Shown here: in pieces, positions 1 to 64,000 of the stretch
How positions within the stretch are numbered: the first letter of the stretch is position 1
How the letters are laid out: every line of letters starts with the position of its first letter
Assembly: GCA_044226015.1 (NCBI GenBank)
Contig: JBGAHS010000003.1
Location: forward strand, 480,001-544,000
Source: Candidatus Obscuribacteraceae bacterium
Lineage (GTDB): Bacteria; Cyanobacteriota; Vampirovibrionia; Obscuribacterales; Obscuribacteraceae
Direction: 5' to 3'
Length of the DNA: 64,000 nucleotides
Made by a program: the position numbers and the translations under genes
Notes under the pieces: model-generated
Seen by the model: only the letters and a program-made list of their open reading frames with translations
Database searches by the model: none
Told to the model about the DNA's origin: nothing

Positions 1-191
1 GTGTCACAGCAGGCTACGTGATCCGCGCACGCCGCTGGCACCATAACAGTTAGCTCAACTAGCACCGTCATAAATGATCTCCACTGTTGCCAAGGTTCGC
101 GCCGCTGTGTGACTCATGATCATGCTCTCGCCGCCGGACACTTGGCGGCACTTACGCGCGGTTACATAACGCTAAGGAAGCACATCACCTC

Positions 192-221
192 TTGAAATTC
201 CCGGCCCCAGAGCACTAGGGT
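192..221 (+). promoter_or_regulatory. Cassette-type promoter TTGAAA-N18-TAGGGT
   Basis: Same spacing and -10 hexamer recur upstream of several GC-rich genes; a C-rich leader follows. Confidence 0.65.
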
Positions 222-463
222 GAGTCGTAACCCATTAACCCCTAGCCCGCAAACAAGAAACCCAGCGCCCAATACACGCAAGACCATTTCAGCACCCGGA
301 ACAAGCTACCAAGCTTGTGGAGGAGAAGTGTTCTTGCCTTTGGACTGTCGAAGTTTTGAGTCGGCGGTTTCTTAACTACGCACTCATCTCCTTTGGTGAG
401 TGTGGACCCCGTTGCGCCAATTTCGGCGGAGCGGAACTTTTGATGTCTCGGAAGGAGACCCTT

Positions 464-1654
464 ATGACCACTTCGAAATTGAAAATTGTGCACGGTGAAG
501 ACCTCCACCCTGCGCACCTCCGCAGAATCATCAAAGCGAGCGAAGAGTACACCCGTCGCGTCAACGAGTCCCGCATCGAGTATCCGGACCCTGACACCAT
601 CGACTTCAGCTCCGACGATGCGAAGGCCATCTACACCGTTCACCCGAACGGTTTCCTCACCAACGTCCTCGGCGTCAGCAACCGCGCGAAGCGCCCCGGC
701 GCCAGCGACGGCGGCAAGCCCAAGCTGCCCAACCCGCAGGTCGTCCTCAAGGAAGTCCAGAAGTACTACCAGGGCGTCCCCCTGGCCGGCATGACTGGCA
801 ACCTTGTGCTCGGCGAACTGAACGTCGAATTCGGCGATGCCCCCAAGGCGAAGTACTTCCGCGAGGCTTACGTCGAGATTCTCTCGCACCTGCACATCCT
901 CGCCGTCGAAGAAGTCGACTCGTCCTGGGTCGATTCGATGGTGCAGTTCATGCAGCAGTCCACCGGCGTGACCTACAAGGGCTTCACTTCGGTCGCCAAC
1001 ACGCGCAACCAGGCCGTGGGCATCCTCATCCACCCGCGCCTCCAGGTCCTGAAGGGACCGATCGAGTACGCTGAAGTCGGCAATGTCCAGGGCGTTCCCG
1101 ACCTGCGACCGGCCTACCGCGTCGACCTGAAAGACACCACCACCGGTGTCGAATTCTCGGTCACGGTCGTGCACCTGAAGAGCATGCGTGGTGGTCCGGC
1201 TGCGACGAGCGCCATCCGCTACAAGCAGCTGGAAATCCTGGCGCGCTTGCTCGGTCCGAACTACTCGGGCTTCGTCGTCGGCGACCTGAACTACATCCTG
1301 ACGGACAAAACCCTGAAGGATGGCGAGCCGATGAAGAACGCTGGCTACGAGCTGTTCGTGCCCGACGACACCACCGGCACGCACGCCATGGGGTCGCGCA
1401 TCGACGGCTGGTTCTACAAGAACCTGTCCCGCAAGTTCACCTTCTACAAGGTGCGGCAGTTCTTCGCGAACCCGCAGATCACCCGTGCCTTCACTGACCA
1501 CGGTCAGACTGAAGGTCAGCTCGTGCTCTGCGAAAGCCAGCTCGAAGTCGGCAAGCCCAACGCCGGCTGTCCGGGCGCGAATGACCAGACCGGCTCTTCG
1601 CAGGTGGTGCCTGTCGACCGTGTCGGCTTCAAGAAGCTGAACGACGACAAGTAA
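464..1654 (+). CDS. Endonuclease/exonuclease/phosphatase (EEP) domain protein; GC-rich cassette gene
   Basis: EEP motifs VEEV, VHLKS, GDLN, SRIDGWF, TDH; AAGGAG RBS before ATG 464; strongly C/G-ending codons. Confidence 0.8.
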   Translation: MTTSKLKIVHGEDLHPAHLRRIIKASEEYTRRVNESRIEYPDPDTIDFSSDDAKAIYTVHPNGFLTNVLGVSNRAKRPGASDGGKPKLPNPQVVLKEVQKYYQGVPLAGMTGNLVLGELNVEFGDAPKAKYFREAYVEILSHLHILAVEEVDSSWVDSMVQFMQQSTGVTYKGFTSVANTRNQAVGILIHPRLQVLKGPIEYAEVGNVQGVPDLRPAYRVDLKDTTTGVEFSVTVVHLKSMRGGPAATSAIRYKQLEILARLLGPNYSGFVVGDLNYILTDKTLKDGEPMKNAGYELFVPDDTTGTHAMGSRIDGWFYKNLSRKFTFYKVRQFFANPQITRAFTDHGQTEGQLVLCESQLEVGKPNAGCPGANDQTGSSQVVPVDRVGFKKLNDDK

Positions 1655-1667
1655 ACCGTTCCCCTCG

Positions 1668-1716
1668 AACGCAGGATGTATGGCCCAAAAGGCTGTGCAT
1701 CCTGCGTTTCTTTTTT
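1668..1716 (+). terminator. Intrinsic terminator
   Basis: Stem AACGCAGGATGTATGGCC/GGCTGTGCATCCTGCGTT plus T tract. Confidence 0.8.
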
Positions 1717-1726
1717 CAACCCGATC

Positions 1727-1743
1727 TACTATAGCGATTCGTA
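1727..1743. repeat. TACTAY-N5-RTAGTA family palindrome (TACTAT AGCGA TTCGTA)
   Basis: About 10 bp after the EEP-gene terminator; recurrent motif. Confidence 0.7.
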
Positions 1744-1789
1744 CTTGTCGCAAAAGTATGCGACAATATAATTCAAGTAGTCTTTCAGG

Positions 1790-3250
1790 ATGACCATGCT
1801 AGAAACACTAGAGGCACTCGAAACACCAGTTCATTCACCAGAAAAAAAGCTGGTACTGAAAGCCATTTCTGAGTCGCCGCAAAAAATTACTGTTGCAGAC
1901 ATTGCCACCAAGACCAACCTGCCCGTCCTCCAAGCAAACGGGCTTCTAAACCAGATCGCCTATGAAACTGGAGGTCACCTCACGGTTGGCACCGCAGGTA
2001 GTGTCGTATACGAATTCGACCGTAATTTCCAAAACGAATACATTTCCCGGACTAGCAAAAATACCATGAAGCGGCTCGGACGAATCATTTACAACGCGGG
2101 CGCTTACATGGTGCGAATATTTTCTCTTCTCATGTTTTTCCTGATTCGCGTCAGTTTTGGCATAGCATTGATTGCTTCCGTGGTGCTCGTGGTAGCCCTT
2201 GTTGTTTTGGCAGCCATAGCTCTTTTAGCTAAACTCATGGGCAACGACAACGACTCTGGACCAGATATAGACTTATCGGGAATCTTTAGTGGTGTAGGCG
2301 GCATATTTCGATATTGGATTTGGGATTGGCTGTGGGACTGGTGGTATTGGGGCAGCTACATCCGTTGGGACCCAACACCGACACATTACGAACCAAGCAC
2401 CATAAACAGTTCCAAAAACCAAAAGGACAAGGAAAATTTCCTCGACAAGTGCTTTTCTTTTCTCTTCGGTGACGGAGATCCAAATCAACAACTAGAGCAA
2501 AAGTACTGGCAATCAATGGCGCTGGCTATACGCGCCAACAATGGCGTAGTGGTTGCAGAACAACTGGCACCTTACACACTTGTAGAAAGCAAGAATGAAG
2601 ACTGGATGCTTCCTGTGATGGTCAGATTCAACGGAAATTGCGACGTAAGCGAGAAGGGAAACATCATCTACAATTTCCCCAGCTTTCAACAGCAGTTCAA
2701 TGCAAGCACAGAGCCAAACAGTGCCACTGCTCACCCCGATGACCTTAGCGCCATGTTTCAGTCTTATGTCAAAACGAAAGCAGCATTTCAATCAAAGCAA
2801 GCCTATTCGAACCGCCTGGAGACCTATTTGAAAGAACACGAATGGCAACTCACTCACATCAGCGATGGCAGCAAAGCTACCATCATCTGCTTTGCACTAG
2901 TCATTTTGCTAGGCGGAATCTGGCTTTCCACCATGACTGGGCTTCTGCCATTTATTGCACTCATCAAACCATTGCTCTATGCCATGTCTGCCTATGGAGC
3001 GCTGTTCCTCGTTATCCCCGGCATACGCATTCTGATGAATTCCCAGAGAAATCAAAATATCGAAAAAAGAAACTTGATAAGAGCAGCAGCAGCAGCTAAA
3101 TTACAACAGCCCGATTCCAACCTGAAGCTCAAATTGAAGGAAGCCGAATCGAGCCGCCGCATTTCAATTCAGGAGTCTAATAGAGAAGGCATCGCATTCA
3201 CTACCGAAAAAGACTCCCTCGAACAAGAGTTCGAGCATCCCGACAAATAG
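1790..3250 (+). CDS. Conserved cyanobacterial/plastid membrane protein (At5g03900-like)
   Basis: Motifs GGHLTV..G..VY.F, FSFLFGDGDPN, GVVVAEQLAPY, MLPV..RFNG; two hydrophobic segments. Confidence 0.7.
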   Translation: MTMLETLEALETPVHSPEKKLVLKAISESPQKITVADIATKTNLPVLQANGLLNQIAYETGGHLTVGTAGSVVYEFDRNFQNEYISRTSKNTMKRLGRIIYNAGAYMVRIFSLLMFFLIRVSFGIALIASVVLVVALVVLAAIALLAKLMGNDNDSGPDIDLSGIFSGVGGIFRYWIWDWLWDWWYWGSYIRWDPTPTHYEPSTINSSKNQKDKENFLDKCFSFLFGDGDPNQQLEQKYWQSMALAIRANNGVVVAEQLAPYTLVESKNEDWMLPVMVRFNGNCDVSEKGNIIYNFPSFQQQFNASTEPNSATAHPDDLSAMFQSYVKTKAAFQSKQAYSNRLETYLKEHEWQLTHISDGSKATIICFALVILLGGIWLSTMTGLLPFIALIKPLLYAMSAYGALFLVIPGIRILMNSQRNQNIEKRNLIRAAAAAKLQQPDSNLKLKLKEAESSRRISIQESNREGIAFTTEKDSLEQEFEHPDK

Positions 3251-3379
3251 AATCTAAAATGCTGACCAATATCAGCAGCTGAACCAGCCTTAGTAACCCA
3301 TACAGCGCAAAGTCAGGCAAAAGAGCAGTTTTTTTCCTATATCGGAGACTGAATTCACAAAATCCAGGGAAAATCTGAA

Positions 3380-3408
3380 TTGACAGCCTAATTTTGTAGG
3401 GCTACGAT
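3380..3408 (+). promoter_or_regulatory. Housekeeping sigma70-type promoter TTGACA-N17-TACGAT
   Basis: Consensus -35 and spacing. Confidence 0.6.
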
Positions 3409-3439
3409 CTTGTCAAGAACCCAAATTATGCGGTGCACT

Positions 3440-4540
3440 ATGCCTCACTACTCAAAACGAATCGCAGTTATTGCCTTAGCGGCAAGTTTGAACCTTTTTG
3501 CCCCAGCGTTCTCACAGGGACAATCAGATTGGGTTCGACCAAACGCCTCCGAAACTCCCCAACAAGGATGGACACCGCAAGGACAGAACGGTGGACAGAG
3601 TCAGGGAAATATGGGACAGAGCGATTGGGTGCGACCAGATGGCTCCAATGGCGGCGGCGGTCAGCAGTCAAACTGGACGCAACCTGCTTCAAACAATAAC
3701 GGCAATTTAGGACAATCCGGCTGGGTCCGCCAGGGTAATTCCAATGGAGCTGGCATGAATCAATCTGGTTGGAACCAGGGACAGAACATGCAAATGCCGA
3801 TGGATCAAGGCATGCAAATGCAGCAGGGTATGCAGCAACAAGGCATGCAACAGCAAATGATCCCACAAAATCAAGTTGGACAATCCGACTGGGTTCGCCC
3901 AGGTCAGACAGTTGAAGGCAATGTGAGCCAGAGCAACTACGTGCCACAAAATAACATGGGCGGCGGCATGGGAAACATGAACGGCGGCAATATGGGCAAC
4001 AGCGGCAACATGGGTAACATGGGCGGCGGCGGCATGAGCAACATGGGCGGCGGCGGCATGGGTAACATGGGCGGCGGTGGAGCCGACATGAGTGGCATGG
4101 GAGGACTCGGAGGTCTAGGTGCCCTCATGGGAGGCGGTAGTGGTACTCTGGGTGGCTTGGTAAACGGCAATGCAGACCCTAACTCCTACGACAACATAGG
4201 AAAGGCAATCAATGCTGCCGCGCAAATGGGCTTGATTCCGAGTGGACAGAACAACCCCAACAACGGCGGCGCCGGTGGCATGGGTGGCGGCGGTCATGGT
4301 CTATTTAGCTTTCCAAAATTCGGTACACAGATGCCAAAACGCGGCGTAATGAATCAACAGCAAATGCCAATGCAAATGATGGGACAACAACAGATGATGG
4401 GTCAGCAACCGATGATGACTCAGCAACAAGTTTCACAGCCTCACAATTCAGGACCAGGCATAGGCAAATCTATGACGAAAAGCACTGGCAAGATAATGAA
4501 TCAGACAATGAACAGGGCACTAGGCAAAATTCATTTCTAG
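3440..4540 (+). CDS. Secreted Gly/Gln/Met/Asn-rich low-complexity protein with QSDWVRP repeats
   Basis: Signal peptide (AVIALAASLNLFAPAFS); GQS(D/G/N)W repeats; MG/N repeats; start may be 3428. Confidence 0.75.
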   Translation: MPHYSKRIAVIALAASLNLFAPAFSQGQSDWVRPNASETPQQGWTPQGQNGGQSQGNMGQSDWVRPDGSNGGGGQQSNWTQPASNNNGNLGQSGWVRQGNSNGAGMNQSGWNQGQNMQMPMDQGMQMQQGMQQQGMQQQMIPQNQVGQSDWVRPGQTVEGNVSQSNYVPQNNMGGGMGNMNGGNMGNSGNMGNMGGGGMSNMGGGGMGNMGGGGADMSGMGGLGGLGALMGGGSGTLGGLVNGNADPNSYDNIGKAINAAAQMGLIPSGQNNPNNGGAGGMGGGGHGLFSFPKFGTQMPKRGVMNQQQMPMQMMGQQQMMGQQPMMTQQQVSQPHNSGPGIGKSMTKSTGKIMNQTMNRALGKIHF

Positions 4541-4859
4541 AATCTGCCTCTTACTTCTTAAGCTTACTTCGAACACTTACTGCATCACATGTCGACTGCA
4601 TGCCAGCGTACCGCTTGTTATTTCCAAACACTCGACGACTATAGTCAATGCAAATCTGCCCAGAACCCTCAGCCCAGAGCGAAATTTTGATGCAGACATA
4701 AAATTTGAGCGTTTTTTTTCGTTCAACACACTCTTCTGGCGCGAAAAAAAAATTGCCAAAACCAGCTCCTCATCAACTTCTTCTTCAAAAACAAGCCATG
4801 AAAAATTCGATTCAGAAGGCCCTTGTCAGAAACCAAGAGATGTTGTATCTCTAGTATTA

Positions 4860-4920
4860 CCTGGTCGGGCGCTAAACTAAATTAACTTATTATGCCTGCT
4901 CGACCAGGCTTTTTCTTTTT
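4860..4920 (+). terminator. Hairpin plus T tract (terminator or short sRNA)
   Basis: CCTGGTCGGGC/GCTCGACCAGG stem, AT-rich loop, then T tract; no CDS directly upstream. Confidence 0.45.
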
Positions 4921-5461
4921 AAAGGGCTTCAGAGATGAGCTTTGCAAGCGCATCCTAGACCTTCAACACAATCTTTGGAATAGAGCCAGAGTCACCAAAT
5001 ACGATACCAGCAGATGTATGAAATCTGCCCTGGTTCGGTACAAGTTCCAGCAAGCGCCTGTCAAGAAGCGCTTTCCAATGATTTTATCAGGCTTGGAACT
5101 TTGTACTTGCGCTAACCTCGCAAAGAAGCAATCCTTGCGTTGCAATGCTTTCCGGGATTTGGACCGAATTGCCAAGCACCAGAATCTATGAAAACCCTGG
5201 GCTGAACAGCTAGTTCCATCGAAATTGCTCAAAATTCGTACTAGTCAACAGTTGATTTTGCCCAATATCCCGATGCAATCTGTATGAGTATTCTGATGCC
5301 CCGCCCAAACGTATGATCCCCGCAAGCATATTTTTCTGAGAGATTCCCGTAAAACCTGCCACATGGCGGTGTTGGGGTAGCAGGATACAAAAGAAAAACT
5401 GAATAAGTTAGAGTTCGAGCCTTTCATCCACACTGAAAAGCTCGTTGCAAAACGGTGTATC

Positions 5462-6433
5462 GTGTCCAAGATCAAAGAGCGGCTGCTCAAGTGGCTTTTA
5501 AGCCCATTTTTTCATCCGATTGTGTCAATGCCAGGAAAATCTTTTTCTGGAAATTTTGAGCCACTCAATACGGAAGAAGAAATCAGCAAACAAGAGCTAA
5601 AGGCGCATATCACCGAGCTTTCAGTCAATATTCAAAGTAGATTTATTGGAACGATCGGACAAGAACAGTCCGCACGTTACATTGAGTCTAGCTTGCGCAA
5701 GAGCGGTTACGAACCGGTTTCCCAGAGCTTTAGTGTCGGAGACATATCCCTCAGAAATATAGAAGCAACATTGCCCGGAACTAAAAATCCCGAAAAAACA
5801 ATTATCGTAGGTGCGCATTACGACACAGTTGCCGGAACTCCGGGAGCAGATGACAACGCAAGCGGAGTGGCAGCACTTTTACATCTGGCAAGATTGTTCA
5901 AACAGACACCGACAGGTCTAAGTCTAAAGTTCGTTGCCTTTTCAAATGAAGAGACGGCACTCTACTCCAGCATGGGAAGCTACTTTTATGCGCAACGCTG
6001 TCACGAACAGCAAGAGCATATAGCTGGAATGTATTCATTAGAAATGCTCGGTTATTATTCAACAAGAGAAAAATCACAGGCTTATCCCGAGCCTTTCAAT
6101 CTCTTTTATCCGACCGTTGGGAATTTCATAGCATTTGTTGGCAACAGCAAAGCACGCCCCTTCCTAAAAGACAGCATTAGCTTATTCAGACAAAACTGCA
6201 ATTTTCCGTCAGAAGGATGCGCTGCACCCGACTGGATGAGCGATGCCAACCGCTCAGACCACTGCAGCTTTTGGCGATTTGGATACCCTGCGCTTATGGT
6301 TACTGACACTTCGAATTTCCGAAATAAGCACTATCACGGACCCCAGGACTCTATTCTCACTCTCGACTTAAACAGCATGTCACGAGTGGTTCGAGGTCTG
6401 GAAAAGATGATTCGGGAAATAGCCAAATCGTGA
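5462..6433 (+). CDS. M28 family metallopeptidase
   Basis: VGAHYDT, PGADDNASG, NEE, SLEMLGY, RSDH, YH motifs. Confidence 0.9.
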   Translation: MSKIKERLLKWLLSPFFHPIVSMPGKSFSGNFEPLNTEEEISKQELKAHITELSVNIQSRFIGTIGQEQSARYIESSLRKSGYEPVSQSFSVGDISLRNIEATLPGTKNPEKTIIVGAHYDTVAGTPGADDNASGVAALLHLARLFKQTPTGLSLKFVAFSNEETALYSSMGSYFYAQRCHEQQEHIAGMYSLEMLGYYSTREKSQAYPEPFNLFYPTVGNFIAFVGNSKARPFLKDSISLFRQNCNFPSEGCAAPDWMSDANRSDHCSFWRFGYPALMVTDTSNFRNKHYHGPQDSILTLDLNSMSRVVRGLEKMIREIAKS

Positions 6434-6454
6434 CCTTTTTACCTGCTCAAGCTC

Positions 6455-6471
6455 TACTATGGCTCATAGTC
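6455..6471. repeat. TACTAY-N5-RTAGTA family palindrome (TACTAT GGCTC ATAGTC), orphan copy
   Basis: 11/12 match to consensus arms; no adjacent GC-rich gene. Confidence 0.5.
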
Positions 6472-6649
6472 TCAAACCACTTGAGTAGTACAGTGTGCAG
6501 AAATAAGCGAGCGTTGACTGTTCAAACAATTGGCAGCACTGCTCTTCGGGAATGTTACAGGCGCCACTAGAAAAGAATGATCGCCATCTTTATGTTCTAC
6601 AATAGCCTAAGCAGGGAACAGAGCAAATAAATCTCCTGGGCAGTATTTT

Positions 6650-7678
6650 ATGAATCACGACAAACAACTTATTCTGAGTACTCAATCGTACACAGCATGG
6701 GCTGCACGATTTCATACATTGACTGAAATGGAGCTTGGAGAAATCCAACGCAAAGACTTTCCCGATGGTGAACACTACCAGCGCATCGTGACCCCCGTAG
6801 ACGGCAGAAAAGTGCTACTAATCTCTGGCACAATAAATGATCGCGAAACACTCGAACTTTTCGATCTTGCCAATGCCATTGTAGACGGTGGCGCATCACG
6901 TTTGCGTGTGATTCTTCCATATTTTGGCTACTCCACCATGGAAAGGGCTGTGCGAGCCGGAGAAGCAGTCAAAGCGAAGTATCGCGCCCGCTTACTTTCA
7001 AATGGACTTCCACGTGCACCTTTAGGCAATCGGTTTTACATGCTCGACCTTCACTCTGAGGGAATTCCTCAGTATTTTGAAAACGGCATACAAGCAACGC
7101 ACATTTATGCCAAATCAATCGTGATGAAAGTGGCAAAACGACTCTCTACCGAGTTTGGTCCGCTGGTTTTAGGCACTCGGCAGATGGAACTGTCACAAGA
7201 CCGACCTGTTCCATTTGTGCTTGCCTCGACGGATGCCGGGAGAATGAAATGGGTGGAATCACTCGCCAGAGATATGGGTGTCAGCCCCGCTTTCGCTTAT
7301 AAGGAGCGTATTGACGGAGCCACAACTGTTTCCCTGGGAATTTCTGGACCGGTGAAAGACAAATTCGTAGTCATATATGATGACATGATTCGCACGGGAA
7401 GCTCCTTAATGAACGCAGCAAGAGCCTACCTTGAAGCCGGTGCCACTGGGGTGGCAGCCATGGCAACTCATGCACTTTTCCCAGGTGAAGCTCTCGAAAA
7501 AATACGAGGCTCGGGTTTGTTCAAGCAACTCGTCGTAACAGACAGCCATCCACGTTCAAGAGAGCTAGAATCCGACTTTTTGCGAGTGGAATCTTGCGCC
7601 GAGCTATTCGTTCCGCATTTGACTGCTGACACCACCGAAGGTATCATCTTGAAGGAACTTAAACATGCCGTCCAATAA
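6650..7678 (+). CDS. prs: Ribose-phosphate pyrophosphokinase
   Basis: FPDGE, PYFGYS, LDLHS, DAGR, YDDMIRTGSS, ATHALF, VTDS motifs. Confidence 0.88.
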   Translation: MNHDKQLILSTQSYTAWAARFHTLTEMELGEIQRKDFPDGEHYQRIVTPVDGRKVLLISGTINDRETLELFDLANAIVDGGASRLRVILPYFGYSTMERAVRAGEAVKAKYRARLLSNGLPRAPLGNRFYMLDLHSEGIPQYFENGIQATHIYAKSIVMKVAKRLSTEFGPLVLGTRQMELSQDRPVPFVLASTDAGRMKWVESLARDMGVSPAFAYKERIDGATTVSLGISGPVKDKFVVIYDDMIRTGSSLMNAARAYLEAGATGVAAMATHALFPGEALEKIRGSGLFKQLVVTDSHPRSRELESDFLRVESCAELFVPHLTADTTEGIILKELKHAVQ

Positions 7679-9725
7679 AACACATTCTTTCGTGAAGGTG
7701 GGCACAGCTTCTCCACGAGTCAAAGTAGCCGATTGTTCCTACAATTCCAGTCAAATAATTGAATTACTGAAGCAAGCAGAGTCAGAAAAGATTTCGGTGC
7801 TCGTCTTTCCTGAGCTTTCAATCAGTTCATACACGTGTGCAGATTTATTTCAGCACGAAGTACTTTTGAATTCCAGCCTGGAGTCGCTGGCTCAGTTAGT
7901 TGAAGCAAGCAACAAGTTCTCTGGACTATTCTTTGTTGGCTTACCGCTCGTGGCGGACGACCAGTTATTCAATTGCGCTGTAGCCATCAATCAGGGCAGA
8001 ATTCTCGGAGTTGTGCCAAAATTATTCATTCCAAATTACAAAGAATTCTACGAGCGCCGCTGGTTTTCCTCAGGAAATAACACCTGCGTAGAAACTATAA
8101 ATCTCTTCGGAGAAGAAGTGCCCTTTGGCAAAAATTTGCTTTTTCAATCAAACCTCAATTCGAAACTTATAGTCGGGGTGGAAATTTGTGAAGACCTCTG
8201 GGTGCCCATTCCGCCAAGCTCTTACCAGGCACTAGCAGGCGCAACGATTTTGGTGAATCTTTCCGCCAGCAACGAACTCATCGGTAAATCTGGATATCGA
8301 AGGCAGCTGGTGTCGAATCAGTCGGCAAGATGCGTGGCAGCTTATGCGTATGCATCCTGCGGCACAGGTGAATCAAGCACCGATATTCTATTTAGTGGAC
8401 ATTGCCTGATCAGCGAAAACGGCACAACTCTTGCGGAAAACAAAAGGTTCGAAAGAGAAAACGTTCTTATTAGTACAGAGATTGACCTTGAGAGAATCAT
8501 GGTCGATCGAATTCGCCTCAATAGTTTCGCTGATAACAAAAGAGAATCCGCAACAGAGGCTCGATTTCGCAAGATTCCATTTAGGGACCCCAACCATTCT
8601 ATCAATCACTTAACTCGTTTCATCGATGCACACCCCTTCGTGCCACAGGGGCGAGAAACCCTTGCAGAGCGCTGCAACGAGATTTTCCACATTCAAGTTT
8701 CAGCTTTATGCAAGCGCATTGAACGTATTGGCGGTTCATCACTTGCGATAGGCGTATCTGGCGGATTGGATTCGACTCTATCCTTGCTTGTTTTATGCAA
8801 AGCCCTGGACCAACTAAAGATTCCGCGAACCCGCATCGAAGCCTTTACCCTACCAGGCTTCGGCACCACTGGAAGAACAAAAAACAATGCGCTTGCGTTG
8901 ATGGACCAACTTGGTATTAGAAGCAGAGAAGTTGATATCAGGCAATTATGCCTCGATGAATTTAAGGCACTGAAGCACAATCCTTTTGGCATTGCCATTG
9001 ACACAATCAGCAGCCTTGATGACTTGTCCAGTAAGCTTTCTCAGCTTCCAGAGAATAGTCAGGATTTAGTATTCGAAAATGTTCAAGCAAGAATGAGAAC
9101 TTCAATTCTTATGAATGCAGGCTTTGTTGTAGGAACAGGAGACCTCTCAGAACTGGCTCTGGGATGGTGCACTTATAACGCTGACCATATGAGCATGTAC
9201 AATCCCAACGCCAGTATTCCGAAGACTCTGGTCAAATTCCTTGTGGATTGGGCAGCCGATTTTGAATTCGACGACCAAGCCAGGAAAACCCTGAAAGACA
9301 TTGTAGCGACAGAGATATCACCTGAGCTGTTGCCGCCAGGAAAAGATGGGCAAATATCACAAAAGACCGAATCGAACGTAGGTCCTTATGAACTGAATGA
9401 CTTTATTCTGTTTCATGTTTTGCGATTTGGCATGTCACCGGAAAAGATATTCTTTCTGGCACAACAAGCCAGCTTCCATGAACCTTACAGCCGCGATGAT
9501 ATTGCAAAATGGTTGAAGTTATTTTTCAAGAGATTTTTTGCCAATCAATTTAAGCGCTCATGCCTTCCTGACGGACCCAAAGTGGGCTCTGTTAGCCTGT
9601 CTCCCAGAGGTGATTGGCGTATGCCGAGTGACGCCCAGGCAGAAGCATGGCTTGCATGGAACCCAGAAGATACGTTGGATTCCGTACAGCCAAAGGAATC
9701 AGTGAGCACAAGGAGACTGACATGA
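7665..9725 (+). CDS. nadE: Glutamine-dependent NAD+ synthetase
   Basis: Nitrilase-like domain (FPEL, K..PNY.EFYE.RWF, EICEDLW) plus SGGLDS, ENVQAR, GTGDLSE, QFKRS. Confidence 0.95.
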   Translation: MPSNKTHSFVKVGTASPRVKVADCSYNSSQIIELLKQAESEKISVLVFPELSISSYTCADLFQHEVLLNSSLESLAQLVEASNKFSGLFFVGLPLVADDQLFNCAVAINQGRILGVVPKLFIPNYKEFYERRWFSSGNNTCVETINLFGEEVPFGKNLLFQSNLNSKLIVGVEICEDLWVPIPPSSYQALAGATILVNLSASNELIGKSGYRRQLVSNQSARCVAAYAYASCGTGESSTDILFSGHCLISENGTTLAENKRFERENVLISTEIDLERIMVDRIRLNSFADNKRESATEARFRKIPFRDPNHSINHLTRFIDAHPFVPQGRETLAERCNEIFHIQVSALCKRIERIGGSSLAIGVSGGLDSTLSLLVLCKALDQLKIPRTRIEAFTLPGFGTTGRTKNNALALMDQLGIRSREVDIRQLCLDEFKALKHNPFGIAIDTISSLDDLSSKLSQLPENSQDLVFENVQARMRTSILMNAGFVVGTGDLSELALGWCTYNADHMSMYNPNASIPKTLVKFLVDWAADFEFDDQARKTLKDIVATEISPELLPPGKDGQISQKTESNVGPYELNDFILFHVLRFGMSPEKIFFLAQQASFHEPYSRDDIAKWLKLFFKRFFANQFKRSCLPDGPKVGSVSLSPRGDWRMPSDAQAEAWLAWNPEDTLDSVQPKESVSTRRLT

Positions 9726-10369
9726 GCAAAGGCAAACGCGCTCTCGGTCTGGTAGATCCCATAAATGGATTCGCCTCAGCAAACTTCGGTGACGGAAAAG
9801 GACACTTTGCTGAACTCCCAGTTCCGGGTGGCGAAGAAGTGGGACCAGCAATCGGAGCTTTGCAAGAAAGCGGACTATATGATTTTTGCTTTGCCGGAAT
9901 AGACCGGCATCCGATGGATATGTTCAATTTTGCAAGCCAATGTCCCGACAAAACTCCTTATAAAGATAAGGTAGAAGACCGTGATGGAAAGCTGGCAGTA
10001 GTTTATCCCGACCATTGCCAGGAAGGCACATGGAGTGCTGATTTTCTGCCCGGCATCCGCAAAGACCTTATTGACGAGATATTTCCGAAAGGAACCGAAA
10101 GAGACAAAGACAGCCATTCCGTCTGCGGCAATGTGGCACTTATTCCACGGCTTAAGGAGCTTGGAATAACCGATGTTGATCTTGTTGGACTGGTTTTCCG
10201 CATTTGTGTCGGCTTTTCAGCTATTGATCTTGCTAAAGCAGGGTTCAATGTAAGGGTTATAAAAGACTGCACACGTGACCTTGATATGGCGGAATTCACT
10301 TTTGTCATTGATCAAATGAATGAGCTTGGTGTCGAAATAATTGAACGGATGGATCTGCAGAAAGCTTAG
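9722..10369 (+). CDS. pncA: Nicotinamidase / isochorismatase family
   Basis: VDPINGF, D.HP, YPDHC, KG, GLVFRICV motifs; ATGA overlap with nadE. Confidence 0.75.
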   Translation: MSKGKRALGLVDPINGFASANFGDGKGHFAELPVPGGEEVGPAIGALQESGLYDFCFAGIDRHPMDMFNFASQCPDKTPYKDKVEDRDGKLAVVYPDHCQEGTWSADFLPGIRKDLIDEIFPKGTERDKDSHSVCGNVALIPRLKELGITDVDLVGLVFRICVGFSAIDLAKAGFNVRVIKDCTRDLDMAEFTFVIDQMNELGVEIIERMDLQKA

Positions 10370-10838
10370 TCCAAATGCCGTTGAAATCTACCAGTGATAT
10401 TTTTCAGAAAGCTAGCGCGGACTAGCAAGTTTCTAATCCGAATCAGTAAATGATAGCTTCGCTCAACCTCGCAATCAGACAGATCTGCAATGTCTGGGCA
10501 TATCACCATGCAAAACAACAGAGAATATCACAAGGCAATCCCCAAAGCAGAGCCACAGCAGTCTTTTAGGGCTTCCAACGCTGATTAGGGAATAGCGGAC
10601 ATCTTTTCTAGATTTAGTTATCTCCGTTTTTTCCGTTTCTGTTTTAGAGGTCCCTGGTCACAATCAATTCAGACCAAGAAAGCAAGTATCCAAGCCGCAC
10701 CTTCCGCGACCTGGGTTCTTGTGACCTCTAAAAAGTACTTCGAGCGCGGCGCTCGTCGTACGGATTCGGCTGTGCAAATCCCACTGTGGGACGTTGCGCA
10801 CGGGGGAAACACCTATTTTCTCGAAAGGCTCGAAACCT

Positions 10839-11813
10839 ATGACGACCACCACCAACACCACCAAGGGCAAGACCGTGGACCAGAACAACGTCGTGAAGAC
10901 CGGTGACATGATCGAAAAGGCCATCGTCACCAGCAAGATCGACCGCGCTGTCGTTCTCAGCTACACCCACAACGGCCGCAAGTGCACCGGCGTGATGCAC
11001 GTCAGCCAGTTCCCCGCGCTCGAAATCCCGCAGCGTGACCAGATGTTCGCGGACACCAACGTGAACAGCGAGTTTACCAACCTCCTGGCGGAAGTCGAAC
11101 CCGCCGACAAGTCGAAGGGCCGCCGCTTCACCTCGGTTCGCCTCTCAGGCCGCGCCCCGCTCGAGCAGGCGGCCAAGGAGAAGCGCGAGCAGGCGCAGGT
11201 CCAACGCCGTCAGCGAGAGAGCGCCCATGCCGAAGCCGTGAAAGCGGTCCAAGGCAAGGTCGTGCTGGCGACCATCAAGGAACTCGCCTTCTCCAAGGAC
11301 CCGGAGACCAAGAAGGAGACCGACCACTGCTACGGCGCCTTCCTCAAGGTGGAAGTCGACGGCGTCGAAGTCAGCGGGCTGCTCCACACCAGCCGCATGA
11401 CGGGCAAGGCGCGAGTGGAACGCCTGCTGGAAGTGTTCGCTCAAGCTGGCACCCTGGAAGTCATCGCCACGCAGACGGACAAGGGGCTGTCTTTCTCGGA
11501 GCAGGACGTGCAGAAGGTCAAGGAAGAAGCCCATCAGCAGACGGAGCGTGAGTCCTTCCTGAGCTGCATCCGCGAAGCGCTGGCCAACGGCAACGCGGAC
11601 AAGATGCAATTCCCCGCCAAGGTGACGGAAAACCGACTGCCGTCGGGCGGTGGCGTCAGCTGTGTGGCCTGCGGCACTTGCGTGGAAGTCTCCTCGGAAG
11701 ACCTCGACATTCCGGCGAACAACATGCGTGGCAACGGTCACACCGTCAAACTGGTGCCCATCAGCGTCGAAGGCGAAGTCGTCCGCGCGAAGCGCTTCGT
11801 CAAAAGCAAGTAA
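10839..11813 (+). CDS. Divergent tandem S1-like RNA-binding domain protein; GC-rich cassette gene
   Basis: TGVMHVSQF and YGAFL...SGLLHTSRM resemble S1 motifs; strongly biased codons. Confidence 0.6.
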   Translation: MTTTTNTTKGKTVDQNNVVKTGDMIEKAIVTSKIDRAVVLSYTHNGRKCTGVMHVSQFPALEIPQRDQMFADTNVNSEFTNLLAEVEPADKSKGRRFTSVRLSGRAPLEQAAKEKREQAQVQRRQRESAHAEAVKAVQGKVVLATIKELAFSKDPETKKETDHCYGAFLKVEVDGVEVSGLLHTSRMTGKARVERLLEVFAQAGTLEVIATQTDKGLSFSEQDVQKVKEEAHQQTERESFLSCIREALANGNADKMQFPAKVTENRLPSGGGVSCVACGTCVEVSSEDLDIPANNMRGNGHTVKLVPISVEGEVVRAKRFVKSK

Positions 11814-11845
11814 GCCGCAAGGCTGAGTAGGCTCAATGAGTCTAC

Positions 11846-11890
11846 GGGGGTGGAGGTCTGGCGCAAGCCAGACCCTCGCCCTTCTTGCTT
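11846..11890 (+). terminator. Terminator with GCAA tetraloop, preceded by two further hairpins (11812-11845)
   Basis: GGTCTGGC-GCAA-GCCAGACC stem, pyrimidine tail. Confidence 0.7.
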
Positions 11891-11901
11891 AACGCTCGTT
11901 T

Positions 11902-11918
11902 TACTATGCTAAATAGTA
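11902..11918. repeat. TACTAY-N5-RTAGTA palindrome, perfect arms (TACTAT GCTAA ATAGTA)
   Basis: After the terminator, in a convergent intergenic region. Confidence 0.8.
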
Positions 11919-12091
11919 TTTCAAGCGACCGTTCAAAATAAACGATTCTGTCCCAAACTTAGTTGAAATTCAGATGCCCTCCTCACAGGCACAGGCCTGA
12001 TACGGTTTCAGGTCTCTAACATCTTCAACCTGAGGAGATCATGGGAAGATCATCCCTGGAAGGCGTTGTAACTGTCAATGCGCATCCCGCG

Positions 12092-12799
12092 TTACCAGGA
12101 AATCTGAGCATCATTTGCAATTTCGCTAGAGGCGAATTTTCGTTCAGCTTCCAGATTTTTCACGCCTTTGATTTTCCCCTCATCCAGAGTGACCAGCATA
12201 TCAGCAAGATTCACGGCCTCAGTGGTCAAATGGGTCACGATAAGCATTGGAATATCAAGGCTTCGCTGAACTGATTTGAGCTCCTCGCCCAGCTCGAGGC
12301 GCAATTCAGGGTCAAGCGCACTGAAAGGTTCGTCTAGCAAAATTATCCTCGGCTCAGGCGCCAGTGCTCGAGCAAGAGCAACACGCTGCTGCTGCCCGCC
12401 GGAAAGCTGCGAAATCCTCCTATCTCCTAAACCTTCGAGCTTCATTTTTTCAAGCAAAAATTGCAATCGTTCTTGACGCACTTTTTCTTTTTGCGCCTCT
12501 ATTCCAAAACAAATGTTCTGTGCAACATTCAAATGAGGAAACAAAGCAAGGTCCTGCATTACGTAGGCACAGCGACGCTTTTGCACTTCTAAATTGAATC
12601 GCTTAGTTGATTCAAAATACGCTAATTCATCGAGAAATATGCTTCCGGAATTCGGTTTTCGTAAGCCAGCGATACAGTTTAGCAAACTTGATTTGCCACT
12701 TCCCGAGGGTCCCATAATCACGGTAAGGGCAGCGGGCAATTGCAGATTTACATCAAGAACAAAATTGATTACCGAATAATTGAAGTTGAGCTTGAGCAC
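12092..12799 (-). CDS. modC: Molybdate ABC transporter ATPase
   Basis: GPSGSGKS, LSGGQQQRVALARAL, LLDEPF; GTG start overlaps modB stop. Confidence 0.9.
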   Translation of the reverse strand: MLKLNFNYSVINFVLDVNLQLPAALTVIMGPSGSGKSSLLNCIAGLRKPNSGSIFLDELAYFESTKRFNLEVQKRRCAYVMQDLALFPHLNVAQNICFGIEAQKEKVRQERLQFLLEKMKLEGLGDRRISQLSGGQQQRVALARALAPEPRIILLDEPFSALDPELRLELGEELKSVQRSLDIPMLIVTHLTTEAVNLADMLVTLDEGKIKGVKNLEAERKFASSEIANDAQISW

Positions 12800-13458
12800 T
12801 ACCAGCGCCCTCCCAACTTGTTCGAAAGCAAAACAACAGCAAGGCAAAACAGACTTAGAACAACTACCAACAAATAAACCAGGGAAGTTTCACCTGTTTG
12901 CGTTGCTTGATAAATAAGCAGAGGAATAGTTTGGGTCTTCCCAGGAATGTTTCCCGCAACCATGAGTGTTGCGCCGAATTCGCCTATTGCTCGGGTGAAA
13001 GTCAAAGCAAGACCTGCAAGCAATCCCTTTGCAGCAAGTGGAACAGAGACCCTGAAGAAAGATTCCACAGGCGACTTCCCGAGGGTTAGAGAAACCATCT
13101 CCAGATTAGCATCAACACTTTCAAAAGCAGCCCTGGATGTTTTTACCATCAATGGTAATGAGACCAAAACTGAAGCCAGAACAGCGGCCTGCCAGGTAAA
13201 AATGGGTGTCCATCCACTAAGGTGAAACAACAATCGACCAACAAGACCTTGCTTTCCCAAAAGTTCAAGCAGAAAGAAACCTAATACCGTTGGCGGCAGA
13301 ACAAGCGGAAGAACACAGATCGCATCAAGAAGATCCTTCATAGGAAATTCCTTTCGTGCAAGAATGTACCCCAGTAGCGTACCGCCACAAGCGACAATTA
13401 GCGTGGACAAGCATGCAATTAGCAGTGACAAGTTCAGAGAAAAAAGTACATCACTCAC
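12799..13458 (-). CDS. modB: Molybdate ABC transporter permease
   Basis: LPLVLPPTVLG, RAIGEFGAT, GNIPGKTQT. Confidence 0.93.
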   Translation of the reverse strand: MSDVLFSLNLSLLIACLSTLIVACGGTLLGYILARKEFPMKDLLDAICVLPLVLPPTVLGFFLLELLGKQGLVGRLLFHLSGWTPIFTWQAAVLASVLVSLPLMVKTSRAAFESVDANLEMVSLTLGKSPVESFFRVSVPLAAKGLLAGLALTFTRAIGEFGATLMVAGNIPGKTQTIPLLIYQATQTGETSLVYLLVVVLSLFCLAVVLLSNKLGGRW

Positions 13459-14222
13459 TTCCCAAACCCTCGAGACTGAAAGATTTTCTGTCCGTTTTCC
13501 GAAAGAACAAAGTCCTCAAACAGCTTTGCAAGCGCCTCTCGCTTAGATCTCTTGGTAATAGAAATTAGATATTGAACTTCGGGAACATCATCTTTTTCAA
13601 ATTTCAAAACAGCATGCACCTTATCATTTGATTGAAGATCCGTTTGATAAACGACGCCCGCATCTACGTTTCCAGATTCAACAAAACTAACAACCTGGCG
13701 ATCGTTTTCGGCAAATACAAGTCTTTTCCTTTCTGACATTTCGCTGAAGACTCCGCGACTGCGCAACCCTTTTTCAGCGTACGCCCCGACAGGAACTGTC
13801 TTTGGGTTTCCAATCGCGAGTAATCGTGCGGACCTGAGCTCATCGAAACTCCTAAAGTTTTTGGACATTGGAGCTGCAACCACAATTTCATTGGAGGCAC
13901 ATTTTCTAATATCATTTTTTCGCACAAATCCATCATGTTCTAATTTTTGCATGCTCTCATTCGACGCACTCATAAAGACATCAACTGGAGCACCTTCCGC
14001 AATTTGCTGAGCGAGCTGACCCGATGAAGCAAAGTTACAAACAAGCTCAGAGCCTGGGTGCTTCTTTTCAAAACTCTGCTTCATTTCTTGCACAACTTCT
14101 TTCAAACTAATTGCTGCCGACAAATAGAGCTCATCACGATGCGGCTCAGAGCTGCAGGCACTCAAGCCTGTTAAGAAAACAAGCAAAGTGATAGAAAGTG
14201 CTCGGCATTGACTTAAACTCAC
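13455..14222 (-). CDS. modA: Molybdate ABC transporter substrate-binding lipoprotein
   Basis: Lipobox LSAC, AAISL, FASSG.LA.QI..GAP.DVF.SA, VPVG.YA. Confidence 0.92.
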   Translation of the reverse strand: MSLSQCRALSITLLVFLTGLSACSSEPHRDELYLSAAISLKEVVQEMKQSFEKKHPGSELVCNFASSGQLAQQIAEGAPVDVFMSASNESMQKLEHDGFVRKNDIRKCASNEIVVAAPMSKNFRSFDELRSARLLAIGNPKTVPVGAYAEKGLRSRGVFSEMSERKRLVFAENDRQVVSFVESGNVDAGVVYQTDLQSNDKVHAVLKFEKDDVPEVQYLISITKRSKREALAKLFEDFVLSENGQKIFQSRGFGK

Positions 14223-14259
14223 CGCGCTATTTTACCGCGCAAATACCACTAACAACTTC

Positions 14260-14276
14260 TACTATAGCAATACGTA
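14260..14276. repeat. TACTAY-N5-RTAGTA family palindrome (TACTAT AGCAA TACGTA)
   Basis: Beyond the terminator of the minus-strand serpin unit. Confidence 0.7.
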
Positions 14277-14300
14277 CCAACAAGAAAATGGAAAACAAGG

Positions 14301-14358
14301 AAAAAGCGGCTCGACTACCACATATGCTGCAGACTTTGCAGAATGTGGTAGTCGAGCC
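14301..14358 (-). terminator. Intrinsic terminator (16-bp perfect stem)
   Basis: GGCTCGACTACCACAT/ATGTGGTAGTCGAGCC, A tract on the plus strand. Confidence 0.8.
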
Positions 14359-14364
14359 ATAGCA

Positions 14365-15516
14365 TTACGCCGCGTCGTTGATGTACCCGGCTAGATTGAT
14401 AGTTTCCGACAGGTCATCCCTGACAAAGAAGCAGAACGGTCGATCAGCCTTGAGATGGAACGGCATGCCGCCCATGATGAGCCGCGACTTCACACGCACC
14501 GTATTCGGTGCCGGCGGACCACTCAACAGCTCTGCCGCACGCTCATCGATTTCGACGACGGTCTTGTGCTTGAGCAGAAGCCGCTGGGCGTCAGCTCCTT
14601 TGAAGAGTGCTGAGAAGTCTGACGAGGAGGGGTCGAAGATTTCCTCCACGCCAAGTCGCTTCAAGCTATCGTTGAGAGTGCTTGAATACTCAGTTTTGAA
14701 GCGCGGAAGATGTACACGTCCAGGCGTGTTGCTGAACTTCTTGAACACCTTGCTGAATTCCATATCTGCAAGATCAGCTAGCATCCGCTCCATTCCGAAC
14801 TCGCCGTCAGCAAGTGGCAAAAACAGATATAGCGCGAAGCGCCCTGAGAGTCCATAAGGAAGCCTCACGGCTTGATATTTCAGGTTGCCGTGATAGTTGA
14901 AACTTCCTTGCTTGAACATCAGAGAGCATTTCGATTCGCTTCCATCTAGACGAAGGAAACGGCATCGCTCAGTCAGAGCCGGGTCAAAGCCCGAGGTCCA
15001 GAGACCATGAAAGTAGACAGCATCAAGCATTATCATCTGCGCACCATCACTGGCACCATCTAAGGCACTAATGACAGAAGGAATTTTTCCCTGTGTGCGC
15101 TGACAGATGAAAGAGTTCATCAGCAACGGCGCCGATGGATCATCGAGGTCGAGAAGCCTGATGCGAGCATCAAAGTATTGCTGGGCACGACTGGCGAACT
15201 TGGGCTTCACCGCCGAACCTCTGCAAGCGATGAGACTGCTTGCAAGTTGAAGGTCAAGCTCAGGCTCAGTAGTCAGAGACGCGCGCAATTGCGCAAATGT
15301 CTCGTTGATGCCTCTCAGACTGCGCCCAGGTCCGAACCCGAGTGCCGAAGCAGTTTCCCTGCGGGCAGAGCCACGACTTCCATTGAGAATCAGCCCCAGA
15401 GCAAGAGACACGCTCAAAGGGGAAACCACTACGTTGTGCCCAGGGTGCAGCTCGCGCTCGGCTCGAAGAAGAGCGAGAGCAAACTCATCTGTGACACCAG
15501 TGTTGTGTGTATTCAT
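14365..15516 (-). CDS. Serpin family protein
   Basis: NVVVSPLSV, AVYFHGLW...F, LPY, LPRFK, ADRPF.F; GGAGG RBS. Confidence 0.9.
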   Translation of the reverse strand: MNTHNTGVTDEFALALLRAERELHPGHNVVVSPLSVSLALGLILNGSRGSARRETASALGFGPGRSLRGINETFAQLRASLTTEPELDLQLASSLIACRGSAVKPKFASRAQQYFDARIRLLDLDDPSAPLLMNSFICQRTQGKIPSVISALDGASDGAQMIMLDAVYFHGLWTSGFDPALTERCRFLRLDGSESKCSLMFKQGSFNYHGNLKYQAVRLPYGLSGRFALYLFLPLADGEFGMERMLADLADMEFSKVFKKFSNTPGRVHLPRFKTEYSSTLNDSLKRLGVEEIFDPSSSDFSALFKGADAQRLLLKHKTVVEIDERAAELLSGPPAPNTVRVKSRLIMGGMPFHLKADRPFCFFVRDDLSETINLAGYINDAA

Positions 15517-15549
15517 ATAACCTCCAGGTTGAGACAGCGACACAGCCGT

Positions 15550-16116
15550 TTACTCGGCTGCTTCGCATTTGAGACTGTTGCCATCAAAGCTGATCACCAG
15601 ACATTCCCCGACGCGCTCCCCGCCGAAGCAGAACCATTTGCGACTGAAACGAAATGCGTGGAATGGTCTAGCAACAGCGATTTCGACCAGCGCAAGCTCT
15701 TCGTTTCCGAAGAGATCATCAGTGCTTCGGCGTATGCGAACATGGACACAATTTCCAAGTTCGTACTGAACTCTACTGAACGCACCACGACTGACATCAA
15801 GCCATACAAGAGCAGACTTGCACTCAACCTCACGTTCTGGAAGCAGCCAGAGTGTGCCGTTGGGACGCCGTGATATGGAAGCTCGGTTGATCACAACAGA
15901 ATCGACATCCTTAGCAGGATGTCGGCAGGTCGCGTAGAGTTCAGAGCTGAGAAAAAGGTTTACCCCCGGAATGACCTCGCAATCAGGCTTCGCCTGATGC
16001 ACCACAATGCCTTCTTCTGCCGTTGGATAAACCTCCGGAACGACGAAAGACACCGGGCGAAAGAGAGAAGGAACACTGAGAATCTGGCGCGAAGCCACTA
16101 AGCTGAAGCATTTCAT
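15550..16116 (-). CDS. Hypothetical protein, upstream of serpin in the same unit
   Basis: ORF with GGAGG RBS before ATG 16116; no recognisable motif. Confidence 0.6.
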   Translation of the reverse strand: MKCFSLVASRQILSVPSLFRPVSFVVPEVYPTAEEGIVVHQAKPDCEVIPGVNLFLSSELYATCRHPAKDVDSVVINRASISRRPNGTLWLLPEREVECKSALVWLDVSRGAFSRVQYELGNCVHVRIRRSTDDLFGNEELALVEIAVARPFHAFRFSRKWFCFGGERVGECLVISFDGNSLKCEAAE

Positions 16117-16284
16117 ACTCGTCCTCCTGCCGAGCGACTGGCTCGGCAATTAGGGTAAAGAACGACATACACAGCTCTTCCGCTCAATAAATGAGTCAGA
16201 AGAAAAGTGAATTGAGTCAATCAAATTACGGTGTGTGTGTGTGTATGTGCCTGAGAAAGAAAGAAAACGAAATATAGACAGCAA

Positions 16285-16314
16285 AAACTACAAAAATGCC
16301 AGCGCTCTCTTCAA
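16285..16314 (-). promoter_or_regulatory. Cassette-type promoter TTGAAG-N18-TAGTTT
   Basis: Spacing matches the family; followed by a pyrimidine tract and CA repeats. Confidence 0.5.
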
Positions 16315-16834
16315 GCTCTACAACGAGAGGTTAAGCTTGCACAGCCAGTCTTCAGATTTCCTTCAACCAAAACAAGGAAATGATACAAAGACTATTTTCG
16401 CAAAGCTCGATTTACATTTCGATTCAACAAATGTAAAAACGGCATAAAAACAAAGAAGGAGACAAGCCCTCACAGGAAGCCTCCACAATACTTTTGGGCA
16501 TTAGAAGAGAATGCTTAATATCAAAATGTAAACGCGACGGTTGTTGAGCAAAAACAGCAACAGACTTCGATAATCTCTAAGAGAGCTAGTGCCACCATCT
16601 TTGCGCAAACTTCTTCACAAGCCGAAATAGAGCCGTCCAGAAAGCGGCTGAATCATGAATCAAAAGCAATACAATACATTAGCAAAGCGGAAAAGATTTA
16701 AGCACCTGAAGAGCGCTCAGCAGAGTTTCAATCAAGCACGCAAGCTTTAATGGCAATGCTAACCCGAACGCCAGCGCTCGCCTCCAAACCTCCTAAGACA
16801 TAAGGCACCGAGCTTTACGGAAACCGAAGACACC

Positions 16835-16851
16835 TACTACAACCAGTAGCA
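16835..16851. repeat. TACTAY-N5-RTAGTA family palindrome (TACTAC AACCA GTAGCA)
   Basis: About 15 bp beyond the DUF4139-gene terminator. Confidence 0.7.
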
Positions 16852-16865
16852 TGAACTAAACCAAC

Positions 16866-16904
16866 AAAAAAAAGAGGGAAAGAGCATCATGCTCTTTCCC
16901 TCTT
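16866..16904 (-). terminator. Intrinsic terminator
   Basis: AAGAGGGAAAGAGCAT/ATGCTCTTTCCCTCTT plus A8. Confidence 0.85.
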
Positions 16905-16911
16905 CCTTAAC

Positions 16912-18402
16912 TTAGCGAACGCGCTCCTTCACCTTGTATTGCACAGCCCCTTGTGCCGATTTCGGAATCTGAACCTTGCTTTGAGCTTGGTTCACATTTT
17001 CCTTTAAGGTCCACGGGGCTCCGAACGACTGATCGGCGGGAACATTGATTTCCACGAGAACTTCAACGTCTTTATCCCGCTTGTAGTTGAAAACATTGAT
17101 CTTGTAAGTGTTTTCTTCCCAGACTTCCCGGTATGCACCAGGAGCTGGCTGACTGGCGCCAGGCACGGCCAGGGGCTGCTTCTGCACCAGAACGCGCTCC
17201 CATTTCAGCTCAGAAGAGCTGCCGATAACCATCTGGAAAACCTCATCAACAGCCTTGGCTCCAAGCTCAACACTGCCCACCATTTGAACAGGAGAGTTGG
17301 CGCTTGCTCGTTGATAGACCTTCACTGAACCAGCTGGAAGGGCGATTCCAAGCCCATTTTTGTCGCAGTTATCCACCTCGAGACGTATCGAAACTTCTTT
17401 CTTACCCTTGCTGTAGTAAGAAATACTGTTGGCGGGAATGAAGTATTCGCGCTTAACAGCCACGTCATGGGCAGCGAAGAGTCGAACGTGCCGAGACTGA
17501 CCCTCGTTGAGAGTCACCACCCCTGGTAGCGTATAGGTGGTCTGGTCACCAAGAGAGTCTACAGTAGCAGCACCTCCGGCAGGAGCTGAGGCTACCTGCA
17601 GCCCACGAGCGGCGTACATGCGTCCGTCACCCATGTCACCGGTGCTTACTTTCGAAGGAAGCAGCGAAATTCTGGCACCTTCGAAGGAAACACCAGAATT
17701 GTTTTGCAAGGAAACCGTCGTTTCCCAGCTCTGAATGACGCTCTTGTCGTCATTGTAGACGACGGTATGTCCAGCACTCCATGTGAGTCCATCAGTTTCG
17801 TACATGAAGCGGAACTCGTAATCGCCAGCGACGTCGGCAAAAGCTTCAACAACGAGTGAAGCACGAGATGACACATCTCCCGGCAAACGGTCAAACGTTG
17901 CACCGACAACCGGAACGACTACAGCCTGTCCAGCAGCGGTCTTCAAGACCACGGTACTGCCAGCGGTGCTCAACAGCTCACCTACGACATGATCACCACT
18001 GGCGGTGACCACTCCGAGCTGCTGTCCAATCGACGATGCGAGCAGCTTGTCCAGGCTCAGATTCGCCGGTTGGTAAGTCGACGACAAGTAAGTGAATGAA
18101 CGCTCTGGTCCCTTTTTGAGAAGCCGCGAACTCAGCGGAACGAAAGAGCGGTCACGGAACTGTGAGGGAATGTCCGAGAGGGTAATGAGGTTGCGCCCGA
18201 CCTCGAGGTGTACCTTCCGAGTCTCCTCGACCTGGGCGTAGCGTTCACCGTAAATCGTGAGATAGAGATCACCCACCCGCTGAACAGGCGCAGCAGCAGC
18301 ATTCTTGCTGGGTGGGGCGGCGTTCGCCATGGACGGCTGGACAAAAGACGTGCAGCTGACGGACAGGAAACCGAGGGCGACGATTGCGAACAACTTTCTC
18401 AT
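16912..18402 (-). CDS. Secreted DUF4139-like protein
   Basis: Signal peptide; LTIY....A.V.E.R, Y.T.GLTW, N.SG..F, LG.ALPAG.VKVY patterns. Confidence 0.75.
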   Translation of the reverse strand: MRKLFAIVALGFLSVSCTSFVQPSMANAAPPSKNAAAAPVQRVGDLYLTIYGERYAQVEETRKVHLEVGRNLITLSDIPSQFRDRSFVPLSSRLLKKGPERSFTYLSSTYQPANLSLDKLLASSIGQQLGVVTASGDHVVGELLSTAGSTVVLKTAAGQAVVVPVVGATFDRLPGDVSSRASLVVEAFADVAGDYEFRFMYETDGLTWSAGHTVVYNDDKSVIQSWETTVSLQNNSGVSFEGARISLLPSKVSTGDMGDGRMYAARGLQVASAPAGGAATVDSLGDQTTYTLPGVVTLNEGQSRHVRLFAAHDVAVKREYFIPANSISYYSKGKKEVSIRLEVDNCDKNGLGIALPAGSVKVYQRASANSPVQMVGSVELGAKAVDEVFQMVIGSSSELKWERVLVQKQPLAVPGASQPAPGAYREVWEENTYKINVFNYKRDKDVEVLVEINVPADQSFGAPWTLKENVNQAQSKVQIPKSAQGAVQYKVKERVR

Positions 18403-18763
18403 CTAATGCGCTCCTGGAAAAGTGTACATACGTGCTCAAAGACCGCACGGCTGGTCGCTTCTCTTTGTGCCTGAGATATGGCTGTAATTCTTGGTTTTGG
18501 CTCGGAAATTTACCTCAGGCGCTATGGAAAAAGAGAAGTGTCGACAGCCTAGTTTCTTCCTGTTCAATCACTCCAGCAAAACAAAAGTTTGTGTCGATCA
18601 AAATCCTGTAATATGACCGAGCGCCGTTAGCAGAGCGCCTTAAGAAGCTTATGTCCTGTGGGTTAACAGACGCGCTAAGTTTGCTTAAGGCAAGCTTTAT
18701 GTCGCAGCAAAATAAAGCCAACAGGTGATATTGGCACCTCTTTTTACCCCAAGTTTCCTTTTA

Positions 18764-19840
18764 TTAGCTCGCTACTACGGGAGCCTGAGCCGTTAGACGA
18801 CGATAACGTGTTTCAAAGCCTTCGGCTTTTGCGTACGAAAGGATTTTCTCGACATCACGTTCAATAGTCGCGCCAGCTTTTTCGGTAACCTCGTCTTCCC
18901 AAGGAATGTCAAAGTCATTCGCCCCAAAACGCAGTCCACGCAATGCGTTAGCATTTTGAGTTAGAACACTGGTTCTTATGAATCTAATGTTGTCGAAAAA
19001 TATTCTACAGAGTGCGATGTGGCGCAAATATTCAAACGCACCAATTTCCTGTCCACCGAGTTCATTGTTGTAAGGCTTGTAGGTCCACGACAGGAAGCTG
19101 AAAAGACCTCCGGCATAGTCATCTTGAAACTTACGCACAGTCTCAAGATGATCAAGTCGTTCGTCGAGACTTTCATCAAAACCAATCACCATGGTAGCAG
19201 TTGTTCTCATTCCTTGCTCAAGAATTTGCCCCTGCGCTTGCATATATTCAGCCACTGTATACTTAAGCGGGCTGTGCCGATTGCGGAAAGAATCAGACAA
19301 GATCTCCGCACCACCACCGGTGACCCACCTGACGCCGCTTGCCTTCAGCCTGTTAATAGCCTCAGGTACAGTAATCTTGCTTATCTTTGCTGCATAAATC
19401 AGCTCGACCACAGTCATTGCATAAAATTCGATCCGATCACCATATCGCTCACGAATCGATGAAAACAAATCACAGTAATAATCAATCTTCAACTCAGGGT
19501 TGAATCCACCGTTGAAGCCAAAAAAGTCTCCACCAGCAGCAATTAACTCATCAATCTTTTCGAAAATAAATTCTTTTGGCCGGACATAACCGTCAGGAGC
19601 CTTTGGCAGTCTGTAGAACGAGCAATAATCACACTTGGCTACGCAAACATTTGTGTAATTGATAATTCTCATGAGCAAATAAGTGGCTACATTTGGCTCA
19701 TGAAAGCGATCGCGCACCAAATTAGCAAGTGCCATAAGTTGTTCGTCGCTGGCATTTTGCCACAAGAATCGCGCGTCTTCCCGCGAAATTCTCGCGCCAT
19801 TCTTAACCGTGCTTTCAATTTCGTCAAATCTCGTCTGCAT
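18764..19840 (-). CDS. Radical SAM protein, CofH/MqnC family
   Basis: INYTNVCVAKCDYCSF (CxxxCxxC), GGGAEILSD, TTATM..G. Confidence 0.8.
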   Translation of the reverse strand: MQTRFDEIESTVKNGARISREDARFLWQNASDEQLMALANLVRDRFHEPNVATYLLMRIINYTNVCVAKCDYCSFYRLPKAPDGYVRPKEFIFEKIDELIAAGGDFFGFNGGFNPELKIDYYCDLFSSIRERYGDRIEFYAMTVVELIYAAKISKITVPEAINRLKASGVRWVTGGGAEILSDSFRNRHSPLKYTVAEYMQAQGQILEQGMRTTATMVIGFDESLDERLDHLETVRKFQDDYAGGLFSFLSWTYKPYNNELGGQEIGAFEYLRHIALCRIFFDNIRFIRTSVLTQNANALRGLRFGANDFDIPWEDEVTEKAGATIERDVEKILSYAKAEGFETRYRRLTAQAPVVAS

Positions 19841-20189
19841 AAGACCTTCCTCGCTTTCTGCAAATCTTAGATCAAGTCTCAGGAAGAATGCGCGGAATTT
19901 TGCATTTCTGCAAGGTTCTGTGTTGTCAAAATAGGTCACTAGCCCACCAGGAGAACGTCCAAAATCATCGGTCCAATTTAAGCTAGAATTCTCAGCCGAA
20001 CTGCGAAATTCAGACGCAACCTTCGTGACATCACGCTAGGTGTACAGCTAAGTTATAGCCGCGAGCCCCTGGCCGACAGGCGGTAGCGCCATCGACTGCC
20101 AGCCCCGCCAGCTGAGGCTAGTGCGAGCCACGCCATCGCAATAACACCCCCCCTAGCGCCGACGTCCTGTGGTCCCCGCCCCACGATAC

Positions 20190-20219
20190 TTGGTTCAGCC
20201 CCCTGCGTTGTCGTAGGGT
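20190..20219 (+). promoter_or_regulatory. Cassette-type promoter TTGGTT-N18-TAGGGT
   Basis: Family spacing and -10. Confidence 0.65.
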
Positions 20220-20419
20220 GTAAGGTACATTCGTCGTTTACTTCACCCCGCAAAGAAATCTCCAAACCCAAATCAGCACAGCCACATCAGCTTGCCGCTT
20301 CTTGTTTTTACAAGGAGATTGGGTACGGAGTTGTTTCTAGCAACGACAGATGCCACAAAGCACCGCCAATGCGCTGCTTTCCTTTCTTACCGAACCCTAG
20401 CCTGAAAGGAGCTATCGTT

Positions 20420-21373
20420 ATGGACGGACATGATGGACATGGCCCAGACCACGGAGGTGGTGCCGGTCATGCATTCGACCTCGGCGCTCTCGCCGCTGGT
20501 CTCGGTGGTCACGGCCACGCTCACGGTTCGCACAGCCACAGCGTCGGACACGCGCCTGGTGCCACTCATGGGCACTCGGGTTGGGCTTTCGGCATTGCTT
20601 CGGCAGCGCTGTCGCACTCAGGTGTGATGGACTCCGTTGCGACGCGCGAATGCACCGACGCCCAGATCGGCGTGCGCCTGCCCGGCGTCGTGCTCAGTGA
20701 CAGGACCATGCAGCTTCTGGTCTGGCCGCATGGACTCATCGACACGCAAGCGCTCTTCCGCACCATCGCCAGCCGCCACAAGCTGCTGAGCCTGTCGCGC
20801 AAAACGCCTGCCACTGTCGCCTCGAACCGCCAGCACAAGACCCTGCTCGACACCAAGGTCTTCGACGGCCCCGGCAAAAACTCTCAGCCGAGTGCCAAGT
20901 ACGAAGGCGCCACCGGAACGACCACCGTGTGGAACGAGTTCTGGCAGCTGCCGACACAGCGCGCCTGGTGGAGTTCCAAGACCGTCGATGATGGACTGCC
21001 CCTGGGCTCCCATCTCGTCATCATGGGTTACACCTGGTTCTACGCTGAGACCGGCGACTACGAGACGCGCGTCGCTATCACGGTTACCAAGCCCAACACT
21101 TGCGTAGCCGGAGAGTGGAAGCCCGTCGATGAAGACGCGGTCAGACGGCACCTCGCTACCGCTCGTTCGGTCGCACTGGAGCTTTTCGACCAGCTGTCGA
21201 AGGTCAATTCGGCGGAGTATTCCAAGGTGATGCGTGAGCTTCAGAACCACGACCGGACTCCGGTTTGCGGACCTCTGGGCTGCGAACTTCACCACGCCCC
21301 GACGCACGTCGCTGCGCCTCGATTTCTGCCTCGCCATAGCGGTGGGGACATCATCCGCGACGAAATGCGATGA
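20420..21373 (+). CDS. Hypothetical protein with His/Gly-rich N-terminus; GC-rich cassette gene
   Basis: AAGGAG RBS; MDGHDGHGPDH...HGHAHGSHSHS. Confidence 0.7.
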   Translation: MDGHDGHGPDHGGGAGHAFDLGALAAGLGGHGHAHGSHSHSVGHAPGATHGHSGWAFGIASAALSHSGVMDSVATRECTDAQIGVRLPGVVLSDRTMQLLVWPHGLIDTQALFRTIASRHKLLSLSRKTPATVASNRQHKTLLDTKVFDGPGKNSQPSAKYEGATGTTTVWNEFWQLPTQRAWWSSKTVDDGLPLGSHLVIMGYTWFYAETGDYETRVAITVTKPNTCVAGEWKPVDEDAVRRHLATARSVALELFDQLSKVNSAEYSKVMRELQNHDRTPVCGPLGCELHHAPTHVAAPRFLPRHSGGDIIRDEMR

Positions 21374-21378
21374 GCATC

Positions 21379-21449
21379 TGGACGCCAGCGGGAAGAAGAA
21401 CAATGCGCAAGCATTGCTCCTCTCTTCCCGCTGGCAGTCCATTTTTTTT
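21379..21449 (+). terminator. Long terminator with GCAA loop
   Basis: GCCAGCGGGAAGA...CAATGC-GCAA-GCATTG...TCTTCCCGCTGGC plus T8. Confidence 0.8.
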
Positions 21450-21460
21450 CCAAGCGATGC

Positions 21461-21477
21461 TGCTACTTGCTATAGTA
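21461..21477. repeat. TACTAY-N5-RTAGTA family palindrome (TGCTAC TTGCT ATAGTA)
   Basis: Single site between two convergent cassette genes. Confidence 0.7.
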
Positions 21478-21578
21478 TGCATCGTATCAAGCAATAGAGG
21501 CAGAAAGAGAAAGTGAAGGGCACGCAGCCAGGACACGAGGTCACTGGCTGCATGCTCCACTAAGATACGAGCACAGGG

Positions 21579-22196
21579 TTAGCCGATCGGAATCTGCAAG
21601 CCCTTCTCGATGTGCGGCTTCGCCTGCGGCGTGCAGTAAATCTGCACCTCCGTCAAACGAACCGGATGTTCGAGTCTGTTGAAGACTGCATTCACAGCCA
21701 TCTTGAGTTTGTGCCCCATGCCCTTCATGTTGATGCCGCCTTTCGTCCCACGATTGGGAGCGAACGGAATCATGACGCGCTGAACGTCCAGTCGAATGGC
21801 TTCCTCGATAATCTTCTCAAAGACATCGAATGCCGTTCGCCCACTGAACTTTTCGGCGCGACCGATGCCCGCTACGAAGAGATGGCGATTGGCGTCGCCA
21901 CAACTTCCGCAGAGGTCGGTTTCGAGAAGCAGGTGGTCGCCGCGCTTGCCTTCAAAGCCACCATCCTTGATGGCAGACTTGATCAGCTCGCCGACGCCTT
22001 CGTGACGCGAATGCAGTTCACGGGGCACTTTCATGCCCGCGAGAACAGGAACCAGAACGAGGTCGGATTCGATTTCATCAATCGACTTGCGACCGAGTTC
22101 AGCGACAAACACGAATTTGGGCTTGTCGGGGTGGAACGGCTGATCAGCGGAGTGCGCTTGTTCAGTCAAAATAATTGCCTGGATGTGCCTGGCCAT
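21579..22196 (-). CDS. Stand-alone M17 leucyl aminopeptidase N-terminal-like domain; GC-rich cassette gene
   Basis: I..G.F.GK.GD.LL...L.VAGIG pattern; no catalytic domain; GGAGG RBS. Confidence 0.6.
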   Translation of the reverse strand: MARHIQAIILTEQAHSADQPFHPDKPKFVFVAELGRKSIDEIESDLVLVPVLAGMKVPRELHSRHEGVGELIKSAIKDGGFEGKRGDHLLLETDLCGSCGDANRHLFVAGIGRAEKFSGRTAFDVFEKIIEEAIRLDVQRVMIPFAPNRGTKGGINMKGMGHKLKMAVNAVFNRLEHPVRLTEVQIYCTPQAKPHIEKGLQIPIG

Positions 22197-22436
22197 TGCA
22201 AATCCTCCATTGGTTATCAGACTGCGTCTGCAGGTCGCAATCTGAAGTTGAAGAGTAACCGTAGCCTATGCTCGGTTAAGCAAAAAGCTGTCCATCACCG
22301 GGCTGTCACCAAGACTTTCCTAACAGTAAACTCAGCCGCCGCGTCTAAAGAAACGCTGAAATGGACTGAATTGCTTGTTAGGTGACTTGAATGGAGATTG
22401 GTAGCCGAGTGGAGAGGAACGTATACTGAGGAGCGC

Positions 22437-22465
22437 AGCCTATGAAAATCTGAGCGTCCATGCAA
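22437..22465 (-). promoter_or_regulatory. Cassette-type promoter TTGCAT-N17-TAGGCT
   Basis: Followed by a C-rich leader and long closing stem. Confidence 0.55.
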
Positions 22466-22680
22466 GCAGTAAGCGTTAAAAACGCGCTAAGCAGCCAACT
22501 ATGCCCTACTGCAAAAAAATGAAGGAAGACTAAAAGGCAAAACTTGGCGAAGGAGAAACCTTTGCAGCAGAGCATTTCCGGCATGCTAAAATAAAGCTGA
22601 CAGGTTAGCGCAGTTGTCACAATACATTTTGAACCCACTGCTTAACGCTTGTTACGTCGATGCTTTTTTTAGAGGCCGCA

Positions 22681-23166
22681 GTGAACCAGAGTGCATCAAA
22701 AAAGACCAGGTTAATTGGTTATGTTCGAATAGAAAACAGAGATGAAATCTATATCTCCGACCAGAATTCACACATAGAGAATTTCGCAGCAAAGAATAAT
22801 CTCGAAATCTTGCAGATTGAACACGAGGTTTCGAATGGGCAACAGCTCGTGCGCACAGGCGTTTGGAAGGCACTGCGGATGATGGCTTGTCTTAACTGCG
22901 AACCGAAACAAATGCCAATGGTACTTGATTACGATTATTGGTTCCAAGAAGTAATGAAACCATGCTCCTGCGAGAATCAAGACTCAGCAGATGGAATCAT
23001 CGTCGATGACATAAAAACCTTGTGTGCCAATCCGCCCCAGGGAGCCAAATTCTTACTCGACATGTGTACTCAGAAAAAGCACCTGTACGCTTCATCTGAC
23101 AAAAAGTGCCTGAGCTGCTGTAACCCTCAAGCAATTGAGTTTCTAAAGAGACAAATGTTGCGCTGA
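22681..23166 (+). CDS. Resolvase N-terminal-like domain protein, Cys-rich, catalytic Ser absent
   Basis: LIGYVRIE...Q...I..FA......E.SNG....R.G; ADGIIV; start GTG 22681 or ATG 22660. Confidence 0.6.
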   Translation: MNQSASKKTRLIGYVRIENRDEIYISDQNSHIENFAAKNNLEILQIEHEVSNGQQLVRTGVWKALRMMACLNCEPKQMPMVLDYDYWFQEVMKPCSCENQDSADGIIVDDIKTLCANPPQGAKFLLDMCTQKKHLYASSDKKCLSCCNPQAIEFLKRQMLR

Positions 23167-23334
23167 TCGGCAAGTTTAAAATTTGCGCTAACCGCTGCAA
23201 AACATCGCTGTGGCTGACCCCACGGTTTAACTATTCCTTCACGTTCTTGAAGGAATTTGGAATTTTGCCGTGAACCCTTGTGCTAGCTGCAACCCGCAGC
23301 AGCGCAAGGGACCAGCTCGAACTCCGTAGCTGCC

Positions 23335-23364
23335 TTTACTCCAGACTTGCCTGGGCGCTAGGGT
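23335..23364 (+). promoter_or_regulatory. Cassette-type promoter TTTACT-N18-TAGGGT
   Basis: Family -10 and spacing; pyrimidine tract follows. Confidence 0.6.
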
Positions 23365-23528
23365 GAGGGCACCTCTCTTTTCTCCCATCTCCAGAAACTT
23401 CTCTGCACCCCTATCACCAGCAACCAATTTCGACACCAGACTATTCGTGCAGACGAATTCAGGAGAGATGGGGTTTCTTCATCGACACTACCGGTGGTAT
23501 CGGTAGTAGCTTTAGAACAGGAGTAACA

Positions 23529-24065
23529 ATGATTCGTGCAAAAGTTTGTGACCCGGACAGCAAGCTCGGCTTCATGGAATTCACCCGAGGTACGACGAGC
23601 ATCCTCAGCGTTCCACATGGCGCCGACAGCGAACTGTGGATCAGCACCGACGACCAGAGCTGCACACTCACCATCGAAGCGGCCGGACAAGAGCTGAAGA
23701 GCGTCGAAATCGACCCTCCCGGGGGCTCGATTCGCATCTCTGACTTGCGTCAACCGTTGGCACGCAACGTCTTCTCGGTCAGCCGCCTCATGCAGGCAAT
23801 GCGCCTGGAGAAGGCAGCCGAACCCACCCAGCGCCTCTACAACTTCCGGGCGCTCATCTACTCTGGAACACCGAAAGCTCACGGCGACCTGCTCGCGACT
23901 TTCGATTTCCACCTGCTCTGTGAAGTTGACTTTCACTGGGCTCGGGCTTACCACCTTGAAGATGGCAACACCTCAGAAGCCGTCACTCGCCGCGCGGAAG
24001 GCACCTGTCCTCACTGCCAGGAAATCCGCAATCGTCTCGAGCGCCAGTGGCGCTACGAGATCTAA
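23529..24065 (+). CDS. Hypothetical protein with C-terminal CPHC; GC-rich cassette gene
   Basis: AGGAG RBS; biased codons. Confidence 0.7.
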   Translation: MIRAKVCDPDSKLGFMEFTRGTTSILSVPHGADSELWISTDDQSCTLTIEAAGQELKSVEIDPPGGSIRISDLRQPLARNVFSVSRLMQAMRLEKAAEPTQRLYNFRALIYSGTPKAHGDLLATFDFHLLCEVDFHWARAYHLEDGNTSEAVTRRAEGTCPHCQEIRNRLERQWRYEI

Positions 24066-24102
24066 TTCTTCTTCAACAACCTGAAATCTCGGAGGAGACA
24101 TA

Positions 24103-24549
24103 ATGTCGATTTTGCCGATGGGCAACACTACTGCCGACCAGCCGGGTCGTGAATATCACGCTCGGCTCAACGGGGGACGAAAGCTGCCAGCTGCAAACGC
24201 CGACCTTGCACAGGCTCGGTTGTTCAAAGAGTTCTGGGGTCCAAGCGGCGCCTGCCCTGTGCAACTGGAAGGCATTCTGCCGAACGGAGAGTTCGTCTAC
24301 TTCCGCGCCCGCGGAAACAAAGTCGAACTCGAAGTTTCCAGCGTGTACCAGGGACCCGCGCATGCTCACTACCTGAAGCAGCTTGAAACCAACCATGAGT
24401 TGGGCACCGGCGTGCTTCCGCAAGAAATCTGCGTGAGCTACATCAAGCGCTGGCTGGCTGACTACTCCCAGCGACTGAGCAACCCGCACGCGCCATACAG
24501 CGGTGAACAGTTCAAGGTCAGCGAACCTTTGGAAAGCATCGTCATCTAA
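24103..24549 (+). CDS. Hypothetical protein (ACPVQLEG...YFRARG motif); GC-rich cassette gene
   Basis: GGAGG RBS; biased codons. Confidence 0.7.
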   Translation: MSILPMGNTTADQPGREYHARLNGGRKLPAANADLAQARLFKEFWGPSGACPVQLEGILPNGEFVYFRARGNKVELEVSSVYQGPAHAHYLKQLETNHELGTGVLPQEICVSYIKRWLADYSQRLSNPHAPYSGEQFKVSEPLESIVI

Positions 24550-24580
24550 GCAGGGCAGGACCCAGCTTAGAACAGACAGT

Positions 24581-24623
24581 CGAAAGGGCAAAATCCGCAA
24601 GGACTTTGCCCTTTCGTCATTTT
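24581..24623 (+). terminator. Terminator with GCAA loop
   Basis: CGAAAGGGCAAAATCC-GCAA-GGACTTTGCCCTTTCG. Confidence 0.75.
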
Positions 24624-24632
24624 AAACGCACC

Positions 24633-24649
24633 AACTACAAGCAGTAGTA
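24633..24649. repeat. TACTAY-N5-RTAGTA family palindrome (AACTAC AAGCA GTAGTA)
   Basis: Convergent region; abuts the stop codon of the next backbone gene. Confidence 0.7.
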
Positions 24650-26119
24650 TTACTTACCCATTTGTTCGAGTAGGAAAGAAATCAATTTTTCGGCCTCACT
24701 TCTTCCCAGTTCATCCCAATGAGAGATACCAAAATTATCTTGTGAGTACTGGTCGGCCTGCTCATCAGTCCAGCCAATCATATCGAGAGCCTTACCCAAC
24801 ACTGTCAAATAATTTTGATCAGTTACTTCACCCAACGGATTTGCAGGTTTCTTGGCCGGTGCCGCAGGCGTTGAAGGCGCAGGCACTGCTGCTGGCAACG
24901 CTGCAGCGGGTGTGACAGGCGTAGCCGCAGGAGTAGAAGGCAACGAGCTGCTGAGTTGCGAAGACACAGATGGTGTCATTGGCGGTGGCGCAGCTACCGG
25001 TGCAGAAGGCGCCGCCGGAAGCACTGGTGACGTCATGGGTGGTGCCATAGAAATTGGAGCAGCAAGCGGACTTGGCGGACTTGCCATTTCAGGCTCTTCA
25101 TCTTCGTCACCTATTTCCATGTCGTCGCCGAAATCATCGAGCGGCTCAGGCATAGAGCTTGGGGTGCCTGAGGCAGAACTTGAAGAAGAAGATGATAATG
25201 ATGACGACGACGAATCGCCACCCTTAGAAATTGAAGGCATTGAAAGACTTGGGCGCTCACTACTGGAATTCATCAACGAGCCCGGAGCAGATGGTGATAC
25301 GCCCGCAGACATACCCGGAAACAACGCAGCCGGAGCGCTCACTGGAGTAGCAGGAGGACTTGCGGGCTGCGCTGGAGAAATTGCTGGAGAGATGGGTGAA
25401 GCGCTGGGAGTGATACTGGATGGCGCTTGAGCCGCAGACTGCGAAGCAGCTGAACCAAGAGAACTACTAGATACAGCTCTGTCCGTACTGGCGGGAGCGC
25501 TAGTAGATGGTGCAGGAGTGGTCGGCGCTTGAGTCACCGGCGCTGGTGCAGGAGGAGGCGGCGGTGGTGGCGGCGGATAGACGCTGCCCGAGCCATACTC
25601 TGTCTCCGGTAGTTGCACATTCACAGCTGGTCCGATTGAAATTTCCTCAGCCGGCAAATCCATTGGTGGAGGAGCGAACTCCTCTTCTACGGGTTGCCAT
25701 GGCGACTGAATTTCATTGCGCAATTCATTTCGAAGAGTGATAGAAATCATCAATTGGCGCAACTCGTCAATCTGCTTAGAAATCTCGATAAATCGTCTTT
25801 CGGCGAAACTGCGCAAACCAATAATTGCTTCCATCAGCATTTCTGGATTGCCCGGCTGCTGAGGAACACCAATTAACTTCGGTGTGATCAAGCCTTCTGC
25901 TTCGAGTTGTGGACGAATCTGTGATGTTGGCCAGCCTTGTTCTACCAACTCTTTGATGCGCTCAAGAATGGACAAGTCCTCAGGTCTATACTGTCTCTGT
26001 TGCCCCCGCCCACGTTTAATCTCAAGCCCGAACATCAACTCCCATCTTCTGAGTTGGTGAACAGACAAGCCCAATTTGGCTGCAACCGTGTTGATGGACA
26101 ACATTTCTGCCTGGGTCAT
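24650..26119 (-). CDS. MerR-type HTH protein with long Pro/Ser-rich linker and small C-terminal helical domain
   Basis: LSINTVAAKLGLSVHQLRRWE...R.Y...DL; start uncertain (26119 or 26152). Confidence 0.75.
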   Translation of the reverse strand: MTQAEMLSINTVAAKLGLSVHQLRRWELMFGLEIKRGRGQQRQYRPEDLSILERIKELVEQGWPTSQIRPQLEAEGLITPKLIGVPQQPGNPEMLMEAIIGLRSFAERRFIEISKQIDELRQLMISITLRNELRNEIQSPWQPVEEEFAPPPMDLPAEEISIGPAVNVQLPETEYGSGSVYPPPPPPPPPAPAPVTQAPTTPAPSTSAPASTDRAVSSSSLGSAASQSAAQAPSSITPSASPISPAISPAQPASPPATPVSAPAALFPGMSAGVSPSAPGSLMNSSSERPSLSMPSISKGGDSSSSSLSSSSSSSASGTPSSMPEPLDDFGDDMEIGDEDEEPEMASPPSPLAAPISMAPPMTSPVLPAAPSAPVAAPPPMTPSVSSQLSSSLPSTPAATPVTPAAALPAAVPAPSTPAAPAKKPANPLGEVTDQNYLTVLGKALDMIGWTDEQADQYSQDNFGISHWDELGRSEAEKLISFLLEQMGK

Positions 26120-26307
26120 AATTCTCAGCCTTTCTCCGATTATTCGTGACATTAAACGCTAGTGGTTATATGCTTTATGCCCAACTCTAGCGCAGCTAAG
26201 CGAAGCTGTATGGATGATACAGGAATTGAAAACAATTTTGTTGCTTTTTGAGATGCGGTGAGCGTTTTCAGGATGCTAAAATTGTTTATGTCAAGAGGAA
26301 GCAAGAA

Positions 26308-26664
26308 ATGACCCGCCCCAAACTGATGAGGTCAGCATTTCTGGCTATGGCGTTGTTATGGCAATGCCTGGCAAATTTCCTCGCACCCTGTGAAGCAGCA
26401 CTCCATACGAACAGTGCATTCAGTCGACAGGAAAAAGTCAGACAAGTTGCTGCCTTGGCAGCTGCACTTCCGGCTTTAGTCGAAATTAAACCGTTCGACA
26501 AAGCATCCAAAATTGAAAGCTCCAAGCTTCCGACTTTGAGAGAGACCTTAGCCTGCTCAATTTTCACAAGTTTGTTTTTTCTGTTCACTTCATCGGCAAA
26601 CCTCAATTTCAGAGCACCAGTACATCGAGGTTACTGGCTGCTATTCCGGTCTCTGAGATTGTAA
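26308..26664 (+). CDS. Small putative exported protein / possible leader ORF
   Basis: Hydrophobic N-terminus; ends FRAPVHRGYWLLFRSLRL. Confidence 0.4.
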   Translation: MTRPKLMRSAFLAMALLWQCLANFLAPCEAALHTNSAFSRQEKVRQVAALAAALPALVEIKPFDKASKIESSKLPTLRETLACSIFTSLFFLFTSSANLNFRAPVHRGYWLLFRSLRL

Positions 26665-26792
26665 ATCCAGGCAAATCAGTCTTCACATCAAGGTCAGCTC
26701 GAACGAAGGGTATCTACTGCACTCCGCTCTGATTGTGCTTTGCCATTAAACGCTGGCCTCTCTTTACGTGCGCGATGCGCTGGAGGTTTGTT

Positions 26793-28778
26793 TTGAATGA
26801 ATTACAATTGATCCAAGATCTTGGTTTGATTTGGGCCGTCTCGTTGCTATCCGGATTGCTCTGCATCAGATTGCGAATGCCCACCATCGCAGGATACATG
26901 CTTGCTGGTGTTGTAATCGGTCCACATTGCTTACGTTTGATAAATCATGCTGAAACCATAAAGGTGCTATCCGAGTTTGGAGTTGCAATGCTCTTATTCG
27001 CCCTTGGGGTTGACCTGTCGCTGAAACGAGTTCTTGCATCTGCAAGAAAGATTGTCAGTGCCGGTCTAGTGCAAATGATTTTGACCATCGGTTCTGCCTG
27101 GCTTATCGCAAGCCAGACCGGACTGGCAAACAATGCTGCGGCGGGCTTGCTGTTCGGCTGTGTCTGCGCAATCTCAAGCAGCGTTGTGATATCCAAAATC
27201 TTGATGGATCGCGGAGAACAGGAGTCGTTTCACGGTCAGATTTTGATACCGCTTTCACTGGTGCAAGATCTTTGCCTGGTAGCAATCATTCCATTTCTAC
27301 CGATTCTGCAAATGAACAACGCAAATTTCAACGGAGTAATCATCTCATCTGCGAAAGCAGCATTCTTTCTTCTGGCAGTTTTCATCGGCTCCATCAAACT
27401 CGTGCCCTGGGCCCTTGCAAGAGCCGCGAATTCAAACTCAAGAGAATTATTTTTGCTTTCTCTCCTTGTTTTGTGCCTTGGAATCGCTCTATTCAGCAGT
27501 TCGCTCGGATTATCACTGGCACTGGGCGCATTTATAGCGGGCATAATGATTTGCGAATCAAGCTACGCACACCAGGCATTGCACGATGTGGCACCACTAA
27601 GAGATGTTTTCTCAAGTGTCTTTTTTGTCTCCGTCGGCATGTTGCTTGATCCCTCCTATATCGCTCAGCATTGGATGCAAGTCTTAATCTTCGTATTCGC
27701 TTTGATTATCGGAAAGACTGCATTGGGAACTGTCGCAGCACTCTGCGCGAGCAGCAATCTTCGCACTGCTTTCCTTGTTGGACTGGGCTTAGCACAAATA
27801 GGAGAATTCTCCTTCGTTTTGCTGACATTGGGTCACGACTCTCATATCATCACCGACGCAATGTATAACCTCTTCTTTGCCGGGGCAGTAATTACAATGA
27901 TTTCAAGCCCTGCGCTGATGGCGTTCATACCGAAAGTACTATTGAAAATTCGCAATGCCAAATTCGATAACGAACCAATTCAGAGTTATTCAACCGCCAT
28001 GGAGAACCATGTGATTCTCTGCGGATATGGAAGAATCGGACAAAATCTGGGAAAGGTGCTAAAAGACCAAAGCCTCCCTTTCATCGCAATCGAACTAAAT
28101 GCCAACATCATCGAAGACCTGGCAATAAGCGGCGTGAAACACATTTACGGCGACGCCATGAGCCTCGATGTAATGAAAAAAGCCAACATCGCCAAAGCAA
28201 AAGCACTTGTTTTGACGATGCCAGACCCACTAACAGCCGCCGCCGTCGCAGATTTTGCAAAAAAATCGAACCCCGAGATAACAATCATCGCACGCGCTCA
28301 CAGAAGCGACGACATTGAAATCTTTAGAGACGCTGGTGTTAACGGGCTTGTACAGCCAGAGTTCGAAGCCAGCGTAGAAATAACCCGGTTGGTATTGCAC
28401 AGCATGAACTGCCCAATGTCTGCAATACAAGAATCTCTTGCAGAGATAAGAACCAGACGCTATGCCATTTTCCAACCAGACATCAAGGAAATTGAAGAAT
28501 TCGTTCACTCAAAAGAGCACCAGGACAAAATGGGCTTATGGTTCAGGGTGAAGTCGGAAAACCTTGCTGGCAAAAGCATCAAAACACTCGATATCAGAAA
28601 TGAAACAGGGGCAACAATAACTGCGGTTAAACGCGGCAACGAAACTTTCAGTTTTCCAAACCCCGATTTCAAACTGAGCATGTCCGACGAAATTTATGCA
28701 GTCGGTCAAGGAGAGCAGCTGGAGAAGCTCGCCATTTCTCTCAACGGAAAAAACCGTGAAAAAGAAGAAGCGCGCTAA
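26793..28778 (+). CDS. CPA2 (Kef-type) cation:proton antiporter with TrkA-N and TrkA-C domains
   Basis: GV..LLF.LG, LVQDL, LAQIGEFSFVL, CGYGRIG, YGDA; TTG start after GGAGG. Confidence 0.92.
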   Translation: MNELQLIQDLGLIWAVSLLSGLLCIRLRMPTIAGYMLAGVVIGPHCLRLINHAETIKVLSEFGVAMLLFALGVDLSLKRVLASARKIVSAGLVQMILTIGSAWLIASQTGLANNAAAGLLFGCVCAISSSVVISKILMDRGEQESFHGQILIPLSLVQDLCLVAIIPFLPILQMNNANFNGVIISSAKAAFFLLAVFIGSIKLVPWALARAANSNSRELFLLSLLVLCLGIALFSSSLGLSLALGAFIAGIMICESSYAHQALHDVAPLRDVFSSVFFVSVGMLLDPSYIAQHWMQVLIFVFALIIGKTALGTVAALCASSNLRTAFLVGLGLAQIGEFSFVLLTLGHDSHIITDAMYNLFFAGAVITMISSPALMAFIPKVLLKIRNAKFDNEPIQSYSTAMENHVILCGYGRIGQNLGKVLKDQSLPFIAIELNANIIEDLAISGVKHIYGDAMSLDVMKKANIAKAKALVLTMPDPLTAAAVADFAKKSNPEITIIARAHRSDDIEIFRDAGVNGLVQPEFEASVEITRLVLHSMNCPMSAIQESLAEIRTRRYAIFQPDIKEIEEFVHSKEHQDKMGLWFRVKSENLAGKSIKTLDIRNETGATITAVKRGNETFSFPNPDFKLSMSDEIYAVGQGEQLEKLAISLNGKNREKEEAR

Positions 28779-29240
28779 TGCGAAGATCTACAGTCCCTTC
28801 TTGCAAAAGCCCGCAAGCCCGAGCGAAAGCCCAGAAACTCCTCCTGCAACGGCTTTAGGGACACAGCAAGAAGCCCAGAGACTGAACCTTCGCTAGTTAG
28901 ACTAGCTACACTTTAATAAGTTTCGTTTGAAGAGGGTTCTTTACGCAGCCGTAATATGCCAAAAGCACAAGCGGGACAAGGGAATTCGCAGGTTCAACTC
29001 TGAAACGATAAACGTGCATGTCCATTCAAAATTTGCTAAGCATGCATCGTCATCTTTTCTCTTCCACCCAGGACAAAAACACAAGTAGCAACAAGTAAAT
29101 CTCGCATCAACACCAGAACAGCCCCGGTTCTCAATCAGGACTTTTTGCTTTTGCAAAGATGACTCCACGCACAAGCCATGTTGCTCCGTCCGCAAGCATC
29201 ACTGGCAAATCTCCAAATGCGGCATATCTGGAATACGCAA

Positions 29241-29402
29241 ATGCCCATCCTCGGTCTTCTCGCCGCTGGATCTTCCGCCCTTCTCTTCGCCTCCCTGGCT
29301 ATCGGAAGCTTTGGAGACGAGCGCTACTACGAACTCAGCAAGCTTCTTGCCTTCATGGGCACGGCAGGTCTGCTGGCGATGATTGTTTCTGGATTTTTCT
29401 GA
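29241..29402 (+). CDS. Small two-TM membrane protein, paralogue 1
   Basis: 53 aa; aligns with 29558-29734 (G...AG...LLFASL...G.AGLL...VS.FF). Confidence 0.65.
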   Translation: MPILGLLAAGSSALLFASLAIGSFGDERYYELSKLLAFMGTAGLLAMIVSGFF

Positions 29403-29557
29403 AAAAATTATCTTAGTCGCTTTCATTCAGAATCATTCTGAACCTTGCGAACTGCCGTGCAGCAAACCAGGCCGGCAGCCATAAACAAACCACCAATGCA
29501 TGCTTTGACCGCAGGTATCATTGGTTCAGATTCACAATGCGGCTAAGGAATAGACTA

Positions 29558-29734
29558 ATGTCCGTAATCGGTTGGATCACTGCCGGAGGCGCCGTTCTCC
29601 TTTTCGCCTCGCTGTTCGTCGCCCAGGCGTCGGACAATCTCCGCAACAAGGCTCTCTTCGACCTGGCCAACGTGATGACCCTCGCCGGAGCGGCTGGTCT
29701 TCTCGTCGGCGCCGTGAGCTGGTTCTTCGGCTGA
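29558..29734 (+). CDS. Small two-TM membrane protein, paralogue 2
   Basis: 58 aa; GC-rich codons; duplicated leader. Confidence 0.7.
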   Translation: MSVIGWITAGGAVLLFASLFVAQASDNLRNKALFDLANVMTLAGAAGLLVGAVSWFFG

Positions 29735-29774
29735 ATTCCATGTCGGGCTGAAATTCTCCGCTGATAACAGCCCT

Positions 29775-29813
29775 GCAGGAGCAGGTTTCCTTCGGGAAAC
29801 CTGCTTTCTGCTT
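29775..29813 (+). terminator. Hairpin with TTCG loop
   Basis: GCAGGTTTCC-TTCG-GGAAACCTGC. Confidence 0.65.
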
Positions 29814-29934
29814 CCAGGAAACTGTAATCAGCAGCCCATGCAAAAATTGAGCTGCCTACAAATCGAACATAAATCTCGAAAAAAAGCCCAGGACCCTACA
29901 GCTTCGCACACCGAACTTCAAAAATGATCGCTTC

Positions 29935-29951
29935 TACTATTGCATAGAGTA
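29935..29951. repeat. TACTAY-N5-RTAGTA family palindrome (TACTAT TGCAT AGAGTA)
   Basis: Between convergent cassette units. Confidence 0.7.
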
Positions 29952-29960
29952 TTAACATCT

Positions 29961-29997
29961 AAAAGAAGACAAGGACAGAGCTTTCGCTCTGTCCTTG
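29961..29997 (-). terminator. Terminator with GAAA loop
   Basis: CAAGGACAGAGC/GCTCTGTCCTTG. Confidence 0.8.
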
Positions 29998-30035
29998 CCC
30001 GTCATCTTAGTTCAGTGCGCCTGAACCGATGACTC

Positions 30036-30668
30036 TTAGTGCGTGTCCTTCAGCTTGTCGAGCAGCTGAAGCGCATACAAGAAGAAGTTCATGAAGTCCA
30101 GGTACAGCTGCATGCTGACGTTGACAGCGCTTTCCCAGGTATTGCTCGCCTTCGTCATCCGGAAGAAGTCGAAGATGAAATACCCGGAAAAGATCAGCAT
30201 GCCCACGATGGACTCGATGATGCTTCCAGTGCGGCTCAGGCGCCAGAAGATGCTGATGAACCCAACGGCCACCAGCCCGAGCAGACCGAAGAAGAGGAAG
30301 CCACCCAGGAAGCTAAAGTCGACGCCCGAGAAGGCGCCCACCAGCCCACAGATGGACATCACACCGCCACTACCGACGAACGCGCCTGCCACAGTCTTCC
30401 AGCCCAGCCGCTCCTGATACATCTGCAGCGCCGGTCCCATGACCAGTCCGGAGACGAAGGTCCAACCCGCCAGCAGGGCGACGCCGAGCACGGGGTTGAC
30501 GTGAGCACCGAAGATGACGCCGATGGTGCCGAAAACGAAGATGACCGCGAGCACCAGGAACTCGCCCAGAGTGCGGATGTTACGGCCGAAATACGCGCCC
30601 GCGCCGCCGCAAGCCATGCAGCCAGCCAGCAGAAGGGCAACCTTGGTTGCAAGAGTGGTTTCCAACAT
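30036..30668 (-). CDS. Bax inhibitor-1/YccA family membrane protein; GC-rich cassette gene
   Basis: Multiple TMs; IFSGYFIFD, LYLDFMNFF. Confidence 0.85.
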   Translation of the reverse strand: MLETTLATKVALLLAGCMACGGAGAYFGRNIRTLGEFLVLAVIFVFGTIGVIFGAHVNPVLGVALLAGWTFVSGLVMGPALQMYQERLGWKTVAGAFVGSGGVMSICGLVGAFSGVDFSFLGGFLFFGLLGLVAVGFISIFWRLSRTGSIIESIVGMLIFSGYFIFDFFRMTKASNTWESAVNVSMQLYLDFMNFFLYALQLLDKLKDTH

Positions 30669-30768
30669 TCGAGTTTTCTCCTGTTCAGGTTAGGTGCGAG
30701 CGATTTAATCGCCCAGAAAGAAACCAGGCACAGGTCGAATGACCTGTGCCTGCATGGAACGCGAATCA

Positions 30769-32385
30769 CTACTTCGAGTCAGTCGAGGCTTCGAACTTTG
30801 CAGGGCTCTTGTGCCGCGAATAGAACACGAAGTAGAGAATGACTGCCGACCAGACAACCGCCAGCCGAATGAACGCAGTCAACGGCAGTTCGATCATCAA
30901 GCGAGCAGGTCCGACCACACCGGCAAGAGCAACCAGCACCCAGAACACCCCTGTCATAGCCGTTTTGCGGCTCTTCCAGTTGGTCTGTTTCACTGCGCCC
31001 ACCAGAACGATGAGTGAGGCAGTGATAAAGCAGGTCATCGTGCCGATGTTCGTCAGATGCATAAGCTCATCCACATCGAGCAGTGCAGTCAACACCGCGA
31101 TGGAACCGCCCACCACAAGTGTTGCCACAACCGGTACCTGACGGCTGTTCACCTTCTCAAACACAGCTGGAATCATCTTGTGCTGAGCCATGTTGAAGAG
31201 AAGGCGAGTCGTCGAGTAGGCGCTGGCGAGCAGTACTGAAATCAGCGCCACGGTCGAACCCAGCGTCACCCAGATAGTCGCGGACTTATAACCGAGAACT
31301 TCCAGAGCCTTCGCCATCGGAGCGGCACTCGGCTTGCCGTTCTCCATGAGTTGCTCGGGGGTGACTGCCGCATTGAGGAAGAACGTTGCTGCGACGTACA
31401 GCAGGATGACAGCGAGCAGTCCGAGCAGCATCCCCATCGGGATATTGCGCTTCGGATTCACCGTTTCACCTGCAGCCGTCGTGGCCATGTCCAGCCCCAC
31501 GTAAGCGAAGAACGCGCAGGAGGCGCCAGCAAGCGTGCCAGGCAGCCCCGGAGGTACCGGTCGATTGAGCAGCGTCGGGTCGAAATGCATGCCGAGAAGC
31601 ACGACAACAGTCCCGATGACCAACAGTTTCACGACCGTGAAGATGTTGGTGTACGCCTTGGTCTCGCCAATGCCGCGCATGAGAATCATCGTCACTAGGA
31701 CGATAATGCCCATAGACAACAGGTTGATGGATTGGAGACCTGAGGCAAAGCTAACCGCGAAGGAACAGCCCGCACCCAGAGCGAATAGCCCGCCGACAAG
31801 CTTCGCGACCTGCAGTGCCTTGTTGCCGACCTGCCGATTGTAGTAGCCGCTTGCGCTGAAGTAGCTACCAACGCCACAGAACAGAGCAGCGCCGCCGAAG
31901 AGCAACCAGTTGATGCCGGTCGGCGTGGTCGTGGCCCATTCTGGTAACTTGAGCCCCAGTGACAGGTCCAGTGCCATCTTCACGTGCTCAGCCTGTGACA
32001 CAGCCACAGCTGCTGTTCCGCCGATGCATTCCATCGCAACATCGACAAACATGAGCAAACCCCAGAGCTGCCCGAAGGTCATAGCGGCATAGCTGCCGGT
32101 ACTGCCGCTGCGGGAACTGCCGGTGGCAAGCTTAGCAAGACAGAGCGCAGGAGCCGCACAGATGAGTCCCGCCCAGAGGAAGGACTGCCATGCGTGTGCT
32201 CCAGCGTAGTTCGTGGCGATGACGCCAGGAGTAGTGAGAATGCCCGCGCCCACGGCTTGAGTCACCGTGAAGAGGAAGACACTCCAGAGTCCGAGGCTGC
32301 GAGCGAGTTTTTCGCCGCCATGATGGTCCTCGATGTTGACGGTGAGAGTGGCATCTCGCCACACTCCAGCTAGCCAATTTTTCAT
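30769..32385 (-). CDS. APC-family amino acid permease; GC-rich cassette gene
   Basis: L.RSLG, VGAGI, FFAYVG.D, E..NPKRNIP, NIGT. Confidence 0.88.
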   Translation of the reverse strand: MKNWLAGVWRDATLTVNIEDHHGGEKLARSLGLWSVFLFTVTQAVGAGILTTPGVIATNYAGAHAWQSFLWAGLICAAPALCLAKLATGSSRSGSTGSYAAMTFGQLWGLLMFVDVAMECIGGTAAVAVSQAEHVKMALDLSLGLKLPEWATTTPTGINWLLFGGAALFCGVGSYFSASGYYNRQVGNKALQVAKLVGGLFALGAGCSFAVSFASGLQSINLLSMGIIVLVTMILMRGIGETKAYTNIFTVVKLLVIGTVVVLLGMHFDPTLLNRPVPPGLPGTLAGASCAFFAYVGLDMATTAAGETVNPKRNIPMGMLLGLLAVILLYVAATFFLNAAVTPEQLMENGKPSAAPMAKALEVLGYKSATIWVTLGSTVALISVLLASAYSTTRLLFNMAQHKMIPAVFEKVNSRQVPVVATLVVGGSIAVLTALLDVDELMHLTNIGTMTCFITASLIVLVGAVKQTNWKSRKTAMTGVFWVLVALAGVVGPARLMIELPLTAFIRLAVVWSAVILYFVFYSRHKSPAKFEASTDSK

Positions 32386-32580
32386 GCGGAATTCCTGTTA
32401 AAGGTTCCATTCCGAGTCGACTTGCTCGGAACGACTTCAAAGAAAAACAGCCCAGCTCACACGAGCTGAACCGTACCTGAACGCCTAACACCTGGTAGGA
32501 GACTGAACTGTTCGAGTGATTGATTACCTGGGTGTTTGTCGGGCGCTCGGTGGGGGGGTTGTCGTATACAGTGACGCCTC

Positions 32581-32610
32581 ACTCTATGGTAGGGAAGCAG
32601 CGGCAATCAA
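32581..32610 (-). promoter_or_regulatory. Cassette-type promoter TTGATT-N18-TAGAGT
   Basis: Family spacing; C8 tract and structured leader follow. Confidence 0.65.
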
Positions 32611-32781
32611 ACGGGCAGCAACAAATGTTTGCGCCAAATCCCATTTATCCAGCAAAAACGCATGGCAATAGCTAGCGCAGATGTTCAGGTAGTGCTTAGC
32701 ATTTGAGAGAACTCATATTTGGGAAACGAGAGGATGAAGAAATATTCCATCCTTCGTTTCTTAAACAGTGATCTGATCAAC

Positions 32782-33720
32782 TCAGGCTTTAGTTGCTTCT
32801 TCGTGGGCAGCTTTAATTGCCCGATAGATATGGCTTGTAGCCTGTTCGCCGTCCTCCGGCAATTCGCATGAAGTACTGCCGTAAGTGCAAACGCTGATAG
32901 GCTTACCAATCACCGCAACAGTGCGATATTTGTCGCTTGAGAAAAACGGCTCTCCATCGTGCTTGCGGGGCAAGATGAAGTTTGCCAGCAACTTGAGCAA
33001 CTTGAAGGAAATCGGCACTTTGCTTTCGTCTCTCTTACAGTGAATTCCAACCGGCAAGATCCAGAGTTTTTGACCGGCCAGCTCTTCGCCAGCAAGGAAA
33101 GCGATTTCAGCGCATCCTCGCTTGAACAATTCTGGGGCAAGCAACTCTTGCGTATCGAGTTGTCCTTGCGGAAATATTGCAAGAACTGCGTCAAACCCAT
33201 CTTCAACAAGACCCCGTGCTGCGGTCTTCATCGCTCCAATTTTGGAACGCCGTGAAGTCTGATCAACCGGTATTGCTCCTGCGACCGTCATCAAAATACC
33301 TTCGGCTGTTCCTGGCAAAACCTCCAGACTGCTAATGAGAAATCGACCGGCTCTTGCCCCGAGAATTTCAGAGAGAACATCGGTGTCACCAATATCAGTA
33401 TGATTTGCTGCGATGATAAACCGCTCGGAAGGAATGTTTTCACGCCCCGAAACATCAATTCTCACCGACTCTAGTTTTCCTTTGAGCCAGAAGAGAGAAC
33501 GAAGAACTTTGCAGCACGCTTCGCTGGTCTTAGGAGCAAGATAACCAGGAGTCTGAATCTTGAAGGATTCCTCCGACCAGAAGGCTAGCCATTTTACAGT
33601 TCTAACAATACAAACAGGGAGGAATAGAACTAGAGTTAAAACTGCCAGGGAGATGAGCAGGAGAGATGCTCCAAAACTCACATGAGCCCAGCTGATTAAC
33701 CCGAAAATTTGTTGGTTCAT
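32782..33720 (-). CDS. Lysophospholipid acyltransferase (PlsC-like)
   Basis: NHTDIGD (HxxxxD), GAIPVD, IFPQG. Confidence 0.8.
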   Translation of the reverse strand: MNQQIFGLISWAHVSFGASLLLISLAVLTLVLFLPVCIVRTVKWLAFWSEESFKIQTPGYLAPKTSEACCKVLRSLFWLKGKLESVRIDVSGRENIPSERFIIAANHTDIGDTDVLSEILGARAGRFLISSLEVLPGTAEGILMTVAGAIPVDQTSRRSKIGAMKTAARGLVEDGFDAVLAIFPQGQLDTQELLAPELFKRGCAEIAFLAGEELAGQKLWILPVGIHCKRDESKVPISFKLLKLLANFILPRKHDGEPFFSSDKYRTVAVIGKPISVCTYGSTSCELPEDGEQATSHIYRAIKAAHEEATKA

Positions 33721-33735
33721 TTATCATTCTTCTCC

Positions 33736-33770
33736 AAAAAAAAGACGGAGCTGCATACAGCGACCCCGTC
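33736..33770 (-). terminator. Terminator-like hairpin directly before the acyltransferase RBS
   Basis: GACGG stem plus T8 on the minus strand. Confidence 0.55.
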
Positions 33771-33806
33771 TTAGCCTCTTCTCTGTCAGCGCCTGAACAT
33801 GTGCAA

Positions 33807-35054
33807 TCAGTCGGCGCGATTTCGATCTCGTTCATAGGCGATCCGATCTCGCTCATCGAGCAAGCGGAAATAAGGTTCGCCCGCATCATTGGTCAAAAGC
33901 AAAACTTCCATGGGCAACACCGGATTTGCAAAACCAAAAGGCAACCAGTTTTTCCGGTGCCTGGTGAATGCATCAAAATCCTTGTTGAAGAGTCTTGCGA
34001 GAATTGAAATGACATGTGTTGAACAGAGGTCTGATTCATCTCTTTGCGTGTTGCCTAAGAAGAGCTTCCCGAGACGTGGAAAGCGCATTCTGACACAGGC
34101 GACGAGTCCTTCATAATCAGCGAAAACCATTTTTCCCCAGTTGTAACCTGTGGAACGGAGCCGCCTCGTCAGAGCATCTTTTTGACCAGCAGTGAGAAAG
34201 GGAATTCGCTTAATCAGTATTCGTCGCCTGGCATTCTCGCGAATTGCAGCCAGACGGTTTCGCTTTATCTTGTACATAACGAGCCGATTCAATTTTTCTT
34301 TCCAGGCAGAACCAGATGCTCGAAGAAGCTCTTGCTGCCCCACTTCCGTCAAGCGTGCACAGAACCAGCGTTCGTACCCTTCTTTCAGCCAGGTGTGTTT
34401 CTTGCAGTCCCGAATAACGTCTTCACACGCATGTATGTACGTGCCTGAACCCATTGCACAAGACGAAGCAATAAGAGACTTATTCAGATTGGCTTCTTTG
34501 AACTGACTCCACTCTTGAACGCTGATGGCAACATTCTGCAGCGGCACTGCGTAGATCTCTTCAGAAATTATCTCGCAATGGGCAAAAGCCTGATGAAATG
34601 GCTCCCACCAGACTCCTGTAGTGCCGATTACATCGCCAACCTGAAATGCCTGAGATGGCGGGTCAATCCATGTATCCACAGGCACTACACCGCGCTCAAC
34701 TTTACGGTACAGAAGACGAAGCTTAATCGCTTTAGTGATCAAAAGTGACCATAGAAACATAATCAACATTCCGGCAATCACTTCGCGCAAACACGGTGCT
34801 TTCAGAATTCCAATTGCTGCAGTCAGAGAGCCCAGACCAATGCAGAGCCAGAGCCAACGCTGCTTGCGAGTGTCGAAGAAGACAGGACGCACAAGCTCGT
34901 AGAGCCCGTTTGTTTCAAACAGCCAGAGCACAGACACAAACAAGGGAAACGAAGATTTGAAGGTGCATGGTTCCGACAAAACCAGTGCAGTAGCAAGCCA
35001 AGCCATGACGGAATAAGTTAGTTTTACCGCGTTATCAACTTTGCTCTTTATCAT
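33807..35054 (-). CDS. Membrane protein with possible permuted papain-like (YiiX/NlpC-P60) C-terminal domain
   Basis: Four N-terminal TMs; GDVIG...HCEI...GYNW...LCSTHV...NPVLP order is His-before-Cys. Confidence 0.5.
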   Translation of the reverse strand: MIKSKVDNAVKLTYSVMAWLATALVLSEPCTFKSSFPLFVSVLWLFETNGLYELVRPVFFDTRKQRWLWLCIGLGSLTAAIGILKAPCLREVIAGMLIMFLWSLLITKAIKLRLLYRKVERGVVPVDTWIDPPSQAFQVGDVIGTTGVWWEPFHQAFAHCEIISEEIYAVPLQNVAISVQEWSQFKEANLNKSLIASSCAMGSGTYIHACEDVIRDCKKHTWLKEGYERWFCARLTEVGQQELLRASGSAWKEKLNRLVMYKIKRNRLAAIRENARRRILIKRIPFLTAGQKDALTRRLRSTGYNWGKMVFADYEGLVACVRMRFPRLGKLFLGNTQRDESDLCSTHVISILARLFNKDFDAFTRHRKNWLPFGFANPVLPMEVLLLTNDAGEPYFRLLDERDRIAYERDRNRAD

Positions 35055-35072
35055 TGTTGTTCCTCAAGTGAC

Positions 35073-35104
35073 AAAAACAAAAAGGCAGTCGCCGAGCGAC
35101 TGCC
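35073..35104 (-). terminator. Leader terminator/attenuator before 35054
   Basis: GGCAGTCGC/GCGACTGCC plus TTTTTGTTTTT, about 20 nt before the ATG. Confidence 0.6.
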
Positions 35105-35658
35105 TGCTGCACCACACGAGAACGAGCTCGCATAAATGCGTCAACAATTACTATTCAGATTTGGATTAGGGCTAAGGTCTGTCCGATGAACGAGTGAATA
35201 GAGATGTCTATGCGTTTAGTAAATCGTTTCCTTCGAACTCAAAGCAACATTGAAATGCGACTAACCCTTGCTTTCGACCTTTGCGAAGCTACTGCTAGTT
35301 TTTTTTGCCAAGCAGCAAAACCCTTCCTGCTTAACGCGATCACTTCCGCGAATCTAACGAGTTACAAAAGAAACGATCTTGCGAGTTTCTTTTAGCGCCA
35401 ACTTAGTGAGCTAGTTTTGCTCTGGTTTCCCAGAAAGCACTGTTTATTCAGTCCTGCCGGAAGCGCTACAAAAGGGTGTGAAGACATCTTTTTTTTTCAA
35501 TTCAGGCGACCCGCCAAATCAAACTCTAAACCGTTTAACTACTAATCAAAGATTGAGCTTTTGAGCTCGTTTTTCAACACGCATTAAAGCGAAGCAGCCT
35601 GCTTCTATGGACAAGGTCTTTAGAGCATGCTTCTTCGCTTTTTCCTCGAAGGAGCGAT

Positions 35659-35988
35659 ATGAATAAGAACACCATGATGCGAGTATCACTCGCAATAATT
35701 TTCGTTTCTATTACCTTGCTGATCGCCGCTCTGCAGATTCCTCACATTGGTGAAGGCGCTCCTGAGTGGCACACCGTGCGTCGCCCCCGAATACCCACCA
35801 GCACCACATCTGGTACCAGCGACAGTCGCCATGCCGACCGAGAAATCATTCTCTACAAGAGAGTTTGCGTAGACGGGAACTCCCGCAAGATTCGCATAAA
35901 GACAACTGCGTTCTGGATCGGCACTCTTAACTGTTACTGCTATTTCGACGACTACGGAAGGCTTTGTGCCGTTCCCGAACTCCGTTGA
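35659..35988 (+). CDS. Hypothetical membrane-anchored protein
   Basis: AAGGAG RBS; N-terminal TM. Confidence 0.55.
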   Translation: MNKNTMMRVSLAIIFVSITLLIAALQIPHIGEGAPEWHTVRRPRIPTSTTSGTSDSRHADREIILYKRVCVDGNSRKIRIKTTAFWIGTLNCYCYFDDYGRLCAVPELR

Positions 35989-36032
35989 ACAGACTCCGTA
36001 TCGCTAATCTCCAATCGCAAGAGGTTCCAAAA

Positions 36033-36476
36033 ATGACTCTAGTTAAACCTGTCATTCCTGCTGCTTTGTTCATTTTGCTCGATGATTCAGTACCAGGCTA
36101 CGCCGCTCTTTGTGAAACAGCCCACTCATTGACCGAATCTAAGTCTAGAGATGCTCTGACGCATCTGAGAAAAGCTGTTGTCCTCCAGACCCAGGCAATC
36201 GACAGCTTTTGTGCAGACAATTTCCCCTATCGACCTGCCCTCCTGGTTTTGCGCAAGCGCCTTCTTGCCATTCATTTACTTGAGGCGCTCTATTACATCA
36301 AGGTAAACAATCTCTCCGAGGCAAAAGCAGCGTATGCCAACGCTTTTTCACTTAGCGAAAAAATTCAGACAGACGAGGCAGCAATGCTCGAAACTCTGGA
36401 GGCAATGGGAACTGTAGCAGTGCTAACTCAAATGCTAGAAAGAAAATTGTCGAGGTATCGACCTAGCTGTTTCTAA
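36033..36476 (+). CDS. Hypothetical helical protein
   Basis: GAGG RBS before ATG 36033; hairpin follows. Confidence 0.5.
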   Translation: MTLVKPVIPAALFILLDDSVPGYAALCETAHSLTESKSRDALTHLRKAVVLQTQAIDSFCADNFPYRPALLVLRKRLLAIHLLEALYYIKVNNLSEAKAAYANAFSLSEKIQTDEAAMLETLEAMGTVAVLTQMLERKLSRYRPSCF

Positions 36477-36549
36477 AGTTCCAATAGAGATCGCGGTTGC
36501 GAAGCAGAAGAGAGACCAACTCCTTCTGCTTCACAATTTTGTCCCGCTT

Positions 36550-36566
36550 TACTATACGCATTCGTA
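36550..36566. repeat. TACTAY-N5-RTAGTA family palindrome (TACTAT ACGCA TTCGTA)
   Basis: Between two convergent terminators; arms identical to the 1727 copy. Confidence 0.7.
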
Positions 36567-36590
36567 TATCAAAAAAAAGAGGCAAACCAC

Positions 36591-36630
36591 CGAAAACGAA
36601 GGGGAGCAGGTCTTTGCAGACCTGCTCCCC
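36591..36630 (-). terminator. Terminator with GCAA loop
   Basis: GGGGAGCAGGTCT/AGACCTGCTCCCC. Confidence 0.75.
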
Positions 36631-36659
36631 CCGAAACAAATTACTAGCCGACTACGAAC

Positions 36660-37037
36660 TTAGCGCGCGCGGCGATAGAAGCCATTGCAGTCGTAATACC
36701 AGTAGCCGCCGCGGATGTTATCCCAGTAGGCGCGGACGTAATGCGGATAGGGCGAGCAGAAATCGCTTACCAGAACGGAGATCGAGCCCGCCGGTGCCGG
36801 ATAGGGACGCGGATAGGGGCGAGGATAAGGCTGTGGGTAAGGACGGGGATAGTACCCGCCGTTGTAGCCGCCACGATAGCCGTAGTAGCCATGATGACCA
36901 CCGATATCGACCCGCACGCCGACTCCACCAACACCAACGTAACCGCCGACACGACCGCCAGGTCCGTGAGCGAAGGCCGCGGGTGCCGACACGAACAGTC
37001 CGACCACAAGAGCAGCCGCCATCAACATCTTCTTCAT
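36660..37037 (-). CDS. Small secreted Gly/Tyr/Pro-rich protein (PYPR repeats); GC-rich cassette gene
   Basis: Signal peptide MKKMLM...AFA; YPRPYPQPYPRPYPRPYP. Confidence 0.75.
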   Translation of the reverse strand: MKKMLMAAALVVGLFVSAPAAFAHGPGGRVGGYVGVGGVGVRVDIGGHHGYYGYRGGYNGGYYPRPYPQPYPRPYPRPYPAPAGSISVLVSDFCSPYPHYVRAYWDNIRGGYWYYDCNGFYRRAR

Positions 37038-37221
37038 AAAGGTTCCTTTTCGAGGCTTGTAGCCACAGTTGGAAGACAGCCAGAGCTCTGTCTCAGTTTT
37101 TGATGCACCTAACAACAACCCCCGTCTGGCAATAGCGCAGACAAGAATGGTCTAAAGATTGGCTCTGGAGATTCTTTGACGATTTTCCTGGGGGGTAAGG
37201 AAAGGTGCAAGAGGATAAGCT

Positions 37222-37251
37222 AAACTATCAACTAAGTTACGCAGCTATCAA
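37222..37251 (-). promoter_or_regulatory. Cassette-type promoter TTGATA-N18-TAGTTT
   Basis: Family spacing; C/T-rich tract follows. Confidence 0.55.
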
Positions 37252-37400
37252 TGACTCTGCTCACAGAAATAATTTAAAACCTCAAATAAACCACTATCGG
37301 CTAGCGTGAGCTTTCACTGCGCTTAATCTGCGACAGATTCTACCCATTTGGATGACAGGCATATATACTGTGTCGGTGCTACGAGCAACGGAGAGTAGAT

Positions 37401-38660
37401 ATGTCTAAAACACCTTTCAGCAAGCGCCGAGCAATCATTCTGATTGTCGATGGCTGCGGAATAGGAGCAGCGCCCGACGCCTCTAAATTCGGCGACTCAA
37501 ACACCTGTAATTCGATTGGCAACACAGCCAGCGTCGTAGGCGGTCTGAGCTTGCCCAATATGGAAAGACTGGGTCTGGGAAATATCAACGCAGTTGCGGG
37601 TGTTTCAAATACCAAGGACCCAGTGGGGTTCTATGGAAAACTTGAGGAGCTGTCGGCAGGTAAAGACACTCAGACAGGACATTGGGAAATGATGGGAATC
37701 GTCAGTGATTGCGGCTTCCCGACTTACCCCGACGGTTTTCCCGAAGAAGTAGTAAATCAATTCGTAAGAGAAACAGGTTGCAAGCAAATTTTGTGCAACA
37801 AGCCAGCTTCTGGAACAGCTGTTCTGGAAGAACTCGGAGAAGAGCATCAGAGAACCGGCTACCCGATTGTCTACACGTCAGGTGACAGCGTATTTCAGCT
37901 TGCCTGCCATGTAGACACCATCCCTCTGGAAAAGCAGTATGAATGGTGTCAGATTGCACGTAAGATGTTCAATCAAGGCAAATACAAAATTGGGCGTATC
38001 ATTGCGCGCCCATTTAACGGAACACCCGGCAATTACAAGCGCATGAGTTTCGAAAGAAGAGACCTCGGGGTCAAACCGCCTTCCAAGACGTTTATGGACG
38101 AGTTGATTGACCGTGGTTCAGGCGTTCTTGGAATTGGCAAAATCGAAGACATATTCGACAAGCAAGGTGTCAGCTACGCACAGCATACAGGCTCTAATAA
38201 AGAAGGGCTTGAACTCACGTTGCAAGCGGTGGCAGGCAAATATGACTATACCGGAAGAGCAGTCGGCAAAGAGACACCAGATGCGGTGCAACTCATATTC
38301 ACAAATCTTGTGGACACCGACTCTCTATACGGTCACAGACGAAATGTCGAAGGCTACGCAGGTGCACTTACCGAAATAGACCAGTGGCTCGGAAAAATAA
38401 TGGATGCAATGAACGAGGACGACCTTCTACTCATATCTTCCGACCACGGCAATGACCCTACTGCGCCGGGCAGCGACCACACTAGAGAATATGTTCCGAT
38501 TCTTGCATATTCAAAATCACTTGAAGCTATTGCAAAAGAAAATAGAAATGTAGGAATCAGAAAGGGTTTCTACGACATAGCCGCAAGCCTGTCGGGATGG
38601 TTCGGCATGCCCGCTTCACACGGCGATTCCTTCATTCCGCAATTAACAGAGGTAGCGTAA
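37401..38660 (+). CDS. deoB: Phosphopentomutase
   Basis: DGCGIG, GKDTQTGHWE, YTSGDSVFQ, NLVDTDSLYGHRR, SDHGNDPT, DHTRE. Confidence 0.95.
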   Translation: MSKTPFSKRRAIILIVDGCGIGAAPDASKFGDSNTCNSIGNTASVVGGLSLPNMERLGLGNINAVAGVSNTKDPVGFYGKLEELSAGKDTQTGHWEMMGIVSDCGFPTYPDGFPEEVVNQFVRETGCKQILCNKPASGTAVLEELGEEHQRTGYPIVYTSGDSVFQLACHVDTIPLEKQYEWCQIARKMFNQGKYKIGRIIARPFNGTPGNYKRMSFERRDLGVKPPSKTFMDELIDRGSGVLGIGKIEDIFDKQGVSYAQHTGSNKEGLELTLQAVAGKYDYTGRAVGKETPDAVQLIFTNLVDTDSLYGHRRNVEGYAGALTEIDQWLGKIMDAMNEDDLLLISSDHGNDPTAPGSDHTREYVPILAYSKSLEAIAKENRNVGIRKGFYDIAASLSGWFGMPASHGDSFIPQLTEVA

Positions 38661-39194
38661 ATGGCAGAAAACATGAAAGCTGCTTTCCGGGGCGCAAGAA
38701 TGGTCGATTACACCGGAACCCTGCAAGATTTCCAACAGATGCCACACTTTCAGAGTGAATTTGTTGACCTGATCAGAGACACCCGCAACGGTGCTAAAGC
38801 AGTGGTCATTGTTGACCGCGAGATAGGACCTAAGTCTTCCGCTGCCAAGATTGTCACCGACCATATCAATTTGACAGGCGACAATCCTCTTGTCGGTCCA
38901 AATAATCCTATCGGAGAACGATTTCCGATCGTCCAGGGCATTTATCTGAATGAATGTTGGGATAATGCCGAAAGAGTAGTTGTCGCCGGGATAAAAGAAG
39001 GAGTTAAGCCAACTCCGGAAGATTTGAGCCTGCTGCAAGACATAGGTGCGAATGCTTGCTCTTACAATCTTGTGCCATCAATGCTGGTGGCAGCACATGC
39101 AGGCTGGAAGGTTTTGGGAATTGTACTCCCAGAGGGAGTTCAGCTCAACGCAGAGCAGTTGGCCGCAGTAAAGAAACTTACAGGAGCAAAGTAA
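38661..39194 (+). CDS. Degenerate partial purine nucleoside phosphorylase-like protein
   Basis: DHINLTGDNPLVGPN...GERFP and AAHAG.KVLGI retained; catalytic YET/GMST motifs altered. Confidence 0.65.
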   Translation: MAENMKAAFRGARMVDYTGTLQDFQQMPHFQSEFVDLIRDTRNGAKAVVIVDREIGPKSSAAKIVTDHINLTGDNPLVGPNNPIGERFPIVQGIYLNECWDNAERVVVAGIKEGVKPTPEDLSLLQDIGANACSYNLVPSMLVAAHAGWKVLGIVLPEGVQLNAEQLAAVKKLTGAK

Positions 39195-40012
39195 TGGAGA
39201 AAGTAGCAGCAAAACCTGTACAAGAAGCAGTTCAGTTCTTGCGCCAATTTTGCCCCGAAACGCCCTCAGCTGCAATAGTCTTAGGGTCTGGGGTCAAAGT
39301 ACTCGAGAACCTTGAGGAAAGTCGCTCTGTCACATTTCAGGAAGTCTTCGGCATATCGCCTGGAGTCGTTGGTCATTCAGGTGCCATAACCGTAGGTAAA
39401 GTAGATGGAAACACAGTTGCAGTCTTACGCGGACGTTTCCATCTCTATGAAGGGCACTCCTGGGACGTAGTAACATTGCCGACACAAGTCTTAGTTGAAT
39501 GGGGCGTCCCAAATCTTTATCTAACCAATGCCGCTGGTGGTATCAATCAAAATTTTTGCGTAGGCGATCTAATGTTGCTGACGGGCTACCGCGACCATCT
39601 GAATTCTTCCTATCGCACAAGCGGTCTGCTTCCGCAGATGCGAAAAGCAACAGTCAATTGCACTAATCAGCTGACTGACCATATTCTACAAACAGCCAAT
39701 TCCCTCAGCAAAGAAGACAAGCAATTCCGCCTGATGCAGAGCGGAACATACGTTGGGCTACTGGGACCGAACTACGAGACTCTTGCTGAAATCGAAATGC
39801 TGAAATACCTGCATTGCGATGCTGTTGGTATGTCAACCGTTCCCGAACTGCTAACCTGCAACGGAACAAATACTCGAGCCGCAGCAATTTCTGTGATAAC
39901 AAATGTCTGGAAACCTGATGAAGCTGTTGGTGGGCACGAAGAAGTTCTCACTGCCGCAAAAGAAGCATCAGAACGGCTAGACAAGCTGTTTCGCAAAGCA
40001 ATCAAGTCCTGA
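39194..40012 (+). CDS. punA: Purine nucleoside phosphorylase (trimeric type)
   Basis: VLGSG, GRFHLYEG, TNAAGG, GPNYET.AE, GMSTVPE, HEEV. Confidence 0.92.
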   Translation: MEKVAAKPVQEAVQFLRQFCPETPSAAIVLGSGVKVLENLEESRSVTFQEVFGISPGVVGHSGAITVGKVDGNTVAVLRGRFHLYEGHSWDVVTLPTQVLVEWGVPNLYLTNAAGGINQNFCVGDLMLLTGYRDHLNSSYRTSGLLPQMRKATVNCTNQLTDHILQTANSLSKEDKQFRLMQSGTYVGLLGPNYETLAEIEMLKYLHCDAVGMSTVPELLTCNGTNTRAAAISVITNVWKPDEAVGGHEEVLTAAKEASERLDKLFRKAIKS

Positions 40013-41969
40013 TTGACAAATCGCCTGGCTTTAGCGACTTCACTTGCTTAGCTGGAAGCGTAAACCAGAAGACACTGCCTTCGCCAACAACGCTTTCAAA
40101 CCCGATGGTTCCGGCATGTTCTTTGATGATTGCCTTAGAAATAGCAAGACCAAGGCCAGTGCCGCCTTGTTGCCGTGTGTCAGAAGAGTCAAGCTGCTGA
40201 AAGCGTCCAAAAAGCTTATGCGCCTGGCTTTCTGGAATTCCGCTGCCATGATCTTTAACAGAAAATTTGAGTCCTTCATCAATTTCGGAAAGCTGCAGAG
40301 TAACAGTTTCTCCCTCTGGCGAGAACTTGATCGCATTTGAAATCAAGTTATGCAGAACTTGAATTATGCGATCTTTGTCGCAATGCAAAGTTCCTGAAGC
40401 GATCATCGTGTCATTTTTCAACTCGATGCCAAACTCCTTTGCCATTCCATCGATGCCTTCAAGTGCGTCATTTAGAACGTTGATTGCCTCCACGTCATCA
40501 AAACGCAATTCAAGTTTCCCTGCCTCAATTTTCTTGAGATCGAGAATATCATTTACGATACGAATAAGCCGCTCTGTTTCTGTTGTAGCAACATTCACCA
40601 GCGCCAATGCATCATCCGAGACATCACCGGCGATTCCTCCTTCAATGAGGCGCAGAGCGCCTTTTATCGAAGTAAGGGGAGTTCTCAATTCATGCGAAAC
40701 GGTCGAAATAAATTCATTGATACGCTGCTCAGCTTCTTTGCGGGCAGAAATGTCTTGCATAAAGGCGCTAAGCATAATTTTGCCTTCGGATTTGACCTCA
40801 AAGGGAATGCACTCTCCTGGAAATTCAGTGCCGTCTTTGCGAACCATTTGAATTTCGAGCGTCTGGTTCAGCTGCTTGTTAGTGCCAGTTGTCTTGTATT
40901 GATTTACGTTCGCGAGATGAATCTCACGCTCTGAAGGTGCCACCGTAAAATCGAATTTCTTCCCAATCACTTCGTCTCGAGTCCAGCCGAAAAGTCGCTC
41001 AGCCGCTTTGTTCCATTCAATAATGTTTCCCTCCACATCAATCATCGAGAGAGCTACCGGCGAAGCGTCCAATATCGCCTTTGAACTTTGCGCACTGCTG
41101 ATAGCGTCTTCTTGAGCACGAATTCGTTCTTTCTCAGCATGGTCTAGCCAGCCCGCCACACTCCATATTGCGCCGGCGATGCAGCATATTACGAAAAGCG
41201 CGACCAGAGCCGTTCCCAGTGCCACATCATATAGACCACTTTGAAGTCCCAGCAAGAAAATTTTTCCAGAAATCAGCGGCACAAAAATTGCCGGCACAAG
41301 AAAATGTCTCACGAACTTGCCACTCGCGCCCTCTTCACTCAGGACACTAATCATGCCCTTATCAGGCTCCAGAAAGAGAAACGCCCAGGACATCAGTAGC
41401 CCTGCTAGAGCAGAAGGAGTTGCCATCTGAATCAGCGTGCTGATACGCATCAATGAAGGTACTTCAAAGTAATGCGCAGTCAATGCGGTTAGGCACAAAA
41501 CATTGGCAAAAAGCATCAAGAAATCAATTACGCGCTGCTGCTTTGAGCGATTCATGAACATGCAAGAATCAACAATCAAGAACGAGAAGAGAATCGTTGG
41601 AGACATTCGATTTGGACCAAATAACCCCATGCCGGAACCGTTGAAAAATTGATCGAGGTCGAAGGTGCCAATCACATAGTGAGCACAAATGGCACTACAG
41701 ACGAGAATAGAGGCAGCAGAACTACATTTTGCTAGCGACTCTTTTTTGACCCGCATAAAAATTAGCGCCAGCGCGGTCAAAATGAAACACAGTCCTGTAC
41801 TGAAAGCAACGGGTGTTTCGTTAGGAAAGGGATTTTTGAAAAACTCGATTTGCAGTCCCCATCCGAGCAAAACTAAAACCCCCTCGACCAGCACCAAAGT
41901 GGACATTGCTGGCGCCAGGGATAGAATAATTTCCGCTACTGTGATCTTACTTTTCACACCACAAATCAA
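40002..41969 (-). CDS. Membrane PAS sensor histidine kinase
   Basis: TM region, PAS domain, HELRTPL, NAIKF, DHGSGI, GGTGLGL; start uncertain. Confidence 0.92.
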   Translation of the reverse strand: MICGVKSKITVAEIILSLAPAMSTLVLVEGVLVLLGWGLQIEFFKNPFPNETPVAFSTGLCFILTALALIFMRVKKESLAKCSSAASILVCSAICAHYVIGTFDLDQFFNGSGMGLFGPNRMSPTILFSFLIVDSCMFMNRSKQQRVIDFLMLFANVLCLTALTAHYFEVPSLMRISTLIQMATPSALAGLLMSWAFLFLEPDKGMISVLSEEGASGKFVRHFLVPAIFVPLISGKIFLLGLQSGLYDVALGTALVALFVICCIAGAIWSVAGWLDHAEKERIRAQEDAISSAQSSKAILDASPVALSMIDVEGNIIEWNKAAERLFGWTRDEVIGKKFDFTVAPSEREIHLANVNQYKTTGTNKQLNQTLEIQMVRKDGTEFPGECIPFEVKSEGKIMLSAFMQDISARKEAEQRINEFISTVSHELRTPLTSIKGALRLIEGGIAGDVSDDALALVNVATTETERLIRIVNDILDLKKIEAGKLELRFDDVEAINVLNDALEGIDGMAKEFGIELKNDTMIASGTLHCDKDRIIQVLHNLISNAIKFSPEGETVTLQLSEIDEGLKFSVKDHGSGIPESQAHKLFGRFQQLDSSDTRQQGGTGLGLAISKAIIKEHAGTIGFESVVGEGSVFWFTLPAKQVKSLKPGDLSIRT

Positions 41970-42019
41970 ACGCTCTGAAAATCAATTATTCCAGAATTTG
42001 ACTCAAAAGCACAGAGTTA

Positions 42020-42036
42020 TACTATGTGCTTTAGTA
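42020..42036. repeat. TACTAY-N5-RTAGTA family palindrome (TACTAT GTGCT TTAGTA; extends to GTTATACTA/TAGTATAAC 42016-42040)
   Basis: Beyond the htpX terminator. Confidence 0.75.
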
Positions 42037-42040
42037 TAAC

Positions 42041-42103
42041 AAAAGCGAAAAACAAGTCCACAGAACTGATTGATGCTTTCGCACCAATCAGCCTGTGAAC
42101 TTG
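42041..42103 (-). terminator. Long terminator with GAAA loop (second hairpin 42104-42144)
   Basis: CAAG..CACAG..CTGATTG.TGC/GCA.CAATCAG.CTGTG..CTTG, A-rich on the plus strand. Confidence 0.7.
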
Positions 42104-42151
42104 CCGGTTTAATCAAGCCAGTTTGACTTGTTCAGCCAAACCGGAGATTGA

Positions 42152-43189
42152 TTAGACCTTCGGCAGCGGGCAGGGTCCGCCGTTCATGCGCTCGAGCTGA
42201 TACACGCGGTCAGCAACCGGGGGGTGGGTCAGCTGGAGGTACTTCCAGAACGCGACGAGCTTCTGCCAGAGCGACTTCGGAGCCGGCTCTTCCGCGATGG
42301 CGTCGAAGATCGGATCGATGGTCATGCAGACGCGCATGACACGATACGCTTCAGCATCACGCCCCTTCGGACGGTGCTTCTCGACGTAAGCGACGAGCTT
42401 GAGCAGACCGCTGGCCAGGGCGCAGGGGTTGCCGGTGAAGTGCGCACCCGTGGCGTCGGCGCCGGATTCACGCGAACGGACCACGAACATCTGGATGAGC
42501 TTGGTCATCTGCTGGGTCGCCCAGAAGATGACGTACATCAGGATGTTCGAGACGATGGCCGGCAGCACGCGCTGTTCGACACGAATGCCGAGCAGACGCT
42601 TGAACCAGCTCAGCGTGCCGATCCACGCGCGAACACCACTGTCCACGACGATGAAGAAGAACGACGACATGATCGAGATGAGCGAGTTGATGCCGACGTC
42701 GTAGTTGGCGACGTGGCCCAGCTCATGCGCGAAAACAGCCTCGATCTCTTCGTCGGTCATACCGCACTCGAAGAGTCCGGCGGTGGCGGCGACGACAGCC
42801 TTGCGGTGAATCGGGCCCGTGGCGAAAGCGTTCGGCAGCGGGTTGTCCGAGATGTAGACCGGCGGCTTGAACTTGAGCCCCGACTTCTTCCACACGCGGT
42901 CGACGATCTCCAGGAGGCGAGCGTCGCGAGGGTTGTTGGGGTCGGCGGGGGTGCACTTCATGATGTACAGCGAGATCTTGTCGCTGAACCACCAGCCGGC
43001 GACGGTGAGAAGCGGGTAGGCGACCCAGAAGCCGAGCTTGAACTCGAACGACGACTGGAACAGGTAGAGGGCAGCGGTGATGAGGCCGCCCATCATGAGG
43101 AAGCCAGCCAGGGTCATGGCCCAGGTCTCCAGGCGTCGACGACCGATGCCAGGAAGCTCCTCAAAGGGGGTTACGCGATGACGAGACAT
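42152..43189 (-). CDS. htpX: Zinc metalloprotease HtpX (M48); GC-rich cassette gene
   Basis: PNAFATG, AVFAHELGH, SRE..AD, THPP...R; GAGGAG RBS. Confidence 0.88.
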   Translation of the reverse strand: MSRHRVTPFEELPGIGRRRLETWAMTLAGFLMMGGLITAALYLFQSSFEFKLGFWVAYPLLTVAGWWFSDKISLYIMKCTPADPNNPRDARLLEIVDRVWKKSGLKFKPPVYISDNPLPNAFATGPIHRKAVVAATAGLFECGMTDEEIEAVFAHELGHVANYDVGINSLISIMSSFFFIVVDSGVRAWIGTLSWFKRLLGIRVEQRVLPAIVSNILMYVIFWATQQMTKLIQMFVVRSRESGADATGAHFTGNPCALASGLLKLVAYVEKHRPKGRDAEAYRVMRVCMTIDPIFDAIAEEPAPKSLWQKLVAFWKYLQLTHPPVADRVYQLERMNGGPCPLPKV

Positions 43190-43388
43190 AACAAATCTCC
43201 TCTTGTTGGTTGAGAGAACGTCTGCAAAACAGGTGCAAGACGCGAAGAAACAACTCAAGTCCACCCAACACAAAAGCCTGTCTTCCGCTACACAGCGAAC
43301 CGCTGAGTATTTAGAGCTAGAGAGACAGGTGCTTGAATGTTTTTACTGAGACGGTGTGTTCAGAAGGTGGATAGAGAGTAACGCCCAC

Positions 43389-43418
43389 ACCCTAGTACGC
43401 CCTGCTCTTGATAAGCAA
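43389..43418 (-). promoter_or_regulatory. Cassette-type promoter TTGCTT-N18-TAGGGT
   Basis: Family -10 and spacing. Confidence 0.65.
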
Positions 43419-43738
43419 GGGTGTGCGGACCTGCCCGCTTACCCCAGGGATAGAAATTGCTAATCTGGCATGGAATATCTAGCGAAACTGAGCCACTGCG
43501 GCGTCCTGCAATCTTTGCTTACATGTTGCCAAGATAGCGCTAACCTCGCTCTTCCTCTCAGGATCAAGCTTTTTGAGAGCCACTTAAGCAAAAAAATATC
43601 ACTAGGTCCCCTACGGGTCCTTCGCAGCCGGCCCCAGGTCAGGGGTCGCGACAGCAGACAAACGCGATCCTTCGATGCCGGCAGGATGATTTGCCCCGAG
43701 ATCCGATGTCGAAGGGAACGAATATCAGGAGCGAGTAA

Positions 43739-44215
43739 CTAGCAGGACGGCGCTTGAATCTTGGAGACAACATTACTGGTGCTGCGACCAGGCACTAGTT
43801 GCAGAATTACAACCTCTCCACCAAAAGACCGAACAACCGGTGTCTCCTGCAAGTCTTCAGGCTTATAGTCCGCACCCTTAACGTGAATATTGGGCTTAAG
43901 CTCTTTCAGAAACTCAACCGGTGTGTCCTCGTCGAAAATCGTGACATAATCTACCGCCGAAAGAGCTGCCAGAAGTTCAGCACGATCATCTTGCATGTTG
44001 ATAGGTCGCGAAGGTCCCTTCAATTTTGCGACTGAAGAATCGCTGTTCAATCCAACGACAAGCACATCACCCAGAGCCCGAGACTCCGCTAAAATTCGCG
44101 AGTGCCCGACATGCAAAATGTCGAAACAACCGTTAGTACTTACTACCTTTTTGCCCTCGGCTCTGAGTTTTTCACCGAGGGCATTCAGTTCATCCCGCCC
44201 TACGACAGTTCCCAT
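43739..44215 (-). CDS. rfaE2: D-glycero-beta-D-manno-heptose 1-phosphate adenylyltransferase
   Basis: TNGCFDILHVGH, GLNSDSSV..LKG..RP, KGADY, STS. Confidence 0.9.
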   Translation of the reverse strand: MGTVVGRDELNALGEKLRAEGKKVVSTNGCFDILHVGHSRILAESRALGDVLVVGLNSDSSVAKLKGPSRPINMQDDRAELLAALSAVDYVTIFDEDTPVEFLKELKPNIHVKGADYKPEDLQETPVVRSFGGEVVILQLVPGRSTSNVVSKIQAPSC

Positions 44216-44217
44216 TC

Positions 44218-45414
44218 TTACTGAGTCTTGCCTTTCTTACCCTGGAGAAACACCAGCCGCTGACGAGCATCTTCACTGTACTCGGAATCGCTGGAGATCT
44301 TCAAAGATTCTTTGAACTGCTCAGCTGCTTCTTCCATCTTGTGCTTGCGCTCAAGAATCAGACCCATGCGGTAGTATGCTTCACCGAGCCTGTAGTCATT
44401 TTTCACTGCAAGTCTGTAAGAACCGAGCGCCTTGTCGTAATCTTTATCGATTTCGTAGGCAGTTCCAAGATTGTAGTGGGCTGTAGCGAGCTTCTGGTCA
44501 AGCGAAACAGCGGTCTGCCAGTTCTTGATTGCGCCTTGCAAATCATGCTCGGCTCTGAGAGCAGCACCAATGCCATTATATGTGATGGCATCTTTAGGAT
44601 TGATAGCCAGTGCCTTTCTGAACTCAGAAAGTGCCTGTGCATAGTTATGTTGTTGGTTGAAAATCAGACCAAGGTTGCTGTGAGCTTCAGCCAGATTAGC
44701 GTTTACTTCAAGCGCTTCCTTGTACGCAGAAATTGCATCATTGAGCTTTCCACTAAGATGCAATTGAACAGCCTTGTTATATCGCTTGACGGACTCGAGC
44801 TTAGCGTTTACGACTTTTCCGTCTTCTAATTTTACGGTTCCATTTTCGCCCGGAGTAACGCTCGTGGTGTTATCAGCAGTGGCATTCTCTTTGTCTGGTT
44901 TCGGACTGTCGACTGCTGGCGCTGGGTCAGCATCTTGCAGGCTAGCCACTGGAATGGGCTGATCGGAGAATCCGACCACTACAACACCCTCTTCAAGTTT
45001 CACCACACGTGGTTTCACTTTAACTTCTTCTGGAAGCGCTAAAACGATGCGTGCAGTAGGCTTGGGGGCATTCTCAAGCTCTTGGTAGCGAACTGCCTTA
45101 ACGAAAGGAATCGCTTTCGAAATCATTTTTGTCAGCTCTTCCGGAGATGCAACAGTACCCTTGTCGAGCTTTGCGTCTCCAAGGTCAATGACTACGCGGT
45201 GATTGGGACCTGGTACATCAAGCACCATCGGTGTAGTCGGAAAAGACTTGGCAGCGAATTCGATGACAATTTCTTGACCAGCCCCTGCAGAAATCTTTTT
45301 AATTGGTAACACAGTTCCGTCTGCAGCCAGAACGGCTTGAGCAGCCAAAAGAGTTGTCATGCTGGCAAGCGTTGTTTTAATTGTCTTTTTAATTGCCTTT
45401 CGGTTCATGGTCAA
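44218..45414 (-). CDS. Secreted AMIN-like plus TPR protein
   Basis: Signal peptide; P..RVVIDL and ARIVL (AMIN-like); C-terminal TPRs. Confidence 0.8.
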   Translation of the reverse strand: MTMNRKAIKKTIKTTLASMTTLLAAQAVLAADGTVLPIKKISAGAGQEIVIEFAAKSFPTTPMVLDVPGPNHRVVIDLGDAKLDKGTVASPEELTKMISKAIPFVKAVRYQELENAPKPTARIVLALPEEVKVKPRVVKLEEGVVVVGFSDQPIPVASLQDADPAPAVDSPKPDKENATADNTTSVTPGENGTVKLEDGKVVNAKLESVKRYNKAVQLHLSGKLNDAISAYKEALEVNANLAEAHSNLGLIFNQQHNYAQALSEFRKALAINPKDAITYNGIGAALRAEHDLQGAIKNWQTAVSLDQKLATAHYNLGTAYEIDKDYDKALGSYRLAVKNDYRLGEAYYRMGLILERKHKMEEAAEQFKESLKISSDSEYSEDARQRLVFLQGKKGKTQ

Positions 45415-45715
45415 AGTTACTCCTAACAGTGCATCTGGAAAGCTTTTAAGATTCCAATCAAATTTCCAAATATGAAGCCGAATCTCTCAAAGTCGCTTGA
45501 CTACTGCGAGTCGGCCCGCTGACACATAGGAAAGTTTACCTGCTTAATGGCAACCTTACACGGCCAACCTTTTAAGATTGCGATTAAACCTGCTCCCTTT
45601 TTCGGCGAAACCATCGTATTATTGTTGGAGATATCCCCGCATCAATTCTTGAAAACCGGTGCCAGGAATTTACCTTTAGCTCTCATCACTTTCCTAGAGA
45701 AAGGAACTTACTAAA

Positions 45716-46138
45716 ATGATTCGCAGACTGCTTACCCTAACGTTTACCGCACTGTCTCTTTGTTGTGCCAACGGAGCAATTGCTGCGGGCATCACTTATC
45801 CGGAAGCCCCGGGTCCAAACCCAGATCACTTGATCACACCGCCTTCGGAAAATCCATACTTCTATGTCCGACCAGATGGTCAGGCATATACGCTGCAAAT
45901 CGACAGCACAAATAACCTGACTGATTACCTAAACCGTCATTACTATGATTACAAGTGGCGCGGTCAACAGTGGTCTCCGTGGGACACAGTATCAAACGTA
46001 GAAAAGCTGGCTCGAGCCAGCGTCCTCTGGCCAGAATACAACGAAGCTAACCAATGGCATTTGTTCAACGGCTGGAACCAAGCGTGGGAAAGATATTCCG
46101 GTTTTGGACCAGGACCAGCTCGTGGTGGTCTTCCATAA
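45716..46138 (+). CDS. Secreted hypothetical protein
   Basis: Signal peptide; AAGGA RBS. Confidence 0.7.
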   Translation: MIRRLLTLTFTALSLCCANGAIAAGITYPEAPGPNPDHLITPPSENPYFYVRPDGQAYTLQIDSTNNLTDYLNRHYYDYKWRGQQWSPWDTVSNVEKLARASVLWPEYNEANQWHLFNGWNQAWERYSGFGPGPARGGLP

Positions 46139-46147
46139 ACTGAAGCC

Positions 46148-46558
46148 TTGAAACGATTAGATCATATCGCCATTGCAGTCCCGAACCTGGAAGAAGCGCT
46201 CAACTTCTATCAGAAGTCTCTGGGACTGCCTTGCATTTCTATAGAAACTGTCGAAGAACAAGGTGTGCGCGTAGCTAAGCTGGACACCGGCAATACACAC
46301 ATTGAGTTGCTTGAACCCATATCAGCCGATAGCCCGGTCGGCAAATTCATTGCTAACAAGGGTCCCGGACTACATCACATTTGCATGGGTGTTGATGATA
46401 TCCATGGCGAACTGGCGACAATGAAATCTGCCCAGGTCAAACTCATCAATGACGAGCCCAAAATCGGCGCAGGTGGGGCTGAAATTGCATTCGTTCATCC
46501 GAAATCAACAGGCGGAGTTCTGCTCGAGTTGTCAACCGGCGAAAAAGGCCGGCACTAA
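46148..46558 (+). CDS. mce: Methylmalonyl-CoA epimerase (VOC family)
   Basis: DHIAIAV, EQGV, IELLEP, GLHHI, FVHPKSTGGVLLEL. Confidence 0.88.
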   Translation: MKRLDHIAIAVPNLEEALNFYQKSLGLPCISIETVEEQGVRVAKLDTGNTHIELLEPISADSPVGKFIANKGPGLHHICMGVDDIHGELATMKSAQVKLINDEPKIGAGGAEIAFVHPKSTGGVLLELSTGEKGRH

Positions 46559-46665
46559 ACAAACAATCATTAAGTAGAAAATTGAACTATTGTGATCATC
46601 CGGCGTTCCGGCTGACCAATGTTGTAGTCTGTCAGGAATTCCTATGACAGACGGAGTCGTCGCAC

Positions 46666-47733
46666 ATGCCAGTTATGACAGAAATGAACAGTATTGAAAA
46701 AGCACTCGGAGACAAGGCTAAATATTACCTTGAACACAACAGCAAGACCGTTTCCAAAGACCTTCTGCATTTGCCAGGAGCTGACTTTGTAGACAGAGTG
46801 GTCTCTCAGTCTGACAGAAATCCGCGTGTATTGATGAGCCTGCAAACCCTCTTCAATTCAGGACGCCTCGCAGGCACCGGCTATCTCTCAATTCTTCCAG
46901 TTGACCAGGGCATCGAGCACTCTGGTGGTGCTTCTTTCGCTAAAAACCCAATTTACTTTGATGGAGAAAACATCGTCAAGCTCGCCATCGAAGGCGGATG
47001 TAACGCAGTTGCTTCAACCTTCGGCGTTCTTGGATCGGTCGCGCGTAAATACGCTCACAAAATTCCTTTCATCGCTAAGTTGAACCACAATGAGTTCCTG
47101 ACCTACCCAAACAAGTTCGATCAGATTCCTTTCGGAAGCGTTCGTGAAGCATGGGAAATGGGTGCAGTAGCTGTTGGAGCAACAATCTACTTTGGTTCAC
47201 CAGAGTCAACACGTCAGATTCAAGAAATCGCTAAGGCGTTCCATGAAGCTCATGAACTCGGAATGGCAACAGTTCTCTGGTGCTATCTTCGTAACGGCTC
47301 GTTCAAAGTTGGCGATACCGACTACCATGTCGCCGCTGACCTGACCGGCCAAGCTAACCACCTCGGCGTCACCCTCGAAGCTGACATCATCAAACAGAAG
47401 CTTCCAGAAAACAATGGCGGCTTCAATGCACTGAAGTTTGGAAAGACCGACGCACGCGTTTACTCTGAACTTACAACAGACCACCCAATCGACTTGACCC
47501 GCTACCAGGTAATTAACTGCTACATGGGACGCGCTGGCTTGATTAACTCTGGTGGCGCATCTGGTAGCAACGACCTCAATGAAGCAGTAACCACGGCTGT
47601 AATCAACAAGAGAGCTGGCGGAATGGGCTTAATTTCAGGACGTAAGGCTTTCCAAAAACCAATGAAAGATGGAATCAGCCTGCTAAACGCAATTCAAGAT
47701 GTTTACCTCTGCGACGAAGTAACCATCGCGTAA
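46666..47733 (+). CDS. fbaB: Class I fructose-bisphosphate aldolase
   Basis: [43 protein letters not shown]. Confidence 0.95.
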
Positions 47734-47756
47734 GCCTGATAATAACCGGCATTCAT

Positions 47757-47787
47757 AAAAGAGCAGGAATTCGTTCCTGCTCTTTTT
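47757..47787. terminator. Bidirectional terminator
   Basis: AAAAGAGCAGGAA-TTCG-TTCCTGCTCTTTT. Confidence 0.85.
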
Positions 47788-47991
47788 CAATGAACACTGT
47801 CTTTGTTCTTTCATCAATTAGATGAGGTAATTCAAAAAAGACAGAGCCAAAATGACAACAGTCATGAAGCTTTTGGGGATCAATCTTGCGATTACTTTAT
47901 CAGAAACAGAAAGTCCACCCAAAATGGATGGACTACAATTCGAGCAATTTGCCAGAACCAATGAAAGTTAATTTGTGCGGAGATAGTAAGT

Positions 47992-48168
47992 TTAACGCTT
48001 GATGGAATCTGGCTTCCAGGTAACTACACATACACCAGAGGCGCAGTCTAAATTTTTACCTGTAACCTTTTCCGATTGATCTAAATTGCCACCACTTCTG
48101 GTGTTAGCTTGAGTTTGCAGTTTATCGCTCATTTCGTTAAGCTCTGATTTGCTGCGCTTCTGCTTCAT
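47992..48168 (-). CDS. 58-aa protein with CASGVCVVTWKP motif (below ORF-track cutoff)
   Basis: Manual translation MKQKRSK...LDCASGVCVVTWKPDSIKR; upstream GGAG/GGGA. Confidence 0.55.
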   Translation of the reverse strand: MKQKRSKSELNEMSDKLQTQANTRSGGNLDQSEKVTGKNLDCASGVCVVTWKPDSIKR

Positions 48169-48514
48169 ATTAGTTCCCGAGTCTCCAACGGATATTCACC
48201 GGACATAATTATGATCTAAGTTTGTGATTTTGCACCTCTTGACTTATTTATTTTCTAAACAAATCCGCAGCGCATTTTCCGAAAAGCTATTAAAAGCAGC
48301 CACAGAAACGTAACAAGCCAATAGCTCAAGTGCATCAATTTTATATACCGATTGCAATTGAGACTAGCGTCGGAAATTGAATCATTCTATATATCCAAGT
48401 TATCAGCCCGCTGAAGCAATGTAGACAAGGGTTTTAAGAATCAAACAAAATAATAAAACCGTGCATTGCAATTCAAAGCCCGTTACAATCAAGAGAAATG
48501 TTGAGGATCATTCA

Positions 48515-49018
48515 TTGAAATCGTGTCCCTTTTGCGCAATTCAACTCAAAACCGTGGAAATCGGAGGACGCAGTCGCATAGCCTGCGCCTCATGTGATTT
48601 TGTGCACTGGAATAATCCAAAACCAGTTACTGCGACAGTCATTCCTCTTAATGGTGGCATCGTTCTGGTTCGTCGAAAGTTCGAACCATTTATCGGCGAT
48701 TGGTGCTTGCCTGGTGGTTTTATTGAAGCTGCTGAACACCCGGCAGAGTCAGCATGCCGTGAAGTCTTTGAGGAAACCGGGCTAGAGGTTCGCGTCTCGA
48801 GATTGCTTGATGCTGGTGCTCCGGGAAGGGGCATCAACGTCGTAATTATGTTCTACGAAGCGTTGCCCACTGGTGGAAAACTAATGGCTGGTGATGATGC
48901 AAGTGAAGTCGGCTGCTTTAAACAACATGAATTGCCAGCAAATATTGCTTTTGACTTACACCGACAAATTATTCAAAGCTGGTTCAAGCAAGCTTCCGAA
49001 CACGGCAGCCCACGCTGA
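48515..49018 (+). CDS. NUDIX hydrolase with N-terminal zinc ribbon
   Basis: CPFC...CASC, NPKP, GGFIE..E....ACREVFEETG, GDDA; TTG start after GAGGA. Confidence 0.9.
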   Translation: MKSCPFCAIQLKTVEIGGRSRIACASCDFVHWNNPKPVTATVIPLNGGIVLVRRKFEPFIGDWCLPGGFIEAAEHPAESACREVFEETGLEVRVSRLLDAGAPGRGINVVIMFYEALPTGGKLMAGDDASEVGCFKQHELPANIAFDLHRQIIQSWFKQASEHGSPR

Positions 49019-49024
49019 GCGCTC

Positions 49025-49930
49025 TTACCCTGCCTTTTTGACCAGATTCACATGAGCTCTTATCTCTTCACAGAGTTCGTCAAAACCCTCTAGAGCACTG
49101 GAGACCAGGTACTTCTGCTTCTTGGAGCTAATGAATACACCATCCGGATAGAGGATGCCAGCCGGGTGAATGTCGCTAATTTCATTCCAGGAAAGCAGGC
49201 GTCCTTCAGCCTTGCTAAACGCTGGTTTCATGAGCAACCCAAGCGGACTCGACTCCACCTGGTGCGGAAAACGAAAGGTCTGCGCAATTTTCCAGATAAC
49301 GGAAGCTACAAACGCTAAAGCCGCAATCGCCACTATCAGCAAGTCTTCTTTAGAGCTAGTGCCCGATTTTAACTGCGAAAAGAAAAAGCAAAAAAACAAG
49401 ATGGAAAACACAGCCTGCAAGAAGAGCTTTCCTAGCTCGAAAGCGAAGCCCATCATTGGCAAACAAAATACCTGTGCATCACCTGTGATACTACGCCCAC
49501 GATTGGGCAAACGACTGCGAATTTCATCAAGCAGCTCTTCAATCTTTCCAAACATACAGGGGAAGCTAAGTTCGCCCTCAATACACCTTATTTGATATCG
49601 CCTGAATCCAATCTTGCTACCCTGCCTCAAGGTAAGCATCTTTTCCCATTCCATACGCTCTCTTTTAAACAGAGCGATTGTGCTCAAGGCAGAATCATCA
49701 AGCACAAGCTTGAACGGAATTTGACCAAGCCCCCACATACCAAGCAGCGCCAGGGGCGCCAGAATGCAGACGGTGATTTGAACCAGCACGTGCAGATTAA
49801 AAAACTGATTTGCTAGTAGAAGCCCTGGGGCCAGCAATACCAAAATAAGCAGCACAGTCAGTTCAGCCAGCCCTCGAGCCAGAACCATTGATTTCAGCAG
49901 ATAAGTTTTGCTTTTAGCTTGACCCACCAT
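49025..49930 (-). CDS. Hypothetical membrane protein with two repeated TM-hairpin/soluble modules
   Basis: Two modules each with W..(I/M) and EL..EIR. Confidence 0.65.
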   Translation of the reverse strand: MVGQAKSKTYLLKSMVLARGLAELTVLLILVLLAPGLLLANQFFNLHVLVQITVCILAPLALLGMWGLGQIPFKLVLDDSALSTIALFKRERMEWEKMLTLRQGSKIGFRRYQIRCIEGELSFPCMFGKIEELLDEIRSRLPNRGRSITGDAQVFCLPMMGFAFELGKLFLQAVFSILFFCFFFSQLKSGTSSKEDLLIVAIAALAFVASVIWKIAQTFRFPHQVESSPLGLLMKPAFSKAEGRLLSWNEISDIHPAGILYPDGVFISSKKQKYLVSSALEGFDELCEEIRAHVNLVKKAG

Positions 49931-50164
49931 TCGATTTTCCCATGATTGCTTTTACCAGCCAAGTTAGAGCAAAAGCGATAGACTATATGACTATCGTTAA
50001 GGAATTCTGCCTCTGGGCAGCTAATCCTGACCGCTTGCCCATGAATTTTCAATAAGCGGGCTAATTGCAACGACTTTTCCGTAAAGCTCAAAATAGGTAA
50101 AACGTCAAACTTAAACCTGCCTAACGTTTCATCTAATATCCCTTGCCCTACGCAGGACAAAACC

Positions 50165-51991
50165 ATGCTCGCAAACACAAGCCAACGTCTACTGTGCGCA
50201 ATTCTGAGCCTTTTGAGCTGTTTTCTTTTGACAACACACAGCACAAAGGCGGCGGACTTGCCACCTCTCGAGCAGACCTCGCCCACTCCGGTGAGTAACG
50301 TGAAAGAGTCGAAGGGCAATAACCGCCCTTCAGACGAAAAGGCGTTCGAGGCAGACAAGCATACAAAAGATTCCTCTGGGGCAGGTGGAGAAGAAATCGG
50401 CACCGACAATCAGCGACCGCCCGACCGCTCAGGGCAACAAATGGGGCAATCGGTTCGAAGTGCCTCGACAGGACAGCAAATCAAAGAAAAAAATCAGTCA
50501 AGCACAAAAACAAAACCCTGCAGCGCTATTGTTAAAGGCAAGGGACTCTCGATTTGTACCATGATTTCCGCTTTCGGTACCACAATCGAGAGCAAACCGT
50601 TTTTGGAACAGAGCCCAAGAATCGGAACTGCCGAAGATGTAGAACACAATCTCGGCGCCATCGGTAACACACTGGTGCCGGCAGGGCTCGAACTAGGCGC
50701 ATCCGGGCAATCAGCACACGGATCGTCAGTTGCAGCATCTCAGCTGATTCCCGTTGCCAGCCAGGAAGCAGGAATTGAAGCTGCTAATGCAGACAACTTT
50801 GCACAAAAAGTTCCGAACCCGAGAGGATGGGCGAAGGTAGCAAAAGGCGTGCTGCAATCGCAGAATGCACAAAACTCCGACAACCAGGCAAATTGTGCTC
50901 AGCAAAACACCGAGAATGCTTTCACCCAAATGAAAGTTCCACTCATTAATGTTGCCAACGAAGACGCAGCAGTCCCATGTTCCTCATCTCAAGCATTCAA
51001 GGAAGAATCGAATGTGATTTGGATGGTTCAGCAAATGTACAAAAAGTGCTACATCCCTATGGCGGTTTTGTTCTTGCTGCCTGGGGCAGTACTCACTCAA
51101 GTCAAGTCGTTGATCGCATTCGGCATTTTGAATATTCAAGATGATGACACGGCAAGCCCCTTCATGGGAATTTTCAGAGCCATTATGGCAATCTTCCTGA
51201 TTCCCGCAACCCAGCTAGCTGTGAGCTATTGCATAGACATTGGGAATGCCCTGACAGATCCAGTCGCAAAACGTGTTCAAGTTGAAACACTGATGGATTG
51301 GGTCAAAGAACAAGCTTACGCTAGTGACCCAAAGAACAATGATGGCTGCATCAAAAATGTCTCTGCCAATCAAGGAAAGCTGATGGGCACATCAGCAAAG
51401 TCAGTAGTGCAAGAACGGCAGAATGACTTAAACGTAACTGTTCAAAATACATTCAACACCATCAACGCCATGCTCTCGCAGGGGCTTGAAGTCCTGGGCG
51501 GATTTCAAATAGTAATGATGTGCTATCTCTTTCTGATGGGTCCCATTGCCGCTGCGCTCTACGCCTGGCCGGCAGCTGTTGGGAGAGACCTATTCAAACG
51601 AGCTTTTGGAAGTTGGCTTGATGGCGTAATCGTACTTTCGCTATGGAAATTCTGGTGGTGCATAGTTCTTATGTGTATGGCCATTCGATTGCAAAACGGC
51701 ATAGATGCTACCAGTCACTACGAAATGTACTATTACACAGCATTCATGGGCATTCTCGTTATGGTGCCTTTCCAGCCGTTCGAGTTTAGACCAGGAGAAG
51801 TTGTAAGCCAGGTGCTGGACAAAGCCCAGCAAGGCGGTGGCGGTGGCGCTGGCGGCGCCGGCAAAGGTGGCTCGAAAGGTAAGGGAGGAAATCCGCAGGG
51901 TGGCAAAGACACCGGAGGAAATTCAACTGCAACCGATGCCGGAGGAGAAGAGCCAGGCGGAAGTCACGGACCAGCAGGTTCTCACTACTAA
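50165..51991 (+). CDS. VirB6/TrbL-like polytopic membrane protein, paralogue 1
   Basis: Signal peptide, TM core, Gly-rich tail; core aligns with the next gene. Confidence 0.55.
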   Translation: MLANTSQRLLCAILSLLSCFLLTTHSTKAADLPPLEQTSPTPVSNVKESKGNNRPSDEKAFEADKHTKDSSGAGGEEIGTDNQRPPDRSGQQMGQSVRSASTGQQIKEKNQSSTKTKPCSAIVKGKGLSICTMISAFGTTIESKPFLEQSPRIGTAEDVEHNLGAIGNTLVPAGLELGASGQSAHGSSVAASQLIPVASQEAGIEAANADNFAQKVPNPRGWAKVAKGVLQSQNAQNSDNQANCAQQNTENAFTQMKVPLINVANEDAAVPCSSSQAFKEESNVIWMVQQMYKKCYIPMAVLFLLPGAVLTQVKSLIAFGILNIQDDDTASPFMGIFRAIMAIFLIPATQLAVSYCIDIGNALTDPVAKRVQVETLMDWVKEQAYASDPKNNDGCIKNVSANQGKLMGTSAKSVVQERQNDLNVTVQNTFNTINAMLSQGLEVLGGFQIVMMCYLFLMGPIAAALYAWPAAVGRDLFKRAFGSWLDGVIVLSLWKFWWCIVLMCMAIRLQNGIDATSHYEMYYYTAFMGILVMVPFQPFEFRPGEVVSQVLDKAQQGGGGGAGGAGKGGSKGKGGNPQGGKDTGGNSTATDAGGEEPGGSHGPAGSHY

Positions 51992-52042
51992 TAAATTGTG
52001 ATTCCCAGTAATAAAAGTAACCAGAACATCAGGACCACAAAA

Positions 52043-55876
<3,834 letters not shown>

Positions 55877-55904
55877 CTTGAGCCCTGCTCTAAAGCCCCG
55901 AATT

Positions 55905-55932
55905 AAAAAGGGACCGCTAATGCGGTCCCTTT
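55905..55932. terminator. Bidirectional terminator
   Basis: AAAAAGGGACCGC/GCGGTCCCTTT between convergent genes. Confidence 0.8.
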
Positions 55933-55953
55933 CCATTATTGCTTGCGCTTGAC

Positions 55954-57129
55954 TTAGAGTCCTAGCTGACGAGCGATGAGCAATCTTTGAATTTCAGATG
56001 TGCCTTCGCCGATTTCGCAAAGCTTTGCATCACGCAGGAAGCGCTCTGCCGGGAAATCTTCAATGTAGCCGTAGCCACCGTGAATCTGAACGCAGAGATT
56101 GCAGACCTTGCTTGCGATTTCAGAAGCAAACAATTTCGCCTGAGACCCCTCAAGTGTAACTCTCTTGCCGTGATCCTTCATCCACGCAGCATGATAGAGC
56201 ATCAAACGTGCAGCACTAACTTGTGTAGCCATGTCAGCCAGATAAGCTTGAATAAGCTGGAACTTGCCGATAGGCTGACCGAAAGCTTCTCTTTGTTTGG
56301 CATACTGCAAAGCCGCATCAAGAGCTGCCTGAGCAATACCCAGCGCTAATGAGCCGATGGAGATGCGACCGCCCTCAAGCGTCATCAAAGCTTGCTTATA
56401 GCCTTCTCCTGGTGAGCCGAGAATATTGCCGGCTGGAATTTTGCAATCTTCCATGGTCAAACTGGCTGTCGGAGAACCGCGCATTCCAAGCTTCTTCTCG
56501 ACTTTGCTTACGTAGAAACCTGGTGTGCCTTTTTCGACCACGAATGCCGAGATACCCTTGCTGCCTGCGCCGGGGTCGGTCATCGCCATGATAATGGAGA
56601 TATCGGCATCAGTTGCATTAGTGATGAACTGCTTGGTTCCGTTCAAAACCCATTCATTGCCGACTTTCTTTGCAGTCGTTTTTTGAGCTGATGCATCAGA
56701 GCCAGTACCTGGTTCTGTCAGCGCCCAAGCACCGATGTACTCGCCGGTAGCGAGCTTCGGCAAATACTTTTTCTTTTGTTCATCGCTGCCGAAGAGCACG
56801 ATTGGCTTGGTGCCGAGCGAACAATGAGCAGCATAGCTCAAACCGGTAGAACCACATGCGCGCCCAATTTCTTCAACTGCGATAGCATAACTGCGGTAAT
56901 CAGAGCCTGTGCCGCCGTATTCTTCAGGAACCAGCAAACCCAACATGCCCAATTCACCTAGCTTTTTGAAGGTTTCAGCAGGAAATTTAGCTTCCTTGTC
57001 CACTGTAAAAGCTTTCGGTGCAATTTCGTTTGTAGCGAACTCGCGAATTAAATTGCGAATGTCCTGGTGTTCACCTTCAAGGAATTCGGCGTAAGGCAAA
57101 ACCTCTTTTTCAGACGCTGTAGTAGTCAA
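55954..57129 (-). CDS. Acyl-CoA dehydrogenase
   Basis: [47 protein letters not shown]. Confidence 0.95.
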
Positions 57130-57267
57130 GATCTATTCTCCTTCAAAACCCCTCCCAAGCAGAAGCTATCGCTGCCTGTAGGTAGATAGAGATCATAGCG
57201 CCTGCAGCGACACTAAATCTTTTCCTTAGCATTTCCTTTTGCTTGCTGAATGCTTCTTTCAACCTGG

Positions 57268-58407
57268 TCAGCAGCTTGGCACTGCCTCGCCCAGAAGGAA
57301 AGACTCTGCAGCTTTTACTATACGCTCTGCCGCTTTGCCGTCCCCAAAAGGGTTCACAGCCGAGGACATCTTGGAATAGCTGGCAGGATTTTCCAGAAGA
57401 TCACGAGCCGCCTCGAAAATACCTTCACGCTTCACGCCAACAATGCGAGCCACTCCGGCATCTGCTGCCTCCGGACGTTCGGTGTTCGTCCTGAGAACCA
57501 GAACAGGTTTGCCCAGGGTCGGCGCCTCTTCCTGAATGCCGCCACTGTCTGTAAGAACAAAATGACAGCGGCGCATAGCCTGCACAAAAGGGACATAATC
57601 AAGCGGTTCAACCAATATCAAACGGGGATGCCCTTCAAATACAGGCAGCATTGATTCTCGAACAATCGGATTTTTGTGAATGGGGTACAAAATCTGCACT
57701 TCCGGAAACTGGTCGGCAATGCGACGCAAAGCATGAGCGATTTCCGACATGCTGTCGCCCCAGTTCTCCCGTCGATGTGCTGTTACTAGGAGAACCTTGT
57801 ACTTCTCGAAATCGGCAGCACCGTACAAACTCTCGTCAACTTGTGTGTGGTCAAGCTTTTTCACAGTTTCGAGCAAGGCGTCGATGACAGTATTGCCAGT
57901 CATTACAACATTGTGGACGATGTTTTCCTTGCGCAGATTAGCAACAGCCCTTTCAGTCGGAGCAAAATGAATTGATGCCAGCTGAGTAGTAAGGCGGCGA
58001 GCCATTTCCTCCGGAAACGGATTATAGCGATCATCTGTGCGCAAGCCAGCTTCGACGTGACCCACTGGTACCTTCTGGTAATGGGCAGCCAGAGAGGCTG
58101 ACATTACCGTCGTGGTATCTCCCTGAACCAGCAGTAAATCTGGTTTCACTTTTTGAAGAATTTCGTCAACACCCACGACAACCCTTGAGGTTAACTCCGC
58201 CAGAGTCTGCCCATGCTTCATAATATCCATATCGAAATCAGGCTCGATTTCGAACCAGCGAAGCATTTGATCGAGCATCTCGCGATGCTGCGCTGTCAAG
58301 ACCACAACAGGTTCTACTTCTGTCGATCGCTTCAACGCGTGGACGACGGGGGCTAGTTTTACTGCTTCGGGACGCGTACCAAAGACGCACATAACTCGTT
58401 TTTTCAT
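57268..58407 (-). CDS. wecB: UDP-N-acetylglucosamine 2-epimerase (non-hydrolysing)
   Basis: FGTRPEAVK, QGDT, HVEAGLR, PFPEE, TDSGGIQEEAP, TERPE. Confidence 0.95.
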   Translation of the reverse strand: MKKRVMCVFGTRPEAVKLAPVVHALKRSTEVEPVVVLTAQHREMLDQMLRWFEIEPDFDMDIMKHGQTLAELTSRVVVGVDEILQKVKPDLLLVQGDTTTVMSASLAAHYQKVPVGHVEAGLRTDDRYNPFPEEMARRLTTQLASIHFAPTERAVANLRKENIVHNVVMTGNTVIDALLETVKKLDHTQVDESLYGAADFEKYKVLLVTAHRRENWGDSMSEIAHALRRIADQFPEVQILYPIHKNPIVRESMLPVFEGHPRLILVEPLDYVPFVQAMRRCHFVLTDSGGIQEEAPTLGKPVLVLRTNTERPEAADAGVARIVGVKREGIFEAARDLLENPASYSKMSSAVNPFGDGKAAERIVKAAESFLLGEAVPSC

Positions 58408-58766
58408 GGGTTCAATTCTAACTCAGGTAGTTTCGCTTTGGGACTCTTGATATGGTTCAGGCAACATTGATAATGCGTGATACCGTGGGCGACACCACCA
58501 GCATGTCGTCAGCAGCAGGGGACGGTTCAAGAAGATGCGCTTGCAGCCAGAGGTAAAGCCATTTCCGAAGAACGATACAAGCAAGAACTCAAGCTAGACG
58601 ATTCTGTCAATTGCAAACGAAAGACTCAAAACTGTTTTTCAGCAAGCATCTAGCAGAGTTAACCTGAAGTATATACACAGTATCGAAAGATCTGGAACCA
58701 GTGGCGATGCGCCTGGAAGATCAAAAAGCTTCGAATCTGGGAACCTTTATCAGACCCAAGTTTTAA

Positions 58767-58796
58767 TTGACAGGTAGCTAGTGTTTAGATTAACCT
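58767..58796 (+). promoter_or_regulatory. nrdJ promoter TTGACA-N18-TAACCT
   Basis: Consensus -35 just upstream of the NrdR boxes. Confidence 0.55.
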
Positions 58797-58811
58797 CAAG
58801 ACCAGATCGTG

Positions 58812-58857
58812 ACACTATATCTAGTGTCGCAAAGTCCAGAAAAACCATCTTTTGTTG
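58812..58857 (+). promoter_or_regulatory. Tandem NrdR boxes
   Basis: ACACTATATCTAGTGT (58812-58827) and weaker AAACCATCTTTTGTTG (58842-58857) upstream of an RNR. Confidence 0.8.
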
Positions 58858-58958
58858 AGTTCCTCACCGCGACATGTCAAGAGCAACAGCCCTTGATCCT
58901 CTTTAATTCGTCTCGTATATCCGAAATTTAGATATAATCTAACTAGAAATGGGCGCAA

Positions 58959-61900
58959 ATGTTCACTATCAAGTCCTCAAAAAGGGCAATATCTCCTGTT
59001 AAATCAGATTCGATGCAGCAAACCGAAATAGAAAACGACAAACTAAGCCGCTTTGGCGACTATACAGATTCATACTGGGAGTCAACCCAGGAAACGCTCG
59101 TAGGCTTGTATGCAAAACGGCATCCTGAAACGGGGCTGCCAATTGAAGATCTCAATGGAATTATTCATCGTGTCGCGTTTGCAAACGCAATCGCAGAACT
59201 CAAATACGCTCTGAGTCCAAGTGAGCTTGTAGCTCTCAGTTTCGAAGAAGCTATTATTCACCCATCCGTGACTGACTGGGCTAAAACCTTTGCAGAGTGC
59301 ATAGGCAAACAACGCTTCTGGGCAAACACCCCAGGGAACATAAATGCGGACCCCGAGATTTCCTTGAGAGTTCTGAAATACTGGGCGCACGGCCAACTTG
59401 CAGGCATGAAAGAGGATGAAATCTGGCTTCGTTCAGATGAGCTTTCACGCGCATACAGCAAGAAATCACTAAAAGTTGTTGATAAAGAGGGAAAGGCGAA
59501 AGGCTCGGAACATGAGCTTGCTATGGGCAAGCTCGCCACCGAACTTAAAGGAAAAGGTTGCCTCGCGGCTTGCGGTGTGGCCTTTGTCGAAGACAGCCTT
59601 GAAGGCATTCAAACGACTGCTGAAATTGAAGCGCTTGCAGCGAAAGCTGCCATGGGCATGGGCTTGAACACCTCAAGCTTACGTCCCTGGTCAAGCATAA
59701 TTTCTAATGGTGCTGCTGCTTCTGGACCAGATAGATTCTACGAAAAATCTATAGCAAAAGCCGTGGAAGCAGTAGCGCAGGGCGGTCGCAGAGGTGGCGC
59801 TTTGATTGAGTTGCGCAACTCAGATCATCCCGACATTTTGTTTTTTATCGAAAAGAAACGCCTGGTGCCGCGCCCGAGCCTGGCTCAAATATTCAAAGAG
59901 CTTCGTTTGCAAATAAAGCAGGCTCCTGGCGAAGCAAATATGGACTATAAGAAACGGTTACTTACTGAAGCAGAGCACCGTTTCGGGCAGCAATACGCAG
60001 AATTTGTCGAAAAACAAAACTATTTAAAGAACACCAACATCACCGTGCTTGCAATGCCCGGTTTTATGGATGCTGTGCGCGATGGGCTTTTTTACCCAGT
60101 CAAATTCAACAATCAGATCTGGAATGGTGCAGTTTACGATCCCCGAAAGCCTGTAAAAGACGAGAAAAGCGGACAGGTAAAAGTAAACAAACTAAGCAAA
60201 GAACTAGTCTACGAGGAATATTCCGTCGACTTGAATATTTACCCGGAAGCAAGAGAAGCAGCTCGCAGACTTGATTACGCTCAGGTCGAACTTAAAGAAA
60301 GCGAACTGACGGTGCGTGGTCATTTGTATGCGCCTGAAGTGTTCCAACGCATCATAGATGGTATGCAAAGCAGCGGAGAGCCCGGCATTGCATTCTACGA
60401 TCACGTCAATGCAGCAAATGCAAACAATCACATTTATGATTTGAACACCTGCAACCCCTGCGGCGAACAGTTTCTGCCAGCAGGAAAAGGTAGCGATGGC
60501 CGAGTTTATATGGGAACCTGCAACTTAGCATCGATGCACGCTGCGCACAAAGAACTTTTCAATGAAGACGGCAGTTTTAACACCCAGCGCATGAAAGACA
60601 TTGCGAAGATCATGCAACGATTCATGGACAATGTCTCAGATGTAAGCTGGTATCCAATTCCAGCACAAAATATGACCACTCGAATGGAGAGGCGCAACGG
60701 CGGTGGTTTTGCTGGAATAGCAGAATATCTGTCGCGACTCGGACTGGAATTTGGTGATTCCATGGCGCTTTCAAGCGTGGAAGAGCTCTACAAACAATTC
60801 ACGCGCGCCTCTGTTGAAGCATCTGAGCAACTGGCAAAAGAACGTGGTGTGTATCCCTTATGGGAAGGAAGCCGCTTTGCAAAACGCGGCTTGAAAGTAC
60901 GCAACTCCTGCATGACCAACAATGCTCCAACCGGAACCCTGGCGCAAGCACTGCAGACAAGCTGGGGCGTTGACCCCCATAACGGAATAGTTTTTTCACG
61001 CAAAGTGCGCTCACGTTACGTTGACTTTGTAGCACCAGGCTTCCGCGAAGCTATGGCTAAACACAAAGCATGGCCGGCGACAGAAGACGAACAGATTCAG
61101 CTGATGAAACGCATTCGCAGCAATAACAAATCTTGCAGAGGTGTTGATGCTGTTCCTGCGGCGGTGCAACGGGCATTTCCAATTCGAATTGAAATCGAGC
61201 CAGAAAAATATATCAAACATCTTGCAGCAATCCACAAGGGAGCTGAGGAGTTTCCCGAAGCCTTCAACTCCGTCTCAAACACCTGTTCAATCCCCGCGGA
61301 CATGAGCGACCAATCCATTGGCGAAGCCGTGATGCTGGCGTACGAACTGGGAGTTAAGGACGTTACCTTCTACCCTGATGGCAGCCGCCTCAGCCAACCA
61401 GTTGAACAAATTGCAGCTGATAAGATGGCACCAGAAGCTGATTTACTCTCACTTCTGGGGCACCAGGAACAACGCCCTATCAACATAGAAGAAACCTCTG
61501 GGCTCACATACAAGATTCGCGTTGGTTCTCCTGGCGGCGGTTCCACGCTGCATGTCAGCCTGAATCACGAGATAGATCATCCTGGTGAACTTGTAGAAGT
61601 CTATGCTCGCATGGGCAAACCAGGAGCCATCGAAGCAGGCTTGTTTGAAGCTGTAGGACGCCTCGCATCTGCGTTTTTGCAGTATGCAGCACAGTTTGGA
61701 GAATCAGAGCGGGCAATTGCTGAAAACACAATAGTTCAACAGCTAATCAATATTCAGTCTGGCTACCCGGCATTTTTCAAATTTGGCGATGCCAACAAAC
61801 CAGCTGTAATTCAATCGCCATGCGACGGGCTAGCTAAAGCCATACTTGAATATCGAAAAGGGTATAGCAAGATTGCCCGACGACTGACACCCACTGATAC

Positions 61901-62054
61901 CGCCAATGATGCCGGCGATCTATCTGCACCTACAACTTTTGTTGACGAAGAGGAGTTCAAAATGGGCGCCTGCAGTCACTGTGGGCAAGATGATTGGGCA
62001 AAAGCAGATGGCTGCTACATGTGCCAATCTTGCGGCTATTCGAAGTGCGGCTAG
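58959..62054 (+). CDS. nrdJ: Class II (B12-dependent) ribonucleotide reductase
   Basis: QGGRRG, HPDI..FI, GEPG, NPCGE, CNL, APTGT, SPCD-type domain, C-terminal zinc ribbon ...CGYSKC. Confidence 0.88.
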   Translation: MFTIKSSKRAISPVKSDSMQQTEIENDKLSRFGDYTDSYWESTQETLVGLYAKRHPETGLPIEDLNGIIHRVAFANAIAELKYALSPSELVALSFEEAIIHPSVTDWAKTFAECIGKQRFWANTPGNINADPEISLRVLKYWAHGQLAGMKEDEIWLRSDELSRAYSKKSLKVVDKEGKAKGSEHELAMGKLATELKGKGCLAACGVAFVEDSLEGIQTTAEIEALAAKAAMGMGLNTSSLRPWSSIISNGAAASGPDRFYEKSIAKAVEAVAQGGRRGGALIELRNSDHPDILFFIEKKRLVPRPSLAQIFKELRLQIKQAPGEANMDYKKRLLTEAEHRFGQQYAEFVEKQNYLKNTNITVLAMPGFMDAVRDGLFYPVKFNNQIWNGAVYDPRKPVKDEKSGQVKVNKLSKELVYEEYSVDLNIYPEAREAARRLDYAQVELKESELTVRGHLYAPEVFQRIIDGMQSSGEPGIAFYDHVNAANANNHIYDLNTCNPCGEQFLPAGKGSDGRVYMGTCNLASMHAAHKELFNEDGSFNTQRMKDIAKIMQRFMDNVSDVSWYPIPAQNMTTRMERRNGGGFAGIAEYLSRLGLEFGDSMALSSVEELYKQFTRASVEASEQLAKERGVYPLWEGSRFAKRGLKVRNSCMTNNAPTGTLAQALQTSWGVDPHNGIVFSRKVRSRYVDFVAPGFREAMAKHKAWPATEDEQIQLMKRIRSNNKSCRGVDAVPAAVQRAFPIRIEIEPEKYIKHLAAIHKGAEEFPEAFNSVSNTCSIPADMSDQSIGEAVMLAYELGVKDVTFYPDGSRLSQPVEQIAADKMAPEADLLSLLGHQEQRPINIEETSGLTYKIRVGSPGGGSTLHVSLNHEIDHPGELVEVYARMGKPGAIEAGLFEAVGRLASAFLQYAAQFGESERAIAENTIVQQLINIQSGYPAFFKFGDANKPAVIQSPCDGLAKAILEYRKGYSKIARRLTPTDTANDAGDLSAPTTFVDEEEFKMGACSHCGQDDWAKADGCYMCQSCGYSKCG

Positions 62055-62211
62055 ACTGCAATCTAAGAAAAATCAGTCAACGTGGAGAGCATTCCTGGAA
62101 TTCAGGGATGTTCTTTACTTGATATTTCACACCGAATTGCTAAGCTATTCTCGCTGACACGCTTAATTTACAGGGCTGTAGAATATAACTCAGCAGTTTC
62201 TTGGATAACAC

Positions 62212-63204
62212 ATGGACTCTAGTAAACAACAACAGAGCGGCGCAAAAGACTATTACTACATTCTCGGCATATCTCCGGATGCAAGTCCCCAGCAGATTCA
62301 AGCCGCCTTTCAGGAGCTGTATGACAAATACGGTCCTCATGTGACTTACACGAGCCAAGACTCCGACGCCATGGTGAAGCTCTACAAAGACATCACCGAG
62401 GCCTGGGAAACGCTGGGCGACCCGCAAAAGAGAGCAGAATACGACCAGGCGCAGATGCCACTTTTGCAAAAAAGTCATTTGCGAAACCTCTGGGGAAAGC
62501 TTACAGGAGCAAAAACTGGCGAAGAACCAAAACTAAAAGATGATCTTGCTGATACTCACACAAGCGTCGAGGTTACTCTGAGAGAAGCCGTCAAAGGATC
62601 ACGCAAGCAAGTCAAGGTCGAGGATTTCAAACCTTGTGAAGCCTGTCTCAGCAAAAAGCCAGTTGATCGAATCAAGTGCTTGCAATGCCATGGTTCCGGC
62701 CAGGTTAAAGCCGACCGGGTAGAAGTTTTGGAAATAGCTCCGGGAACCTTCGAAAAACAAGAGATTAAGCTACTCGGAAAAGGTCGCTATGATGCCAGGC
62801 TTCGTCGGCACGCAGATTTAGTCGTGGAGGTGCAATTCCAGCAGCACCCATTTTTTAGCGTTCACGGAAAGGATGTTTCCTGTACAGTTCCGGTCAATCT
62901 GTACGAAGCTATTCTCGGAGCCGAAATCGAAGCACCAACGCCGGCCGGCAAGGTAATGATGAAAATTCAGCCTCTCACACAGAGAGGACGCGTCTACCGA
63001 CTAAAAGGTCTGGGCTTGGGAGGCGGAGACTTGCTTCTATCCATAGAAGTAGTAATTCCCTCGCAACTGCATGCCGATGAAGTAGAACTCTTCAGAAGAT
63101 TGCAGAAAGTGTCCTCCCAACCTAACCCGAGGACAGATTTATTTGGCAAGTTGCAGGCCTACAATCAGGCTCAACAAATTCCTGGGTCAGATCAAAATAG
63201 ATAG
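62212..63204 (+). CDS. DnaJ/CbpA-like protein with non-canonical J domain
   Basis: DYY.ILG, AWETLGDP.KR..YD, DnaJ C-terminal domain; HPD replaced by YGP. Confidence 0.8.
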   Translation: MDSSKQQQSGAKDYYYILGISPDASPQQIQAAFQELYDKYGPHVTYTSQDSDAMVKLYKDITEAWETLGDPQKRAEYDQAQMPLLQKSHLRNLWGKLTGAKTGEEPKLKDDLADTHTSVEVTLREAVKGSRKQVKVEDFKPCEACLSKKPVDRIKCLQCHGSGQVKADRVEVLEIAPGTFEKQEIKLLGKGRYDARLRRHADLVVEVQFQQHPFFSVHGKDVSCTVPVNLYEAILGAEIEAPTPAGKVMMKIQPLTQRGRVYRLKGLGLGGGDLLLSIEVVIPSQLHADEVELFRRLQKVSSQPNPRTDLFGKLQAYNQAQQIPGSDQNR

Positions 63205-63588
63205 AAAATCGCATCATTCTAATGGGCCAATTGAAAATTGAAAAGGATTCGCTCGAAAGGTAGCCAAGCGCTAGCGGGCGGCTGCGAGATGACACAAAAA
63301 CACTGTAGCCAAGAGGTCCGAGGTTAGCGCTTTTGTTAAGCTTCCCAGAACACGCTCACGAGGCTGCGCTAAGGGTGAAAACCCTTACCATCAGGGAATC
63401 TTAGCGACTTGTAATAATTACAGGCCACGGCACTTACTACCCCAAAAAGCACCCCTTTAATAACTACCGTTACACAAGTCAAGATAAACATTTGCAAGGC
63501 TAGAGGGCGTTTCGTCAAAAGCTTCATCAGCATAGGATACGGGCTGTCAAGAGTTATGAGTGCAGGTCAAACAGCACACTAATGATCG

Positions 63589-63618
63589 TTGAACCCATAA
63601 CGGCGTATGCACTAGGGT
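63589..63618 (+). promoter_or_regulatory. Cassette-type promoter TTGAAC-N18-TAGGGT
   Basis: GCACTAGGGT identical to 212-221. Confidence 0.7.
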
Positions 63619-63820
63619 CAGGTACACCCTTTTGTTCCCTCTAACCGCGAACCCACAAGCTTCTAACCCCGCAAAACAAAGAAGAAAACACCGAGAAGAG
63701 ACCCTGTTCAGTCCCGCGAACAAGAGTAGCTTCTGGCTTCTTTCCTAGCGATAGGAATTCCCAGCCGAACACATATCGTGAACGGCTCTTCTAACTTTCG
63801 CAAAAGCGAAGGAGACCAAC

Positions 63821-64000
63821 ATGACTACCAATGACAAGTCCATCCGGGACGGAGTGCTGCGCGCTATGTCCGTCAGCGCTCTCGGAACCCGCGAGAGTTT
63901 CTTAACGTATTCGGGCATCCTTCCGGTCAAGCTGCCGGACGGTACCCGATTCATCATCTACCCCGACACGCACATCCCGGCGCATCATCGGCGCCTCTTC
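63821..64000 (+). CDS. Partial GC-rich cassette gene, possible calcineurin-like metallophosphoesterase (runs off the window)
   Basis: AAGGAG RBS; MTTNDK...FIIYPDTHIP (DxH motif). Confidence 0.55.
   Translation, partial: MTTNDKSIRDGVLRAMSVSALGTRESFLTYSGILPVKLPDGTRFIIYPDTHIPAHHRRLF

Follow-up and report, generated by a model that had tools for sequence, protein, structure and literature searches.

The window (the whole stretch of DNA that was analysed, 64 kb in length) contains twelve units that a first-pass annotation had singled out among the backbone genes, and all of them are real open reading frames at the coordinates given there, according to our own gene calling, with domains assigned by Pfam (and searched also against NCBIfam for 10839 and 16912-18402). 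Every listed unit has the palindrome TACTAY-N5-RTAGTA, a 17-bp site that stands about 10 nt behind the U-run of the terminator, convergent units sharing one copy (21461 and 29935), and the backbone terminators after fbaB and at 55905 carry none. Seven copies occur in the window at one mismatch at most (versus 0.04 in shuffles), and a weight matrix places ten (1727, 6455, 11902, 14260, 16835, 21461, 24633, 29935, 36550 and 42020); the palindrome at 67086, beyond the window, belongs to the last unit. No Rfam match was found in the window.

The first unit, on the plus strand, is composed of a predicted promoter (TTGAAA-18-TAGGGT, 192..221), a gene for an EEP-family nuclease (464..1654, GC3 0.85) and a palindrome (1727..1743) 10 nt past the terminator U-run, which is kept in place in G002, G004 and G007. 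It is followed by a decayed unit that codes for an M28 peptidase (5528..6433, plus strand), with a GC3 of 0.44 here versus 0.63-0.67 in congeners, and that has retained the palindrome behind it (6455..6471). The prs-nadE-pncA operon (6650..10369, plus strand) has low GC3 and lacks a palindrome here; it has high GC3 in G004, G005 and G029, with a palindrome behind the operon in G005 and G029, so that it is likely a former member of the class, class membership and palindrome being lost together. The orphan gene at 10839..11813 (plus strand, GC3 0.85), annotated at first as S1-like, has no Pfam or NCBIfam match; it lies beside nadE, with GC3 0.92-0.98, in four congeners, and the arms of its palindrome (11902..11918) are kept in G002, G004 and G007, the spacer and flanks are not.

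Two minus-strand units with intermediate GC3 come next: a serpin gene and an orphan (14365..16116; 0.58 and 0.51 here, 0.66-0.69 in G002), with a palindrome at the 3' end (14260..14276), and a unit at 16912..18402 (GC3 0.58; palindrome at 16835..16851) that is missing at that place in G002 and whose assignment to DUF4139 found no match in either family database. An orphan gene (20420..21373, plus strand, GC3 0.73) behind a predicted TTG...TAGGGT promoter (20190..20219, plus strand) converges on a gene with a weak M17 N-terminal domain (21579..22196, minus strand, GC3 0.67), and the palindrome at 21461..21477 is common to both. A predicted TAGGGT -10 element (23359..23364, plus strand) lies 170 nt upstream of two orphan genes (23529..24549, plus strand, GC3 0.71 and 0.69; palindrome at 24633..24649), a unit that in G002 is extended at its 3' end by two extra genes. 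Another convergent pair, with a palindrome between the units (29935..29951), is formed by two small genes (29217..29734, plus strand, GC3 0.62 and 0.79) and by the genes of an amino-acid permease (GC3 0.70) and a Bax-inhibitor-1 protein (0.82) at 30036..32385 on the minus strand, the latter with a predicted promoter (TTGATT...TAGAGT, 32581..32610, minus strand). The remaining units are an orphan gene (36660..37037, minus strand, GC3 0.65; palindrome at 36550..36566), a gene for an HtpX/M48 peptidase (42152..43189, minus strand, GC3 0.85) with a predicted TTGCTT...TAGGGT promoter (43389..43418, minus strand) and a palindrome (42020..42036) kept in place in two closer relatives, and the start of a three-gene unit (63821..64000, plus strand, GC3 0.83, 0.82 and 0.79), with a predicted TTGAAC...TAGGGT promoter (63589..63618, plus strand) and its palindrome 3 kb past the window.

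The biased codons attributed to the units are present in most of them (GC3 0.62-0.85, backbone about 0.45), but less so in 14365-16116 and 16912-18402, where GC3 is only 0.51-0.58. The shared promoter is the weakest part of the proposed frame: TTG-N17-21-TA(G/A)(G/A)(G/C/T)T is found upstream of 464, 20420, 30769, 42152 and 63821, loosely upstream of 21579, and as a lone TAGGGT upstream of 23529, but nothing clear precedes 10839, 14365, 16912, 29217 or 36660.

Codon usage of the gene class in the origin zone

The system formed by the palindrome and the codon class is much larger than the window. With the class defined by a GC3 of at least 0.62, 239 of 523 genes belong to it in a zone of about 600 kb around dnaA (plus one 60-kb block) of this genome (G000), compared with 20 of 5,144 elsewhere. 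The zone contains both dnaA and the switch in GC skew; ribosomal-protein and rRNA genes are outside. The class codes for peptidases, lipases, beta-oxidation enzymes, membrane-stress proteins, uptake systems and orphans, and includes three paralogous lipid operons. The strong ribosome-binding sites and terminators described for the units are confirmed (Shine-Dalgarno sequences in 68% of 211 class genes versus 23% of 4,349 others; terminators at 77% of 79 unit ends versus 30% of 250), and intercistronic hairpins are common to class units. Class leaders are only about 5 points richer in GC, and a de novo motif search on leaders yielded compositional motifs only. Because the origin zone differs in composition, caution is needed in binning.

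The mosaic could be an assembly chimera or what remains of a single giant phage or plasmid that had integrated, an idea to which the 60-kb block, with its co-oriented genes and many small orphans, and the three lipid operons lend themselves. It is largely refuted and extremely improbable, given that two metagenomes that were assembled separately and differ by SNPs show the same mosaic, as does a single-contig genome of another genus, that 75 of 78 class orphans lack a PHROG match, the other three matching enzyme families, and that the codon bias persists instead of fading. None of 197 Pfam-scanned class genes is a structural or replication gene of a phage.

Four-fold sites have a GC of 0.72-0.78 in each member of a genome pair, even though they are 77-83% saturated. 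The bias looks translationally selected: the S index is 1.65 for the class versus 0.62 for ribosomal-protein genes, which are outside the class codon usage (GC3 0.46; shifts correlated at 0.34). Local mutation bias or GC-biased conversion, acting at the units or starting from the palindrome in place of translational selection, would agree with the shift of all codon boxes to G or C and with the GC of the spacers within units (0.51 versus 0.44), but it is very improbable, because the shifts differ between codon boxes, 2-fold in some and about 40-fold in others (the smallest in Glu, Gly and Arg CGY), low-GC3 genes starting 50-200 bp from a palindrome show no rise (0.53 or less in 26 of 31), GC3 does not fall away from the palindrome in long operons, and it drops in the first ten codons.

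In codon usage the class resembles itself across genera more than it resembles GC-rich backbones, with one codon optimum, which avoids A-ending codons, across backbones of GC3 0.43-0.71. The same optimum whatever the backbone GC is also what delivery would produce, that is, origin-zone DNA or mRNAs passed into a prey or host cell to whose ribosomes and tRNAs the genes are tuned; the canonical Shine-Dalgarno sequences, promoter and terminators, the location of ribosomal-protein and rRNA genes outside the zone and the digestive cargo point the same way, and DNA transfer into prey has been proposed for Vampirovibrio, of the same taxonomic class (PMC4451040). Delivery nevertheless seems quite improbable, since VirB4 was found in only 2 of 67 genomes and not in G000, the uptake systems and beta-oxidation serve the owner cell, and class and backbone genes alike avoid GGCC, a restriction site; the accessible literature yielded no report of predation by Obscuribacter.

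Placement, polarity and inheritance of the palindrome

The palindrome is found at 50 of 79 high-GC3 unit ends, versus, for ordinary ends, 9 of 133 inside the zone and 19 of 3,084 elsewhere, so that the shared system proposed in the first-pass annotation stands: its motifs are far from equally frequent around low-GC3 genes, the difference being 60-fold. In G000, 43 of 47 strong sites are in the origin zone, and the lone high-GC3 gene C6:70402, outside it, also has a palindrome, as does the 60-kb block at its 3' end (one copy). Only the 7-bp spacer is enriched when spacer lengths are compared (29 versus 0.5 expected). The pattern alone is weak genome-wide (43 at one mismatch or fewer versus 11-30 for other spacers), hence the signal resides in the location of the sites; the core motif is not depleted outside the zone (6 versus 7.4 expected). 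A T at -12 is present in 92% of 61 unit-facing sides and missing on the opposite side. The sites do not have the layout of bidirectional sigma-70 promoters (a TAnnnT -10 points into the unit at 14 of 43 sites and away from it at 15 of 43, and the extended -10 TGn occurs at 3 of 43), although TACTAT is a -10 element at rRNA and lexA promoters, and single sites may therefore fire as promoters.

The asymmetric form of the palindrome reads towards the origin at 95 of 115 sites in eight relatives, with G082 as the sole exception (4 of 10), and the arm variants of G000 are oriented by replichore (25 versus 6 of 58). The sites surround the origin, not the terminus: about 60 are spread over about 600 kb round oriC, with equal asymmetric extent in G000 and G061. 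The clustering near dnaA recurs in other genera of the family. In G061, 46 palindromes were counted in 260 kb of the origin zone and none in 140 kb outside, and the same clustering was seen in samples of G012, G092 and G101. G084 has neither palindromes nor the codon class. In other families of the taxonomic class the pattern is at background level, and the few matches in many fragmented genomes of this family are equally compatible with loss and with incomplete binning. The hosts are sludge and soil bacteria. The origin confinement, the polarity, the phage sites described below and the decayed unit at 5528-6433 are additions to the first-pass annotation.

These features would also be expected of a centromere-like anchor or condensation site (of the RacA/ram type, replacing a missing ParABS system), only the origin part being captured in a special cell type; the units would be at the origin because only that part is captured, and the palindromes behind strong terminators because these spots are free of transcription. 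ParB is present in only 5 of 67 family genomes and absent from G000, and B. subtilis ram sites are likewise dense near the origin (PMC6593407). We consider the anchor unlikely: most ordinary terminators in the zone lack the palindrome, the U-run spacing is fixed, palindromes occur behind high-GC3 genes outside the zone, phage copies lie on promoters and ribosome-binding sites, and G084 does without them. Pfam scans of 233 ordinary zone genes gave no RacA-like candidate.

Arms of 5 bp around a 7-bp spacer resemble recombinase core sites, and the palindrome could be the target of site-specific integration adding units on either side, 3' end first and about 10 bp off (integron-like or by target-primed retro-insertion). 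The fixed distance of the U-run would fit, as would the facts that some units relocate between congeners, that site-adjacent genes differ, that one inversion has palindromes at both ends and that synteny breaks at 24 of 30 palindromes versus 39 of 71 boundaries between ordinary transcription units, an excess that is modest (p=0.024). Integron-like capture, one of the two models of the first-pass annotation, has nevertheless found little support, and integration of either kind is improbable: units keep their location in congeners whose proteins are 55-85% identical, attC boxes are found in 0 of 119 spacers, genes do not accrete at the 3' end (4 of 14 versus 8 of 39), arms are conserved at filled sites, and named homologues of class proteins all come from this lineage. 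No integrase is encoded in the window, as already remarked, and neither an integrase nor a reverse transcriptase was found there or among the 197 class genes scanned; the reverse transcriptases of G000 are outside the zone and share no pattern, and none of its 19 tyrosine-recombinase matches (with a model that is not IntI-specific) is in a unit. A search for a co-distributed recombinase was negative, the only one in the zone having no catalytic residues, not tracking the palindrome and being missing from G061 and G001, which both have palindromes. Excision joints were absent from the contigs of two metagenome assemblies, contigs being known to drop rare variants, and contig depth gave no ranking of the units. 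A search for related loci gave nothing for the hydratase or the portal of G000.

Phage sites and a predicted roadblock-bounded programme

The palindrome is also present in phage DNA (36 sites in 7 of 8 stretches versus about 1.6 expected), where two unrelated groups of temperate phages carry it over promoters and ribosome-binding sites: 7 of 36 sites overlap a TTGAC-17-TA promoter, with a register that varies from site to site (random windows do so in 0.5% of cases), and a ribosome-binding site with its start lies within 9 of 36. For this reason it is likely the operator of a putative host protein. Searches identified neither this protein nor the sigma factor, and no second NusG-family gene, as in the antitermination regulons of RfaH, LoaP and UpxY, was found (one copy in 58 of 59 genomes, zero in one); motifs for Rho and FtsK, a weak test, gave no convincing gene. 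Several candidate binders were rejected. The catalytically degenerate XerC-like protein of the zone (C6:407767) has no match at E of at most 1e-40 in G061, G001, G016 or G110, and weaker homologues exist in G084, which has no sites. A PC4-like gene lies behind the palindrome in two phages, yet the host PC4 gene has no site. As for LexA, the palindrome scores at most 5.5 at lexA, recA and uvrA, and lexA promoters carry ATAC-N4-GTAT, the family LexA box, in 29 of 30 genomes.

The reading that we prefer, with about an even chance of being correct, is that the units are resident origin-zone genes forming a stage-specific programme of very high output, with ends bounded by a roadblock protein. One group-1/2 sigma factor would read TTGA-17/18-TAGGGT promoters, and a dimeric host protein would bind the palindrome as a roadblock, stopping the polymerase on the U-run and shielding neighbouring housekeeping genes. 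The direction of the replication fork would set the asymmetry of the palindrome, temperate phages would use its binder as an operator-binding sensor of host state, and the position at the origin would raise gene copy number or ease access while the cell is in that state. The programme would break down protein, fat and nucleic acid and maintain the membrane; our guess, from the cargo, is a stage of feeding on biomass or of recycling in starvation.

Of the two earlier models, a dedicated regulon with a boundary-binding protein is the better fit. The U-run ends 9-12 nt before the palindrome, which fits the distance between release point and protein site in roadblock-assisted termination (10-14 nt). 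The strict promoter is present in 12 of 70 high-GC3 leaders versus 13 of 2,687 others genome-wide, a share of the class that counts against the programme. The programme is further weakened by the 60-kb block, far from the origin, and by the EEP nuclease gene, which has GC3 0.77-0.90 in 22 of 30 family loci but a palindrome directly behind it in only four of them, and a GC3 of 0.39 in G035 although the pattern is frequent there. The 29 of 79 unit ends without a palindrome count against it as well, as do the lack of polarity in G082, the relocation of some units between congeners and the inversion that ends at two palindromes. Codon selection above that of ribosomal proteins is odd for any programme and also tells against this one, and the roadblock model by itself does not explain the confinement to the origin.

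A broader and more tentative reading, possible rather than probable, is a two-part genome, in which the origin domain would be a second transcriptome for a cell state or compartment with only that DNA and ready-made ribosomes; a new protein would end transcripts and organise the origin instead of ParABS, and phages would read it to time lysis.

What is at stake is a bacterial chromosome on which two classes of genes interleave, one of them tied to the origin and under stronger codon selection than ribosomal proteins, in the uncultured sister group of photosynthetic cyanobacteria. The data point to a life stage not recognised so far in bacteria often found in wastewater and drinking-water systems, to a new DNA-binding protein whose sites are polar with respect to the origin, in a family mostly devoid of ParB, and to a predicted natural system of roadblock termination. 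They also provide a testable gene list and motif, and the palindrome as a host marker for phages.

Comparison with known systems

No published description of an arrangement with this palindrome and codon class was found in a search that mostly covered the main text of open papers. Integrons share the unrelated cargo, the single 3' palindromic element per unit and the slow reshuffling, but the spacers within units here lack attC boxes and the long attC hairpin, and none of the tyrosine-recombinase matches of G000 is in a unit. Integron arrays, moreover, are promoterless tandem cassettes behind attI/Pc, whereas these units are dispersed on both strands, have their own promoters and terminators and are inherited in place. 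Forespore capture by RacA/ram in B. subtilis (PMC6593407) is similar in its many palindromes near the origin and in the special role of the origin region in a developmental state; here the palindromes are polar, stand at a fixed distance behind the terminators of one class and occur in phages, and no RacA-like protein was found. Control of temperate phages by a host repressor, as with LexA and GIL01 (PMC6182141), is similar in that phage late promoters are overlapped by sites for a protein that here is likely the host's, but our palindrome is not ATAC-N4-GTAT, is absent from SOS promoters and in its chromosomal copies marks 3' ends instead of promoters.

With the in vitro roadblock EcoRI E111Q the likeness is that a protein site lies 10-14 nt past the T-rich point of release, a bound roadblock halting the polymerase 14 nt upstream (bioRxiv 10.1101/100073). 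A natural counterpart in bacteria, with a sequence-specific roadblock at about 60 intrinsic terminators of a single regulon, was not found. Roadblock termination and polarity relative to replication are known from Reb1, TTF-I and mTERF and from polar fork barriers. Tus/Ter and RTP/Ter share the orientation by replichore, with the difference that these palindromes lie round the origin and not the terminus. Highly expressed genes have in common with the class the preference for TTC, TAC, ATC and AAC, the strong Shine-Dalgarno sequences and the position near oriC, but here the ribosomal-protein genes are outside the class and located elsewhere. MatP/matS, Noc, SlmA, KOPS and Ter are domain-restricted or polar chromosome motifs, and the palindrome resembles them as a motif of one domain oriented by the replichores; here, however, that domain is the origin, and the motif is tied to the gene ends of one class.

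A gene class around the replication origin

In the source genome (GCA_044226015.1, G000), a two-class codon model that we built called 6,459 genes (86% coding). All counts depend on these calls, among which some start positions and a small number of ORFs are in error. These calls, together with motif searches and Pfam, recover the twelve units with biased codons and a palindrome that the first-pass annotation described in the window, which spans C6:480001-544000. Most such units are transcription units of genes with a GC3 of at least 0.62, a class that comprises 239 of the 523 genes inside the zone around dnaA plus one 60-kb block, and 20 of the 5,144 outside, several of these 20 being repeat-derived miscalls. 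Class genes are located in contig C6 (395-853 kb), in C1 (1140-1287 kb) and in a solid block spanning the end of C8 and the start of C9. The C6 and C1 parts are likely contiguous, because their ends have a repeat in common. The GC skew switch coincides with dnaA (C6:816 kb), from which the zone extends about 420 kb on one side and 185 kb on the other, and the orientation of class genes relative to the forks is mixed (96 vs 92 genes). The C8/C9 block (~60 kb, C8:713657 to C9:38722) lies far from the origin, and its genes are co-oriented, all head-on to replication. It adjoins a pair of neighbouring 5,000-residue proteins with similar N-termini (C9:40468-71392). Tandem arrays of small membrane-protein pairs (GC3 0.83-0.91, without family match) are present at C6:644360-648196 and C9:17629-19309, and at C1:1208436-1223460 (stretch L045) a ThiF/E1-like enzyme is clustered with ubiquitin-sized small proteins and intermediate-GC3 orphans. 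Contig C2 (70 kb) has overlapping ends and is likely a circular plasmid or phage.

The codon bias persists, and it looks translational. In comparisons of G000 with two related genomes (G002 and G007), class genes show 77-83% saturation at four-fold sites, where GC is still 0.72-0.78. That a mutation bias explains the high GC3 is very improbable. The S index, calculated from Phe, Tyr, Ile and Asn codons, is 1.65 for the class vs 0.62 for ribosomal-protein genes, and class codon tables from four genera are closer to one another than to the GC-rich backbones. The EEP gene (window 464-1654, + strand) has a GC3 of 0.77-0.90 in 22 of 30 loci, the remaining ones being a longer paralogue (six) or lower (two, in G001 and G035). 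Genes are also able to leave the class, since prs-nadE-pncA is high in GC3 and followed by a site in G005 and G029, and is low in GC3 and lacks the site in G000. An array of 18 tRNA genes (C10:356333-358584) contains many for A-ending codons, those that the class avoids.

The palindrome and the architecture of the units

With one mismatch allowed, the 17 bp palindrome of the first-pass annotation (TACTAY-N5-RTAGTA) has 43 matches in G000, 35 of them in one region; 28 of these lie beyond the window, so that the clustering is independent of the 42 sites behind high-GC3 units used to train a weight matrix. This matrix finds 47 strong sites, 43 within the zone (7.1 vs 0.04 per 100 kb), and the core TAC(T/G)A-N7-T(A/C)GTA occurs 29 times in the zone vs 0.5 expected, and 6 times elsewhere vs 7.4 expected. 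The proposed link to high-GC3 genes holds: a site lies behind 50 of the 79 unit ends in the zone (none was found behind the other 29), and for ordinary ends the counts are 9 of 133 within the zone and 19 of 3,084 elsewhere. A site is also found behind the sole clear high-GC3 gene outside the zone, and the 60-kb block is closed on its 3' side by a single one; where units converge, one site is common to both.

Related genomes have the same arrangement. In G061, a single contig with dnaA at 2.83 Mb, the matches listed lie at 2.41-3.06 Mb with two outliers, and samples hold 46 sites in 260 kb inside, mostly behind high-GC3 units, and none in 140 kb outside; in G012, G092 and G101, 22 sites were found in 7 inside samples and none in 4 outside. 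That the whole pattern is an artefact is hardly credible. Among the matches listed, 95 of the 115 single-strand matches on the dnaA contigs of 8 relatives are oriented towards dnaA, these genomes being kin and not independent, and the tally excluding matches on both strands or on other contigs, a distant G061 site, sites at the G101 contig start and the genomes G016, G099 and G102. G082 is the exception (4 of 10 towards dnaA). In G000, the degenerate arm is on the origin side in 25 vs 6 of 58 sites. A centromere-like role for the palindrome is unlikely; in its favour, a search of 67 Obscuribacteraceae genomes, with sizes of up to 9 Mb, gave no ParB in 62 of them, and the ram sites of B. subtilis are likewise dense near the origin (PMC6593407). 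G000 has an SMC-sized gene. The pattern is at background level in other families of Vampirovibrionia, and G084 has a single pattern match; its 9 samples contained no site, nor was a high-GC3 class present near dnaA. This genome, which is without the system, has a GC-rich island without palindromes near dnaA (L134, C2:2.90-2.92 Mb).

The common promoter proposed for the units stood in part: TTGA-17/18-TA(G/A)GGT is enriched upstream of the class, usually at 140-330 nt, and its strict form is limited to 12 of 70 leaders (controls, 2/145 and 13/2,687). In G000, the -10 elements of tRNA promoters are of the TATAAT/TAGAAT type and the rRNA promoter reads TTGACA-17-TACTAT, so the class promoter is distinct in the middle of the -10. 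Sigma-70 region 2 has 17 matches in G000, none within the zone. A sigma-70-like gene of G092 (L141:6806-7633, GC3 0.80) ends near a palindrome and is a candidate class regulator in that genus. Shine-Dalgarno sequences precede 68% of class genes vs 23% of other genes, hairpins between genes within units reach z<-3 in 78% vs 21% of controls (n=100 each), and strong terminators are found at 77% of the 79 unit ends vs 30% of 250 sampled ordinary ends. The end of the U-run is 9-12 nt upstream of the site, and the distance from stem to site is variable (7-35 nt, median 18). RNA polymerase is stopped 14 nt upstream of a DNA-bound roadblock (10.1101/100073).

Mobility and cargo

In congeners, the backbone order is mostly conserved, and units relocate, acquire or drop genes; one inversion has both ends at sites. 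Junctions are broken at 24 of 30 sites, 38 of 56 5' ends, 39 of 71 positions between ordinary transcription units and 12 of 53 inside units, so that the excess at sites is modest. The integron-like capture suggested earlier has little in its favour. Against it, the 119 intergenic spacers inside units contain no attC boxes, and no excision joints were seen in the contigs of two studies over window 10400-30300 (one with SNPs; either may be the genome's source). Integrase, reverse transcriptase and sigma factor are absent among 197 class proteins and the window, and it is quite unlikely that the palindrome is the target of an integration system. A XerC-like protein with degenerate catalytic residues is encoded at C6:407767-408678 (L048:9907-10818), and its family, some members of which are intact, is present in 35 of 104 family genomes.

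The cargo survey covered 197 of the 208 class proteins of at least 100 aa, plus the window proteins. It includes peptidases and related proteins (thermolysin-type M4 (4), S41 (4), FtsH (3), M48 (3), M17, M29, M3, M50, TldD/PmbA and ClpX-like), lipid genes (patatins (7), acyltransferases, acyl-CoA synthetases (4), hydratases, acyl-CoA dehydrogenases (4), thiolase), and nucleases, GH25, permeases, vWA/MoxR operons, PrkA-DUF444-SpoVR, SPFH and Bax inhibitor. About half of the class proteins have no family; NCBIfam gave none for 77 of 78 orphans and PHROG none for 75 of 78. As leads, one orphan tested may be PspA-like and another TPM-domain-like. Where homologues of unit proteins are named, their label is Obscuribacterales or Obscuribacteraceae. 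Expression of the class genes in another cell is improbable. In its favour, DNA transfer into prey has been proposed for Vampirovibrio (PMC4451040); against it, VirB4 is missing in 65 of 67 genomes, and the text consulted on Obscuribacter (PMC4040986) mentions no predation. The window also encodes a MerR-HTH protein whose tail is long and of low complexity (24650-26152) and two large proteins of 566 and 1,277 aa without Pfam match (50291-55876).

Phage sites, interpretation and known systems

Outside the zone, G000 (on C11) and G002 each have a prophage with sites. Prophages and viral relatives hold 36 sites in 7 of 8 distinct stretches vs ~1.6 expected (L298 has none; L305 repeats L299), in two phage groups, portal and capsid searches with one of which did not recover the other. 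Seven of the 36 overlap a sigma-70 promoter, in varying registers, and nine cover a ribosome-binding site, a placement that resembles that of operators. The prophages (G000 C11 ~1160-1197 kb, L293 and L294; G002 C14, L212, L213 and L295) are of two distinct podovirus-like types, and both encode a small resolvase at the late-region edge; in one of the two phage groups a PC4-like gene lies behind a palindrome. That the palindrome is a regular bidirectional promoter was rejected after a -10 element test, with PMC12825309 as the comparison. That it is the LexA box was rejected by comparison with SOS genes and lexA promoters, since the box of the family differs. In 29 of 30 genomes, a conserved ATAC-N4-GTAT palindrome lies across the -10 upstream of lexA (L306-L335) and is likely this box. 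Host LexA is described as sitting on promoters of phage GIL01 (PMC6182141), a placement like that seen here, although the palindrome is not a LexA box.

Beyond the observed class, its place, architecture, polarity, maintenance and phage use, a host dimer would bind the palindrome and, behind unit terminators, would serve as a roadblock, and the units would constitute a stage-specific high-output programme. Roadblock and programme taken jointly stand at about even chances, and are partly compatible with a centromere-like role. Feeding or recycling would be our guess for the stage, and any reason for the origin location would likewise be a guess. The genome organisation is real, spread across the family and, as far as titles and abstract openings go, undescribed. 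The known systems with which it is to be compared are matS, KOPS, Ter/RTP, Reb1/TTF-I and the features of integrons.
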